A DNA stretch of 64,000 nt from NCBI GenBank assembly GCA_977018835.1, contig OZ361260.1, forward strand, positions 1,302,001 through 1,366,000, written 5' to 3'. Of this stretch, positions 1 to 64,000 are shown piece after piece. The notes below the pieces were generated by a model. It searched no databases. It was not told the DNA's origin and was given only the letters and a program-made list of their open reading frames with translations. Within the stretch, counting starts at the first letter, position 1. Each line of letters begins with the position of its first letter. The position numbers and the translations under genes are program-made. Origin of the DNA: Minutocellus sp. GHC0000111 (taxonomy: Eukaryota).

Positions 1-73
1 TTATATTTCAGGTTCATTACATGAGAGAATTTCTTCACTTACAAATGCTTATTGATTTGTATTGACTTGGCAG

Positions 74-1444
74 GTGGATGGAATAATATTCGAATGTCGC
101 TGGAAACAATATTCATCATTGCATTGGCGCTCTATCGGACGTTGGTACTGCCACCGCCAATGCCATTGTATCTGCTCAACAAAGACAAAGGCGACAAGCA
201 TAGGGAATTTGGTAATTTTTATCCGCTCAAAAGTTCTCAATGGCGCGAGAAGCTCAATATCATATCCACGGAGGAATTCTTGGAACGGGAAGGCGGAGTG
301 GATGGAAGATTTCCGATACCGGCAGAGAATCGAACGGCGGTGCTCAATGCGGCCAAGGGTTGTGTTCACATGAAGAAAGCCGACAACTTTTGTGGACACT
401 TGGATCATTATTTGCAGACCGTTGGCACGGTGCCGGTATATCACGCCCAACCGTATGATCCCGACAAGAAGAAGCGAGAAGGGTGCTTTGTGTGGGACGT
501 AAAGGCGTATCAGAATGGTGGAGGCTCTGCGGCGGACAAAGATGTGCAGGAACGAGCAGAGAAATTCTGTACTGAGGAGCGACACCCCTTCTATTTTACC
601 AAGGAACTCAACGTCAATCCAATTGTCCATTTCAAGGCCAGTGAGAAGGGGTACAGGTGCGTCTATTCATGGGATTGATAGGTACTGACTTTTTTCTCAT
701 TTGCACCATCTCTCATGCGCTTCCTTACACTTCTCTCCCAACTTTTCTCTCTCGTGCAGACTGTGCCAGCACTTTTACGGCGCAATGCTATTCAGTGACC
801 CGGCAATTGGAAACTATTACAAACGCTTCGTCCGAGACTATATGCGCTATCATGATGAGATATATTGCGCGGCAGGCAAGGTGGTCAAGGCGCTACGGAA
901 AGAGGGAGCTGATCGAGGCTTTGAAGTCGACACTGAAACAGAGGTTGGCGGCTTCTCGGCAATGCACATCCGGCGCGGCGACCTACAGTTCAAGTCTGTC
1001 AAGTTCGGACCTGAGCAGTGGTGGGAGAACACCAAAGAAATCTGGAAGCCGAAGGAGATTCTTTACATTGCAACAGATGAGCGGAATGCTACATTTTTCG
1101 CCCCGCTGAAAGAGCACGCGGACATACGATTTCTTGACGACTACTTCGATGAATTCAATCTCGGTGAGCTCGATCCCAACTACTTGGGAATGATCGACAC
1201 CATCATTGCCACGCACGGGCGGGCTTTTGCCGGTACATTCTTCTCTACCTTCAGTGGTTATATCATCCGAATGCGAGGATATAAAGGCACACCCATGAGG
1301 GACAGCTATTACAGCTTGTTGAAACGTAAGTACGAAATGAGATCATATTACAACGGTCCAGCTCGGCAGATTTTCTCGCACGAGTGGCAAGATGGATGGC
1401 TTGGAATAGACGGCGATACCGAGCCAGAGCATACTATAATATAG
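74..1444 (+). CDS. GDP-fucose protein O-fucosyltransferase family protein, 5'-partial; exons 74-656 and 760-1444
   Basis: GWNNIRM motif, HIRRGD and LYIATDE motifs, and FAGTFFSTFS. The GT-AG intron 657-759 joins KGYR|LCQHFY in frame. Confidence 0.85.
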
Positions 1445-1696
1445 AATAGAATAAGATACCATCGATGCCATGTTATCGCTTAAGGGTGCCAAAGGCTGTG
1501 CACGCAATGCCCAAGATGAAGCTTCTGCCAATTTGTTCGAAGCAATATGGCCAATCAGCAAGGGGTGTCGATACCATCAGACGTTATGTTACTCATTGCC
1601 CATACCATGGTCCGATCCATGACTGGTTCAAGAGGAACAAGCTTCGGCCATCAAAAAATTACCATCCGCTATCGTGCCGCTATCGTGCCGCAAGAT

Positions 1697-2571
1697 CTAA
1701 TAACGACCATATCCACCATCGCCGCCCTGGTTGCCGCCGCCATATCCGCCGCCACCCTGGCTGTTGTCATCATTGTAAGACGACCATCTGCGTGCCGACC
1801 CCTGAACTGGGACTCCACCGGGCCCACTGATACTCTCGGCGCGGCGGCGTCCACCTTCCTCTTCCACAATGTCGAATTCGACCTCCTCACCATCACCGAG
1901 GCTCTTGAATCCGTCAGAATGAACGGCCGAGTAGTGAGCAAAGCAATCGGGGCTGCCATCGTCGGGGACAATGAATCCAAAGCCCTTCTTGGGGTCTGAG
2001 TACATCAGGGGTGGGAGAGAGTATGCGCCAAAATCCACGGGTTGACATCACGGAGGCGAGAGAGGAGAGAAAAATGTGAAGTTTGAGGTGAGATGATGTA
2101 GTCAGACGTGTGCCAGCGCAAAGTGGCAAGACGCACCAATATCACATCAGCACCGAGCCATCCAATGCGACATTGTGTGAGCCAATGTGTATGCCGGACA
2201 GCTCTTATCTGGGAGCTCCGAGATCATTCGTGCTCAGATTCGTCCATGACGCCAAAAGATAGCTGTAACACAGCTCAAACACACAAATGCCCATCAGATG
2301 AGAAGATCAGACAAACGCCACCTTCAATCCAACAATGCATCACAAGTGCCCATTTGCGCCCCCCAATCCACATGGAATGCCTCCTTGCTCAAGATTGCCA
2401 ACTGCACTCACCGAACCACTTCACAACTCCTTTCGAGCGTCCGGCGGCATCGTCCGAGAAGGCGCGAAGTGCATTGAAGAAAGCAGGCTGCTCAGTAGCG
2501 ATCATTGTCTGGCGCGAAAAGGCACCAGTGCGGAGAGCCGAACGGCCAACGGAAGCGATGGAGCGGAACAT
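1697..2571 (-). CDS. Cold-shock domain protein with Gly-rich tail and putative mitochondrial presequence; exons 2571-2412 and 1995-1697
   Basis: Splicing gives KGVVKWF-DPKKGFGFI...FAHYS (CSD RNP motifs). The N-terminus is Arg/Ser/Ala-rich (MFRSIASVGRSALR), and the C-terminus carries GGGGYGG. Confidence 0.9.
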
Positions 2572-2764
2572 AATGATATGGGGGCCGGATGTTGGCAAAA
2601 AGGGCACAATAAATAATGAACGGTGGAGCGGCGCCGGCTCAGCAAATCTCATGGCCGCGAAAAAAGGCGTCTTGCTTCGCCCGGCCAGTGAGTCTGAGCG
2701 ACAGCTGGCAGCGCGACACAGCAGCCGAAGCAACAGCAAGCAAAACACACATGTCTGCTCAGAT

Positions 2765-2921
2765 TGACGGAGGTGCAGTATTGCGAGTGCATTGGTAGGG
2801 ATATCGGATACGGATGTAGGGAGGAGGATGTGATGCTTTGGAGTGGGGTTGGAGGTCGTTTAGGGGTAGATTTACGCGGTTTGCTAGGGTTGGCGGGGTG
2901 AATTTTGAGATGAAAAACATG
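2765..2921. repeat. Solo partial copy of the 186-bp satellite unit
   Basis: GACGGAGGTGCAGTATTGCGAGTGCATTGGTAGGG... is near-identical to the units at 3899, 4085 and 4271. Confidence 0.9.
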
Positions 2922-3031
2922 CAATAGATTGGTGTTCGGTCGGGGTGCCATCTGTAGGGCTTGTTAGCCCGCACCTACATGCTCATAATGGATCAGGCAA
3001 GCTAGATGCTCAGCACTCTTGCTGAGAGCAA

Positions 3032-3398
3032 TCAGCTCATAAGCATGCGAACTACTAGTTGTCATAGAGGTTATCAATATGACTGCAATGGCTTGCCCCC
3101 CGGCCTCCACACGTGCATAGATCTAGATGTAGATCATGATATGCTGGTGGCAATGTTAAATCAGCTCGTCGTAAGCATGCGAACTACTAGTTGTCATAGA
3201 GGTTATCAATATGACTGCAATGGCTTGCCCCCCGGCCTCCACACGTGCATAGATCTAGATGTAGATCATGATATGCTGGTGGCAATGTTAAATCAGCTCG
3301 TCGTAAGCATGCGAACCACTAGTTGTCATAGAGGTTATCAATATGACTGCAATGGCTTGCCCCCCGGCCTCCACACGTGCATAGATTTAGATGTAGAT
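3032..3398. repeat. 132-bp tandem repeat, about 2.7 copies
   Basis: AAGCATGCGAAC starts at 3041, 3173 and 3305. Confidence 0.95.
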
Positions 3399-3629
3399 CA
3401 ATCCCTGTGTGTGTGTGATCCGGCACACATGCATTTGAAGGCATGTGATTTCACAGGACCCTCAGGTCCGACTCATGCACCTCACATCACCACGCTAGCA
3501 GCTTCACTGTGTAACCTTTTCTTCTATTCTTTCCATTTGCTTCACCAAACTATTTACACACAGAAGCTTCCATGGTTATGTCTTAGAAATAGACTTTTCA
3601 AGCAAAGAGAGGATTGATGCAATGAGGCT

Positions 3630-4450
3630 CTAGGGTTGGCGGGGTGAATTTTGAGATGAAAAACATGGATTTTTGTGGTGCGAAATGAGAACAGATGTAG
3701 AGGTAGGGTTGACGTTTGTGCAGTATTGCGAGTGCATTGGTAGGGATATCGAATACGGATGTAGGGGGGAGGATGTGATGCTTTGGAGTGGGGTTGGAGG
3801 TCGTTTAGGGGTAGATTTACGCAGTTTGCTAGAATTTTGAGATGAAAAACGTATGGATTTTTGTGGTGTGAAATGAGAATAGATGTAGAGTTAGGGTTGA
3901 CGGAGGTGCAGTATTGCGAGTGCATTGGTAGGGATATCGGATACGGATGTAGGGGGGAGGATGTGATGCTTTGGAGTGGGGTTGGAGGTCGTTTAGGGGT
4001 AGATTTACGCAGTTTGCTAGAATTTTGAGATGAAAAACATGGATTTTTGTGGTGTGAAATGAGAATAGATGTAGAGTTAGGGTTGACGGAGGTGCAGTAT
4101 TGCGAGTGCATTGGTAGGGATATCGGATACGGATGTAGGGGGGAGGATGTGATGCTTTGGAGTGGGGTTGGAGGTCGTTTAGGGGTAGATTTACGCAGTT
4201 TGCTAGAATTTTGAGATGAAAAACATGGATTTTTGTGGTGTGAAATGAGAACAGATGTAGAGTTAGGGTTGACGGAGGTGCAGTATTGCGAGTGCATTGG
4301 TAGGGATATCGAATACGGATGTAGGGGGGAGGATGTGATGCTTCGGAGTGGGGTTGGAGGTCGTAGATTTACGCAGTTTGCTAGAATTTTGAGATGAAAA
4401 ACGTATGGATTTTTGTGGTGTGAAATGAGAACAGATGTAGAGTTAGGGTT
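3630..4450. repeat. 186-bp G/T-rich tandem repeat, about 4.4 copies, most containing TTAGGG
   Basis: GACGGAGGTGCAG starts at 3899, 4085 and 4271, and GAGTTAGGGTT recurs in the units. Confidence 0.95.
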
Positions 4451-4461
4451 TGTAGTGACCC

Positions 4462-4708
4462 TAGGTCAAGACACCAGGGTCAGGGCCAGGACCAGGGTCA
4501 GGGTCAGGGTTTTGCCTGAGGCTGTGGTCAGGGTCAGGGTCAGGGTTTTGCCTGAGGCTGTGGTCAGGGTCAGGGTCAGGACCTTGCCTGAGGCTGTGGT
4601 CAGGGTGGCCAAGGTCAAGGTCAGGGCCAGGACCTTGCCTGAGGCCAAGGTCAAGGTCAGGGCCAGGCCCTGAGAAACAGGGCGAGGGTCAGGGTCAGGG
4701 TTAGGGGC
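4462..4708 (+). repeat. Telomere-variant tract of (TCAGGG)n with higher-order repeats, ending in TTAGGG
   Basis: Many GGTCAG/TCAGGG hexamers interleaved with TTGCCTGAGGCTGTGG blocks. Confidence 0.85.
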
Positions 4709-4719
4709 AGTTAGTGGAT

Positions 4720-5467
4720 TGTTAGGGATGTTAGCTGTGGTGCATGGGATGAGTATTGGATGGTTTGGCTTGTGTTTGGAGGATTTGCAGATGTAGATTT
4801 ACATGGTTTGGTAGTGTCAGGGTCAGAATCAGGGTCAGAATGAGGGTCAGGGTCAGAATTATTAGATGACGACTAGACGGAGAAGGAGGTGTAGGAAGTA
4901 GAGTAGATTGATAGGGATGTTAGCTGTGGTGCATGGGATGAGTATTGGATGGTTTTGGTTGTGTTAGGAGGATTTGCAGATGGAGATTTACATGGTTTGG
5001 TAGTGTCAGGGTCAGAATCAGGGTCAGAATGAGGGGGTCAGGGTCAGAAATATTAGATGACGACTAGACGGGGAAGGAGGTGTAGGATGTAGAGTAGATT
5101 GATAGGGATGTTAGCTGTGGTGTATGGTCCGGCAGGAAATTGCGACTTTTCCCGTACTTCGCCGCGTTGGAAACACGGACGACGGAAAAACGAATGTCCA
5201 GTTTTTGGGTCGAGCGGCTCACCTAAAGCTGGACCAACTCGAAAACTGAGGTGAAGATAGGGTTAGATGACGACTGACTAGACGAAGAAGAAGGAGGTGT
5301 AGGAAGTAGGGTAGATTGATAGGGACATTAGCTGTGGTGTATGGGATGAGTATTGGATGGTTTGGGTTGTGTTTGGAGGTTTTGCAGATGAAGATTTGCA
5401 GGGTTTGGTAGTGTTGGTGGCATGATTTTGCATGGAAAATTGAGATGAAAATAGGGTTAGATGACGC
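4720..5467. repeat. ~190-bp degenerate tandem repeat containing TCAGGG motifs; third copy interrupted at about 5126-5255
   Basis: AGGGATGTTAGCTGTGGTG starts at 4724, 4913 and 5104, with a variant at 5321. Confidence 0.85.
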
Positions 5468-6145
5468 CTAAGGTGTGGAGTGGTTTTGGCCCAAAAATAG
5501 CGCGACGTTGTGTGTGAGTTGTGCTGCTTCGTGGCCCAAAAATAATAGTAACTACCAATGACCTTCTCATTTTGGCCCAAAAATAGGATCTAGTCGAGCG
5601 AGTCATTTGTCCGAATGAAACGACGAAGCTCCGTACGTAGGCAGGCTCGTACATAAAGTAATCCCGGAAGCTGTTTTTCGCCGTTTCATTCAAACAAGTA
5701 GCGTTCAACAATCATCCGACTCGAACACAACACGTGCTGCTTTTTGATCGCATCAATGCGCTCTCGCTGCCTCGATGCTGCATCGACCATAACAGCGAGT
5801 TCAACAACGTATTGATCAGCCATCTACGTGACGGCCGGCCTTTCATTGTCCGCCGTTCAATCACAATCCGCTGATCACCATTCACCCGCCGCTCGTCGGT
5901 CCGCATCATCCGCCTGCCGTTCGTCCGCTGCTCTCATCCGCCGCATCATCATCATCATCATCATCCGACATCACAGTTTCGTGCTATCTCATTTGGGAGA
6001 GATATCAACACACGAATAGGCAGAAGATACCACGGGGGCGTGGGAATTCGAACTCTCCGGTTTGGTGCCAAAAGAGTTCCATACGGTTGTAGACATCCGT
6101 CCGACCCGCCCCCATCACATGTGGTGCCTGCTGTGATCCCATCAG

Positions 6146-9100
6146 ATGGATGTACAAGTACCAGTAGATACCGGTACCGATACTGGTGCTTCCAGCACCG
6201 GGGCCGGTCCTCAAAAAGGCTTGAGCGCTTCTTGCTCAGATATTGTTTGCAAGCGGTGCAATGTGCGGATTTGGCATGATGGCCAACCATTCGAGCGTAT
6301 CCGGATGGAAATGTCCCGGCATGTGAATTTACATAATGGCCGATGCCGACCAGATGGAAATTTCAAACCGGCAAAGGAGGCCAAGATGCTGGTGGAGCAA
6401 ATGATCATAAATCAGAATCTTTTTGAGGTCCGCGGCGCAAGAGAATGTGACTTTCTCCGCAGGGAAGATGCAAAGGATTCACATGAATGCAGCAGCTGTA
6501 CAAAGTTGTTTGCTACTTTTGATCAGGCAGATCATCATTGCAACTATACGAGATGCAAGGTTGTCCGGCCACCGCCGAGGGCAGTTCGTATCCATTGTCA
6601 TGTCACTGTCGGTGGTACTTTGGTTCGCGCGGTCGGAAATGCCCGGCGGAGATTGGATGATACTTTTTCGGCAGTGCCGATGCCAATAACGCCGGCAGCA
6701 AATCCAATTATTGCAGGACAGAGTGCTGACATGCCTCCACCTCCAGCAGCTCCAGTTTTGCAGCATAATACCGATAATGGTAAGTGTTTGGAACATGCAT
6801 ATTAATCCATATTTTATGTGCCACCATTCGTATCTCATCATGATATCTCACATGCATGTCTTATTTTTGGCTCATGCTACAATAAAATTTACAGATTCAG
6901 ATAATGCAACTGACATCAATACACGTACCGGCGCAGCTGCTTCTGCTGCTAATGCTACTACCACTCCTGTTGCTCCCTCTCTTCCACCAGCAACGCCGAT
7001 GCATCCTCAAGGTACCACCATCACCCCATCTACGGTGTGTCAATATCAGGCCCCGGCAGTTAGGAGAGCTCCTCCTTCATTCTCCTCTACCATCACCACC
7101 GCTCCTGCCTCTACTGTGTCTCATCCTCGCAATCCCTGTCTATTAGCTTTCGATGAGCTATCTTCCATCATGCAAAGAGGTGGCGCCATTCCTTCTCCTC
7201 CCCGAGCTACCAATGAGGCCACAACATCACCATGCTGCCCTCTTGGTCTCACCGGCAAGGATCTCGCCTCTCTGGTCCCATTGCTCGGATCTCCCGAGGA
7301 CATCTCAGCCACCGTATCTTCGACACAACAGCTCTCCTCCACCGCCGCCATTACTTCATGTGGGCAGCTAGTTGTGCAAAAAGCTGCAGAGCATTGGATA
7401 TGCCACCTCGCCCGGCATCATGTGGAAGCATTTTGGCCCACCGTCCGAGCCCAGCTGCAGCATGTGGGCGCAGTGACTGATGATGAGCACGAGATGACAT
7501 CATCTGGTGTATTTTCCTTCCGACAGGAGGTAGATGGTCTCGTTGATACGGTGGAGGCTCTTGCCTTGTCTTTGTACAATGATGTTCCTCACCGCCACCC
7601 AGTGCTTCATGAAATAGTCTCCAAGTCCATCAGATTGATACCGGGGAATGCAGACAAGGCCGCCGAACTAGTGTCAAATACTTACATCTTCGGTCTCATG
7701 TTTTATCAGGTGCTCCTTGAAAAACCATCCCATGCAACTGAATCATCATGGCTTTCTCGGTTTGCTGTATCTCATTGCTTTCATAAGCAATACGCGCAGT
7801 ACAAGATTTACAGTCCCGGCACCTGCAGCAAAAAGATAGCAGCCATTCATTCTGTCTTGCGCATAGCGGCCTGTACGTATCTTTTTGCTCATCCCGCCGA
7901 TTGTGTTCCAGATTATCCTGATTTCTGCATGAGATTCATGCAAGAAATAAGCCAGTCTGCCCAGAACAGCCGCATTGCTGGATTGACATCATTTTTCCGG
8001 AATTGTGAAAGTAGATCTACATTTCAGGAGCCGCCGACGGAAGTAGATCTGCAGGGCAACTACTGGTATGGTAATCACAAGTATGAAAAAGAGAAGATCC
8101 AGAAATTTATACCATCATTGAATGATATCATAGTTGGTGCTCTGGATTCTATCATTCTTGGAGATGAGTGGAAGGATGCAGTAGATCCGGAGAATGAACT
8201 GTTGGTGGATCTAGTTCCATCTACTGGTGCTGTGCAGATAAAGGTACGGTACCCGAATGGCCAGGTCACACAATTTTCTCAGTTCACATCCTCAAACAAG
8301 ATGTCAAATGATGCCAAGGAAGAAAATGCGGGTACTATTATGGCTGCAGCATTGGTATCATTTCAAATAGAAGGATGTGGAGCTCCCCGGGGGAAGGAGC
8401 TGTTGCGCATGCACCGGCACGACATTCTTTGTAGCGCTGGTGTCTTGCACTATGAGACCGTAACCGGTAAGCCCAAGGCTACCGTACGTAGCTATCAGAG
8501 GAAGCTTTCTCCCAAGAGTTCAAGACTGGTAGCAATAGTCATGAATTTATATGAGCGGGGTGAGAACAATCTGCTATTTGATTTGCATTACAAAGATGCA
8601 GCACCGCTGATTGGAGAAATATGGCGCCGTATCTTGGATTTGATAGAAAGGTTGGATTTCTAGAGTCCCGTCAAATTGTTGCTTGTCATTTGAATCAAAT
8701 GGAAATAACACATCCATCATACAACTTTCAAGAGCTTGGGAAGGTATGTACATGTTTGATATTATGTGATACAATTTCAATTGCATTCTATTTTATACAT
8801 GTATCCAGATGATGACATCTCATCTACATTGTTGTTGTCATTTCAGCAAGTAGCGCCGGGATCTCTGGCTGTTGGAATGCAGCATAACCACTCTACTCAA
8901 GCCAAGCACTATCCAAGTCATCACTGGGCTCTATCTGGAAATGCTTCCAATTTGTATCATCATTCTCTTGGCGCTGATCTAGATTCATGGGTGGTGGGGG
9001 CGGTGAGGGATGAGCAGTACTCTGATGCCCAGCTTCTTGCTGCCCTTCGAAAAGTGCTCAACAACGAGTCTGCCGAGTTTCGCCAAGGCCAACTTGAGCT

Positions 9101-9260
9101 TTGCCGTGCTGGTATTGGCCAAGGAAAGCAGAACTCTTTCTGTGACTTCCCTACCGGTACCGGAAAGTCCATCGTTCAGTATGTGCCTCTCATGACCCGA
9201 GAAATGTTCGGCTCTGTCGAGGGCTGCACGGTGGTAGTAGTTCAAACAAAAAACACATGA
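6146..9260 (+). pseudogene. Telomere-linked-helicase-like gene: Cys/His Zn-binding region, putative tyrosine-recombinase-like core and N-terminal RecQ/DEAD helicase motifs; frameshifted and truncated
   Basis: CKRC..H..H and CSSC..HHC motifs; intron 6780-6894; GAPRGKELL, ESRQIVAC and QHNHSTQAKHY motifs; EFRQGQLE and FPTGTGKS (Walker A), then TVVVV and a stop. Confidence 0.65.
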
Positions 9261-9764
9261 GTGAGACGAAGCAAGTCAACATGTAGCATGTCTGCTTGAT
9301 ACATTTTCAAAGTAGCGAGAGTCAGATCACCTAGTAGCTGTGGAAAAATCGGGTTGTCAGCAGCAAGTTGTCTGATAGCAATTGGACTATCGATTGATCA
9401 ATCATCACGTTCATCGCTCCTATAAATAGCACGGGCAGAATTATCACACAGAAGTCAACTTACCTCCATAACAATCTTAGCGCTCGACTGGAAATGTTTG
9501 GAAGGGAGAGGCGTGGAAATTTGAAGAGAGTAAGCGTGCTGCCTTTTCCTGCGCTTGGTGCTGCTCAGATAAAGCTTGAAAGACATCCACCAAACTAGCT
9601 AGTCTCAGAGCGCACATGAAAATAAAGAATTGGGTTTCTCCGTCATGAAGGTTCGGATTATAATTTTGCTTCCAAAGTCATCATCATAGATTGCTATTTG
9701 GGAAGGAGGTGCGTACAAATGTTGCCTGACAGCACTCACCAGTCAAGAGACAGGAAATTCGCCT

Positions 9765-11769
9765 TCAACCCACGCGCTGATAGATTGCGTAATTATCGTA
9801 GACGACGTGTCCATTACGGAAAATAGGAATGTACAAAATTCGATGCAGAAATGACGTCCGATCTACACTGAGATATTTGTATTGCGCGACTTGTCGCCAT
9901 TTCTTTGCACCATCCTTTGCGATGTATTGCAAGCCTTCCGGTACGTGAGCTCCAGAAGTGTCATCTTCGTTGACCAGTTCAATCACATACGAACATGTCT
10001 TGATGTCGACATATCTGTCCTCTTCCTCTTCATTCATATCGTTGAATTTCCCTTTTTGAACGGTAAGACTTTTCTCTTGGGATCCATACTCGGTGAATGG
10101 CTGGGGTAACTGACCTCCAAAGGATGATTTGAGAAATCCGAGGTGGGCGTTGGGAGGGAGGTAGAAAGAGGAAGGATAGCGATACCATTCCCCGCCCACA
10201 CAGACCGTGACGGGTGTATCATGATTGGCGGCTATCACAGCATCGTGCAAGTGCGCATATGTCTTGAGTGGAGCGGAGTAGTTGACAACCAGGGCGGCGG
10301 ACCTGCTAATTGAAACCAATACAATCGGTATCAACGCGGCCGCGAGAAGCCCCTGCTTTGTCTTGTTCTTGTCATTCCGGTTGAGAGACGATGCAATTAG
10401 CTGCCCCATAAGATGAATTATGATAGAGGCTACTTCCTCAACAATCATCCCAGCACCGGCGCATAGCATAGGGTAGATAGGAAAGAGGAATCGTTCCTCC
10501 TTGTGCGGTCTGGGCGCTACAATCGCCAGCCAGACATACATCGGGAGAAGCACGAGCATTTTGCTGGTGAACGCTTCCGTGGTGGGACAGCTCTTTAATA
10601 ATCTCTTCAATACGACGACTGGTAGGGCGAAAAGACCCAGTATAGACACAAAGTTGAGGTTGAGAAATAGATTCTTGGCGTAGTACGATAAGGGCTCGAT
10701 TCCATATAGCTCGTCTCCCTGTCCCTTCGTATTGTAGACGAATATGTTGAATGTAGGCGATACGATTTTGCCGTAGTGAAAGTAATCGATGGTCATGACA
10801 ACAATCTGAATGACTGTGGCATGAAGGGCCGTCCGTGCCAAAAGTCTGACAACAGCACCGATGTTGGGAGCTGATCCATTGCTCTTCCCTTGCATAATGG
10901 TCCCAGCTGCCTTCCACACAGCCCAAAGGCCGGTGGTTACAAACAATACCGCCGAAAAGGGCCAACCGAAGGCCTGAACGGCAATTAGTCCCAACACAAT
11001 CGCCTCGGCATCATTACCCCGTAGCTGCGCCGCGGCGCTGCACATCCAGCAGGACATGACATGCGCCGAGGGTAAGTAGGCCGGTGCCGCGTGGAACATA
11101 CCCGCGGAGCTGAGGGAGGCGATGAGGAAGAAGGTGGCGACCGTCGGCGATATGTTCTGCAAAAGGGCATTGTATAGATTGATTTCGGACATGGCCGTCA
11201 TGGCTGCCAGCGTTGATCGGAGCATACAGAATTGGAGCGGCTTGATGGCCACAAATGGGAGGGATAGACTTCGACCGAGGATGCCGATGAGACTTGAAGG
11301 CAGGATGGACAAGAATCGCTCGTACATCTTAGACAGCAGGGCCATCGGGACGAGGTAGGCATATGTTCGGAGGGCATACTGCGCCCCATATTCCCATGTT
11401 TGCATTCCGCTGTAGTAGTATTGAGCGGAGGGCAGGGGGTGGGTAGGTACATAAATTCTGAGCGGCTTGCCAACAGAATAAAATAATAACCCATCGTAAA
11501 CGTGCCACGTGCAAGTCGAGAAAGCGAGGTATTGTGCACTTTACTCACGTTCCGAAGCGAAGGAAATGCATCGGCTCCCAGTAATTGTAGACCTCATCGC
11601 AATCGGAGATGGGGGCAAGGTTGGCCAACCCAATCCGGAGGGACACAATCAGAACCTCCAGCGTCGTCGACGAGACGGTGACACCACCGAGGGTCAGGGG
11701 CGAGGGAGAGGGGGAAGCCGTCGGCTCATTTTTGGTGCTGCTGCTCGACGAGGCCGAAGCGGCAACCAT
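9765..11769 (-). CDS. ALG9: Alpha-1,2-mannosyltransferase ALG9 (GT22); exons 11769-11549 and 11409-9765
   Basis: ISDCDEVYNYWEPMHFL|GMQTWEY across the intron, plus PHKEERFLFPIYP, EWYRYPSSF and GQLPQPF. Confidence 0.95.
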
Positions 11770-12049
11770 CGACGCAACGCACAGCGCGGCGAGCGATATG
11801 GGATACGAGAATCAGTTGGGGTATCGGACGGCCAACAGGGAGCCGTTTGTCCGGTCGGCACCCGCCACGCCTGAACACTGACTACAAATCATGCAGTCAG
11901 AAGATACAAACGCTTGACGTATGAAGCCAGACCGTTCCTTACACTCCCGAACTGATTTTTTCTCCTGTTTTCAGTCAAAAACGTAAAAAGAACGGCGTAG
12001 AGCGGCATGGAGACGCTCTCATCTTTGGCCAGCACATCCTCCGGAGACC

Positions 12050-15000
12050 ATGGCGTCCCCCAACGAGAACGACGAGAAGAATGCGGTGGACCTGACGGCC
12101 GAGACCGAAAAGGCCAAGAAGGAGAACGGCGGTGGTGGGTCCGACAATAAGAAAAAATCGGGCAAAAAGTCCAAGAAGGACAAGAAGAAGGGCAAGGGCA
12201 ACAAGGACGATGCCATCGTCGAGGAGAACACCCTGTCGGAGGAGGACCAGGAGCTCAAGGATCGGCTCGAGACCTGCGTCACCACCGTGACCAATGCCGC
12301 CAACGAGGCGGGTGTGACGGTCCCCCTCCGCCTCAAGGCTCTGGACGTCATCGTCACGGAGCTCCGCAGCGCCACGTCCAGCATGACCAGCGTCCCCAAG
12401 CCGCTGAAATTTTTGCGTCCCCACTTTGATACCCTCAAGAAGCTCCATGCTGGAATCGCCGACGAGACCGTCCAGTCCGACGTGGAGATGCTGACCCTCC
12501 GGGCGCGGTTGGCCGATGTTTTGTCGGTTTTGGCCATGACCATGGGCAAGCACGGTACGTCTTTTGGGTGTTCAATGTTTTGATGTTTGTTTTTTGGCAT
12601 TTGTTTGTGGGCACGTCGGGGCCGGTATCTTACATGTATGCATCGCATACGTGCATGTGGATGCATGTGCCGACTGCTTCTCGGTGGTGGTTTGGTGATT
12701 TGTTGTCTTCTGTTTTGAGATACCATTACTATATGCATATTTACTCATGCGCAACATGTGCAATGTGTTTCCATCCCCACTCTTGGCACCACCATCCATC
12801 ACCCCACAAATAATTCAGAGGAGAGAGAGTCCCTCCAATTCAAACTGTCGGCCTTCAAGGATTACGAGTCCAACTCGGCCGCCACCCGTCCCGACGACGA
12901 CAACCTCGGAGCCTGGGGACATGAGTTCGTCCGAAGTCTGGCCGGCGAGATCGGCCAGGAGTACAACGCCCGCGTCATCGCCGGGTCCGACCCCGACGAC
13001 GACGCCCAGTTCGCCGACCTCCTCTTCATGGTCGATGTCATCGTCCCCTTCCACGTATCGCACAACGCCGAGGCCGAGGCCGTCGACCTTCTCATCGAGG
13101 TCCAGCGCCTCAAGAAGCTGTTGGATTTGGACACCATCAACGAGCACAACTACGGCCGTATCTGTCTGTACCTGACCAAGACGGCCGACTTCATGTCCGA
13201 CCCCGACGACTACGTCGAGATGCTCGAGACGGCCTATGAGCTGTTCCGGAAGCAGGGACAGTTCTTCGACGCCCTCCGCGTCGCACTGCGCATGAGCAAC
13301 GAGGAGGCCATCCCCGAGCTGTTCGAGCAGGTCGGTGCCGCCGAGGATGCCCTCATGAAGAAGCAGATGTGCCTCCTCCTGGCCCGACACAGGGTGAACT
13401 ATGAGATTGAGGATGACGACGATGAAGATGAGCTCAACGAGCTGATCGGCAACGTCAAGCTCAGTGAGCAGTTCCTCAAGGTCGCCCAGGACCTCGACGT
13501 TATGGACCCCAAAACTCCCGAGGATATCTACAAGTCCCACCTCGCCGAGACCGGTGGTTTCAGCCGTCGGAGGGACACCGGTGGTGCTCAGGTGGATTCT
13601 GCCCGTGCCAACCTTGCTAGTACCTTTGTCAATGCCTTCGTCAACGCTGGCTTTGGCCAAGACAAACTCATGACGCCCGACAACGAGTGGCTGTACAAGA
13701 ACAAGGACCATGGTATGATGTCGGCCGCGGCATCGCTCGGTTCCATCCTCCTTTGGAACGTCGAGGAGGGTTTGACCCAGATCGACAAGTTCCTGTACTC
13801 GTCCGAGGACTACGTCAAGGCCGGTGCCGCTCTTGCCGTCGGCATCCTCAGCAGCGGCGTTAAGAACGATGCCGACCCGGCCCTTGCGCTGCTGTCCGAG
13901 CACATCGAGGGCGATGTACACATTATGAAGTGCGCCGCCTGCACCGGTCTTGGTATTGCCTACGCCGGTGCCGCTAGGGAAGAGGTAATGGACCTTCTCC
14001 TTCCCGTCGTTGAGGCGTCGGAGGGTGGCGCCGATGGCATGCTCGAGGTGTCGCTTGCTGCTCTGGCTCTGGGTATGATCTACGTCGGCAAGTGCGATGA
14101 GACCGTGGGAAGCACCATCGTCCAACGGATGATGGAGGCCACAGATGAAGAGCTGGACCACTCTCATGCGCGATTCCTATGTCTCGGCCTTGGTTTGCTC
14201 TTCCTCGGACGAATGGAGAAGGCCGACGCCATGATCGAGGCGCTCAAGACCGTTGAGCACAAGATTGCCAAGTATGCGGCAGTTGTATTGGAGACCTGTG
14301 CCTACGCTGGCAGTGGCAATGTCCTCAAGATTCAGGAGATGCTTCATCACTGCACCGAGCATCTCACCGAGGATGCCGAGCATCAGATGGCGGCAGTCAT
14401 TGGCATCGGCATGATTGCAATGGGCGAAGACGTCGGATCGGAGATGGCTCTCCGTGCGTTTGAGCATCTTCTTCACTACTGCGAGCTTCCCATCAAGCGT
14501 GCCGTTCCTTTGGCTTTGGCTGTTCTCAACATCTCCAACCCCGACTATGGAATTATCGACCAGCTCTCGCGCTTGTCGCATGATCCTGATACGGAAATAT
14601 CACAGAATGCCGTTCTGGCCATGGGCATCGTCAGTGCCGGTACCAACAACTCCCGCGTCGCTGGATTGCTCCGTCAACTTGGCGAGTTCTACAGCAAGGA
14701 GGCTGGACACATGTTCTGCGTCCGAATTTCGCAGGGGTTGCTTCACATGGGCAAGGGTTTGATAACGCTGAATCCGGTCCACTCGGACCGAATGCTTATG
14801 AATCCAGCCGCTCTTGGCGGTATGCTCGTGTTGATCCACTCCTGCCTTGACCTCAAGAGCACTCTGTTGGACAAGACGCACTATCTGCTTTATTACCTCA
14901 CGTGTGCCATGAATCCTAGAATGATCATCACGGTTAACGACGATATGGAGTGGCGGCCGGTTACCGTCCGCGTCGGTCAGGCGGTCGAGACCGTCGGCCA

Positions 15001-15175
15001 GGCCGGTAAGCCCAAGACGATTACTGGCTTCCAAACGCACACCACCCCCGTCCTTCTTGGCACCAAGGAGAGAGCAGAGCTCGGTACTGAGGAGGTATTG
15101 AGCGTCAGCAGTGTTCTGGAGGGCATTGTTATCGTGAAAGATAACCCTGATTACGAGAAAGAGGAAGAGGGGTAG
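12050..15175 (+). CDS. RPN1: 26S proteasome regulatory subunit RPN1/PSMD2; exons 12050-12554 and 12819-15175
   Basis: SMTSVPKPLKFLRPH, WGHEFVRSLAGEI and VRVGQAVETVGQAGKPKTITGFQTHTTPVLL motifs. Confidence 0.97.
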
Positions 15176-15376
15176 ATGCTTTGCTTTGAACAAAGTAGCT
15201 ACGTAGATCTAGCATACGATATGCTCACTACTAGTAGAGATATATTTTTGATCTGCAATTGCAAATTAGAGGCGTATCAAAATGGCGATATTAGAATATT
15301 TGGAGCTGTAGATCTACCTACGTAGCTACTAGGTATACATTGTTTTCTCCTCAACCGTGCCATAACATTTATAAGC

Positions 15377-16288
15377 TCAGGCAGAGTAAAACCGTAAGCC
15401 ACCAAGGGCGAGATTCAAATCTTCAATTTTTCTTCCAATTGCCACAATACCCACTCTCCGCAACTCGGTCGCATCAAAGGGCGTACTTTCAGGTCCAGGG
15501 CCAAACCCCTTGAAGTCCTTCCACGGCAGTCGAACAGTCTTCCAACCCTTGCCACTCTCGATTTGGAACGTTGCTCTGTAGCTCGAATTCTGGCGCGCGC
15601 ACGCAGGATTGCGCAGATGAACGTTGAAGCTTCCAGTGTCATCCTTCCCCTGACATAGTACATCTAGCTCGATACCATCGTAATCCGAGGCATCGACACT
15701 TCCAACAAATGGATCCAGGCTCAGATCGGTCGCCATTTGTACGAATCCCCCGTTGTTGTAGAGCGATACCTTGCCGTGGAGCACATTTGCCGTCCGTCCC
15801 TCCACATCTTGCTCCCTCTCGAACCGTCCGTAGCTCACTCCCCCCATTACCTGATCCGTGAAGCCCCTCCACGTAGTACCGCAGCTGGTGTATGGAAAGT
15901 TCTCCGACATGTCGTCAATGGTACCCGAATCGACGCAACTCTGGAAGGCTGCGGGTGCCTTGGTCATCAAAGATGGACCCGAAGACTTGCCAGCCGGTCC
16001 TTCATCGCTGCCCACTGCATTAACAAAGTCCTTGTTACCCCCCACTCGACCAATCTTGCGCAGAAATGCCATGGCCTTGTTATCTTTCTTGATTCCTTTG
16101 CTCTTGCCTTTGCCCCCAGAATCATTTTTACTCTCATCTGACGATTTTATGGCGGTGAGATGACTTGCATGAGTCGCAGCTGCCTGAAGAGCAGGTGGGA
16201 CGACGAACGAGTTGGCGCATGGTTGTGAGATCAGCAGCAGAAGGCCGGCTGCCAGGATACATGTGGATGGACCACGTAAATGGCACAT
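15377..16288 (-). CDS. CIA30 (complex I intermediate-associated) domain protein with bipartite plastid-type presequence
   Basis: WRGFTDQVMGGVS, GKVSLYNNGGF and WKTVRLPWKDF motifs; a hydrophobic signal peptide followed by ANS-FVVP. Confidence 0.85.
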   Translation of the reverse strand: MCHLRGPSTCILAAGLLLLISQPCANSFVVPPALQAAATHASHLTAIKSSDESKNDSGGKGKSKGIKKDNKAMAFLRKIGRVGGNKDFVNAVGSDEGPAGKSSGPSLMTKAPAAFQSCVDSGTIDDMSENFPYTSCGTTWRGFTDQVMGGVSYGRFEREQDVEGRTANVLHGKVSLYNNGGFVQMATDLSLDPFVGSVDASDYDGIELDVLCQGKDDTGSFNVHLRNPACARQNSSYRATFQIESGKGWKTVRLPWKDFKGFGPGPESTPFDATELRRVGIVAIGRKIEDLNLALGGLRFYSA

Positions 16289-16486
16289 GTTGTACCAGCG
16301 TATCTTCCTTTGCTTCGCTTGAACTTTGAAGAGACAGAATGATTTCCAATGTACGTAATACGGTGGTCGTAAACGGGACTACAATGTGGCTACGTACAAC
16401 GCCTTGAGACCACTCATTTTTCGATTTTCGTCATTTTCGACTCCATCCACGCTGTGAGAGGGTGAGAGAGCAGAAGAGTAAAGACC

Positions 16487-18013
16487 ATGGGATGGAGAGA
16501 GAAGGCCAAGCGGGCCAAGAGGCTCCACCGTCCCAGTCTGAAGGACTGGACCTGCGATGGTATGGCGTGGTCATTCCCAAGATTCGTCGAATCGCTCAAC
16601 AAGCGACCCAACTACGAGGCCTTCATTCCTGGCACCGCCGAGACGTCTGCCAGCGGCGGCAGCGGTAGTGGTGGTGGTAATAGTAGCAGCGCCAGCAGCG
16701 GCAGCGGTAGTGGTGGTGGTAATAGTAGCAGCGCCAGCGGCGGCAGCGGTAGTGGTGGTGGTAATAGTAGCAGCGCCGCCGGCGGCGTTGCCGTCCCGGC
16801 CATCCTCGATGCCAACACGACGTCCGTTGAGACGTTCCAGCAGGAGTATGAGGCCAGGGGCATCCCGTCGGTAATCCGCGGCATCCCCGCGAAGGAGGGG
16901 TGGCCGGCCACGCGCCGTTGGACCGATCTGGAACGGTTGGAGAACGACCCCGACCTGCGCAATCGCATGTTCAAGGTTGGGGAGGACGACGACGGCAAGT
17001 CCGTCAAGATGAAGCTCAAGCACTTTATGCGGTATCTGCGCGACAATCGAGACGACTCTCCTCTCTACATCTTTGACAGTGCCTTCGACGAGGATCGGGG
17101 TGGCAAGCAGCTGCTCAAGGATTACAAGGTGCCGTCGTACTTTGACGAGGATTTGTTCCATCTGGTGGGGGAGCGACGTCGGCCGCCGTATCGATGGTTT
17201 CTCATTGGTCCCGAGCGAAGTGGAACGTGCGTTCATATCGATCCGCTGGGAACGGCGGCATGGAACACGCTGCTGTACGGTCAGAAGCGATGGGTCTTGT
17301 TCCCTCCTCAGGTTCCAAAGCATATAGCCAAGGGGAAGGGATTGGTTCGAAAGAATGAGGACGATGAGGCCGTGCATTACTTCGATTTCATTCTTCCCCG
17401 CATCAAGCGTCGTGCTGCCGCCTCTGGCGGGACTGGAGATTATCAAGACTTTGCGTGTTATGAATTCACACAGCATCCTGGTGAGAGTGTGTACATCCCG
17501 TATGGTTGGTGGCATTCTGTTTTGAATGTTACGCATACTGTTGCCATCACCCAGAACTTTTGCTCTCAGCGCAATTTCGATATCGTATGGACGAAAACCC
17601 GAACCGGCCGAAAGAAAATGGCATACAAGTGGCTGTGTCAGCTAGATACGCACTACCCGCATCTTGCCAAGCGCGCTCGGGAACTCAATGCTCAGAGCAA
17701 TTTTGTGATGAAGTACGAGCCGGAAGAGGTGAAGAAGAGAGAGGAGGAGGAGGATCGCCGACGGAAGGCCAAGAGAGAGACCAAGGAGGCCAAGAAGGAG
17801 CTCAAGAGGAAGGCCAAACTTTCCAAGGGCAAGTCGTCGTACCAAAGAGCTGGTAGTGCATCCAGTAGCAGAGCCTCATCGGTGAGCGGTGGCATTGTCG
17901 CAACTACCTCGGTCGATGATCGCGACTCTTCGAAGCGTCTCAAGGGGTCTTCCATAGAGGTGGACATGGGGCGTGGTAAGAGCCGTGCTATTTCTCCGGA
18001 TACTGTGAGCTAA
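16487..18013 (+). CDS. JMJD6: JmjC-domain arginine demethylase / lysyl hydroxylase JMJD6 (PSR)
   Basis: DDSPLYIFDS, RRPPYRWFLIGPERSGTCVHIDPLGT and GWWHSVLN...AITQNF motifs. Confidence 0.93.
   Translation: MGWREKAKRAKRLHRPSLKDWTCDGMAWSFPRFVESLNKRPNYEAFIPGTAETSASGGSGSGGGNSSSASSGSGSGGGNSSSASGGSGSGGGNSSSAAGGVAVPAILDANTTSVETFQQEYEARGIPSVIRGIPAKEGWPATRRWTDLERLENDPDLRNRMFKVGEDDDGKSVKMKLKHFMRYLRDNRDDSPLYIFDSAFDEDRGGKQLLKDYKVPSYFDEDLFHLVGERRRPPYRWFLIGPERSGTCVHIDPLGTAAWNTLLYGQKRWVLFPPQVPKHIAKGKGLVRKNEDDEAVHYFDFILPRIKRRAAASGGTGDYQDFACYEFTQHPGESVYIPYGWWHSVLNVTHTVAITQNFCSQRNFDIVWTKTRTGRKKMAYKWLCQLDTHYPHLAKRARELNAQSNFVMKYEPEEVKKREEEEDRRRKAKRETKEAKKELKRKAKLSKGKSSYQRAGSASSSRASSVSGGIVATTSVDDRDSSKRLKGSSIEVDMGRGKSRAISPDTVS
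16649..16774 (+). repeat. In-frame 42-bp tandem repeat, 3 copies (ASGGSGSGGGNSSS)
   Basis: Units start at 16649, 16691 and 16733. Confidence 0.95.
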
Positions 18014-18131
18014 TCAGCTGCTACATGGCTATTCGAAGCGGAAAAGTCAAAAAATATACTACCAATGGTACTAGATATTCAATCGAAAGAGAACGATTTT
18101 TTTAGCATAAGCCTCACTCAAATCAAGAGAT

Positions 18132-19031
18132 CTATGGGTTAACTCGTTTCTCAACCCATTTTTCTCCTTCAAGCTCGTCGAATTGACGAAAGTTGTCTGT
18201 AAGGCGCAAATAGTCGACGCGTGTGGGGTTGAGCAGCATGAGTAGGAAGTTATCAGGAGGAGGCAAAACCTTGCCGTCCCCGCCTCGACCACCCTCAGGA
18301 ACCTTCACCTGAGGCTCATATTCAATACTCGGATCACGCCAGTAGAACTGCTCTCGGGCCATATCCGATAGATTGCCCCACTGCTCCTTCCTCATTCTGA
18401 CCAAAAAGTCGTCGCTTTCATCGCCACCCACAAACTGCAGCTTTCCTCTTACACGGTACTGCTCGCTGCTCTTGGCAAACCACCATACCAACTCGCAAGT
18501 GTTGGCGGTTGCGGGAGAAGTATGGCCCGATGCTTCGCCGACCTTGCTCGAACGGAGATCGGTGATCATCTTCATGACACAGGATTCCTCTCCCTTGTCT
18601 GCCGCCGACCCATCCTCGTTTGGTCGCGGCGAGAGGAATCCTCGAAACACCACCGTGCGGCAACGAGGCTCGCATGTCTCGGGATCCACGGTGGCGATCT
18701 GCACGTAGTTGCCACCCCGAATTTTCCTAGAGCGAGCGATGGAACCGTTGATCCTCTCCCTCCATGGAACAACCGATTCGTCGGGAGTTCGGTGGTTGCG
18801 TCCTCCTCGTCCCTTGTTACCTCCACCACTCTTGCCAATATCTCCCAGACCGGCGGCTGCGGCACTTTCGGATTCAGGTGTAGTGGCCATGCTGCGTGAT
18901 GTGTAACTGATTGCTGAGCTTCCAACCAACGGCAAGATACTGCTGCTGCTGCGTGCGGCGGAGGGAAGGATGAAACCGCTCGAAGAGGTTGCGAGGTAGA
19001 TACAGATCAGAGGGAGGCGGCTGACGGCCAT
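18132..19031 (-). CDS. Pyridoxamine 5'-phosphate oxidase-like FMN-binding protein with signal/plastid-type presequence
   Basis: YVQIATVD..PRCRTVVFRGF, TDLRSSK, WWFAKSSEQYRVRG and VDYLRL motifs; SSG-FILP follows a hydrophobic N-terminus. Confidence 0.85.
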   Translation of the reverse strand: MAVSRLPLICIYLATSSSGFILPSAARSSSSILPLVGSSAISYTSRSMATTPESESAAAAGLGDIGKSGGGNKGRGGRNHRTPDESVVPWRERINGSIARSRKIRGGNYVQIATVDPETCEPRCRTVVFRGFLSPRPNEDGSAADKGEESCVMKMITDLRSSKVGEASGHTSPATANTCELVWWFAKSSEQYRVRGKLQFVGGDESDDFLVRMRKEQWGNLSDMAREQFYWRDPSIEYEPQVKVPEGGRGGDGKVLPPPDNFLLMLLNPTRVDYLRLTDNFRQFDELEGEKWVEKRVNP

Positions 19032-19671
19032 TGTTGGCAGGCAGGATGTATGTGGAAGAAATGCAATCTGCAAATAAATCGGGCGTCACTGACTCACTGA
19101 TCGACGACGGACGGACCGGAACGCCGGAAATATTATAAGTCAAATGCGATCGCGAAAACGCACGCACGCACAGCCGAGGAGGAATTTTAGACGAGAGAAA
19201 ACTCGATACGTACATGTAGAAGATCAGACCTACTAGATCTAGCTAGATCTACGTAGCTTGTGGCTAGCTAGGAAGTCACTGTAAGTTCTACTCTAGACTA
19301 GCAAAAAGTGAATACGGCACATGCAATCAATCGAGGTGGACATCATCGATCAACAATATCAAAATCTCCCCCCCCACGATGTTGCTGCTTCTTTGTCATA
19401 AGAAAAGCCATCACTGTGTGCATTTCTAGCACTGCCGCATCTTGATCATTGATAAATCCTTTTTTTAAAATGATAAATCGCCCCAATTTCAGTGCTTCGA
19501 CGATACAATGTACATGAAACGAGCCAGTAACATTGGAGCAAAAAGCAAGGACTGACTGTCTGTCCTCCCACAGATTTTTCGCCAGTTGAGCTGCACATGC
19601 AGTATTCGCCCAATTGCTTTGCTTCCCACAGCACGCGGCCAACCAAACTTTCGACTTGTGCGGCAGGGGAT

Positions 19672-20197
19672 TTATCCATTTCCAGCGGCACTGACCTATT
19701 GGGTTTGTGGAGAATTGCAGTGAAGAGTGTCAGTGTCATCTTGACGATAGTATATATAGAGCAGGAGCACATGAAAATTACGAAATGCAGCACCAAAAAA
19801 ATCTATTTCCGAAATGCAATTCTGTAAGTATCTGGGCACGACAACACAGAATGCACATGAAACTTACTCTCGGGATGTCGTTGAGCTCGGTCAGTTCCGA
19901 CAGCTTCTGACTGAATTCCTCCACTCGATCCCGATGGCTTTGCTTTGCCGCCTTTTCGAGGTCCTTCTTTTCGGCCTTTTGCGTGTACTTCTGTGCCTTG
20001 CGTTCGGCTTCGGTCATTTCATCTTCGTCGTCGTCGTCGTCGTCGCTGCTGTTGGTCGTTGCGGCCGCTGCGGCAGCCGCTGCCGCCTCTTCGTCACGAC
20101 TGCTCTTCTTCTTGTCATGCTTGGATTTCGACTTTTTCTTTTTGCCCTTTTTCTTCTTGTCTCCCTTGAGACTGAGCTTTCCTCCGACGAATACCAT
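19672..20197 (-). CDS. FAM32A: FAM32A-like (DUF1754) small Lys-rich protein; exons 20197-19868 and 19695-19672
   Basis: MVFVGGKLSLKG...MTEAER...SHRDRVEEF...NDIPR|VSAAGNG* across a GT-AG intron. Confidence 0.85.
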
Positions 20198-20558
20198 GGT
20201 GGTGTGGGGTGGAGGGGTGGTGTGGGGTTGGGCGAGAGTGTGGGGTGGGATGTGGGAGTGGTGATGGGGGGTGGGAGGGGGTGGGAGGGTTGGTGATGGC
20301 ACAAGAGAGAGCACTATCGCAAATCAAGGAAGTTCAGGGCCACCTATGTGCAAATGAATGGAGTACGCGCACGGTCGGTCGCGTTGACTAGTTGGGGCGA
20401 GGAGGGTGTGTGAGAGACGGTACAACGGTATGTCGATCGTGGCGCGCGGTGAGTGATGAAGCGTGGGCGGCTGGCGTCCTGCTTGCTTGTCGATGTCGTG
20501 GCAGAAAACCGTATTTTACCAATTTTTATAAATTATGAAATTTCGCCTCCGAATGATT

Positions 20559-20632
20559 GCCTGCTTAGCTCAGTTGGTTAGAGCATTTCGTTCGTAATGA
20601 AAAGGCCCGTCGTTCGAATCGGCGAGTAGGCT
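20559..20632 (+). tRNA. tRNA-Thr, anticodon CGT
   Basis: Cloverleaf with acceptor stem GCCTGCT/AGTAGGC, D arm GCTC/GAGC, anticodon stem TTTCG/TGAAA around loop TT-CGT-AA, and T loop TTCGAAT. A T-run terminator follows at 20637-20641. Confidence 0.95.
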
Positions 20633-21529
20633 GAGCTTTTTGCCTTCCATCTTTTACACCATGTCGTTCGTCTCCGATGCATATATATTATATATATAGG
20701 TCTGTTCGTCGTTGGTAGTTCGCTGGGATTTCACCGTTGGTCTTTGTATCAACGATCACCTAACTCGCCTACTAGATCTAGTGACATTCTTTGCTGATTT
20801 GTAATATATATGTTATGACTCAATTGACTCCTATGCAGAGTGTGCTTAGCTTCTACGTAATACTTTCTATTGACAATGCTATTCCCAAGCCCTCTACTGT
20901 ACGGCCGGCCCATCCGGTCCTAATTGTGGATTGCTTGGCAATGCTGTCAATTCTTGTTGGCTCCGTTCTCCGAAGCATCGAATTCATCCGCACCACGAGG
21001 AGATCCGCGAGGCCCAGCAGCAGCGGCACGTGCATTGCGGTGAGGCGTGGTCATCATCTCCGCCGAATGGTTGGTAGCCTGCTGCTGCTGCTGGTACAGA
21101 TGCTGCTGGTGGTGCTGCCCAGCGTTGCCGCCGCCGTAGTGCATGTAGGCCGCAACATGTCCCTGAGAATACGATCGGTAAATAGAGCGAATGACCGCGT
21201 AGTACACCTCTTCGGCGATGGCCAGGGCATCTTCCTCCGTCCTGTATGGACGATGCTTACCGTAAACTTCCAATTTAATTTTTTGCCCCCTACGGCTTCC
21301 ATTTTACCATCCCATGGTCCTTAGCTATCTTTTGGCTCATCTCCGAATCTGGCCAATATTCGTCGAGTTATGGGCCTGTGACTGTTTTTTTGGCTGTCGG
21401 GCGCTCATGGTGTTTATTACATGCATAGTTTTGATGCAGCACTACACAGTACTAGATCTACATCATAGATAAAGGGGGCCCATAAAGGTAATGCAATAAT
21501 CCCTAACCCTAACTTTACATAATATGTAT

Positions 21530-24172
21530 CTACACAGCAAACGCCTCGTAATTCCGCCATACCAGGAACATACTGATGGCGACAAGGCCGGTGCTGGGGA
21601 TGATGAGAAGATTCAACAGATTTCGAATGCTCACCGAGCCCAAAATTGTGATGAAAATGTCTCCAAATGCTCTGGCTGATGTCGACACCAAATTGATTAG
21701 TAGACCCGAATTGAATGTTCCAACGGCAAGCTGAGATGGCAAAATTTTGCTCATCATGCTCGCAACATAGCTCTCGTTGGCTTCAATACTGCTGAAAGCC
21801 ACAAGACTACCGATGATGTACCTCACCGGCCCAATTGCAAAAGGGACACCCTCATTGTAGGCATCATTACCGTTGGTCGAACCAAATAAATCGGTAAAAT
21901 CGATGAGACTGAACATTCCCACCAGCGTAATGGCCATAATTCGCAAGGTGAGATAGCGATACTGGTAAAACTGTGACAACCAGCCAGATAGGATGGATAT
22001 CGGAATGACAACCATGCCATTCACAAAATGTAGCGTTCCGACATTCTTGATAGACCAACCATACCGATTCTTTGTTATGACACTGGTAGAACCAACAAGG
22101 CACTCCAGCGCAACTCGTTTCATAAAGATGATGCACATTGTCACAACAACTGGCTTCGTCATGTTCCGCAGACAATGCCTCACGGACCCCTTGTTGCTCG
22201 AATTCGATATTACTTTCTTTGCTTCTTCAAGATTCCCTTCGTCCAGGTCGTCCTCAATTTTGCCAGCGCTTCGATCGCTATTGCCTCGTTCTAACGAAGA
22301 GGATAACTGATCCGGTAGCGGTGCTGATGCCGACAACTCACGCTTCTTCAATTCGTCGAGTCCAGACCGCACAGGCTCGGTAAATGTAAAGGACGCAACA
22401 ATTGAAAATAAAAACCATAGTAATGCCATAAGGAACCCAGGCCCGGTCATTGCGTTGAATGTCTGAGGTCCAAGGAATGGCAAAGCAAAGTCAAAGTCAA
22501 GGTCTGCGAGTACAATAGCCATTGCTGGTCCCAGTGCGGCTCCCAACGCAGTGGCCAAAGCAAAGGCCGCATTTGCAGGAGTGCGCAGTGCAAAAGGGGT
22601 GGCGTCAGCGACGTATCTCCGATTGATGACTCTTGTCGCTCCCAGGCCCGTCAGAGCGCGGCCTACCAAGCATATTGTCATGGAGTTGTAACTCAACGCC
22701 GAGGCATACAGCAGATTCCCGACAAATGTCAGTAAACATGCAAAAAGGATCGGCGATTTGTAATTGTAATTCGTCCAAATCGAATAGCCGACGGCGGACA
22801 TCATTGCAAACACCGGGCTCAATCCAATCATTAGCCCTGACATTGAATCGCTGCTTCCCAGTGCCTCGGCATAATATGCCGCGCTAGGCTCGATGATATA
22901 ATTTTTCAACATGTAGAGCAAACAGGCCAGCAAATTCAGCGCAAGAGGAAGGATGTTGTCTCGGTGCAACTTTTCGCCCTCATCTTTTCCGAGGCCTTTT
23001 GTCTCTCGCCATTCAGCACATTGCTTCATCTCCGCTTTGAGGTGGCGCCCCCTCATGAGCAGCAACTTGGTTCCATGGCAAGTCCTCTTAGTCCAGAGCC
23101 AAGCAAAAAATAATGCTGCAGAGTTCTCATTCCGTGGACCAATCGATCGCGTTTTATAATGTGTCCACCAGCTGCTCGACTTACGCTAACAGACGTCTTG
23201 TCCAGCAAGGACAGAAACTCAGCAGCTTGCTTCGCAAAGTTTTCCAAGTACGATGGCGAAGGGAGGTCACACTTCTCCGTCATTTTGGTAGCAAATGACA
23301 TCTCCAGCCCTACGAGGGCATCAAGATGAAATAAGTCGGCAATGTGGTCTGAAGATGAACCATCTCTTTCACCCATCTTTTCCTGGAAATACCATTGCGC
23401 TAAAGGCCGGCCGTCAAATGTTCGCACAAAGGCATCGTATCGAATCAAAATTTGTCGAAGCAGATGATATTGGTAACAACAAACGCCAGCAGTTCCAATA
23501 TTTCATTTCCGACGCTCTCGTACTTCTCTTGTTCGTGTGTCTGCTGATTGCTCTCGCTTCCATCCAGCTCGGCAATAGATTTGGCAAGATAAACGAGCTG
23601 CGTCGAGTAAAAAGTGGCTGCACGCTCAACTTCCGCATCAAGGAGCCGGGTAAAGCTCGAGCGCTCTACGCGCGAAAGACGACGCTCGGCTTCGGCCGGA
23701 TCCAGAGGCTGGAGCTCTTGGGGTTCGTCCACATACTGAAAGTAATCATGACATGCCGCCAAACCAAGTACCTTTTCGGCAGCGACTGCAGCAACGGCGC
23801 CGCCGCCACCTCGACGTCCGTGTCCCAACTCGTCCGTCATTACCATGCGTACGACGTCGTCATCGCTGGCGCTGTCGGCGGGGACGGCGGTGCTATCCAG
23901 ATCGTCTGACGTGGCCAGCACAAGCCGAAGGTCCTCCTCGGTTAGATACACCTGATTCCATCCCGCAGTAGCTCCGCTAGCTTCACCCTCCGTCGCATGT
24001 AGGATGAAATGTGTGATTTGAGCATGTTGTAGTTGACGTAGTACGGTGACCAATCGGTAGCCGGCGCCGGCGGGGATGGCAGCCCATCGGCATGGCTGAT
24101 TGCCTCATCATCACCAGCGAGTGATGTTCCGTAGCGTATGGCCCGCTCAAGGTAGTCACTGAAGTTCTTCAT
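21530..24172 (-). CDS. SPX-MFS transporter (vacuolar phosphate transporter type); three frameshifts in this assembly
   Basis: The SPX start MKNFSDYLE..WSPYYVNYNMLK is followed by a multi-TM MFS domain (NYIIEPS, GRALTGLG, RRYVAD). Frame changes occur near 23950, 23450 and 23060. Confidence 0.8.
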
Positions 24173-24568
24173 CGACTTGTTGAATGATTGCTTACATGCA
24201 CTAAACGTATGCCAACCAAATATGCTGGCAGAAGATATCAACGCTCTTCGTCTTCAATCCTGTGGCAGCAAAATATCAACGCCTGCCCACTTCAATCTTT
24301 CTCATCATCGGCTCTTTCTCGGCTCTTGGGTTGGCCACACTGTCAAAATTTGGGGGGCCGTTGAATGCAGAGAGGCGAGGCAGGCTCGTGCCGTCGTGAC
24401 AAGCGACTTTTCACTTGTTTGACCACACGGCGTGCTTCTAGGCTACGTACGTAAGAGGCCACGCGTCAAGTCATTACTGCATGATCTCGCCAGTCCACGA
24501 CCATCATACTAGTACTCCATTGGCCGCTATTTATTGCCAACGGCGATCGCAGCTGCTGCACAGCCAAT

Positions 24569-26164
24569 ATGAGAATGAGCCACCGTCATCATCGACAGCT
24601 CCAGTTTCGGCGATCCTCTTCGGATACCAAAAGCTCGCGGAATGTAGGCGGAACATGCACGAGCCCCACGAGTACCGGTAGCAACCATCAAACTGACTTG
24701 ACTCCCGCCGGCGCAGATCTAAGCACGCTGGCATCTTCCTCTTCCTTCGAGTCGGTTCCCATTGCCACGGTCACACCGGATGAGTTCCTCAGTCAGTACC
24801 GCACCAAGACATCAGAGTGCTTGGCCAACGCATACCAAACCGATCATCCCATATATTGCTCAAGAGAAGGGAGATTGACAACTTCACTCGGAGCAGAGCT
24901 ATTCACGCTGTTTGATATGCTCATGTCCATTCTTGATGAATATCTAACGGCCGGAAGTCTAGTCAATACCGATGCTGGGGATGCCATTATCGTGGACGTG
25001 ATGGAGTTTTTACTCCTCAATCTCAAATACAAACAGACGCACTTTCGTGACCGATGTCTGCAGGATCTGGAAAGCTGCTGTGCCGCCTCCAATGATTTCT
25101 TTGGTATGACGGAGACGGCCGAAGAGGTCGTAACGAGAGCTTTGGACCGATATCAGCTGCGAGAGAATCGACGAAAGGCCAAATTGATGCTTCGGAAGAA
25201 ATGCAGGGATCTCACTTCGCTTTATAGCTCTGATGCCGTCTATGCCGCCCAAATTACACATATGTATGTCTTTGAGCCAATCTGTGAAAGAATCGAGAAG
25301 GATTTATTTGGTAGAGAGTGGGAAGAGAATTTTACACAAAACGAGGTGGCGAAATCCATTGTCCGAACTATCGAGGACTTTTTTGGTGATATTGAAGTCT
25401 TCCTTTTGAATGATTTCATTGCCAAAAAGACTGCTGATGCGCTTGTCTCTGCAACTTGTGTGTTTTATGTCCGCAGTCTCCTCCTAAAGGCTCGGCAACA
25501 TAATGATTGGCTTCATAAGAAAACACCGGCCTTTATCGATCCTCAGCGTGCTGTTATGCGAATAAAGGGAGATATTCGTCTCATGAAGCGATTCTTCTTG
25601 GGCATAGCCGACAGAATGCCGGCCCTCACAAGAGTCGTCGAGCAAGAATTTTCTGCTTTGTCTGCACTATTCGAATGCCTCATGATTGGATCGGGCCTTT
25701 CAAAGGCTGGGGACATACGAGACTTTGTACTTGTACTTCACAAGATTACCAAAAATTTCGATGTAACTCGCAACTTGATTGGAGACTTGTATGTGTTGGT
25801 CGCCCCTAAGGATGAGCATCAAGTAAAGAGCCTTGTCGCTTCGATGAAGAAAGATCTTCTCATGACACTTCCTGAAAATAGCAGCCAGACACATGCACAG
25901 CCTCCATCACGTCAACAGGTGCCGGGATTGAGTATGGAGGAAATGCTGGCTGATATGTATGATATTCACGGCCTCGGGGGACGGCTGCAGAAATATTCTC
26001 CGAAACATTTCATCGATGGCTTCCGCCATGGAGTCCATACTGTACGAGAGAAACGGGAAGAGAGCGACTCGGCTCGAGACATTAATATCAATTCAAAGAT
26101 ACTCAACTCTCTTCAGGATCTCAGAGAGAAGAGTATTCGATTTGAGCGGCGGGCGTCTTTCTAA
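24569..26164 (+). CDS. Exocyst Sec6/EXOC3 C-terminal-domain-like protein
   Basis: 531-aa ORF with helical pattern CAASNDF..VFEPI..LFGREWE..IVRTIEDFFGD..YVRSLL, reminiscent of Sec6. Confidence 0.6.
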   Translation: MRMSHRHHRQLQFRRSSSDTKSSRNVGGTCTSPTSTGSNHQTDLTPAGADLSTLASSSSFESVPIATVTPDEFLSQYRTKTSECLANAYQTDHPIYCSREGRLTTSLGAELFTLFDMLMSILDEYLTAGSLVNTDAGDAIIVDVMEFLLLNLKYKQTHFRDRCLQDLESCCAASNDFFGMTETAEEVVTRALDRYQLRENRRKAKLMLRKKCRDLTSLYSSDAVYAAQITHMYVFEPICERIEKDLFGREWEENFTQNEVAKSIVRTIEDFFGDIEVFLLNDFIAKKTADALVSATCVFYVRSLLLKARQHNDWLHKKTPAFIDPQRAVMRIKGDIRLMKRFFLGIADRMPALTRVVEQEFSALSALFECLMIGSGLSKAGDIRDFVLVLHKITKNFDVTRNLIGDLYVLVAPKDEHQVKSLVASMKKDLLMTLPENSSQTHAQPPSRQQVPGLSMEEMLADMYDIHGLGGRLQKYSPKHFIDGFRHGVHTVREKREESDSARDININSKILNSLQDLREKSIRFERRASF

Positions 26165-26203
26165 TTATTATGTAATAGCTTTTTATCTTTTTCACCTGAA
26201 TTT

Positions 26204-27529
26204 TTAAGGAACTATCTTTATAACAATCTTGCCAACCGATTTTCCACTTTGTATGAGTTCGTGCGCATCGACGATACTTTCCATATCTAGTTCGGTTACT
26301 CTCGGGACCTTCAATTTGTCGTACTTGAGCCAGGCACAAATCTGATCAAAGAGATCTGAAACGATATCGGATTCATCAGCAAAGAAGGACAAGTTGAATC
26401 CAAGGACACTTTTGTTGCTTGTGACCATGTCCATCGCATCAAATGTCGGCATCTTATTTGCCTCTGAGGCCATTTTGATCCACTGTAATGGATCCAATGC
26501 AGACTTGCCCATGGGTAGATTGGAATGAAACCCAAATACAATTAGACGACCTGTTGCTGCGAGATGATCATACGATTGCTTTAATGTCGATACTCCGTTG
26601 GCGTCTATAATCGTTGAATATCCAGAGGGAGCTGCTCGTTTTGCTGCGTCCCACAAGTCTTCGGTACTTTTATCGATGACAACATCGCAGCCCAAACTTT
26701 TGGCCTCATCAACTTTGGAAGATGATCCCACAACACCAACGACGGGACTGAGGCCCAAGATCTTGCTCATCTGCACCAGCATCGAGCCAACGCCGCCCGC
26801 AGCCGAGTGGATAAGGATCGCCTTGTTGCTGTATTTGCTCTTTTCTGGGAAATGACCAGCAAGGCTCAATGCATGCAATGCTGTCAGCGATACCGCCGGC
26901 AGGGCTGCTGCTCTGCCCATGCTGAGACCGTCAGGGATCGGACGAAGCTGCATCTCTGGGATGAGCACACGGGAACTGTAGGCACCAAACAGGGTGCAGC
27001 CAAACACCCGATCACCAGGTTTCAGAGTCGTAACTTTGGAGCCCACTTTGACCACTCGCCCAGCCACATCAAAGCCCGGGACGATGGGATAGCCAACGAA
27101 GCGCTTCGCCGATTCATATAAACCCCATCGAATGCATACATCCGCGTAATTCACTGAGAAGGCCTCATTTGCGAGAATGACACAGTCATCCGGGATGATA
27201 TCATCCGAAGACAGAGGCGGGGTGTAGGGCGGCTTGCAGAAGCGATCGGAGAGATTGCAACCAACCGTCACCACCGATGGCCGCAGCGTCACCAAACGTA
27301 GCTGCTCGCTGCCACCGGGCCGTCCGATGGAGATGCATTGAGTGCGATTGGTGACGGTCGGGCTGGTTCTGGCACTGCTATCCTCCTCGGCACACGCAGC
27401 AGGCAGGAGGCGGGGTAAGAGTGATGGGGCAAACGTCGAAACAAACCACGAGAGTACGTTTGCCCACAGCGCAAGCAGGACCTCTGGGTCCTGGCCGAGG
27501 ATCGTTCGTTTGGGCGGTGGCGCCGCCAT
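26204..27529 (-). CDS. MDR-family NAD(P)H quinone oxidoreductase, VAT-1-like
   Basis: VNYADVCIRWGLY, VPGFDVAG, LIHSAAGGVG and SGKSVGKIVI motifs. Confidence 0.9.
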   Translation of the reverse strand: MAAPPPKRTILGQDPEVLLALWANVLSWFVSTFAPSLLPRLLPAACAEEDSSARTSPTVTNRTQCISIGRPGGSEQLRLVTLRPSVVTVGCNLSDRFCKPPYTPPLSSDDIIPDDCVILANEAFSVNYADVCIRWGLYESAKRFVGYPIVPGFDVAGRVVKVGSKVTTLKPGDRVFGCTLFGAYSSRVLIPEMQLRPIPDGLSMGRAAALPAVSLTALHALSLAGHFPEKSKYSNKAILIHSAAGGVGSMLVQMSKILGLSPVVGVVGSSSKVDEAKSLGCDVVIDKSTEDLWDAAKRAAPSGYSTIIDANGVSTLKQSYDHLAATGRLIVFGFHSNLPMGKSALDPLQWIKMASEANKMPTFDAMDMVTSNKSVLGFNLSFFADESDIVSDLFDQICAWLKYDKLKVPRVTELDMESIVDAHELIQSGKSVGKIVIKIVP

Positions 27530-27722
27530 TTTGCTGGGGTGCTGGAGTCCCGTGCTGGGTTTTGCTGGTGCTGGGGGCGCGCGGGGGCGGGCGAGCCGAG
27601 AGCGAGGCTAGCACGAGCATAAGGCCATTTCTCTGTCGTCAGGCAGGCCCTTTGTGGCGGTTGCGCGGCGGTGCTGGCTGGAGATTGAGATGCTCAACGA
27701 CCACGACTGACTTGGCCCAACA

Positions 27723-28073
27723 ATGGAGGCGTCCCTTCGCTGCTCCCTGCCCATCCTAGTAATTATCGCTTGCGCTACCAGATCAGTGGCACAAGCTCTG
27801 CCAGCGCTTCGTCACTCTGGCAATGAGGCACAGCATTCATCTGGCGCAGCAGCAGCGCCGTCGCCGCAGCCTCCTCCTGGTCCCTGGACCTTTCAGTGCG
27901 CTTTGCAGGGTTGGGAGAAGGCATCGTGCCTGCAACTCGATGGGTGCGCTTGGTGCGATACAGACGAGTATGGCGGGGCCTGCGTTACGGAGGAATTTGC
28001 GGAACGAGTGACTAGGTGGTCGGACTCGTTCCATTGCCAGGAGCAACCAGAGCAGCATGTCATGTTGGAATAG
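27723..28073 (+). CDS. Small secreted Cys-containing protein (PSI-like C..C.WC..C), possibly partial
   Basis: Signal-peptide-like N-terminus and CLQLDGCAWCDTDEYGGAC; divergent from the VAT-1-like gene. Confidence 0.5.
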   Translation: MEASLRCSLPILVIIACATRSVAQALPALRHSGNEAQHSSGAAAAPSPQPPPGPWTFQCALQGWEKASCLQLDGCAWCDTDEYGGACVTEEFAERVTRWSDSFHCQEQPEQHVMLE

Positions 28074-28449
28074 GGATGACCAAACATTATTATTTATTAT
28101 AGCCGCAGTGCAATAGGATCACCACACAAAACTGACGGTGCGTCTTTGGCGGGAGACAAGGGTGTGTTGACGCAGTACGATTGCGTTGCTGTGGACTCAA
28201 GAGAAAAATGTTCAAACAAAGTAAGTATATGTAGGCATTGAGAACTGTCCCATGCGATGCAGAAGCAATATTGTTGAGAGGTGCCAATCTATGGGATTAG
28301 TTCTATTTCGTCCGAGTAAAGGCTTGAAAGAAATCAATGACTTGTCAAAAAATGTACATGTGTGATGTCTCTCTTCGAAGTTTTTTACATTCGTTCTGCA
28401 GGACCCTGCGTTCTGTTTGTAATATTTTTCGTTTTTGTATCTCTTTTCT

Positions 28450-29586
28450 TCCGCTGACTGCGTAAACCATTCGTGTCAGTTGTATGCCCTGTCTCACCTT
28501 GATTTCTTTCGTGATGCGTGCCTACTAGAACAGTTTTTGATTTTCAGTTTCTTCGCTTTTGCTAAGTCGTCCTTCGTCGTTGGCGATAATACTTCAGCCA
28601 GTACTTGTATTGTATGTTCAGTGTTCGGGTTGAGGAGCCATCAACTCTCTTTTCGCAAGCGCTCTCATCGATGCATGGCGCCGTTGTAGCGGTGACAAGC
28701 CCACATCAAAGAGGCGTTCTCGTTGCCGCAATGACGCTCGGCACACCTCGCTGTGTCTCGACTGTCTGATGAGGCGGTAACCTCAAAAAACCACTGCTTC
28801 TAGCGACTATTTTGAGAGTCAGTCGTCGTCGTACACACACTCTGATAAAAGAAGAAAAAAGGTATACATACATGTAGATCTAGAAATTTCTACGGTTACC
28901 GATAGGGACGGCGCCGTCCGTCAACTTATCAATTCCTAGAAAACACTATCTAGCTAGAGATCTAGATCTAGAGAGAGACTACATACATGTATGCCGCCAT
29001 CCCTGCCTGAAAATTTTCTTCGGGTTCACGATACCGGTGGATCTACCGTAGTTGTCTACATGTATGTCGCCCATCCTGAATCTTGCGCAATATTCATTGT
29101 AAATCGAGGTAGATCTACCCGTGATTTCCTTCCATCTTGCCGGTACTGGTACTTGGATTCAAACGAAATTGCTGAAAACAAAATCAAGCCAAAAAGAACG
29201 AATGGGCTGCCTCTCCCTCTCCTTTAGGCAAACAATTCATTGAGATAACGCTTGTACAGGGCCATGTACTTCGCCAGAAATGCCTCGAGGTGGAAGATAT
29301 CCTTGCTGCCCATGGCAATCCGGTGCTCGTAGAAGGCCGCCGCCTCGACAACCTCGTGCTTGAGAGAGTCGTCCAGGTTCCTCATGAGCTCCAGAGCGAG
29401 GGTCTTGATGATGACTTCGGCGGGGATGCAGTTGATGAGGAGCTCGTACAGCTTCTCCCTGGCCGAGAGGAGGTGCTGAGGACTTTGGTTGCGCGTGACG
29501 TCGGCGGCCAGCTGCTTGATGTACACCTCCCAGTCCGTCTGCAGGACGGGAGTATCTGCCTTGAGGCCGCCACCGTTCGGGTCGCG
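28450..29586. repeat. Segmental duplication copy 1 (paralog at about 61060-62562)
   Basis: Colinear matching sequence from GCGTAAACCATTCG through the RFC3 3' flank and coding end. Confidence 0.92.
29224..29586 (-). pseudogene. RFC3: 5'-truncated duplicate of RFC3 (last ~120 codons)
   Basis: The peptide RDPNGGGL...YLNELFA is identical to that at 62200-62562, and homology ends abruptly at 29586. Confidence 0.92.
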
Positions 29587-31799
29587 CTCTATCTCAAAAT
29601 TTGAAACGGCCGCCAATCCGGCACTCACATCACAAAGCAGCCAATCACAAAAGGAAATTCGAAATGATGCTAAACATGACGGGAACATTGTGAAATTAAT
29701 TTATTCGGCACTCACAAGGAGTTTTGAGAAGTACTTTCAGAAACGGCACATTTCGAAGTGATGCTAATTTTCGCCACGTCACAATTTATGCTTTGGAACG
29801 GCCGGAACGGCCGGCATTCCCAGCCGAAGGGCTAGTGTATTTTTTTGAACCGCACACACGCCCAAGCATCTTCGCACATTGCCGATCCTTCGGCGGCGCG
29901 CAATGCGCCACACGCATTGCCTTGTGTGCTTGCTTCCTCGCTTCCTTCCTCACAGTTCCATCTTTCGCTGTCGTTCAAGATGGAGAGATACATACACCGT
30001 TGATCAAACAAATTGAGCCACACTCCCTTCGCCCTTTCGTTCTTCCCTACATACATGCACTACATGGTGCATAGAGGCTGGCTGGAGATGCTACTTCTAC
30101 TTCTGTTGGGTGCCGCTGCTATGGACGCTACTTTTGCTGGTGAGTTTTAGTCACGAGTATCAATATTTCAGCCCATCTTGAACTCGCTTGGCCATTTCTC
30201 TTTCATTCGCTGATAAAACTTTCTATCTTCGCATATCCTACACCCACATGTGTCATCAGCTGCTCCCGAACCTTTTCATCGTGGCATTGCACATGTAGCG
30301 ATGCCCAACCTTTCATCGGCTCCTCCTTCTCATTCTCCTCTCGGAGATGGAGAGCCTGTCGTCAACGATTCGAAGAATCTGACTGGACGTGATAGCGTAA
30401 GTAGGTCGAGTGGGGGGAAGGGGCAGATTTACCGGTCGGTACACAAAATATGTAGCATTGTTTCCCACGTCATTGGCACCTCACCTTGCACCATCTGCAA
30501 AATACTGATCCATTTACTGTACCGGCATGCTGCGCTGAATATGGTTGCACAACAACTAGCTCCAGATTCGTTCGATCGTTGATCCGAGCAGCTTTTTGCT
30601 TCGGCGACATCAACTCCATGTGTGCGTTGTGGGAGAACCGGTGGCCATGCCCAGGCAGGTCATTCCTCCGTGTCCAGGAGCACCAGATGCAGAGTGTACA
30701 CGTAAGTACATACATCTATGGAGGTTGAAATCATGTAGATCGTTTTGCGTATGGCGCGTACATGTATGGCGCGTATGGCGTCGTGCGTGTTGTGCATGTT
30801 GCTTATTTTCATGTACATGTACTTCTACATCTGGCACTTGTACCGTAGAAGCGTAGAAGGGTATCGCATACGCACAAGAGTGTCACTTACATGTAGCAGA
30901 TCTTGGCGATCCGGATATCAGCACTGTGTGCATATGTTTCACTGGCATAGGAGTAGCATCTTGATTTCCCTATTCTCCCAATTGGTCTCGCGACTGTTTG
31001 TGCTCGACAACACGTCGTCTCTGTCCTCCTTGCACATAAACATGTCATGTGCTTGCTTGCTCACGCATGCACACTTCCGGACTTTTCATATGTGTGTACA
31101 CGATGGCATGACCGAATTGGCAAAAATCAACTCACTCCTTCTACTGCTCCCTTTCTATCTTGCGTTCGTCATCGGAACCGGCTAATCCTCACACTCCATA
31201 CACGCGTGTACATTGCTTCCTTCTGGCTATGAACACAACAACATGCATTCGACTTCACCCATCTTTTCGTCGTCCTCTGAACGCACAAAAATGCATCAAT
31301 CGACCCTAACTTCGCTTCATCCCAACCCCAACTGAACTATCGTCCGTGTTGCCACCACTACAATGCGGTCGTTCGGCATCACACTTCGTGCTTTCATTCG
31401 TTCGTTCATGCTTCGCGAAGCAGAAGCCGCAGGTCGGCGAGCCGGTGGCACTTCGACCGGCGTCACAGCTTCATGTAGATCTACCCACGTGCGACATAGC
31501 TACTTCTGGCACTACTGGTGTTGACATTGACAATCAGCATGGAGGACTGGCACCGGTACCGGTAAGTTGCTTGCTCCGCCCGAGGTTTCGCTTGCTCAGT
31601 CAATCTATTCTGATTCAATGGATTTGCAGATAGATTGCGCCGAAGTTTTTTCTTCATTCGATTGAGTCGAGGAGTCGAGTCGAGTCATTCGATGCTGTGA
31701 TGTCATAAAGAAACCCTCAACCTTTTACTTTGTTCCCGATTTCTTTTTCGATTGGCCAATTGACATGCATGTGACTCTATCATCAGTCACCGACAGGCG

Positions 31800-34700
31800 A
31801 TGGCCGCCACCGCTCGGCCGAAGGCCTCCGGTACGCACCCAACTCCATTGATTCCTTCCCTCAATCTTCGGTCTCTATTGGAAAGACTTCGATTGTTTTT
31901 TCCGATTTTGCCGTCGGATCTTCTTACCGGTGGTATGATTCGACCGACGAACAGCAAGTCTTCCCCGATGCATTGCGCCTCTGTTTCGGCCGCCGGTGAA
32001 AAATATGTCGGTGGGCTTGGACTTCTTGGCATCTTTCTCCACTCTCTTCGGGTTGCTATTCAGGTTCAGATCGATCATTCAATTGCCGTCGTTGCTTCGT
32101 ATCTTGATAAAAGAAGGGAGGAGGGGTATTGTGAGGGAAGCGCCCGTGCTGGCGATAAGTCTTGTGCTGACAATGGCGACCGTTCCTTTTCCGGCATCAT
32201 CTTGATTGCTTTTTTTCTCGCCATCGTGGTCTTCCTTTGCGCTAAGACTTGGAGTTTCCTGTACGGGAAGTCGTTCCCCTCGCATTCCGCTCCTACCATT
32301 AGTGCTAAGCCCCGCATTGGTGCCACGGGGAGGAAGACGTGTAGTTCACGCGTCTCGAGGAGGCTTACGTCCTTGCTATACATCGGGACATTCCTTTCCC
32401 ATGTCATGAGCACTACTGCAACTTGCGTTCTCGACAAAGACTTCCGCAGTGGCTTCCTTGATGCGATTGAATCTATTGGAGATAATCTCCTCTCTGCAGT
32501 TGACGATCTTGACGACATTGGTATCCCCCTCGTCAGCTCACTTTCCCTGTCGAGCAAATTCAACATCAAAGAGAAAATTCATGACGTACTTGTTTCTGGT
32601 CTAGCATCGGCATGGAAGGAGGACTTTGCGACGTACGATGTCGAAGCACTTCTTGGGGTCGATGGAACGAATACTGCGAATCTCCCAGGCAATCCACAAG
32701 TACATCTGAATTGTTCCATTACTGACGGCGACCTTGACTTTGCACTTTTCCTTGATGGTATGGTAAACGAGTCATCGATTGATGCTGATATTACACTGCT
32801 CCCGTCACCTATGGAAAAACTATCGCTTTCAGTTCCAGAGGTTGTAGTCTCCTACTCTCTTGCTCTTCTTTTCAGCATTGATGTTGCCGACTCAATCGTT
32901 CTGTCCAACGAAATAATTACGAAGACTACCCTTGGTGATATAACTGCAGGCCTACGCTTTAGTGCCATTGGGAACATAAATCAAGAGATTCGCGATGTTT
33001 CAGCATCATTCGATGGAGATCTAGAGCTCGTGGCGGGATTTGATTACTCGTCTAAGAGCGGTAAATGGGAAAAGGGCGGTAGTTTTGATCTCGTCTTGGA
33101 TGCTACCGCGCCGACTACTCCTCGAGCCAATATTCGCCTTCTCGCCTCAGATGACAACATTTACGACGATGCTCCTCCTACTACGAGGTTCGATTTTGAC
33201 TTTTGCAGCTTCAAAACTCAGTTGAAGGATGCCATCTCTTCACTTGACTTGACAGGTGAAATGGGCAATCTAATCAGCCGGTATCTGATCCACGATGACT
33301 TTGGTGGCACGGACATTATTGGTCCAGTTACTGATGCTCTTGAGCAACTTGTAGAGAAAGAAGTCGATGACACAAGAACGAAGATAATGGCAGAAATCGA
33401 CAAAGTGCAGTGTGCCACAACGAGGTTGCTCAACGAAGTGGAAGTTCCGGTCGATGGACATCAAGTCCAGCGTACACTCTTGAGTCCCTCGAGCTTCGGT
33501 GATGTTGTGGAGCTGTTGACTTCAACCAGCAATGAAACTTCTCTTTCCATCGATGCTGGACTTTTCCCAACGCGAAAGGAGCTGGCTTTTGATTTTGCTC
33601 TATCCATCAACAAGGTTTTTACTTCTGATGCCTTTGTCGCTGCATTTAATTCGGTATTCGACAAGCTTGGAAACGCTCAGGACCAACTTGATCAGGTCAA
33701 TGATTCTTTCGCAGATCCAGCCCAACTTCTTCAGGCGGTGGAGTCTGTTGCTTCCTTCCGGATTGAAGCTTCCTTTGGAATCAAGGTCGAGAATATCACC
33801 GAATTCTTCTCATCGACTTCCGACTCTGGTGCATTCATTGGAGGGCCCTTTCTTCGCGTGGATAAGCTCGAGACGACGGCAAATATTGTTGCTAGGGATG
33901 TATCCGTCGACAACATTTTCTCCTCTGTCCACATCACTGCTGGGTCCCTCGACTCGTCTGTAGGATTTGGTCTACAGTCTCCGTCAGAATTTGCATTAGT
34001 CGCGACCGGCACCTTCGAATCTGGATTGACTTTTTCGGATCAGATTACTGGTGGTCGTCTCGACTTTGCTCCTCTAGGTGAACTCCACGCGAGGCTCCCT
34101 ATTATCGCAACCATCGGTGGCGAAGAAGATTGGAATTTGGTCGTTTCTTTTGAAGACGATAATATGTTTGACGATATTGATCCTATCATTGTTTTTGACT
34201 TCAATGCGAGTAAGATCCTGGACGCTTTGGACACCATGCTTGCGAAACTAGGGAATACCAAAATCTCGGCGGAGAAAATTCTAGGGAAAACTCTGCCAAC
34301 CTGCGGAATAGACCTTTTTCGGCCATTGAATCAGGTATTGATAGTCTCTTCCCTGACGCATCGGATTTTCTTGATGGCATTCTGGAAGCAAAGAATGAAT
34401 TTTATCATTTATGTAACGAAGCTGAGTCCACCGGAGTCGCGCCTTCTATCGAAGATGTAATATCCCTCATTCGAGAAGAAATTATTGGTGCGTCGGACAA
34501 AGCTATTTCGACTGAGAATGGTTCAAGCTCCAACTCTGATCGTCGGAGTTTGAGGGCTCATCATCTGCGAAGGACACAATATCAGAGACCCCGACGCCTC
34601 CGTGAAAGCAAAGGGAGATCGCTGCAGGAATCGACAAATCTAGTGGATAATCTTCTCGACGATTTCCGTGTTGATGGGGGTTTTGATGGAGAGAAGATTT

Positions 34701-37700
34701 TTGTTTCTCTCGCATTGGATTTGTCCAAGGAAGTTGTATCTGGAGTCGGTGATCTTCTAGACAAACCGCTGCAACTTCTAGGAGGTAATGATGCTGGCTT
34801 TCTCAGGGAGGTATTCGGATCTGATGGGAACATCAATAATACTGGTTTTGATTCTGGCGACACCGCGGCAAACACAGCCTTTAGCGCAAGCGCTCATCTG
34901 GAGTAAGTTTCCTCTTGGCACAGGGGGCGGGTATCGCTTGCTTCGGATATCATAGCACTCTCAGTTTTTACATAAATTCTTTTTCCCTTTCTTTTTCTGA
35001 TAACTTTCTTTCTCCGCCTATTTTTTTCTGCTCTATTGTCGTTGGTGCGTTAGGGTCCAAGTTGGATTCAATGTGGAAGGTTTGGACCTTGCTACCATCA
35101 GTTCGACGAATGTTACAGATCTAGGAGAGAGATTGTACATTCAAGTAAAAGATGCGTCGAGTAAATTTTCCGCCTCGCTGGACAATATTGATGCAAATAT
35201 TGACATTGGGGGTGTTTCCTCTCTTAGTGTCACGGATGGATATGTTGCTTGTCTGATATACTTTGGTTTACCAAGCTCAACCCGTCAAATTCCATTTCGC
35301 GAGCTGAGTAGTGTCCCTACGCTCATCAAGCAGCTTCAATGGCAAAAGGGGGGTATTGTTGATGTCTCTCTTCCCGTCGGGTTTGAAATCGATGGAATTG
35401 TTCAGATAAATCCGACGCTTTCCATCCAGGATGATAATCTTTTTGATTCTGAATTTCCAGTCATTGCTCTCGACGTGGATATCAGGTTAGTGCTGTCACA
35501 ATTGTCTCTTGGAAAAATATCAACAATTCTTGTGTGTTCTGTAGATGATTTATTTTGGATGAGCTTTAATGTTGAATTTTTCCTTGCTCTATATTTCGTG
35601 CTGAATAGTGACCTGATAGATGGCGATGACTTCATTGAAGGTATCCTTGACAAATTAACAGTTGGTCTTGGTCTTATTTCAGGAGAATCTGGTGAGGGTT
35701 TTGATGTTGGAGGTCTGGGAGAAAATATTGGGGGTGTTCTTTCCGATTTCGGACTGAATTTAACATCCCTTACGGCAGACTTTAAGGCCTTCTTTCGCTG
35801 ATAGCATGACTTCGGACCTCAGTCGAGTTGAGTTGCTCAAATTCAAGCCCCGTTCCCTTCCGCGCTATGTGAATACTTTGCAAGTTGGAAGCAAGAAGTC
35901 GTCCTGCCAATACTCGGCTCGATTCAAGAAGATTGTCTAGGACAAGCTAATCTCCACTTTCCCTGACCCTCAATATGATGGAGTATTGATCCCAGGTCTT
36001 CTTCTGGGTCGGGGAAGTATCGCCGATCTGTATACCTGTACGAACAGTTCTTGTGATGATTTCCCCATTAACAACTTCCACCAAGCCATTGCCGTGGCGT
36101 ATGGATATGCCACCACCTTCGACAAGGCGACTTCGTTCACCATAGATCAACTCCTTGTTCCTGATTTCAATGCGGAGGCGATTGTCCTCCTCTTGAATCG
36201 CCTTAAGAGCAAGAATTCACTCTTCAATCGATTCAGTTCCACTGAAAATGGACTACCTCTTGACCCATCCACGAAAGAACTATTCCGTTTAGAAAAGTAT
36301 CTGCCAGACATTCAAGTGGCTCTAAATCTTGCAGTGTCGACCGATCTGTCGGCATTGAGATTTGGTCCTCAAGATATTTCAGAAGCTTTGCTTCCTAATC
36401 CCTCCTTTCCGTCGCTACGAGCCCTGGCAGATTTTGCTAAGAAAGAATTGCTGGATCTTGATCTAGCCTTTACTGCTGATTTGGACGTACCCCCGCTCGA
36501 CATTTCTTCCCCTACTGTGCCTACTATCGGTCCTGATGGGTTCTCTTTTGGAAACTTTAGTGTCGATAGCACACGATTGTTCCCTCCCGCCATGGACCTT
36601 AATAGTATACAGGTGAATTGATTTTTTGGGGTTTATTCTGCGGGTTTTATCTATGTTAGGTACAATTACAAGCTCAGGTTTCCATGATATCTTGTCTAAT
36701 GTTTCCTTTCTACTTCACCTCCACAAAAATACAGGGCTTCCAATTTGACTTTGATGTCAAAGTAAAGGGTGGAGATCTATTCCTCAAGGCTGATTTTATC
36801 CTGAATGTCAAGAATGTAGACCCTATCAAAACTGCAAGCGATGCAGCTGCCAGAATTGGTGCTGTCCTATCTAGCGCATCAGGTCCTTTCAAGGACGTCG
36901 CTGGAAGTATTGATAGTTCCCTTACCGACGCGTCTGAATTCCTTAATGATGTTGCCGATATTTCATACCTAGATGTGGAATTGGATGCTGCAATCGACTT
37001 TTCCGTGGAAGCCAGTCTAGCAAATGGAGCCACATTTGAGGTTTCCTCAGTTATCCGGGAGTTATCTAGCGCATTGAAGGTAACTCTCGGGGTCAATGAT
37101 TCCCGCGTCACCGCAGTTGACCCTCGAGCTATCCACTACAAACGAAGCGACACCTTTTGATGTGTTCGGAGTTGACGGCATAAGCAAATTGGGAGATTTT
37201 ACCTTTGCTGGTTCTTTCTACGGAACTTGTTTAGTTTCCGTCGAGGACCTACCGGTCGACATAATCTTTGATGTATCAGTTCCCGATCTAGTCGATGCTT
37301 CGAGTGTGGATTTTGGTCTATCAATCGATCTAAACCTTGTACCTGTGAGAGATGACATAGGAGCATTACTTGACGACGTTGATCTGCTTTCATACAGTGG
37401 TGATGGCCCCTTTGCGGAATATGAGCGTTTCCTACCCACCATTGACTTGTCCTGTATCAAGGACTCTGGAAAAGCATACCTGAATCAAACCAACTCAAGT
37501 CTTCCGGTGTCTGGCTTCTTTGACGCTATTGCCGATGGTTGTTCTAACAATGAGCTCTTTGAACTTCTCGGCGGGTACAATGCATCCAGCGGTGAGCTTG
37601 GTATGAACGTTCAGCTAGAACTTTCCGTCGGTAGGTCTGCAAACGATGCAGTCAGGGCCCTCTCAGGACTCCTATCCTCAAATGGTTTGTCTCTTGGAGA

Positions 37701-40700
37701 TGAATTTTCGAACACATTGTCGATTTTTGATGGGATTGAGGTAGGAGGGCGCATCTTTCTTGATTTCAACTTTGGTGTTCGCGGAATACCCAAGGAAGAG
37801 TATAATTCGACGACATTTAGCGCCATCATTGATCCTTATTTCGCGATCAATGGCTTTGAGCTTGAGGCTTCTCTAAGAGGAGATGACATCAATATGACGT
37901 GAGTGGTACCTTTGTCGCACGTCAATGGGAATATTCTAAATAAATTATTTATGCAATGAACACTTCTCACTTTGTTATTTTCCTTCGACAATTTTTCTCA
38001 ATCTTCTTCTCTTTACGCACAGTCTCCCGGTATCAATTCAGAATCCTGGATCTACTTCTTCAAGAGAACTCCTCGAATTGAGTCTTCAGCAGGGCCTGAT
38101 ATCGATTGAATTTTCTGCGGTGCTTGACCAAGCGACAACTCCCGCCGAATTGCTCTCAGGGAATTCCAGCATGACCCTCTCCGGGGAAATGGATGTCTTC
38201 TTTCCAGTTGTGGCTGATGTCGCTGACGTTGAATTCGGCCTAGATCTCTTTATCCAGGACAATGATCTCTTTGACGACACCCCGATGTCTTTTGGATATG
38301 ATATTGACTCGTGTTCAGTTCGGAATGCCACGGAAGAATTGTTTGAGAGGCTAGCGGATGAAATCGAAGATCAAGTTAATGCTGTTCTTGGAGAGGGCGA
38401 CAATCTTCCCGTCAAAATCAACACTGACAAGCTTCTCGGTGGTCTAACAACGCCTCTTCGAAATCTTACGAATCAGATCAGGAGGAGCTTTTCGGATTGT
38501 GCTGAGTCTGAGGGTCGTAGACTCAGGCGGATCCTTGACTCGAATGTCACTACTGACGGTAACTTTACAGCCGTGTCTTTCGAAAAACGTGTCAGGATGG
38601 CGTTCGAATCGATAGACCAATCGCTCCGAGATATTGGCATTGTCATTGATCCAGTCATTACACCGAATTTCGATCAAACCAATTTTGGCCTTGGACTCAG
38701 CTTAAATCTTACCGTCACTGCCTCCAGGACTGCCGAGGAAATAAAGGCGCAACTCGGTGACTTTGAGAATGTTTTTGCGTCTGCCACAAATACATCCAGC
38801 GAAAATTCCAGCTCTCTCGACGCTCTTGCTGTCGAGGGAACAAACGAAACCTCAGTGGTTGACATCAATGTTGACGACCTCCTCAACAATACGGTTGTGT
38901 TTGCTAGCTTTGACATTGCATTCAAGATTGAAATCGAGCTGAAGGAGATGCAGAAGGTTCTGTCTGGTACATCATTCGATGATGCTATTGCCTCGGGAGT
39001 GGTGCTGACAATTACCGACTATGGCGCAAAAGCTGGCCTTGTAGTGGACCCCATCAACATTGAAGTTAACCTGGGCTCCAGCAGTCTCGCCGTGCGCGAT
39101 TCGTCCTTCGTTCTTTCGGCCCAATTGGATAAGGTGGAAGGCGCATGGCAGTACTCGGTCCAGAATCTTATCGAAAATGACTTCACGGCGGCAAAATTGG
39201 AGCCAGAGCCATTTCAGCTTTCACTCTTCTCAGAGATTGTCGTGGATGTTAATGTTTCCGACGTGCTGACGGTGTCTCCCATCATTGAGCTCTCTAGCAC
39301 CAACCTGATTGGAGGAGGTATTGACGTTGGGTTTGAGTAAGTCGTTTGATGTTGTCATTTTCCCGTTTCTCCAACTTACCTCGATAAATAAAGAAAAGGG
39401 GAATTATAAGGCCATAAGTCAATTCCTTTCCCCTTCCTGAATGTTTTTTCGACATCCTTCCTTATCCTTAACCTGATTACTGAATTTCTCATTATGTATC
39501 CACTCATCCTTTCCCCTTTCCTCGTGCATTTGGTTTGGTCCTTGATGTATTCCTTGAGGGTAACTACGATCTTCAGAGCATTTTTGGCGATTTGCAAGAC
39601 CTTCTCGAAAACGTCACTGCTTATGCTCCGGAAGTGACTTTGGGTGCCAACTCGACACAAGTAAGCGGGATATTTGGCGTCATTTCGGATTTGAGTCAGT
39701 TTTCCAGTGCCTTGGTCGAATTTCTTGAGATCGTAGACCTGATCGAAGCGGAGATCGACCCGGAACTCATGGCTGTGCTAAGACACGCTAGTGTCTTGTC
39801 ACCTTCTGAACTAGGCTGTCAGCAGCTTTCCAGTACATTTGCAGAGTACACTGAAACACTTCTTGGTACTAGCAATGTCAGTAACCCGTGCGACTTACTC
39901 CCGGAAATCAAGCAGAAGCTCAATTATTCAGCAGATCTTCTTGACCAAGACAATGTTACTCTGCAGAATCTTGTAGAATTTTCTGGGGAGTTGCAAAGCA
40001 AAATCAATGTTTTCCTTGGCTGTGAAACCGATGACATCGAGAAAATTGTGAAAATGTTTGGTATGAAGAGTGCCCGCAGACTAATGGATGCAATCAAGGA
40101 CTATCTCCTTGAGGACCCGGCTGGAAACGACAGAAGAAGATTGTCTAGCTCTTTTGGCCAGACGAGAGATGATTCCTACACACAGAGAAGCATGGGTGTT
40201 ATGCGCGAAGTACGCCGAACTTTGCGAGAGTATGGCTCACCTGTGCAATACAATCACCGAAGGCTTCTCGATAATAAGGACGATCCTCTTCTTTCTCTCA
40301 CTGTGAATGATTTCTTGCGATTATCTTTTGATGTTAATTTCGGCGGAGGCGCCAAGGCATTGCTCTTCTCCGTCGATTTCGATTTCGATGTTGATCCCAA
40401 CAAGTAAGTCTTTCTCATTTATTTTATTGCTTGTTGAATATTAGATGTGGGCATCCATCCTATATGTGTGCGGTGAAACACTTATTTCTCAACCACTGTC
40501 TCTATAATTTCAACAACAAATGTGTAGAATGGGAGCAAGTATCGAAGAGGTTTTTGAGGATTTCATAAGGGATACGATGGGAGGGAACAGCGAGCTTGAC
40601 TTTTCAAGTGATACCGACGCATTCAGTTTTTCGGAACAGGCCGTCATCCTCGCCAATAGTTTGGTAAATAGTATTTATGTCGATGCAAGCGCCGGGTGAG

Positions 40701-43700
40701 TTCGTACCCGCAAGACTCTGGATGACCTTCCTTGTCTCTGGTAAAGTGGTGCTTCTTCTAATGACCTCTTCAACGTTTTTGTATTTCTCAAACTCAAATA
40801 TCCAGGCTCTCCGCTACCTTTGGCATGGATCTCGCGAAAGTGTTTGACAGCAATAGCGACCGTCTTCCTGAAGTTATTCTACGTCTGGATCGCGTAGACG
40901 TCGCTGGAAGATTTGGTCTGAACGAGTGGAGCGCTGAAGTGCTGGTGGGCGACGCTCCTACTCGGATAGACTTTGGTATCGCGGAGGGAAAGGCGCTGAT
41001 TGATCTTGGTGCCAATATTACTGGTGATCATGACTCCATCGTGCTGGCCAGCGCTTCAGATTTTACAAATTTGTTCAATTCGTCAAGATCTACCTACATC
41101 GATCTTACAGCGGGAGTCGACATCGATTTCCCTATCTTCGTCACTATTGGTGCTGTCGGCTTTTCTGCGCGAGTTGGATACGTTGACGATGACATCCTTG
41201 ACGATGCCAATACCAATATTACTTTCGCCTCAGACATTCTATTTAATCTCACTGCTATCAGAGAGGCAGCACACGAATTGGCAATAGTTTCGGAGAGTCT
41301 TGATGTCGAGGCCCTACGGGAGCCTTTGCCACTTATTGACAGATCTCTCAACGAACTTATTGCTGGCAAGGGACGAAAAATTAGCGGTCTTCTTAATCTT
41401 ACTGACTGGGCCAATATCCTGGGTAGCACGACTCTCAATAACACCAGCCCGGGGAGTCCAGCTGATACAAGCAGTACAGGTCCTGGAGGTGGTCTCATAA
41501 CCAAAACAGAGTTATTGAAAGAGGTACGGAAAGCTGTGCAGGGAACCTTTGGTGATGTGGATCCTAGTGATGTGAATCTCACAGACATACCTACACTTCC
41601 AGATGTAAGAAGCTTTCAACCAGAGAATAGCATCGTTTTCGCTACTGCCATTGGCCATTCCCCCGGTGGATTTTGCAATGGAACCGACAAGGCTATCTCT
41701 GTTTCCATCGACGGAAATGAGGACAATTTCACCATAATCATTTGTTCATTACTTGGATTCGATGATGAAAAAATTTGGATCCTTCAGCTTTATTCGATCT
41801 AAATGATTTTCCCATTGAGCTTGAAATTGAAGGTAGTGCCGCTATAGAGTGCTCTCTTACATTTGGAACAAAGATCCAGGTTAATAAGGTGACCGATGGT
41901 TATGAAGTGGATGTAGATTTTGAGCCCATCAATGTAAGGATCGCGCTTGGGGCTGACCCAAAAATATTTCTTGGCCTCGGTGTTGTCGACTTCCAATCAC
42001 GGGTAAATGCATTGTTGGAAGGAGAATTTGGGATTTCGTATTGCTCGGGGGGTCAGAATTGTGCGGGAAGTTCCTATGGGCAGCTTAGCAATTCCTCCTT
42101 CTACCTCAAAAGAGATGTAGGATACCAAATGAATGGCGATGTCACGTTGAAAACTGATTTAGACGGACTTAACCTTGGAGATGGACTTGAGCTTGAAATC
42201 AGTGACATCGACGTCTTCGATGATATTGCGCCTGAAGTTCTTATTCCATCCCTCGATGATTTCCAAGATCTAATAAAGTTCTCTCCTGCAAACGCAATCA
42301 GTCTCCTACGTCTCATAGACAGTGCGCTCGCCGAGGCAGCTCAAAACGATGCCTTTCAGACACAAGTCCCGCTCATGGACAAGGCAACTTTTAGCGATAT
42401 CCTGTCGGTCGGTAAGAGCTTTACCGCTTCGCTTTATGAGTTCTTTGTTCAAGCGGAGCCCTTTGGCGAGCGTGGCGTCAAGTCATTGACGCTGAGCACA
42501 GAGAACGGACTTTCCACGTACACCAGTGGAAAGGGCTTACTGAATTGTGGCGAAAATGGGACTGACCCTTGTCTGTTTGAGTTGTATCTTCTCAATGGTG
42601 AGCTTACTGTAAATCCTGATACTACAGAGGCCAATATCAACAATCTCCGGGACATCTCAACGCGCTGTCCCTTGAATCTAACCAACACGCTTGGGTCTTA
42701 TGTGGAGAATCTTCGGGCTGAAATAAATAACAACAGCTGTAATATCACTGCCTGCAGTAAGAACGAGTGCGCCGGTTCTTACGAGGAAGATGGTGGCTCC
42801 AATTTTTATTGTTCGAATGATTGCGACATTATAATTGATTTGGATCCCGACAATGATGATGAACAAGATGACGAGGTGTTGTTTCTCACCACAGTCCCCT
42901 ATCGCAACGCCAACAAGACGGTCATCAATGACATTCAGTTGATGGGAATATACCACAAAAATCTGTCCGATGTGAAAGGCAAAACCAAAATTATGGGTCT
43001 CCCTATCAATAGCCCCGTCCTTCCTGCCATTGTACCTAGATTTAGAACCTTACCAGATTTGGCGGAGAAGATGAGTCAGGTTCTGTCCGACGTGACCAAT
43101 CTTGACGTACAAATCACAGCTTCGTATGAGTCTGCTTCAGAGTCAGAATCTGTTGTAGGAAGCTTCCTCATAGGTGTGGAATTTGGCAAGGGTATTGGGC
43201 TCAACCTTGGTCAAGGGACCCTATAGAGCAGAATCTAGCCCTTGGTGATCTTGCAAGTATTGGAGTATCGGAATCACAACTAACTATCGGTGGTGAGGCC
43301 AGTTTTTATACTGAATTTGGAGTCATCCTCGAAGCTCCGAGCGAGAAGGGTCTTATCATGATAGGAAATGCATGCAACGGGACAGCTGGCTTCAACTGTT
43401 CTTTCACGCCCTTCGATTTTGTACTCGAGTGGACCGAGGACGGCAACAACAAGGTAAGGAACCTGGTGGCGAGAATTCTTTCCTTTATTTCTGTCTCCTC
43501 TTGAAAGTTTCTCACACCACTTTCCCCCTTGATTTCTGCTATCAATATCACTATTGTTACTATTATCCGTTCGTCTATTCGTGATCAGACTGAAACTTTT
43601 ACCACGGCCAGCTCCAACAATTCCATTTCGTGCCTCCAAAATGCGAATGGGGGAGGAAACATTCTATTCGGCGAGCTAATATCGTCCATTCAGGAAAAGG

Positions 43701-46700
43701 GTACCTCAACGCTTGTCATTGAATTCATTGAAACCATTAGCAAAATAGCAATTTTCACCGAGAAGATATGCGTAGCCGAAGACGATAACAGCAAATCGCC
43801 CAGCACAACCAGTGCCAACCTCACATGCCCTACCGGTGAGAAGCCGAAGCCAGATCCGGATGCCTTCACCTACAATGACTTCGGAATATATGATGATGCA
43901 CAGGAGAAGCAGGGATTTTACTTTGCAGTTGGACCTACCATCATCAGTGGTGGTTTTGGGGTGGGAGGCAGAGCAGAGGTTACTGCAAATGTGGGAGACG
44001 TCATCGAAGCCACGGCCTCTCTTCAGGCGTCCCTAACGGGAGATCTTTTTCTTTCACTCAACGAATTTGGCGGCTACCTTCGTAAGTGATATTTATTTGC
44101 TTGCTTGCATGACTTTTTGGTTTTACAGCTAGAATTTACGCCAGCGGCTTGCTCATTACACGTTGACACCCTCTTTGCACATTCCATCTTCACGGACTCA
44201 GCGTTTAACGACTGGATTAGCAGTCTGAAAAACTTAAAAACAAAAAACGACACAAATTTTATCCGGGCCGGATTTACGCTTGATGGTTCCTTTGAAATTG
44301 AGGGGGAAGTAACGGAGCCATTCTCTGTATCGCTTCCATCCACGAAGGGATCACTCGATGAGCCATTCGTGCTTGACCTGGTCCACTTACGGGAAGAAAA
44401 CGCAGATCTACCAAAGCCAAGCATTTCTCTTGATCTTGACATACCAGATATTGGAGATCTTAGGAATCTTTCTTTTGGCGATATAGTGAGAATTCTCAAG
44501 ACAGCGCTTGAGTTTTTGGTAGGACCCACTGGAGATGTGGATTCTCAAGAGGCTGTGGAATCATGCTCGGATGGTCTCTTGAAGGAAGATATATTTTCAT
44601 ATCGTATTCCTGTTCTTGGTTTCAGTGCCTGTCAGAAAGCAATTTTCCTCAAGACCCTAGTTGATGCAGTAGACCAGCTGGTCGAAGAATGTAATTGCGA
44701 CGACAAAAATGGAGATGAAGACGTCAACGCAACATCGACCACGTCTACCGGAACTTTCTCCGTGCTTGAGGAAAAGCTCGAGCAGTATCTGAATGCCGGA
44801 GGAATAGGAACGAGCAACGTGGGCATTGTAAATCGGAATAATGATGATCGTTCTCAGCTTGACCTGGACATTGCAATGGCTTTTACATTTGCTGAAGCCC
44901 AAGAACTTGGACTAGATTTGGTAGCATTATTTGAGGGACAGGTTCTCGATGAACAGACAGAAAAGTTCCGAAAGAGTTTCGTCGGCAGAGCTTTTGTAGA
45001 CATGGAAGGATCTGTGGAGGTCAGGCTTGGAGTGGGATTTGAATACGATAAGAAGACCAAAGAAAAGAGAGGGTACATCAAAGGCCTCACTGGTCTCGTG
45101 ATTCGCTTTGCGGCTGAGTCAACTCTGGACTTCGTCGCCAACGTTGGACCGTTCGGGGCAACCGTGGTCGGTAATTTTGCCGTTGAAGGTCCGACAGGTG
45201 ACCTTTCTATCAAGCTTGGGTTGGATGAAAATTACAACTACTACCTCACGAATCAGGAATCATTGGTAAGGGGGTCAGAAGGCCCTGTTTGTGCTCCTGA
45301 CGATCCATGTTACACTGTCGTCGATGGATTGGGTAATTTGACGAATGAAGTTGGCTCCGACATATCTGGCCAAGTCCATGCTACCATTGAAGCCGATCTC
45401 TCTGGAATTATTCCGGGGCGCATCTTTGTACAGTTCGATCTGAAAGACATTAACCTTGCTTTGGAGGGAAACCCAAGCGCCTACTCTGTGATATTTACGG
45501 CTGAATTCGACCTTGGCCTCTTCGATCAGACATCTCTCATCACAATTTTACTAGAAGAACCTCAGGGAATTGTTGACGCTATTGATGATATATTGGAAAG
45601 TGCAGAAAAGGCAACGCTCGGTTTTGGGGGTGCACTTTCTAGGACTGAAATACCTTATCTGAAGAACAGAGTTGCTGTTGCGATGGGTCCTGGTACTTCT
45701 GGCAATTTTCTCAGTGATGCTCGCTTCCAGCTATCTGGAACTCTCCAGGTGAGTATTGGACTTTCGAATTGTCTGGCCTATTATATCCAATCGCATTATT
45801 ATTATTATTATTATTGAAATGATTTCTGTTCATGATTCATTCTTACACTTTTTCTTGCCCCCCATATCTTCTTACAGGAACGTCCCGATGGGTATGAAGA
45901 CCAGGGCGGTGCACAAACCGTTGCAGATGTTGTTGGATTCGAGATAGAAAATCTTCTTGAAAGATTGACAATTCTTAACCCAACAGAAAAGGTGGATGTC
46001 TCTTACTTCACGAAAAATGGTACCGACATATTTTACACCGGCACCGACGAAGACAAGAAGGATGTCGCATCAATACGCTGGATCGTTCCATTCGGCCAGG
46101 AACTCGTGTTTAATCTCCCTAATCTGACATTTGAGCTCGAGGGTGATGCATTGCCCCTGCAACTTTCTATGGAGGATATCACCCCGCAGCTCAGGGTCAA
46201 TTGGTGCTTCAATCTTGCGTTTGGATTTGATGAAGATGATGGTGAGTGACATGTAACCCCCCAAGCGTACCTAGGTATTGACCTATACTAGGCATACTCA
46301 ATCAGCATGGATCAAAAGCTCACCTAGTTCTCGTCATTTTTCAATCTCCTCGCTGGCTTTGACCATCCGTATTCTTCGCTTACTTTCTCCTCCTCGACAG
46401 GATTCTTCTTGGACACCAACCCTTTCGATGGGGAGCCTGAATTTGGTGTTACCGCTCGATTAGACGTAGACAATGTCGACATCTCGGCAAAATTGCTATA
46501 TTTCTTGGGCGTCAATCTGACAGATGTGGATCTCGCCGTCGGGGCAGGCATCTTCATCGACATAACGTCGCCAACATCTGATCGATTGACCATGCAAGAT
46601 TTCAAGAGGATCACCCCCAAGAGCTCTCTATTTCAGACCACTGCAGAGGCCGCCGCTATTCTCAAAGCGGACATCGACCTTGAAATGCTTGTCCCGGGCC

Positions 46701-49700
46701 TTTTGCCTGAGGAGGTGAAGAAGGTTTTCGAAGATGTTAGGCCCTGGATTCCCACACTCCATGGCAAAATCGACGCTCACGTTCGAGAAGGAGTATCAAC
46801 CTCAAGGAGGCGCCGTTTAGGACTAGAGAAAACAGGGAGGAGACTTTTGAGGGAGGCATGGTCCCATGAAGATCCATCTCTGAGCGGTAGCCTTCGCTTG
46901 GTCAGATCTCTTGCCGGCACTGAAGATATCCCTACCGACACCGATTGCAACGTCAATGTAACCAACGACGAGTTTGCTTGTGTTAAAGTCAATGAATTGG
47001 AACTTGACATGGCCAAGATCATAGATTTCGTGGAACCAATTCTCAAGAAGCTTGTCAAGGTCGATGAGAGTGATCCTGATTGCTACTTTGACAAGGTCGG
47101 CGAACCTCTTCTGGAACTTGACGAGCCTCTTCCTGGGATATCAGACATTGCGAACAAGAAATTATCGGCTCTTGATGTTGCAGAGATCTACGTCGGAGAA
47201 GAAAAGTCTGGCGCCGACACCGTCCGCAAAGTAATCAAGATTTACGAGTCCATAAAAGATTCGGCCGAACAATTTAATGACACCGAGCCCCTCAGACTAG
47301 CCGACTCGTGTACTTTCCGATCTGGTACAACGTTCAGTGTGCAAGATCATTGCTCAGGCGGACTCATCGGGTCAAATAGGCGTTTGAGTTTCGAGGAGGA
47401 GATGGGGTTCCATATCTTTCCGATGCTTGACGCAGCTGGACTTCCAATGAGCCCGAATGAACGTTACCTACAAACTGCCGACTGCTCTACTACAAAGTGC
47501 GCCAAAGAATGTCAATGTTCGGAAACTACTAATAACGCAAAGTGCAAAGCCTTGGTGCTCAAATGCAGAGCAACGACCACCGAGGGGCTCTCGTTCCCCA
47601 TTTTGGAAGATCCCACCTCCGCCATTGGGCTTCTTGCTGGCCAAGATGTCATCCTTGTGGACTTTTCTCCTCCACCCGTCACATTTGCCTTCGAGTACGA
47701 TCTTTCATTTGTCATCTACACACCTCCAACGGTCGAGCTTGGGATATTCTTTGAAGTCTCAGTCACGGTTCAGTTTGGTGTGGTACTAGACACAAAAGGC
47801 ATCAGGGAAGCAGTCCAAGAAGGAAAGCCGGAAAAAGCTCTCAGTAGTTTTGCTTTGAAGGATACCTTCGATGGTCCTGACTTACCTCTCATCAAAATAG
47901 AAGCAACCGTTGGCTTCGATGTTGCGGTCAGTGCCGCCATTGTTCGAGTCGGAGTTTCAGGATCGATTTCCTTTATTGTAACAATTGATTTCTACGATCC
48001 ATTTCCCGAAACAAGTGGGGGTCTAATTCGTCCATACGAGATGCTAGTATTGGGGACAAATCCGCTGGATTTGTTCGAATTGGAACTTCAGATCAACATT
48101 GCTCTGTCTTTTTACGTTCAAGTCGGACTGTATCTGGGTTTTGTCAAGATTACCGTCTTTGAAATACGAAAGGAAATCAACTTTGCCATTTTTGACCCCC
48201 CGCTGCTCGTACAGCCACAGCCCTAACTCTGGATGTGAAGTCTGGAGTTTTAGAATTGATTACAGACGGAGAGACTGTATGCAAGAGTATGGAAGGCGAA
48301 GTTGGTAACGAAGTAATACAATGCTGGAAGGACACAGAGACAAATCCTATCATTCCTATCATTCGGACGTACGAAGGGGTAAAGCGTATTGGCGATGCAC
48401 CAACGAGTGTGATCAGTTCTCCCGGTGCAAGGAGGGCTCTCAGCGGAGCTGGCGTATCAAATAGAACGTTCGAATGTATCAAATCACCGGTGAACGCTGG
48501 AGATGTTGGCACTCTTGCCCTGAGCTACGCTGAATGTTCTGGCTACTCGGTTGGAGATGTTGTCATTCACAACGGGCATGTTCTATTTGGTCCTGGAGAG
48601 GTCGCTTATTCATCCTTGACAACAAATGGCTTGATCCGATATCCAAGTATAGATGCAGCCGGAATCATTACAACAGTCGGTGGAGACTGCAATGATTTTT
48701 GGGATCTCGAAGGTCATACGAATCTTGTTATCAATGCCTATGAGATACAGCAGGGATGCCAAATCTCTGCCTCGGGTGGAACAACCAACGCCAAACTTGT
48801 TATTGATCTTGGCTACGAGAGCCTGACATCTTGCGAGGATGGCAACAAGGTTCGAGTTTTTAAGGAGGATTCTGTTGATGGTGGTATGAACGTTGAAATT
48901 TTACGTTGGGATTGGACAGATGTTGTGACGATATTGGCTGGCCCTCTCTTTACCGACATTGCGGTGAAGGGGTCCTTATGCAGTGACACAATTTCAATTC
49001 TCAGCACACAAGATGATACAAGATCGATTGAAGTATACGGTGGCGAGGGCGCGGACACCGTTGTGATTGGTTCTGAAAGTTATGGTGTCGATGAGATTGA
49101 GCCAACTCTATCACTTTATGGCGGGGGGTCTAGTTCTGGCGATACTCTTCGCATCAATGACTCTGCTTCATCACAGAACAAGGACATTACCCTGCGATCC
49201 ACTTTCATCCAAGATATGCTGGACAATGCCAACTCAACTATCAACTACAGAGGTTTTGAAACCATAGATATTTGGCTCAGTGGAGGTCAAAATCGCTTCA
49301 CAGTTGTGTCGACTGCTGTGGATTCCTCGACGTACATACAAGCGCAATATCAGAATGACACCATTATTGTCCAAGAGACTCAGGGCTATCTGCAACTTCA
49401 TGGTGGAGGGGGAGACGACGAAATTTCCATATACGGTCTCGGTGAAGGAACAGAAGCTGTTGTATACGGAGATGGTGGAGATGATCTTCTCTTCGTCGAT
49501 GGAAGGGGCGATCCTAACAATACAAACGCCACCGATCCTGTGAATACTCTGGACGGATCAAGGCTGCGGTGGAATGGTGGCAGTGGAAACGACACACTAA
49601 CGCATCATTTCACATCTGCTGGCACATCAGATTTGGACATATTTGATGACGACATGGATTCAAATCTTGTCTTTGTGGAATGCTCGGGTTTCGACTCAAG

Positions 49701-52700
49701 AATCCTTAGTCGGCGAACCTTCCTGGCAAATCTAGGTGGTGAGGGCGAAGGCGCATACCTGGAGCGCTTAAATGTTGACATCGCTACTGCATCTATCACC
49801 TCCCTCCTCATCTCCCTGAACGAAGGAGAAAATTTTGTTTACTTTGACGACAATGTTGCGACAACGGTAAGTTTATTTTTGACGAAGCGAGGCTTCTTAC
49901 ATTCAAGGAGTTGTGTGTACATAGGTAGGAATGCTTACTGAACCTATTGTCACTGCTCTTTTTCTTGCAATTTCCAAAAAAACTACAGCAAGTGGACGGT
50001 GGACCCAACACGGACGAATTCAGATTTGGCCAGATGTTTAATTCAGAAAGAAGCAATGAAACGTCCGGGGTTTCTACTGAGGACTTCATTGAGACAACGT
50101 TGACAACAAAGGGTTATCTTTCGGATGCCTGTTCTCATCCGGTTACTGTCAATGGCGGTGGAGGTAATGATTTCTTCGACGTCTTACGCAACAAATGCTT
50201 CCTTGATCTCAATGGCATGTCAGGAGACGATGGATTTGTTGTCCGATCTTTCATTGCCGCAGTTGCTGATGACGGAAGACTCATTGATCCTGAGCTCGGG
50301 AGAGTTAAAGTTGCCGGTGGAGATGACACAGATACGGTTGAAATATCCGGCGATTCGTCGCAGAATTTGACGGAATTCTTCTCACTGAGAGAAGAGGTAG
50401 ATCCTGACTACCTTGTAAACTCTCTGGTCGACGTCGACGGCGGCACAGGAACCGATAGTCTTCTTGTGGTGGGAACCGAGGCAGATGATTCCTATGTTGT
50501 CCAGGATGGCAAGAAATTTGGTGGCGGCTTAACGATCAAGTACAGAAACATTGAAACTCTTGACGTGACAGGAGAAGAAGGCAACGACCTCATATCTGTC
50601 TTGTCGACCAGCCCAGACATAGCTTTGAGCATATACGGGTCAAAGGGATCGGATCGATTTGAAATAACGCCGAGAAATGTAGCTCCGGTAACGTCGAAAA
50701 ATCTCCGTGGACACAGGGGCATTATCGAGCATACAATTTCGGCCTCGGACGACCCTGAGTATGATGGTCTAAGGATTCGTGGAGTTGCCGTGGATATTCT
50801 CGACAATGACGGGGACTACGGATACGTCAGCGTTGTGGACCAGGAAAAGATTCATCTCATGTCAGAAATCATGTCAGAAGATGATAAGATCATGGGACTT
50901 GAGATCGGGACATTTTCGTTCGACATATTCCCGACACGGAGGCCGCAAGATGATGTATACGTCAACGTTGTTGCACCCTTTGCACCAAATAAAGAAACTT
51001 ATCTGTTCCAAAATGGGAAAATGACGGAGATTCTCTTGTTTGAGGCTGGAAATATGACTCCTCAGACAGTGACAGTTTCGTATAACCCTCTGTCAGAAAA
51101 GCTCGATCTTACAGAGATCGACTTGGCCTTGAAAATTAACATTGATGTCGACGGTGGTAAGACCAGGGACCCCAGATTCAACACAACCGAACAAACTCTC
51201 CTTCCTGTAGACATTAGGCTCATTCCATCAATGGATAACGATGCAGGAGCCATGTCTGTCACGGTGCATGAAAAGGGAGGCAGCACTGCTGTTGCAGAAG
51301 GTGGCGTTCATGGGTTTACAGACAGCTATGACATTTACCTCCGCCCATGTGGTAATGACGCTGCTTTGAAGGAAGATGTGATGATTGTCATTGAAGAGTC
51401 TGTTACGTCTCAAGTGAAAGTAAGTCCACCTACTTTGGTTGGATCCGACTTTAACGTTGCTTCAGGTTGCAAGGCGACCATCACGGTCTCCGCTCACAAC
51501 GACGGGCTACAGGAAGGTGATCACTTTGTGACGCTTCGACATGTGGTGAAGAATATTACTTCGGACGAACAATTTATTTTGTCCGACGGAACTCCTCTTC
51601 TCGCTGCCAATGTTTTTGTGCACATCTTCGACGATGACATCGCAGGCGTTGTCGTCAGGGAGACGAATGGAATCACGGCCACCGCCGAGATTCACCCAGA
51701 CGATCTTCCCATTGTCCAGTACAAGCCAGACCTATACCAAGACCAGTATAGCCTTCGACTTACAAAAGAACCAGTCGGTGATGTTACAATCTCTGTGGAA
51801 AGCATGATCGCTGCCAGTGATCGAGAAGGATACTTCACACCCGAAGGAAGGGACACCACGAAAAGAAACCAGCTCTTTCTCAACGCGGAGGGGACAATAG
51901 TTGAAACGCTGACTTTCACCGCTACAAATTGGTCGTCTTATCAAAATATCACAGTGATGGCATTTGACGACAATGTGACAGAGGGTGTTGACTTTTTGAA
52001 TTTTGCTTCTCAGCCTGCCTGTCTTGCTCTTCTCCAAGGACCAATCACTATCTCAGGTGGCACATCGCCTGAGATTCCAGACATCGGAATTCCCCTCATC
52101 CTACCGACTGAAAGCAACCCCGAAGTTTTCAGCCCACCGCCTAATGTCACAATAGATGATTCATCGACATATGCCATTGAAGAAAACCAAGTTGACTCAC
52201 TGGTCATCTTCAACTGGGATGTTAGAGGAGATAACCCCTCCAATGGCACCTTGATTGCAGATCAGTTTACGGGAATGGGCATGAGCCAAAATATTTTCGT
52301 TGGAGGTATTCGGCAGAAAGATGGCATCTTTTTTGCTGGCATGGAGATCGTAGAATTCCATCTTGGCAATGGAATTGACAACATTGTTGTGGAGGAGACA
52401 TCTTCCGCTATACACATTATGGATCTAGGCGGTGGAGATGACAATGTCCAAGTCCAGCAGATTTCGGGGCCTTTCATCATCCAGGGTGGTCCTGGTGATG
52501 ACAATGTCTTTGTCTCTTCCAATTCTTCTAAACTTGACGAGATTCGTGCGCTTTTGGCCTTCGACGGGGGCTCAGACGACGACGGTGACGCTTTGACTCT
52601 AGACAACACCGCAGACACCGAAGTCGATGATGTCCTCGATCTCACACGTCTTCTTATCGAGGTGGAGAGCATGAGTCCCTTTCCCGCCACCAACACTTCT

Positions 52701-55700
52701 GACTTACCCGAGTCTTACAATTCCACGATCGAAATTGCCCCAGTGCTCCCGCGCGAGTCATATTTAATAAACTTGCGCAATGCGTCAGGCGGAAGCCTTA
52801 CGTTGGTTGCCCAGGACCCGACCGACAACTCGACGCTTGTTGATGGAATTCAAGCCAACAGAACGCTCACTATTGATTATCCATTCAACGCATTGGAGCT
52901 TGAAGGCTCGCTACAAGAGCTGCTGATATCTGGATCTTCTAATGCGGAGACATCGAAGCAATGCGGAGAGCTCGGCACTACAAAATGCAGCAACGCCGTG
53001 CGCGTTTGGCAGCTGGGAGATACAGACGTTTTTGTTATCTTCTTCTTGGGCGAGCGTCTCAACTCCGATGTCTCAATAATAGAAATGGACACCTACGGCC
53101 TGAAAACTTTCGACGGTGAGCTTTTCCAGAATAGATCCAATGATCTTCTCTTCAAAAACTCGGATGTTGCCTATACCACCGTTGACACCTTGAATATCAA
53201 GATGGGGCACCAAGACATTGTGTGTAATATTCGCGGAACTTCAGCTGAGACGTTTATCACAACACAGGAGGGCGACGATCCTATTTTTATATCTTCAGAC
53301 GCCAGCGTCAGTGTCGAGGAGGCACGGAGCATTCCAATTATCTACGGTTGGCTAGATTATTTGCACAGGAATCTACACGTCGAAGCAGGTCTAGGCCGCC
53401 ATCGCCTGCTCATGTCTGACGAGTCCAGCGACGTTCCAAAAGGCCACGGGATCTATGGTTTTGCGCAGCTGAATTCAAGCAGCTTAAAGAACCTGACCGA
53501 TGATCTGGGCAACATATACTTCAATGCCGAGGATGGAAACTGGGCAGAAGGGGTAAATCTGTGGCTGAGCCCAGGTGATGATCATTTGGAAGTAACTTCA
53601 ATACCCACGATGTTGCCGTACCGAACGACAACCTCGGTGCATGCAGGGAACGGTGCTGATATTCTCATCATTGACTTAGATTCGATTGAGAACGATGGAG
53701 GTCAATTTGTTGGAAATGGACAAGGCGACAATGACATTTTGAATGCATCGTCATCTTCTCTCGATGTGATCCTATTTGGAGACGGTGGGAACGATATCCT
53801 TGTGGGAGGTTCAGGAGGAGACGTACTAATCGGCGACTTTGGTCGCGTCATGTGGGTCAATGAATCAACATCTTCTGTAGTTGCAGTCGCCGGTGGAGGT
53901 GGCTATGGAGACAGAACAGATGGGGTACGTCGAAGTATTCATTCCATTAGATCGTACTACTACACGAATTACTCGTCGGGAGAGGCCATAGTTGACGGTG
54001 GATGGGACATTCTAACTGGGGGTTCATCGCGAGACGTGCTCATCGGAGGTGATCTAAACGATACTATTGAGGGAGGCGATTGCTCTGACCTCATTTTTGG
54101 TGATTTCGGGACGCTTGAATTTGAAGTGGAAGCGCCCAATCTTGCCGGTGCAATGCAAATGTCAACAATTGATTGCAACCAAGGAGATTCAGATCGATTG
54201 CATGGAGACTATGGCGATGATGTTGTCATCGGTGGAGCCCAAGGCGATTATATTTCTGGTGGCTCTGGTGACGACGTTCTTGCTGGAGATTGCATTTCAG
54301 TACTTTTTGGCCAAACGGATTTTAATGTCACGAAAATTGATTCCTCTAATACAAGCATTGGCGGGGAGGACACTATTTATATGGGCCCTGGCGATGATAT
54401 TGCCATTGGGGGTGCATTCACCGATCATGTATACGGGGAGACGGGCAGAGACGTTATCGTAAGCATATTACTTGCTTCGCTTCAAAACTGCATGCTTTCA
54501 TTTGAACATGTTCCCTTTCTTATCTCTGTCAGCTAACACTCCTTTTACATTTTATTTCTCTCTTCACCCCCTCCCCCCCAGATTGGTGACTCTGCAGAGA
54601 TTCATCTAGAGGAGGGGAAAGTACCAAGTTCAGTTGTGACGAAAGCCTGCGAGGATGGAGACCATGACTTTCTGTACGGAGGACCAGGCGAAGTAGACTA
54701 TATCATTGGAGGTAGCTACAACGACACCATAGAAGGAAATGAGGGCATGGACATGGTATTTGGCGACCACGCACTTATATTATTCAATACAAGTCACCCA
54801 TACATGCTGAAATACGCTACAACGATTAACGCGACGTGTACTCCCGGAAGCGACAACATTACCCTTGGAGAGGGTGATGACATTGCATTTGGGGGTGCAT
54901 TTGGTGACGAGATCGATGGTGGAGAGGGGCAAGATATTATTCTGGGAGATTTTGGCCTGTACAATGCAGAGATCGAGTTCCTTCCCAATCAGCACTATGA
55001 AAGCATAATTGACTATCCCCATGTAGCTGGACCTGATGTAATATCAGGGGGTAACGGTGATGATATTCTCATGGGCCAAGAGGTACGAGCGATGTTCTGA
55101 TCTTATGCTATGCCAAAATTCGTGTTACAGTCGTTTGTATCTTTTATTGTGGCTCATATTCTTTTTTCATTTCATTTGAAACCTTTTGGATATTGAATTG
55201 TAGGCCAACGATACTATAAGTGGAGGGGGGGGGCAGTGATGATATTTACGGAGGTCACCACAAACGTCACGGCGAAGACATAGGCGACATACTTTCCGGA
55301 GGTGAAATGGATGATGTCATTCTCGGTGATAATGGTGGAATTATCAGGGAAATCTTCAACTTCACGTCAAGGTATCCATGGATCAATGGAATCGTTTGGA
55401 TAGCGTATCCCCAGCCATTTGACGATGGAAAGATTCGCGATGTTAGGCGCTACGATGACATCGACTTTGTTGAGGTAAGTCCAATGCGTTCAGTTTCAGA
55501 GTGCCTTCACCTAGCTAGGCATCTGCGAAGATACTGACACCTACTTTCAACTTCTCCTTTCGCTACAAATTCACAGGGAGACGACGAGATTCATGGCGAG
55601 TCTGGTAATGATGTTTTGCACGGACAAAGAGGAATCGATACCATCTTTGGTGGATCAGGCGAAGACGAGGTTTATGGAGAATTGGGTAGCGATATCCTAG

Positions 55701-58690
55701 ATGGCGGCACGGGCAACGACATCGTTCTTGGAGACATTGGCTACGCAGTGAGGCGTTATCACGATGGTACTTTGACGCCCATCCAAAATAGCAAAACGAA
55801 CAACGCTGATGGCCGTGACGTTTGGCACAAGGATATCATCCTCGAAGAAATCGGCAGGATAACCTGCGTGCACTAAATATCATCAGCAGTAGACACAGAA
55901 GAAGTCCGATCGGAAAATGTTATGTCTTCTTCTCTCCTCTTCGTAACGTCGGCATTCGATTCAACTGGAGACAAGGTGACGGACCAATCCAATGAATCAT
56001 GGCAAACTGACCTGCTCTGCTTTGAATTAGTTGAAAGTGATGATGACATTATTTCCGGCGGAGACGGGGATGATATTCTCATAGGACAACGCGGCGATTA
56101 CACCCTCTTCGGTAACGAAGGTGACGACGTCCTTATTGGCGATGGTGGATCAAACACCAACGCTGCAGTTGAGTCAACGGACATGCCCCAAATATTCCCC
56201 GTCTACAGGGCAATGGATTCTCCACCTCAGAGTGGCTACATAACTGATGCAACCGACTTTGGTGTGCTCTTTAACGCAGACTTCGAGCTTTACCCAGGTC
56301 AATATCGTGAGACCGAGCTCCTATCTTCTATCATCGACAAGGCCGTTAAGATGGCAGATGTTGTCAAGCCCGATCTTGTTCGAGATCTTATTGGAGTCTC
56401 ATCACTGAGTACACTGGAGGAAACTTGTATGCAGGCCATGTTTCGAATATCACCGGGCTTTATCCAACCGACACAAAGGATTCACAGAAATGATGATCTA
56501 TTCTCAGGCCCGGGCGACAACCTCTTGATTGGTGACGATATTAGAGGATTTAGCGGTCTGGATGTGACCGAGTTGTCAGATATCCAACGGGCAAGGGACA
56601 ATATCGACCGACTCATTTCAGATGTCGGGGATCAAATTTCTACCATCGAAGTAGACACCGAAATATATTCGAATTGGGCCAACCATACGGGGTCGAATGG
56701 TGCGGTCGTCCCACAACTCATTGTCGGTTGCGACAACATAACAACAAACTCAAGCGGTACAGGTCTGGTGACCGGAGACTCGCTTACACTCGTTTGGGGT
56801 ACATCGTTAGGAACAATGTTCGGTGAAGATAACACTATCACGAGCAAGGTTCAGCAGATATTGGAGAGGCTTAGGGACATTGAATTTGTTCTGATGAGAA
56901 TTCACATGACCTTCTTTGAGATTCACGATAGCCTCCTTCGACGCGCAGCGGAAGACAGCACAATTCCTTATCTCAAAGACGGACAGCTATCAACCCACGA
57001 GCTCAAATTAGCAGATGACATGATTGAAGCTTACGGGGACGGGGACATCATCATCGGCGACTCCATGACTTTGTTCTTCCAAGCTGATAAGAGTGCTTTT
57101 CCGTTCGAGTCGCTGAAAGATTCTGAAAACACCCAGTCTCTGACCAAGGCTCTGAGTGTTATCCAGACTAGGAGAGACGACGAGTTGGAATCTCTCGTCA
57201 CCAGTCGATACGATCCAAAGGATTCTCCCCTCAGTAATACCGCGAAGACAGATATACCGTTTTACGACGTTCCCTTCCTAACTTCAACTGCCAACGACTA
57301 CATTTACCTCGGAGAAAATGCTATTCTTGCTGCAGGTGACTATGCCTTCATTGGCGTAGTAGCAACCGAACAAGACCCAGAAAACAAGCAAATCATACAA
57401 AAGTCCTTGACTGATTTCATCACAAGCGTCCACACTCTTGGGAAAATTCCCAGTGTCGAAGTTTTCAACGAGAAACAGGAAATTTTCAAGATCGACACTT
57501 ATCGTCAGCGATATGGATCTGACATTGTTAAGCAGACAGAACCTGTGTTCCATGGCGATACCTTTGTTGGAGAATCATCAGAAAACACAATTCTTGGGGA
57601 CTTTCTTACCATGAGTGTATTTCATCTCGCTGGTGCTGATTCTTTGGAGATCGATGCGAGCTCCAACGCATTTGGCGAATACCAAAATGCCTATATTGCC
57701 ACACAAATCTCCCCTGACACCTTCCGTGTCAATGGCGATGGTGAGCCTCTCGCCCGCAAGCAGACACAGAACGATATTGTGGAGGGTCAAATCGACTCAA
57801 ACTCCAAACCCGATGAAAGGATTTTGGCACATGCCAAAATTCTTTTCCTGAGGCATACCCTGGCAAAGCAAATGGAAGAGGACGTGTTTAGCGATTTCGT
57901 GCGAAGAGATACTCGTGACGATCTAGGAGAAGAACTTTACTGCACGGACCCAATCATCAGCAGCTTCATTCCATCTCGTGATACTATATCCGCCAGTACA
58001 GCCCTCTACATTAACAGCCCATCGTCATCTTTGGAGGCTCAACCAGACGACCCATACAAAGTAGTCCATGAAACATCAGTGAGGAACGAGTCTCCAGAGA
58101 CCCACATTGGTATCGAGGCCGAGGCCACAATATCCTCTGACGTTTTCGTTCATGAGACAAGAGAGCATAATGACATGCCCCCAGCGGCATCAGAGCCACT
58201 CGAGAGTGGCACGCCTTCATTGGCACCTGCAGTGTTTTCTGAGGTCACAACATCTACCTCTGACGTTTTCATTCATGAGACAAGAGAGCAGAATGACATG
58301 CCCCCAGCGGCACCAGAGCCACTCGAGAGTGGCACGCCTTCATTGGCACCTACAGTGTATTTCGAGGCTTCGAGCACGAGTCAAACCCCGTCGGCAAATC
58401 CCTCAAGAGTGGATGTACCACAGGCACCGATTAATTTTATGAATCCCTCTGCACTGCTCAGTACCTCTCTCTCTCAAAAGCCTTCTGTAATCCCATCGCT
58501 GTCATCCGACGCTCCGTCGCTATTTCCTACGGAAGGACCATCGTCTACTTGTACTCGAGATGGCAGCACTGGCTGCAAAAAAGTCACGTGCTGTTCTGGA
58601 CCTGGTCAATGTTGTGGAAGTGGGAAAAAGGCGGTCTGCTGCAGTGCTGGACAATCATGCAGAAAGAATAAATGTGTCTCTACTAGCTAG
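31800..58690 (+). CDS. Giant (~8,000 aa) secreted or surface RTX Ca-binding adhesin-like protein, about 15 introns; several frameshifts and one in-frame stop in this assembly
   Basis: Contiguous + strand ORFs are joined by GT-AG introns, e.g. 34903-35053, 35486-35608, 36613-36734, 37899-38022, 40404-40527, 46242-46400, 54459-54580 and 55083-55203. The sequence is acidic and beta-rich with many GGxGxDxL and xGD motifs from 49.0 to 57.6 kb. It ends in a Pro/Ser stalk and Cys-rich tail. Confidence 0.8.
58133..58368 (+). repeat. In-frame 123-bp (41-aa) duplication in the Pro/Ser-rich stalk
   Basis: CTCTGACGTTTTC starts at 58135 and 58258. Confidence 0.92.
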
Positions 58691-59220
58691 CTCTAGACCC
58701 CAATATCAATAAATTAGAAACCCAATCCAACTTATGAAACATTTTTGTTTCGTATCGTGGTACCTAGCTAGGGTAGGTACAGGGGAACGCGTAGTCATAC
58801 TTGCTACGTAGCGATCTGACTAGCTAGCTACTAGCTACGCACGTAGCTAAATGTAGCCAGATACCTTAAGGGTGGGTGCCTGGGGCCTGGATGGAGTGAC
58901 GTTTTCCCGTCCTGGCTCACGGGAAGTCCGATCGGGGTCAATGTAGTAGGTCGTCCGGGGGTACGGTACCAGCATCACTGCCTAGCAGATCACACGAAGA
59001 TAAGCCAGACTCGTCTTCTCCTCATGCCCGTCTAAACTTTGGTAGTCTAATAGAATAGAATAGAATAGAATGTAGCCAGATACCTTGAAAGGTAAGCAAG
59101 GGCTGACTCGACTCGACTCGACTTGCGCAGGCCTACATGTACACGTAGACCTAGACCTAGATAGATTCCAGTAGCCTGCGTCGGACGTCAACATGATTTT
59201 TGCTCTTTGGCTCTTTGCCC

Positions 59221-59288
59221 AAAGCCCGGGACGATAGGATAGCCAACGAAGCGCTTTGCCGATGATTCATAAACCCCATCGAATGCAT
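59221..59288 (-). pseudogene. ~68-bp fragment copied from the VAT-1-like gene (27071-27137)
   Basis: AAAGCCCGGGACGAT(a/g)GGATAGCCAACGAAGCGCTT...AAACCCCATCGAATGCAT matches both sites. Confidence 0.9.
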
Positions 59289-59569
59289 CCGCACACCCGC
59301 ATGGGCCCGGGTGCCCTCTAAAATTTTCTGGAACGACGAAGACTCAGAGGGGACCAAGGGCCACCCCCCCCCCCAAAATTAGTTATTGAATGTATACGGC
59401 ATGAAAATGTTAAATCATCCTGTCTTATTTTTGTCGCACAGCATGGTGGCATGAATGGTTAAGGATTGGCGGGCAGACTCTCTCCCTTCTTTCCCCCTTT
59501 GTATGTTTCTGTATGACGTTACGATCAGACATTTTCAAATTTATTTGTCTTCATTGATTGTTGAAAAAT

Positions 59570-60700
59570 CGCACGTTTCACACAACATTCCTGGATCTGA
59601 TGAGGCCTTTCCGCCACATTCTGTTGTTGAGTGCTTCTTCTAGCTCTTGTGTGGTCATCTTAAATTTCTTTGCCCAGGCTAGGAGCTCATCTTTCTCCTC
59701 CTCCGTCCACTCTAGAGCCATGGTGTTCTCATCGAGTCGTCGTGCATCCCACTTCGTTCGCAATTCAACTTTCTTGTAAGGGGTCTTCCCGTCTCTCTCT
59801 GTAGTGTTAGGTTCATGACTCTGTGACGATTCATGTTGGCGCCGGTGAAGTAGATGGCAGAGTCGAGAGCGCCTGTTCCCGCTGTTGTTGCTCTTGAGAC
59901 TCCCATGTACAGCAAGCCTGGGTTTCCACTTCCATTCTTAGAGTGCCTGGATCAAAGAACACACAGTCCACTGCACTTTTTGGCTGTCCATCCTCCACTG
60001 GTCCTGCTGACTGACCTTGGAACGTGTGAGCTGTCATTCCGTAGGAGAGCACTAGAGGGCAGAAAGTGACAGTGCAGCACCCTTTGTTGCATCGTCTCTG
60101 CAGCATTGGCACTGGCACAACTTTTGGGTCTTCCGTAAAGAATTGAATTTCCAAAAGCTATGAGGACAAAGATTCTGGAATAGGATGCAAGCAAGAAGAA
60201 CCATCATCACTCACTGATCGTTTCCGTCCTGAAGCGTTCTGGGCCATGCAAACGCCACCTCTAAGACGGCGGTGCACTGAGAGAGTGCTGCCATCATGAA
60301 CACACCAAGCAAACGAATCTCTACTGATCGAGATCTGAATCTTGTTCATGGGGAGCTTAGGGCTTGTGACCCTTCCAGGTCTAGGGGAGTGTCAGACGGC
60401 AGCCCTGTTGACCCACTAACTACAGTGTTTGTGTTCACTAGAGTGTTGGGTCTGGTAGGACATGAGATCGGAGGAGCGGCCAGCAATGCGAGAGACGCAC
60501 GCATGAGTCCTTTCGAAGGGGACAACCCCAAATGTGTCTACAGGAGTCGTCATCAAGGTGGTGGCAGTGGTTCACGATGATGCTCGTCTTGCTCGGCGGT
60601 GCCCTGCTTTCTTCGGCATAATCAGCTGCTATGGCAGTGGGCATGCATGGCAGGCAGGTCACAGCATGGATGTTGTGCCCTTCGCCGGTTGTCAAGATTT
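59570..60700 (-). mobile_element. Degenerate Pif1-family helicase remnant, probably Helitron-type RepHel
   Basis: PLVLSYGMTAHTFQGQS and LYMGVSRATT match Pif1 C-terminal motifs, and upstream GHNIH is motif-Ib-like. The region has many frameshifts. Confidence 0.75.
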
Positions 60701-61059
60701 GGCCGTTTGCTTTCGAGCGATTCTCCTACTCCTAGCTAGCTAGCAACTGATTTGTAACATTGTTCAAAGGCACCAATCGACTATGTCTTTGTCTGAATGA
60801 GGGCTTCAAAAAGCTTACTTGTGGATGCGTGATGATGTCTTTCTTCGTGTTGCTCTTTTGATCATCTGTTCGTTTGATTGGCTTTGGTTCTACAATCCAA
60901 AATGTGTGAGAAAGTGTGTGCAACGCAAGGCATCCAATTCAAACAAATGCATGTGTGGATGGCGAGAGGATTTACGAAAGCAAACATGCAAATCAATGCG
61001 CAATCACAAAGTCGGCCTACGGTTCTCATTTGCTAATCAATCGTGTCTTTCGAGCCTGA

Positions 61060-62562
61060 ACCGCGTAAACCATTCGCATCAGTCGCATGCCCTGTCTCAC
61101 CTTGATTTACTTTCGTGATGCGCCTTTAATTGTTTTTCAGTTTCTTCCCTTTTGCTGCTAGCAAGTCGTCCTTCGTCGTTGTTGACGACAATGCTCCAGC
61201 CAGATCTGTGTTGTGTGTTCAGTGTTCGGGATGAGGAGACATCAACTCTCTTTTTGCGAGCGCTCTCATCAACAGACTCTAATGCCTCGCGCGATGGCGC
61301 CGTAGCGGTGACAAGCCTGCATCAAAGAGGCGTTCTCGTTGCCGCAACGACGCCCGGCACACCTCGCTGTGTCTCGGTAACCTCAAAAATCACTTCTAGC
61401 GACTATTTACGAGAGTGAGTCGAGTGAGTCCGTCGAGTCAGTGCAGTCGAGTCGTCGTCGCACCGGTGCACACACTCTGGCAATAAAAGAAGAAAAGGTA
61501 TATGCCAGGTACATGCATGTAGATCTACGGTTACCGATAGGGACGGCACCGTCCGTCAACTTACTAGCTAGTATCAATTCCTAGAAATCCTTTCTAGAGA
61601 TCTACCGATAAAAGGCGTCTAGATCTACGACAAAATCGTAGAGAGAGAGCGTTTTCACGAGAGAGCAGACACCCCCTCCGCGATGTTTCGTAAATGTTGT
61701 ACCAACTCGATTTTATTGCATCATTTATCTTAGAAGGGTGTTGTAGAGCATAATCAACAATAAAATCGTGTTGGTGCAATGTTCTCGGGGTACTTTACTA
61801 ACAAGTCACTGTGTTTGGATCCGAGATTTTTGGGGTCGAATTAGTGGCTTCATTTTTGTCGCCACGAAAAATTGCGCATAAAAATATTTTCTAGTGGCTA
61901 ATATTTTCGGCGATTTTGTCGGCGGTCTCGTGAAAACGCTCTAGAGAGACCACACATGCCGCAAGCCCTGCCTGCCTGAAAATTTTCTTCGGGTTCACGA
62001 TACCGGTAGGTAGATCTACTACCGGTTGATCTACCGTAGTTGTCTATGTCGCCCATCCTGAATCTTGCGCAATATTCATTGTAAATCGAGGTAGATCTAC
62101 CCGTGATTTCCTTCCATCTTATTGGTACTTGGATTCAAACGAAATTGCTGAAAACAAAATCAAGCCAAAATGAACGAATGGGCTGCCTCTCCCTCTCCTT
62201 TAGGCAAACAATTCATTGAGATAACGCTTGTAGAGGGCCATGTACTTTGCCAGAAATGCCTCGAGGTGGAAGATATCCTTGCTGCCCATGGCAATCCGGT
62301 GCTCGTAAAAGGCCGCCGCCTCGACAACCTCGTGCTTGAGAGAGTCGTCCAGATTCCTCATGAGCTCCAGAGCGAGGGTCTTGATGATGACTTCGGCGGG
62401 GATGCAGTTGATGAGGAGCTCGTACAGCTTCTCCCTGGCCGAGAGGAGGTGCTGAGGACTTTGGTTGCGCGTGACGTCGGCGGCCAGCTGCTTGATGTAT
62501 ACCTCCCAGTCCGTCTGCAGGACGGGAGTATCGGCCTTGAGGCCGCCACCGTTCGGGTCGCG
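61060..62562. repeat. Segmental duplication copy 2 (paralog at about 28450-29586)
   Basis: Colinear with copy 1 apart from the MITE and small indels. Confidence 0.92.
61647..61941. mobile_element. 295-bp MITE with 16-bp TIRs and 8-bp target-site duplication
   Basis: TIRs GAGCGTTTTCACGAGA (61647-61662) and TCTCGTGAAAACGCTC (61926-61941). TAGAGAGA flanks both ends (61639-61646, 61942-61949), and the paralogous site at ~28969 is empty. Confidence 0.9.
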
Positions 62563-63586
62563 ATTTTGAACGTAGCAGGACTCGAACATGAGGACGGCTC
62601 TGCGGAGGTTGCGGCTGGAATCACGAGCGATGTTGACGCAAAGCTCGTCGGGGAGGGTGACCTGCTCCTTTCGAGACACGTGCTTGAGAACGCGGCAGAT
62701 CTGCATTTTACACAAAGAGATGGGTGACAATATAACGACAACAGATTTATTGTGAGGCATACTCAGCATATCACTACCAACGCCCAAAGATCCTAGAACA
62801 GATTTCATGCAACATCCATCTCATTCCGTTCAGATGTCCGTCGATCCCTGCCATCGCCAGAAAAAAAATCGATCAAGAACGTGCAATTCTTCCTCCAATG
62901 CGAATGCCAATGACAATAATATTACTCACATCATCATGGCTGGGAGCAGGGACGCGGATGCCGAGACACCTCGACCGGACGGGATCAATGACCTTGGACT
63001 GGTTGTTGCAGCACAGGATGAGGCGGCAGCTGGCGCTGTACTTCTCCATGGTCCGACGGAGGGCCGCCTGGGCCTGCCGGCTGAGCTTGTCCACCTCGAC
63101 CAGGACGACGACCTTGTAGTCTACCTTGTTCTTGCCCCGGCCGGTCGACTTGGTGGCACCGCCCTCGGCGCCACCGTCTCCGCCACTCTTGCTGCTGGCG
63201 CCGAGCGACGTGGCGGCGCTGGAAATGTTCCGGTTGGCCGCCATCTCCTTGATGACCTCCTGCACGACGTAGCGGTCGTTGATGCCGGCGTCTCCGGGGC
63301 TGATCTCGATGTGGTAGTTGGAGCTGATCATGTTGATCTCGATGGACCGCTTGGTCGGGGTGGTGAAGGTCCGCTTGTCGAGGCGGAGGCGCTGGGATCC
63401 CGGGCCGTAGATCTCGCGGAGGAGGGACATGATCCGCGTCTTCTTCCCGGCGCCGGGGGGTCCGTAAAACATGAGGTGGGGGAGGGAGTGGGGGTCGGCC
63501 GCCAGCGATTGGAGACGGGCGGTCGTCTCCGGGTGGTACGACAGCTGCTTGAGCTGGTTCGGCCGGTGCTTGTCTACCCAAAGCAT
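62200..63586 (-). CDS. RFC3: Replication factor C 38-kDa subunit (human RFC3 / yeast RFC5); exons 63586-62930 and 62700-62200
   Basis: MLWVDKHRP, YGPPGAGKKTR, AQAALRRTMEKY, SRCL and IFHLEAF motifs. Confidence 0.96.
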
Positions 63587-64000
63587 GGCTGTATTATGAT
63601 CGGAGGAGAGAGACAATAATGCCGTGCGGTTGATTGCTGTACTGTATGCGAGGCGGCGGGTATGTCATGGAGGTTGGTGAAAAATGAGCCAGGCTGCCGA
63701 GGCCGCCAAAAGGTGCGAAAAAAATTGATGAGCGGGCTGGCGTGTGGCGGGTGCGGGAGATTCAAATTTCGGCACTCGCGGCGGCCTCCTATCCTCAGCT
63801 TCACAGTCAGTCCAGACGAGTCCGAGTTCAAGTCGAGAGGATAAGAGAGTCACCTTTAGTATACATCGTGGGACTGATCTTCGCTCATCTCCTACTCCTT
63901 GTGAGGCCCGAGCTTGACTTGTTTGGAACACATTTTGTGCCGGTTTTGACATCGTCATAAGCAATCGCAACACGTACACAACATGGCCGGCGGCGGTGCG

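Follow-up and report, generated by a model that had tools for sequence, protein, structure and literature searches.

In the window, by which we mean the whole 64,000-nucleotide stretch of DNA that was analysed, a compound array of G-rich tandem repeats is followed on the same strand by a broken gene of three exons, which carries an N-terminal Cys/His region, a recombinase-like domain and the beginning of a RecQ helicase, and which ends at a rearrangement junction (Table 1). Ordinary genes flank the locus on both sides (O-fucosyltransferase, cold-shock protein, ALG9 and RPN1), with at least 7.5 kb of contig upstream of the array and 55 kb of genes downstream, and adjacent perfect TTAGGG units, the mark of a perfect telomere tract, occur nowhere in the window. 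The gene copy is therefore internal, and does not lie beside a telomere as do the fungal helicases to which an earlier, sequence-only reading of this DNA likened it.

Table 1. Features of the repeat array, the gene and its 3' junction, in window coordinates
Feature	Position	Strand or frame	Remarks
Compound tandem-repeat array upstream of the gene	2764..5600	+	G-rich on + strand; TTAGGG/TCAGGG motifs
Near-palindromic motif between array and gene	5487..5585	+	three copies of TGGCCCAAAAATA (TTTTGGCCCAAAA-type) within 100 nt
Exon 1	6146..6779	+	N-terminal Cys/His region with two zinc-finger-like motifs
Intron 1	6780..6894	+	115 nt, GTAAGT...TTTACAG; inferred from splice signals and frame continuity
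Exon 2	6895..8743	+	low-complexity linker, helical domain, core-binding-like domain, most of recombinase-like catalytic domain
GAPRGKELL	8379-8405	frame 3	
Catalytic-type codons of exon 2	Arg 8388, Lys 8469, Arg 8669	+	ESR at 8663 has Arg 8669 as third codon
One-base deletion (frameshift)	8634..8635	+	relatives P0003 and P0004 continuous at the same place
ESRQIVAC	8663-8686	frame 2	
Intron 2	8744..8846	+	103 nt, GT..AG; skipped in one RNA contig (depth 6.5), run X6
Exon 3	8847..9233	+	His 8883 and Tyr 8910 (H-x8-Y), helicase Q-motif, Walker A, start of next motif
QHNHSTQAKHY	8880-8912	frame 3	
YHHSLG	8955-8972	frame 3	
EFRQGQLE	9075-9098	frame 3	helicase Q-motif
PTGTGKS	9150-9170	frame 3	Walker A
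Rearrangement junction truncating the helicase	9234..9237	.	loose end at 9234 in X1, X5 and X6

The array is built of units of 132 nt (2.7 copies), 186 nt (4.3 copies) and about 190 nt (3 copies), together with units of 36, 18, 12 and 6 nt. Its telomere-like motifs lie almost entirely on one strand: between 2700 and 5500, T[TC]AGGG occurs 29 times on the + strand and once on the - strand, a density of 10.4 per kb compared with 0.28 per kb in the rest of the window. At the left edge of the array (2728-2929) contig depth in run X1 reaches about 1500-1800, against 58 upstream, and in both X1 and X4 this edge is about 25-30 times deeper than unique DNA. As the array is likewise 25-30 times deeper than the gene, most array copies must lie without a near-identical gene beside them. 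The near-palindromic TGGCCCAAAAATA has four matches in the window at no more than one mismatch, three of which form the cluster between array and gene (chance expectation, 0.05). Rfam gave no match in window positions 1900-10000.

A spliced and inactivated gene copy

Exon 1, the Cys/His region of which had been read as zinc-binding from the letters, contains two zinc-finger-like motifs, C35-x2-C38...H59-x3-H63 and C115-x2-C118...H130/H131, and its product reaches the cut-off of no Pfam family; P0009, which comes from a diatom transcriptome, matches it at 30% identity over 173 aa. Intron 1 is spanned by none of the RNA contigs from the runs aligned to the window. Splicing of intron 2 is seen in one contig of one study (run X6, a marine metatranscriptome), in which an interval with GT..AG ends on the + strand is skipped, so that transcription and splicing occur in the window copy or in one nearly identical to it; the same contig joins exon 2 to exon 3. 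Locus L002 and protein P0012 are interrupted at the same protein position. All six motifs of the sequence-only reading were recovered in place, and its Arg 8388, Arg 8669 and Tyr 8910 agree with ours; it had overlooked Lys 8469 and His 8883, and the HxxR position that it had in mind carries no His. The frameshift that it placed ahead of the second Arg is a loss of one base, the later return to frame 3 being the effect of intron 2.

The position of this loss follows from P0003 (82% identical) and P0004 (89%), which have unbroken RIFGFDRKVGFLESRQ-type sequence across the site. DNA contigs of runs X1 and X5 cross it with no gap relative to the window, so that the loss is real and no slip of the assembly. 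A small intron at 8560-8597 was excluded as the cause of the frame change, since the relatives and an RNA contig (8399-8625) run through. The uninterrupted frame stops at 8661-8663, ahead of the second Arg, the His and the Tyr, and the product as encoded reaches about 800 residues.

A second lesion lies at the 3' junction, where the helicase is cut: the final codons of the open reading frame are flanking DNA, and of the helicase motifs the window keeps the Q-motif, Walker A and the beginning of the one that follows, no more. An X1 contig (8150-9267) bridges the junction as found in the window, while in three of four runs (X1, X5 and X6) the DNA from 9234 onward, with ALG9 and RPN1, occurs with another upstream neighbour as well; 20 bases of this other flank at 9234 are absent from the window at up to three mismatches. 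Contig depth, which is a hint only, amounts in X1 to 58.1 over unique DNA (1-2727), 61.7 over most of the gene and 99.4 after the junction, where a 6164-nt contig (9238-15401) bearing ALG9 and RPN1 is about 1.6 times deeper than the upstream DNA and is possibly a segmental duplication. A hemizygous insertion was dropped as the cause of this step, as the unique upstream DNA is equally low (58) and no empty site was found. The depths suit two readings equally well: a broken end that captured a duplicate of the ALG9-RPN1 segment, or a heterozygous rearrangement of larger extent. The window copy is, in sum, a frameshifted, truncated and dead pseudogene that is still spliced.

On the minus strand, a contig of RNA run X7, with only 24 letters on its short side, suggests an intron at 9224-9463 by which the 3' transcript of ALG9 would continue in antisense into the broken gene. 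Over window positions 7169-8179, runs X1 and X5 hold additional diverged or indel-bearing fragments of the gene, one of which continues past 7321 into sequence beginning TTCAGGTTAGGG, a telomere-like motif. In run X1 extra copies or diverged fragments were found for this part only, and neither the catalytic nor the helicase part had another near-identical copy at 80% identity or above in four runs, contigs in both cases showing presence, not absence.

Relatives and the predicted recombinase fold

A phmmer search of the translated interval 7392-8660 against 1.84 billion representative proteins returned 16 relatives at E<=0.001, among them P0013 (2.5e-10), P0015 (7e-9) and P0017 (2e-5). Of 17 relatives looked up, the only one named to an organism comes from Extubocellulus spinifer, a cymatosiroid diatom, and one further cluster member is an MMETSP transcript, which makes a diatom a plausible host. 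Five relatives with a single open reading frame (P0017, P0033, P0013, P0032 and L001; 1155-1566 aa) carry both the upstream domain and DEAD/Helicase_C, and the best PDB matches of the family profile and of a model are RECQL5, RECQ1 and BLM (E 5e-16 and 2e-14): full-length relatives have a RecQ-type helicase. A tree of the 14 of 24 alignment rows that cover 60% of columns separates the group of the window (seven rows) from that of P0017 and L001 (seven rows) with support of 100/99. In locus L003 (2201-3230) a relative appears to be broken into three open reading frames by a frame change and a stop, which indicates that decayed copies exist in other organisms as well.

A word-index protein search with the window open reading frame found no match among proteins of 742-2115 aa, one with P0017 found two, and one with alignment A3 found none among proteins of 1772-5000 aa, the sole size class covered. 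Pattern matches in viral contigs (41 and 17), in metagenomes queried with P0003 alone (76) and in prokaryote genomes (37), where the search is sensitive to close relatives only, included no confirmed relative. No integrase, DUF3504 or DUF3505 match came from Pfam or PHROGs for window pieces or relatives; DUF3505 had been named at the outset as a possible link to Tlh1 proteins.

The recombinase-like domain was compared in alignment A5, the 24 rows of which include several pieces and are mostly 14-33% identical to the first row. The first Arg, a Lys 27 residues after it and the second Arg are each invariant in the 17 covering rows, and so are the His and, nine residues further, the Tyr in ten of ten (the Tyr count was 13 of 13 before three spurious intron read-through alignments were dropped). 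These rows are not independent, P0015 and P0032 being identical in this region and the window, P0003 and P0004 being close to one another. The codons of all five residues are present in the window. The His of HxxR occurs in 1 of 17 rows, and the window has Leu there. Thus, of the catalytic pattern R...HxxR...H/W...Y proposed at first, both Arg, the His and the Tyr are conserved among homologs, with a Lys in addition, and the HxxR His is not part of it. With 16 relatives and invariant candidate catalytic columns despite mostly 14-33% identity, the pattern goes beyond chance.

The fold was modelled on an intact relative, L001 (1502-2731), about 15% identical to the window protein in the alignment, the window protein itself not being folded; the link between the two rests on the phmmer matches (P0013, P0015 and P0017) and on the invariant columns. 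The domain was folded alone because a full-length P0017 model matched helicases only. In the resulting model (mean pLDDT 84.4, pTM 0.68), Foldseek placed Tre/Cre first (E 2.1e-3, prob 0.96-0.99), followed by TelA, XerA and XerH, with no match at E<=0.001. Rescoring of these matches by VIA-align gave Z 11.4 for XerH (rmsd 3.9, 179 residues aligned) and 10.8 for Cre. In an unfiltered search of 48,161 chains the best were XerH (Z 10.6, rmsd 4.4, 182 aligned), Cre (10.4) and XerA (10.0), followed by an integrase (9.6) and topoisomerase IB (9.5 and 9.3); ranks 1-21 are all tyrosine recombinase or topoisomerase IB folds, among which we count SroF as presumably a member of the superfamily, and the first unrelated chain has Z 6.6. 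A fold of the tyrosine recombinase/topoisomerase IB superfamily is therefore well supported by modelling for the catalytic domain of L001, as the sequence-only reading had anticipated. The domain may be a recombinase or an enzyme that only swivels DNA.

Signs of mobility and known systems

Four related metagenome loci, L001-L004, were compared. In L001 an intact open reading frame of 1471 codons and a second one lie between two direct repeats of 194 nt (95-288 and 5864-6057), which are AT-rich, 95% alike and 5769 nt apart; the DNA beyond one repeat is unlike that beyond the other, and no target duplication is evident. In L004 G-rich repeats of one kind, containing CTAGGGTT, flank both sides; they have no significant DNA similarity to the repeats of the window (best E 0.72). 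L002, only 2.7 kb long, and L003 show neither terminal repeats nor telomere-like motifs, and TTAGGG and TAGGGT are absent from L001 and L003. Since intact relatives keep the five catalytic-type residues and one of them is bounded by direct repeats, the family is likely to be a self-moving element; no empty site, circle or activity was seen for it. For the mobile element with a tyrosine recombinase and a helicase proposed from the letters alone, the sign is one relative with direct repeats, L001, the window copy being a low-copy pseudogene.

Each 194-nt repeat of L001 contains three copies of a AAATGCATGGGTC-like motif, a candidate binding site. The second open reading frame of L001 (4705-5634) is 39% identical to the C-terminus of P0013 (residues 1284-1566), in which it is fused to the helicase. 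Its HxD...H pattern is one that we take to be possibly that of a TET/JBP-like 2-oxoglutarate dioxygenase; Pfam, PHROGs and PDB gave no support for this assignment.

The predicted catalytic fold (Z 10.0-11.4) and the order R...K...R...H-x8-Y are shared with XerH, XerA, XerD, Cre and lambda integrase, from which the family differs in the missing HxxR His, in long insertions and in the fusion to a helicase and zinc fingers. Topoisomerase IB and the protelomerases TelA and TelK share the superfamily fold (Z 9.5 for topoisomerase IB, 5.3-6.3 for TelA) and have an R-K-R-H-Y set without the HxxR His, but unlike the family they are not fused to RecQ, and XerH and Cre score equal or higher. Academ transposons have a DDE-type transposase and terminal inverted repeats, and no tyrosine recombinase. 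They resemble the family in encoding a RecQ helicase (PMC3627910, partial text). Cryptons, of which CryptonS is known from a diatom, are eukaryotic tyrosine-recombinase elements too, with terminal direct repeats of 4-6 bp and an R-H-R-Y tetrad, and the word 'helicase' does not occur in the accessible text of PMC3212892; with a fused RecQ and, in L001, repeats of 194 nt, the family falls outside the definition of Cryptons given there.

The closest overall likeness is to the telomere-linked helicase (TLH) genes, described from fungi and one choanoflagellate as encoding C2H2 motifs, a TLH domain of about 250 residues without assigned function, and RecQ (10.1101/2024.02.27.582403, partial text). 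[quoted passage not shown] The family has the same order, with Cys/His fingers at the N-terminus, a conserved domain some few hundred residues long, and then RecQ (10.1101/2024.02.27.582403, partial text); truncated or frameshifted copies, frequent in TLH, are found in both, and the window shares with TLH genes an upstream compound tandem array with telomere-like motifs (PMC1635262, partial text). M. oryzae has such an array (HAR-CDEF) with motifs like TTAGGG, which stops 181 bp short of the TLH start and forms the border with unique DNA, and one chromosome end is truncated inside the TLH open reading frame (PMC1635262, partial text). The window has the same order of array and gene, though at an internal site. 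Differences from TLH are the diatom-like host, the internal and low-copy state of the window copy, and the finger spacing: the first window spacer is 20, against 8-14 in published TLH C2H2 motifs (10.1101/2024.02.27.582403, partial text), and the second motif lacks the last His. One relative gives a weak zf-C2H2 match (E 0.053). Atlas neighbours are unnamed clusters of Ascomycota and Basidiomycota (scores 0.89-0.92), the nearest being fungal. The resemblance to TLH seen in the sequence-only reading therefore stands for layout and helicase, with TLH compared by published description; the two finger-like motifs differ in spacing. The publications consulted do not describe the TLH domain as a recombinase; the word 'recombinase' does not occur in the accessible text of PMC1635262 and PMC12857005, and our literature search, thin on subscription journals and run without Repbase, found no publication on diatom TLHs or on a recombinase fold in TLH.

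Origin and function of the family

Intact relatives join zinc-finger-like motifs, a predicted tyrosine-recombinase-fold domain and a RecQ helicase, and the family may be described as helicase genes of TLH type that carry a predicted tyrosine-recombinase domain and show some marks of a discrete element. We lean towards the view that it is a selfish chromosome-end element of the telomere-linked-helicase type. Its enzyme would cut and rejoin DNA at the flanking repeats of the element: direct or telomere-like repeats at the element ends would be recognised by the N-terminal fingers and the core-binding domain, the Tyr, together with R-K-R-H, would nick DNA through a 3'-phosphotyrosine bond, and strand exchange would release the unit or insert it, with no target-site duplication. 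Unwinding of G-rich repeats or migration of the junction would fall to the RecQ motor and allow the unit to be copied. The window copy was probably once near a chromosome end, its repeat array being followed by the gene with the G-rich strand pointing downstream; it would have broken early in the helicase and then been joined to the ALG9-RPN1 segment.

The intact gene might instead encode a host enzyme of telomere maintenance, whose recombinase-like domain would serve the RecQ motor as a swivel or resolvase in the manner of topoisomerase IB or a protelomerase, the copies of the gene spreading only passively by subtelomeric recombination. An R-K-R-H-Y set without the HxxR His would suit this role, as would the scores of topoisomerase IB (Z 9.5 and 9.3), which differ from those of XerH and Cre by no more than about 1, and the match to protelomerase TelA in Foldseek (prob 0.90-0.93), which VIA-align scores lower (Z 5.3-6.3). 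One of the relatives comes from a diatom transcriptome, and in S. pombe telomere crisis induces the tlh genes, which help recovery (10.1101/2024.02.27.582403, partial text), although M. oryzae ends without TLH are stable (PMC1635262, partial text). L001, however, forms a discrete unit between 194-nt direct repeats, its second open reading frame, fused to the helicase in P0013, looks like element cargo, and the window copy is dead, with other indel-ridden fragments in the same runs. We regard a host enzyme as a serious but unlikely explanation.

Neither is a selfish chromosome-end element the only kind of mobile unit to be weighed. The family could be an interstitial tyrosine-recombinase transposon, Crypton-like and with a helicase helper as in Academ, having no special tie to telomeres and lying beside an ordinary satellite. 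The internal site of the window copy, the lack of TTAGGG or TAGGGT motifs in L001 and L003, an array 25-30 times deeper than the gene and the presence of CryptonS elements in a diatom (PMC3212892, partial text) favour this idea. It is rendered improbable by the independent flanking of L004 on both sides by G-rich telomere-like repeats, by a domain order equal to that of TLH proteins (10.1101/2024.02.27.582403, partial text), by nearest Atlas clusters that are fungal (scores 0.90-0.92), and by the 4-6-bp terminal repeats of Cryptons, for which the accessible text of PMC3212892 has no mention of 'helicase'. An accidental recombinase likeness, in an open reading frame of other kind beside a fragment of an ordinary RecQ gene, could appeal to the absence of a Pfam integrase match and to Foldseek E-values above 0.001, but it is largely refuted and very improbable, given both domains in the single-frame relatives P0017, P0033, P0013, P0032 and L001, the RNA contig linking exons 2 and 3, five invariant residues in recombinase order, and ranks 1-21 in the unfiltered fold search.

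Fungal TLH genes have been on record for two decades; to our knowledge, the 'TLH domain' is unexplained and there is no account of why these genes gather at chromosome ends. Should the matching domain be a tyrosine recombinase with intact catalysis, as appears in the diatom-like relatives, the question becomes testable, and the family would extend to stramenopiles. The window copy, a pseudogene, matters mainly as the marker of a rearranged former chromosome end. We put forward, tentatively, a wider possibility, namely that TLHs are an unrecognised superfamily of eukaryotic DNA transposons reaching diatoms, which would move by one enzyme, a fused tyrosine recombinase and RecQ helicase that may act on long direct or telomere-like repeats; a DNA-modifying dioxygenase may sometimes be carried, and recombination between repeats would reshuffle chromosome ends and could have left the breakpoint at 9234.

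Further along the window, at 31764-58690, about 27 kb are taken up by a very large multi-exon gene. RTX calcium-binding nonapeptide repeats (PF00353) occur in one of its exons; the product is probably a giant secreted or surface protein.

Follow-up and report, generated by a model that had tools for sequence, protein, structure and literature searches.

Does the long, intron-split transcription unit in this stretch of Minutocellus sp. DNA encode a giant protein? The first-pass annotation described it as one continuous, acidic, bacterial-type RTX adhesin gene of about 27 kb. We find instead a gene that is transcribed and spliced with nine breaks in its reading frame, and which is very probably a recently inactivated pseudogene of a probably bacteria-derived family of giant secreted RTX-repeat proteins. 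Throughout, the window is the whole stretch of 64,000 nucleotides that was analysed.

Structure and transcription of the locus

Splice joints and frame analysis define one transcription unit on the plus strand (31800-58690) with 15 GT..AG introns, in line with the first estimate of about 15, and joints in RNA contigs are seen for 13 of the 15. The remaining two, marked below as predicted, keep the frame and coincide with alignment breaks in L082 and L085. From the ATG at 31800 to 58690 the spliced sequence is 24,886 nt long, or about 8,295 codons, and the acidity noted earlier is borne out (Asp+Glu 15.6%). A spliced RNA contig of 20,108 nt runs from 31421 to past 46242. The features are:

28457-29586, minus: left flank, a repeated copy of the 3′ end of RFC3 together with the DNA downstream of it
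30259-30396, 30560-30701 and 31421 (or 31424)-31561, plus: 5′ leader exons, RNA joints in X5 and X6
30397-30559, 30702-31420 and 31562-31786, plus: three 5′ leader introns, RNA joints in X5 and X6
31787-34902, plus: large first coding exon, ATG candidates at 31539 (in a leader exon) and 31800
32178-32250, plus: candidate membrane anchor or signal segment near the N-terminus (predicted by hydropathy), shared with P0012
34458-34460, plus: stop of the first open frame (frame analysis)
35054-35485, 35609-36612, 36735-37898 and 38023-39336, plus: exons of the N-terminal repeat region (RNA joints)
39577-40403, 40528-40695 and 40806-43453, plus: exons of the N-terminal repeat region, continued (RNA joints)
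43589-44081, 44202-45748, 45878-46241 and the start of 46401-49866, plus: exons of the beta-hairpin/helix region
43589-48223, plus: long beta-hairpin/helix region common to bacterial giant proteins
near 46806-46850 and 47378-47390, plus: RRxL motifs kept in diatom homologues
48223-52517, plus: RTX-like beta-roll units, TTxGYLS / GND.F.V.RN conserved core, Calx-beta-like Ig domains
49867-49988, plus: intron within the RTX-like/Ig region
53700-56158, plus: main RTX nonapeptide region (PF00353 at 54186-56158)
54459-54581 and 55083-55203 (predicted), 55475-55576 (RNA), plus: introns of the main RTX region
55877-57980, plus: C-terminal domain common to diatom homologues, planctomycete L003 and verrucomicrobial L022
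57980-58690, plus: Pro/Thr/Ser-rich linker and Cys-rich tail, stop at 58688-58690
58134-58367, plus: 123-nt tandem duplication inside the Pro/Thr/Ser-rich linker
61060-63664, minus: right flank, RFC3 gene and downstream DNA, the other duplication copy

The spliced 5′ leader contains no long ORF. The segment at 32178-32250 is the sole peak of hydropathy above 1.9 across the pieces into which the frame divides, and motif search and self-alignment show that the repeats of 35054-43453 are degenerate, comprising DDNxFDD-like motifs, LPxIxxSL blocks and RRxL clusters. The RFC3 duplicate (360 nt) has six differences that leave the protein unchanged. Spliceosomal introns, eukaryotic neighbours and an X1 contig (29527-36576) that bridges the left junction place the gene in the host genome and argue against contamination; its GC3 of 0.46-0.48 is at the low end of that of its neighbours (0.50-0.88).

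Nine breaks in the reading frame

The continuity first claimed for the coding unit does not hold. Nine breaks divide the spliced mRNA into ten open frames; they are frameshifts, in-frame stops and an out-of-frame splice:

34310-34335, plus: break 1, frameshift within an exon; P0012 unbroken; X1, X5 and X6 contigs gap-free
35780-35940, plus: break 2, two or more lesions (either a frameshift with an in-frame stop or a series of frameshifts); not covered by any homologue
37084-37160, plus: break 3, frameshift; no homologue cover; X1, X5 and X6 pieces gap-free
39337-39577, plus: break 4, RNA splice 39336 to 39577 joining exons out of frame; joint in X5 and X6
41769-41802, plus: break 5, frameshift; X5 and X6 pieces 40805-43451 gap-free
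43205-43240, plus: break 6, frameshift; P0002, P0004 and P0196 read through
48196-48226, plus: break 7, out of frame, about four codons lost relative to P0001 (91% identical); X5 and X7 RNA pieces gap-free
55220-55239, plus: break 8, frameshift within a run of G; unbroken in four homologues; X1 contig 55019-58220 gap-free
55874-55876, plus: break 9, in-frame TAA; frame unbroken in L082 and in four homologues; X1 contig agrees

Breaks 1-7 are found with no gaps in spliced RNA contigs from studies P2 and P3, and breaks 8 and 9 are supported by the unspliced X1 contig; at break 2, for example, the X1 contig that bridges the left junction and an X5 RNA piece (35607-36576) have neither a gap nor a differing letter. 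Read-through by homologues could be assessed at six of the nine breaks, there being no homologue for breaks 2-4, and in all six, and in 18 of 18 alignments, the homologues align across the X placed at the break, although at break 5 the Fistulifera solaris and Seminavis robusta proteins do so with weak local scores (102 and 65). At break 6 the frame is kept in a second copy found in X1, and the acceptor used at break 4 is likely cryptic. The lesions are of mixed kinds, including +1 and -1 shifts, loss of several codons, stops and the out-of-frame splice.

Only about 886 codons precede the first stop, which lies upstream of any RTX repeat. As read from its sequence, the window copy cannot yield the protein of about 8,000 amino acids that had been predicted; ribosomes would halt at this stop and the RTX-bearing product would be absent, its function likely being supplied by a P0001-like second copy, roughly 91-95% similar. 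This second copy is seen as fragments only.

Evidence for a probable recent inactivation

Because seven of the breaks are present in RNA contigs of two studies and two in unspliced contigs, they are not assembly errors. The introns are retained, the transcript is spliced, and the lesions lie where homologues are intact, as is expected of an unprocessed pseudogene. The decay must be recent, since the window copy has a short terminal branch in the trees and no excess of derived residues (35 on its branch versus 32 on that of P0001, with 124 unpolarised).

Other samples carry lesions of their own. Among the variants listed (40 of 171 and 40 of 156) there are private stops in X10 at 34592 and in X1 at 51297-51299, and X10 contigs have other indels at 41660 and 42047. 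Nine differences in two near-identical X1 contigs, a small number of sites, give six residue changes, one stop and one silent change; X1 variants have the P0001 state in seven of 11 non-synonymous cases within the P0001 range, again among those listed. The spliced mRNA is plentiful enough to assemble as a 20-kb contig despite its early stops, which counts against the gene being a pseudogene.

Other accounts of the breaks must be weighed against inactivation. It is improbable that the anchored first frame of about 886 amino acids, or the RNA itself, has been retained for a new role with the remainder as a dead 3′ tail. This frame has no internal stop and shares 67% identity with P0012 (729 aligned residues of the first coding exon), the 29527-36576 region is variant-free in X1, and contigs reach greater depth over the 5′ part, though such depth cannot rank parts of a gene; however, a frame of this length is often expected from random lesions at such density, and its stop coincides with no evident complete domain boundary. 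Recoding or re-initiation, in which programmed frameshifts and read-through yield small amounts of full-length protein, or each of the ten frames is translated as a separate subunit in place of RRxL cleavage, is very improbable: the breaks vary in direction and kind, no common slippery motif was seen by eye in their contexts, homologues of 91% and 72% identity have no lesion at these positions, the second copy keeps its frame at break 6, other alleles have private stops, and the hydrophobic targeting segment is in the first frame piece only. In favour of recoding are the single long transcript correctly spliced in two studies, the same haplotype in several samples, the lack of excess amino-acid decay, and the short homopolymer runs at several breaks. 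An intact gene with breaks introduced by sequencing or assembly is scarcely credible, and for breaks 1-7 is largely refuted. Several breaks do lie in G, A or T runs, as in long-read error, and according to a passage of 10.1101/2025.09.30.679566 it is common for giant RTX genes to be annotated wrongly as pseudogenes; but contigs from four or five public runs (three or more of them recorded as Illumina RNA) agree with the window at the breaks with no gaps, and neighbouring housekeeping genes have long ORFs that appear intact.

Inactivation remains the preferred reading. A probably dead copy is in itself ordinary, and the useful result is the family that it discloses; it also serves as a warning for annotation, in that a flawlessly spliced 20-kb transcript may encode no full protein.

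Repeats, domains and folds

The GGxGxD-type repeats first described are real, but they occupy only its last third: there are 29 in 48196-58687 (mean 7.1 and maximum 15 in 300 shuffles), and six in the first 5,107 residues, with 5.1 expected by shuffling. They include GGxGxDxLx nonapeptides of the Pfam HemolysinCabind kind (PF00353), which matches four of 21 ORF pieces, all inside 54186-56158, with three above and one below the 23-bit cut-off. The LPLIDRSLNELI-type blocks also reported are present (three versus 0.26 expected, in a lenient test with the pattern drawn from the window itself). Of the proposed Calx-beta/Ig-like segments, LTFTATNW.. is present but occurs once, matching a motif repeated in bacterial proteins, and Pfam Calx-beta (PF03160) has no match in 21 window pieces or four eukaryotic homologues; a modest model of the region (pLDDT 63) nonetheless resembles the NCX1 Calx-beta domains (Foldseek E 0.003-0.03) and pilins. 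Ig-like domains are restricted to about 50700-52000, and self-alignment of the window protein gives weak degenerate repeats only.

The model of 46409-48220, which is part of the front region, is better (pLDDT 83.8) and consists of long beta-hairpins of 15-20 residues and helices, with no specific fold match in the PDB. The LEPR-XLL motif (NF012209) has no match in the window N-terminal pieces or P0004 but matches the bacterial relative L009, and on the window pieces we do not assign the protein to the LEPR-XLL group. HExxH is absent from the window pieces and three homologues, and NCBIfam toxin-domain matches are far under cut-off and confined to the repeats, which together speak against an RTX pore-forming toxin or serralysin protease.

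A probably bacteria-derived family in diatoms

There are two named eukaryotic homologues, both diatom proteins and both intact: F. solaris GAX18396.1 (FisN_2Lh003, 4,978 aa) and S. robusta CAB9505197.1 (Sro222_g091180, 5,257 aa), the latter auto-named 'Kringle domain'. They are collinear with about 41300-58000 of the window at 26-41% identity and share its RTX repeats (Pfam on P0004), RRxL at matching places and Pro/Thr/Ser ends. Unlike the window copy they are uninterrupted, start with an apparent signal peptide (by eye), align only from near 41300-41775, and do not have its approximately 3,000 extra N-terminal residues and anchor-like segment.

The bacterial relatives include proteins of Nocardioides (WP_310300358.1), Saccharothrix (WP_309110846.1), Verrucomicrobia (MCC5845792.1) and Pirellulaceae (L003), and carry names such as 'Ca2+-binding RTX toxin-like' or 'LEPR-XLL domain' protein; a passage of PMC10868602 simply names one such giant LEPR-XLL/RTX-toxin-like protein of the bacterial kind. 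Window and bacterial proteins have, in the same order, a beta-hairpin region, the TTxGYLS core, an Ig-like segment and RTX repeats, with the C-terminal domain found in L003 and L022; the Nocardioides protein P0197 aligns collinearly over 1,950 residues (E 2e-127), and 114 of 156 candidate stretches in GTDB were confirmed. The bacterial genes differ in having no introns and in being depleted in RRxL (43 versus 76 expected), whereas four eukaryotic sequences have 15, 3, 4 and 3 RRxL motifs with 2.2, 0.7, 0.5 and 1.0 expected. Several of the bacterial relatives are actinobacterial, with apparent N-terminal signal peptides by eye.

Eukaryotic rows form one clade both in a tree of 41 (10 rows, support 100/100) and in a tree of 110 (13 rows, SH-aLRT 100), adjoining giant RTX-repeat proteins from a wide range of bacterial phyla; the tree, which is unrooted, has a long stem leading to the eukaryotes, and a midpoint root falls among bacteria of about 13 phyla. 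These sequences suggest that diatoms probably acquired the family from bacteria in a single transfer, which is probably ancient because intron positions and conserved RRxL processing-like motifs are common to the eukaryotic copies. The suggested horizontal acquisition, with gain of introns and eukaryotic secretory features, is supported for the family, although the unrooted trees single out no bacterial donor. The family is found in two genome-sequenced raphid diatoms and many environmental sequences, and our literature search found no publication describing giant diatom RTX-repeat proteins with common introns and diatom-type processing motifs.

Possible roles of the intact proteins

An adhesive role for the family is one that we infer. 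As a tentative course suggested by the sequences, slightly less likely than not, intact members would enter the ER through a signal peptide or anchor, be cut at RRxL sites by a diatom RXL-processing protease and be glycosylated on their Pro/Thr/Ser linkers; seawater calcium would then fold and stiffen the RTX beta-rolls and Calx-beta-like Ig domains into a large matrix or adhesion scaffold outside the cell. RTX adhesins, of which MpIBP is one, resemble the window protein in being giant and acidic with C-terminal Ca-binding nonapeptide beta-rolls and, in some, Ig-like domains. However, when set beside the RTX adhesin definition given for LapA, MapA, FrhA and SiiE in a passage of 10.1101/2025.09.30.679566, the type-I-secreted RTX adhesin first proposed is too specific. 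A retention module has no Pfam or NCBIfam match in the window N-terminal pieces, which have the hydrophobic anchor-like segment instead; no tandem BIg extender string was found by self-alignment and in the 46409-48220 model, a small part of the front; ligand-binding domains (CBM, vWA, PA14, peptide-binding) have no Pfam match in window pieces or four eukaryotic homologues; and a C-terminal T1SS signal has no NCBIfam match, the eukaryotic locus ending in its linker and Cys-rich tail. The window protein also differs in its eukaryote host and in having about 800 residues after the last RTX match.

If the family reading is right, it is possible, but rather doubtful, that intact members are not adhesive, and that their beta-sheet front serves in lipid binding, lipid transport or membrane insertion, or that they are matrix proteins of the silica wall. 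The hairpins of the 46409-48220 model point this way, with gasdermin pores, MTP and lipovitellin as top Foldseek rows, but these are weak (E 0.007-0.07), and all fold matches are non-specific (TM-score at most 0.16; best Z 9.2 over 89 residues, rmsd 4.5); the front region also occurs in free-living bacteria that have no silica walls, and the missing HExxH and toxin domains likewise speak against it. RXL processing occurs in diatoms and RXL motifs are typical of biosilica-associated proteins, as stated in a section of PMC5525289, which suits a wall protein; silaffins and Silicanin-1 share RRL-type motifs in a secreted precursor with the window protein, but are small and silica-associated, and cleavage of the window protein is predicted from its motifs.

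For an adhesive scaffold the nearest diatom comparison is with the Trailins, adhesive-trail proteins of Craspedostauros australis that include CaTrailin4 (894 kDa, 28,951-bp gene), as described in portions of 10.1101/2023.03.06.531300. The two families have in common their giant size, secretion by diatoms, domains of bacterial origin, and Pro/Thr/Ser-rich and Cys-rich parts. Trailins carry CAA/pAdhesive_15 and CaTrailin4 is predicted to be intronless, whereas the window gene has 15 introns and neither domain (no Pfam match in 21 window pieces or four eukaryotic homologues); the main text of that paper contains no mention of RTX, hemolysin, Calx or RXL. That no RTX protein is named in two of its sections on adhesive trails counts against the adhesive reading.

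More broadly, and as a speculation that we hold less likely than the scaffold itself, diatoms may possess a family of 0.5-0.9 MDa RTX-repeat polyproteins, acquired in the distant past and so far undescribed, shifted from bacterial export to the ER route and cut at RXL motifs into Ca-stiffened subunits that build an adhesive trail or biofilm matrix, the front being a beta-sheet superstructure with no solved relative; the window lineage would have added about 3,000 residues, duplicated the gene and lost one copy. Were this so, the lost copy would provide natural loss-of-function alleles. How diatoms adhere and glide is still poorly understood, and a direct experimental handle is offered by S. 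robusta Sro222_g091180.

Transcription and reading frame of the giant gene

The giant gene at 31800..58690 (+) bears out two expectations of the first-pass annotation, which had proposed about 15 spliceosomal introns and a product of about 8,000 residues: there are 15 introns within the gene, 13 seen as GT..AG joints in RNA contigs and two predicted, and the spliced gene has about 8,295 codons. Public contigs were aligned to window positions 29000-46400 and 43000-62700, with runs X11-X24 left out; the joints of the 13 introns, together with those of three more in the 5′ leader, come from RNA contigs of run X5 (study P2) and runs X6 and X7 (study P3). The front of the gene is a single transcript, as shown by a spliced X6 contig (20,108 nt) that spans 31421 to beyond 46242; RNA cover drops towards the 3′ end. 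The two predicted introns keep the frame and lie at the same places as alignment breaks in L082 and L085, two relatives found as genomic stretches in database scans. The 5′ leader (30259-31561) is long and spliced, contains no long ORF, and has an alternative NAGNAG acceptor, used at 31421 in X6 and at 31424 in X5.

The gene had also been described as one continuous coding unit, and this does not hold: the spliced sequence consists of ten open frames separated by nine breaks.

Reading-frame breaks in the giant gene, in order along the gene (window coordinates)
Break 1: near 34320, plus strand
Break 2: 35780-35940, plus strand, two or more lesions
Break 3: 37084-37160, plus strand
Break 4: 39577, plus strand, out-of-frame splice
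Break 5: 41769, plus strand
Break 6: 43222, plus strand
Break 7: 48223, plus strand
Break 8: 55230, plus strand
Break 9: 55874, plus strand, TAA

The first stop lies 886 codons past the ATG at 31800, upstream of every RTX repeat (the GGxGxD calcium-binding nonapeptide). Several breaks sit in homopolymer runs, where long-read error could have entered the assembly; this explanation is rejected on the strength of independent contigs without gaps. The RNA contig pieces covering breaks 1–7 contain none, a contig of run X1 is identical to the window over 29527-36576, and another (55019-58220) crosses breaks 8 and 9 without a gap; X1 may be kin to the window's source, although there are several sites where the two differ; the RNA runs belong to other studies.

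Homologous proteins read through the breaks. Break 1 is read through by the homologue P0012, break 5 (with weak scores) by the Fistulifera solaris protein GAX18396 and the Seminavis robusta protein Sro222_g091180, and breaks 6–9 by these two and by the homologues P0001-P0003. With an X set at the break, 18 of 18 local alignments crossed it, a count that covers all breaks with a homologue; for breaks 2–4 no homologue was found, and for the N-terminal third P0012 was the only one recovered in a length-limited search.

Probable recent decay and a second copy

The giant gene is very probably a young transcribed pseudogene. Transcription and splicing of the window copy are both observed, while translation would proceed only as far as the first stop, and the function would likely be supplied by a second copy. 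The argument for that copy is made from sequence letters and not from contig depth; the depth (mostly about 94–114 over the gene, 150–200 in parts) hints at a second copy but is no measure of copy number. Run X1 carries two near-identical contigs that differ from the window by nine letters (six residue changes, one stop codon accounting for two letters, and one silent change), and, besides these, a more divergent copy whose frame is intact at break 6. Among the variants listed, X1 agrees with P0001 at 7 of the 11 non-synonymous positions within the range of P0001. Forty-one coding variants were classed among the 80 of 327 listed, 16 as silent and 25 as not; two of the latter are new stops, one private to run X10 and one to X1. 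When residues were polarised with four outgroups, 35 were derived in the window and 32 in P0001 (124 were unpolarised), and because these numbers are so close the gene does not appear to be an old pseudogene and its inactivation was probably recent.

Bacterial relatives and origin of the family

The only named eukaryotic homologues are those of the diatoms F. solaris and S. robusta, from which the window is taken to be probably of diatom origin; the S. robusta protein carries the automatic name 'Kringle domain', and this may have kept it out of searches for RTX proteins. Of 156 candidate stretches in a GTDB scan, 114 were confirmed and 80 kept, mostly within very long ORFs of Planctomycetota, Verrucomicrobiota, Desulfobacterota, Actinomycetota, Cyanobacteria, Proteobacteria and others. 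Two metagenome scans confirmed none of 71 stretches and 8 of 141, respectively. The bacterial relatives bear names such as 'Ca2+-binding RTX toxin-like', 'calcium-binding' and 'LEPR-XLL domain' proteins, and the F. solaris protein aligns with a Nocardioides protein (P0197) in one piece of about 1,950 residues (28%, E 2e-127).

Two unrooted trees of a 250-column core, in which unnamed rows were called eukaryotic because their frames are interrupted and they lie close to the named diatoms, each place the eukaryotic rows in one clade: 10 of 41 rows under a mixture model (support 100/100; 46 of 87 rows dropped), and 13 of 110 rows by a quick method (LG+G4, SH-aLRT 100, without the genomic relative L088). 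The stem of this clade is long, and neither tree points to a donor. Eukaryotic copies that are just 40–55% identical have intron positions in common, and one such position, near 47655, marks the start or end of 36 alignments in a set of 149 representative proteins (P0013-P0162); the transfer into eukaryotes was thus probably old. The intron at this position is widespread in the relatives (L082, L083 and L085) and absent from the window copy, and was likely lost in the window's lineage. The proposal of a horizontally acquired bacterial adhesin that gained introns is upheld as to collinear bacterial relatives, a single eukaryotic clade and the introns, but not as to membership of the adhesins; taken together, the first-pass observations are confirmed in part and their interpretation is supported in part.

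The encoded protein would at most work like an RTX adhesin; it fails to qualify as one on the extender stalk and on type I export. It resembles the Trailins in being giant, bacterially derived and from a diatom, but lacks their CAA domain. Our literature searches turned up no account of this family in diatoms; a diatom HGT survey (Vancaester et al. 2020) may list it. In the text searched, PMC7335047 mentions neither RTX nor Sro222_g091180, and PMC10868602 names but does not test a giant LEPR-XLL/RTX protein of Vibrio. The family is a variant, apparently undescribed, of the giant RTX-repeat proteins of bacteria, adapted to eukaryotes.

The encoded protein and its possible role

A single hydrophobic segment near 32178, common to the window and P0012, looks like a membrane anchor, and is followed by degenerate repeats, about 3,000 residues in all, that are absent from both named diatom proteins. 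The predicted structure of 46409-48220 is confident (pLDDT 83.8), with long beta-hairpins and helices; Foldseek returned nothing at E 0.001, and the matches obtained were only generic beta-meanders (Foldseek, VIA-align; best Z 9.2 over 89 residues), which does not make this a new fold. The less confident model of 49989-52517 (pLDDT 62.9) has a beta-roll and Ig-like domains, and its nearest structural neighbours are CfaB pilins and the Calx-beta domains of NCX1; the Pfam Calx-beta profile gave no match. GGxGxD repeats are enriched beyond 48196 but not before it, with Pfam RTX matches at 54186-56158. The protein ends in a Pro/Thr/Ser linker followed by a Cys-rich tail, and searches of it for pore-forming or protease domains were negative. 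Matches in the ESM Atlas were confined to bacterial clusters without names (0.90–0.93, low recognition), which serve as leads only.

Four Actinomycetota relatives (P0117, P0098, P0112 and P0197) combine RTX repeats with N-terminal signal peptides apparent by eye, and because these are Gram-positive the family does not seem to be tied to type I secretion. No ABC-transporter ORF was found on the plus strand next to the bacterial relatives, where the giant ORF fills most of the loci searched. The processing-like motif RRxL is overrepresented in four eukaryotic sequences and underrepresented in the bacterial ORFs, and it occurs at corresponding places in the F. solaris, S. robusta and P0002 proteins. 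Intact members would enter the ER by the signal peptides seen by eye in both named diatom proteins, and, by analogy with diatom wall proteins and their RXL domains (PMC5525289), could be cleaved at RRxL. Their PTS linkers might be glycosylated as in diatom trail proteins (10.1101/2023.03.06.531300), and their beta-rolls would fold with calcium outside the cell, as in RTX adhesins (10.1101/2025.09.30.679566). Such proteins would serve as a matrix or adhesion scaffold, a role that we put at slightly under an even chance.

Genomic context

The window is eukaryotic DNA, as its neighbour genes show: an O-fucosyltransferase, Alg9, RPN1, a JmjC protein, an MFS transporter, Sec6, an alcohol dehydrogenase and RFC3. 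The RFC3 3′ end is present on both sides of the giant gene, in two copies that over 360 nt have six differences (354/360 identical) and encode the same protein; this arrangement suggests a recent rearrangement at the locus. The direct duplication (28457-29586 and 61060-62562) comprises this 3′ end together with DNA downstream of it, around a 31.5-kb block with the giant gene; the flanks of the 360-nt part are 72–93% alike, the non-coding part having diverged far more than the coding part, and it may have arisen by a template switch between haplotypes.

Several other features were noted. An element of about 300 nt at 61646-61942, with 26-nt terminal inverted repeats, is absent from the left duplicate, is covered to very high contig depth by X1 and X10, and is likely a MITE. 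Directly downstream of the giant gene is a high-copy repeat (58768-59424) with an X1 depth about ninefold that of the gene, a 69-nt piece of which is found again at 27070-27137. Short stretches at 59996-60444 are matched by RNA and DNA contigs that continue into unlike sequence, which suggests a fragment of a gene sited elsewhere, and a minus-strand frame of 119 codons occupies 59578-59937. At 6137-9260 (+) there are interrupted frames that contain Cys/His clusters and, close to their end, a Walker-A-like PTGTGKS motif; they have no Pfam match and, by resemblance, are possibly a decayed mobile-element helicase gene. A tandem repeat cluster at 2764-5414 (132 nt × 2.7 and 186 nt × 4.3, with TCAGGG/CAGGGT-rich units and strong GC skew) is subtelomere-like in appearance.
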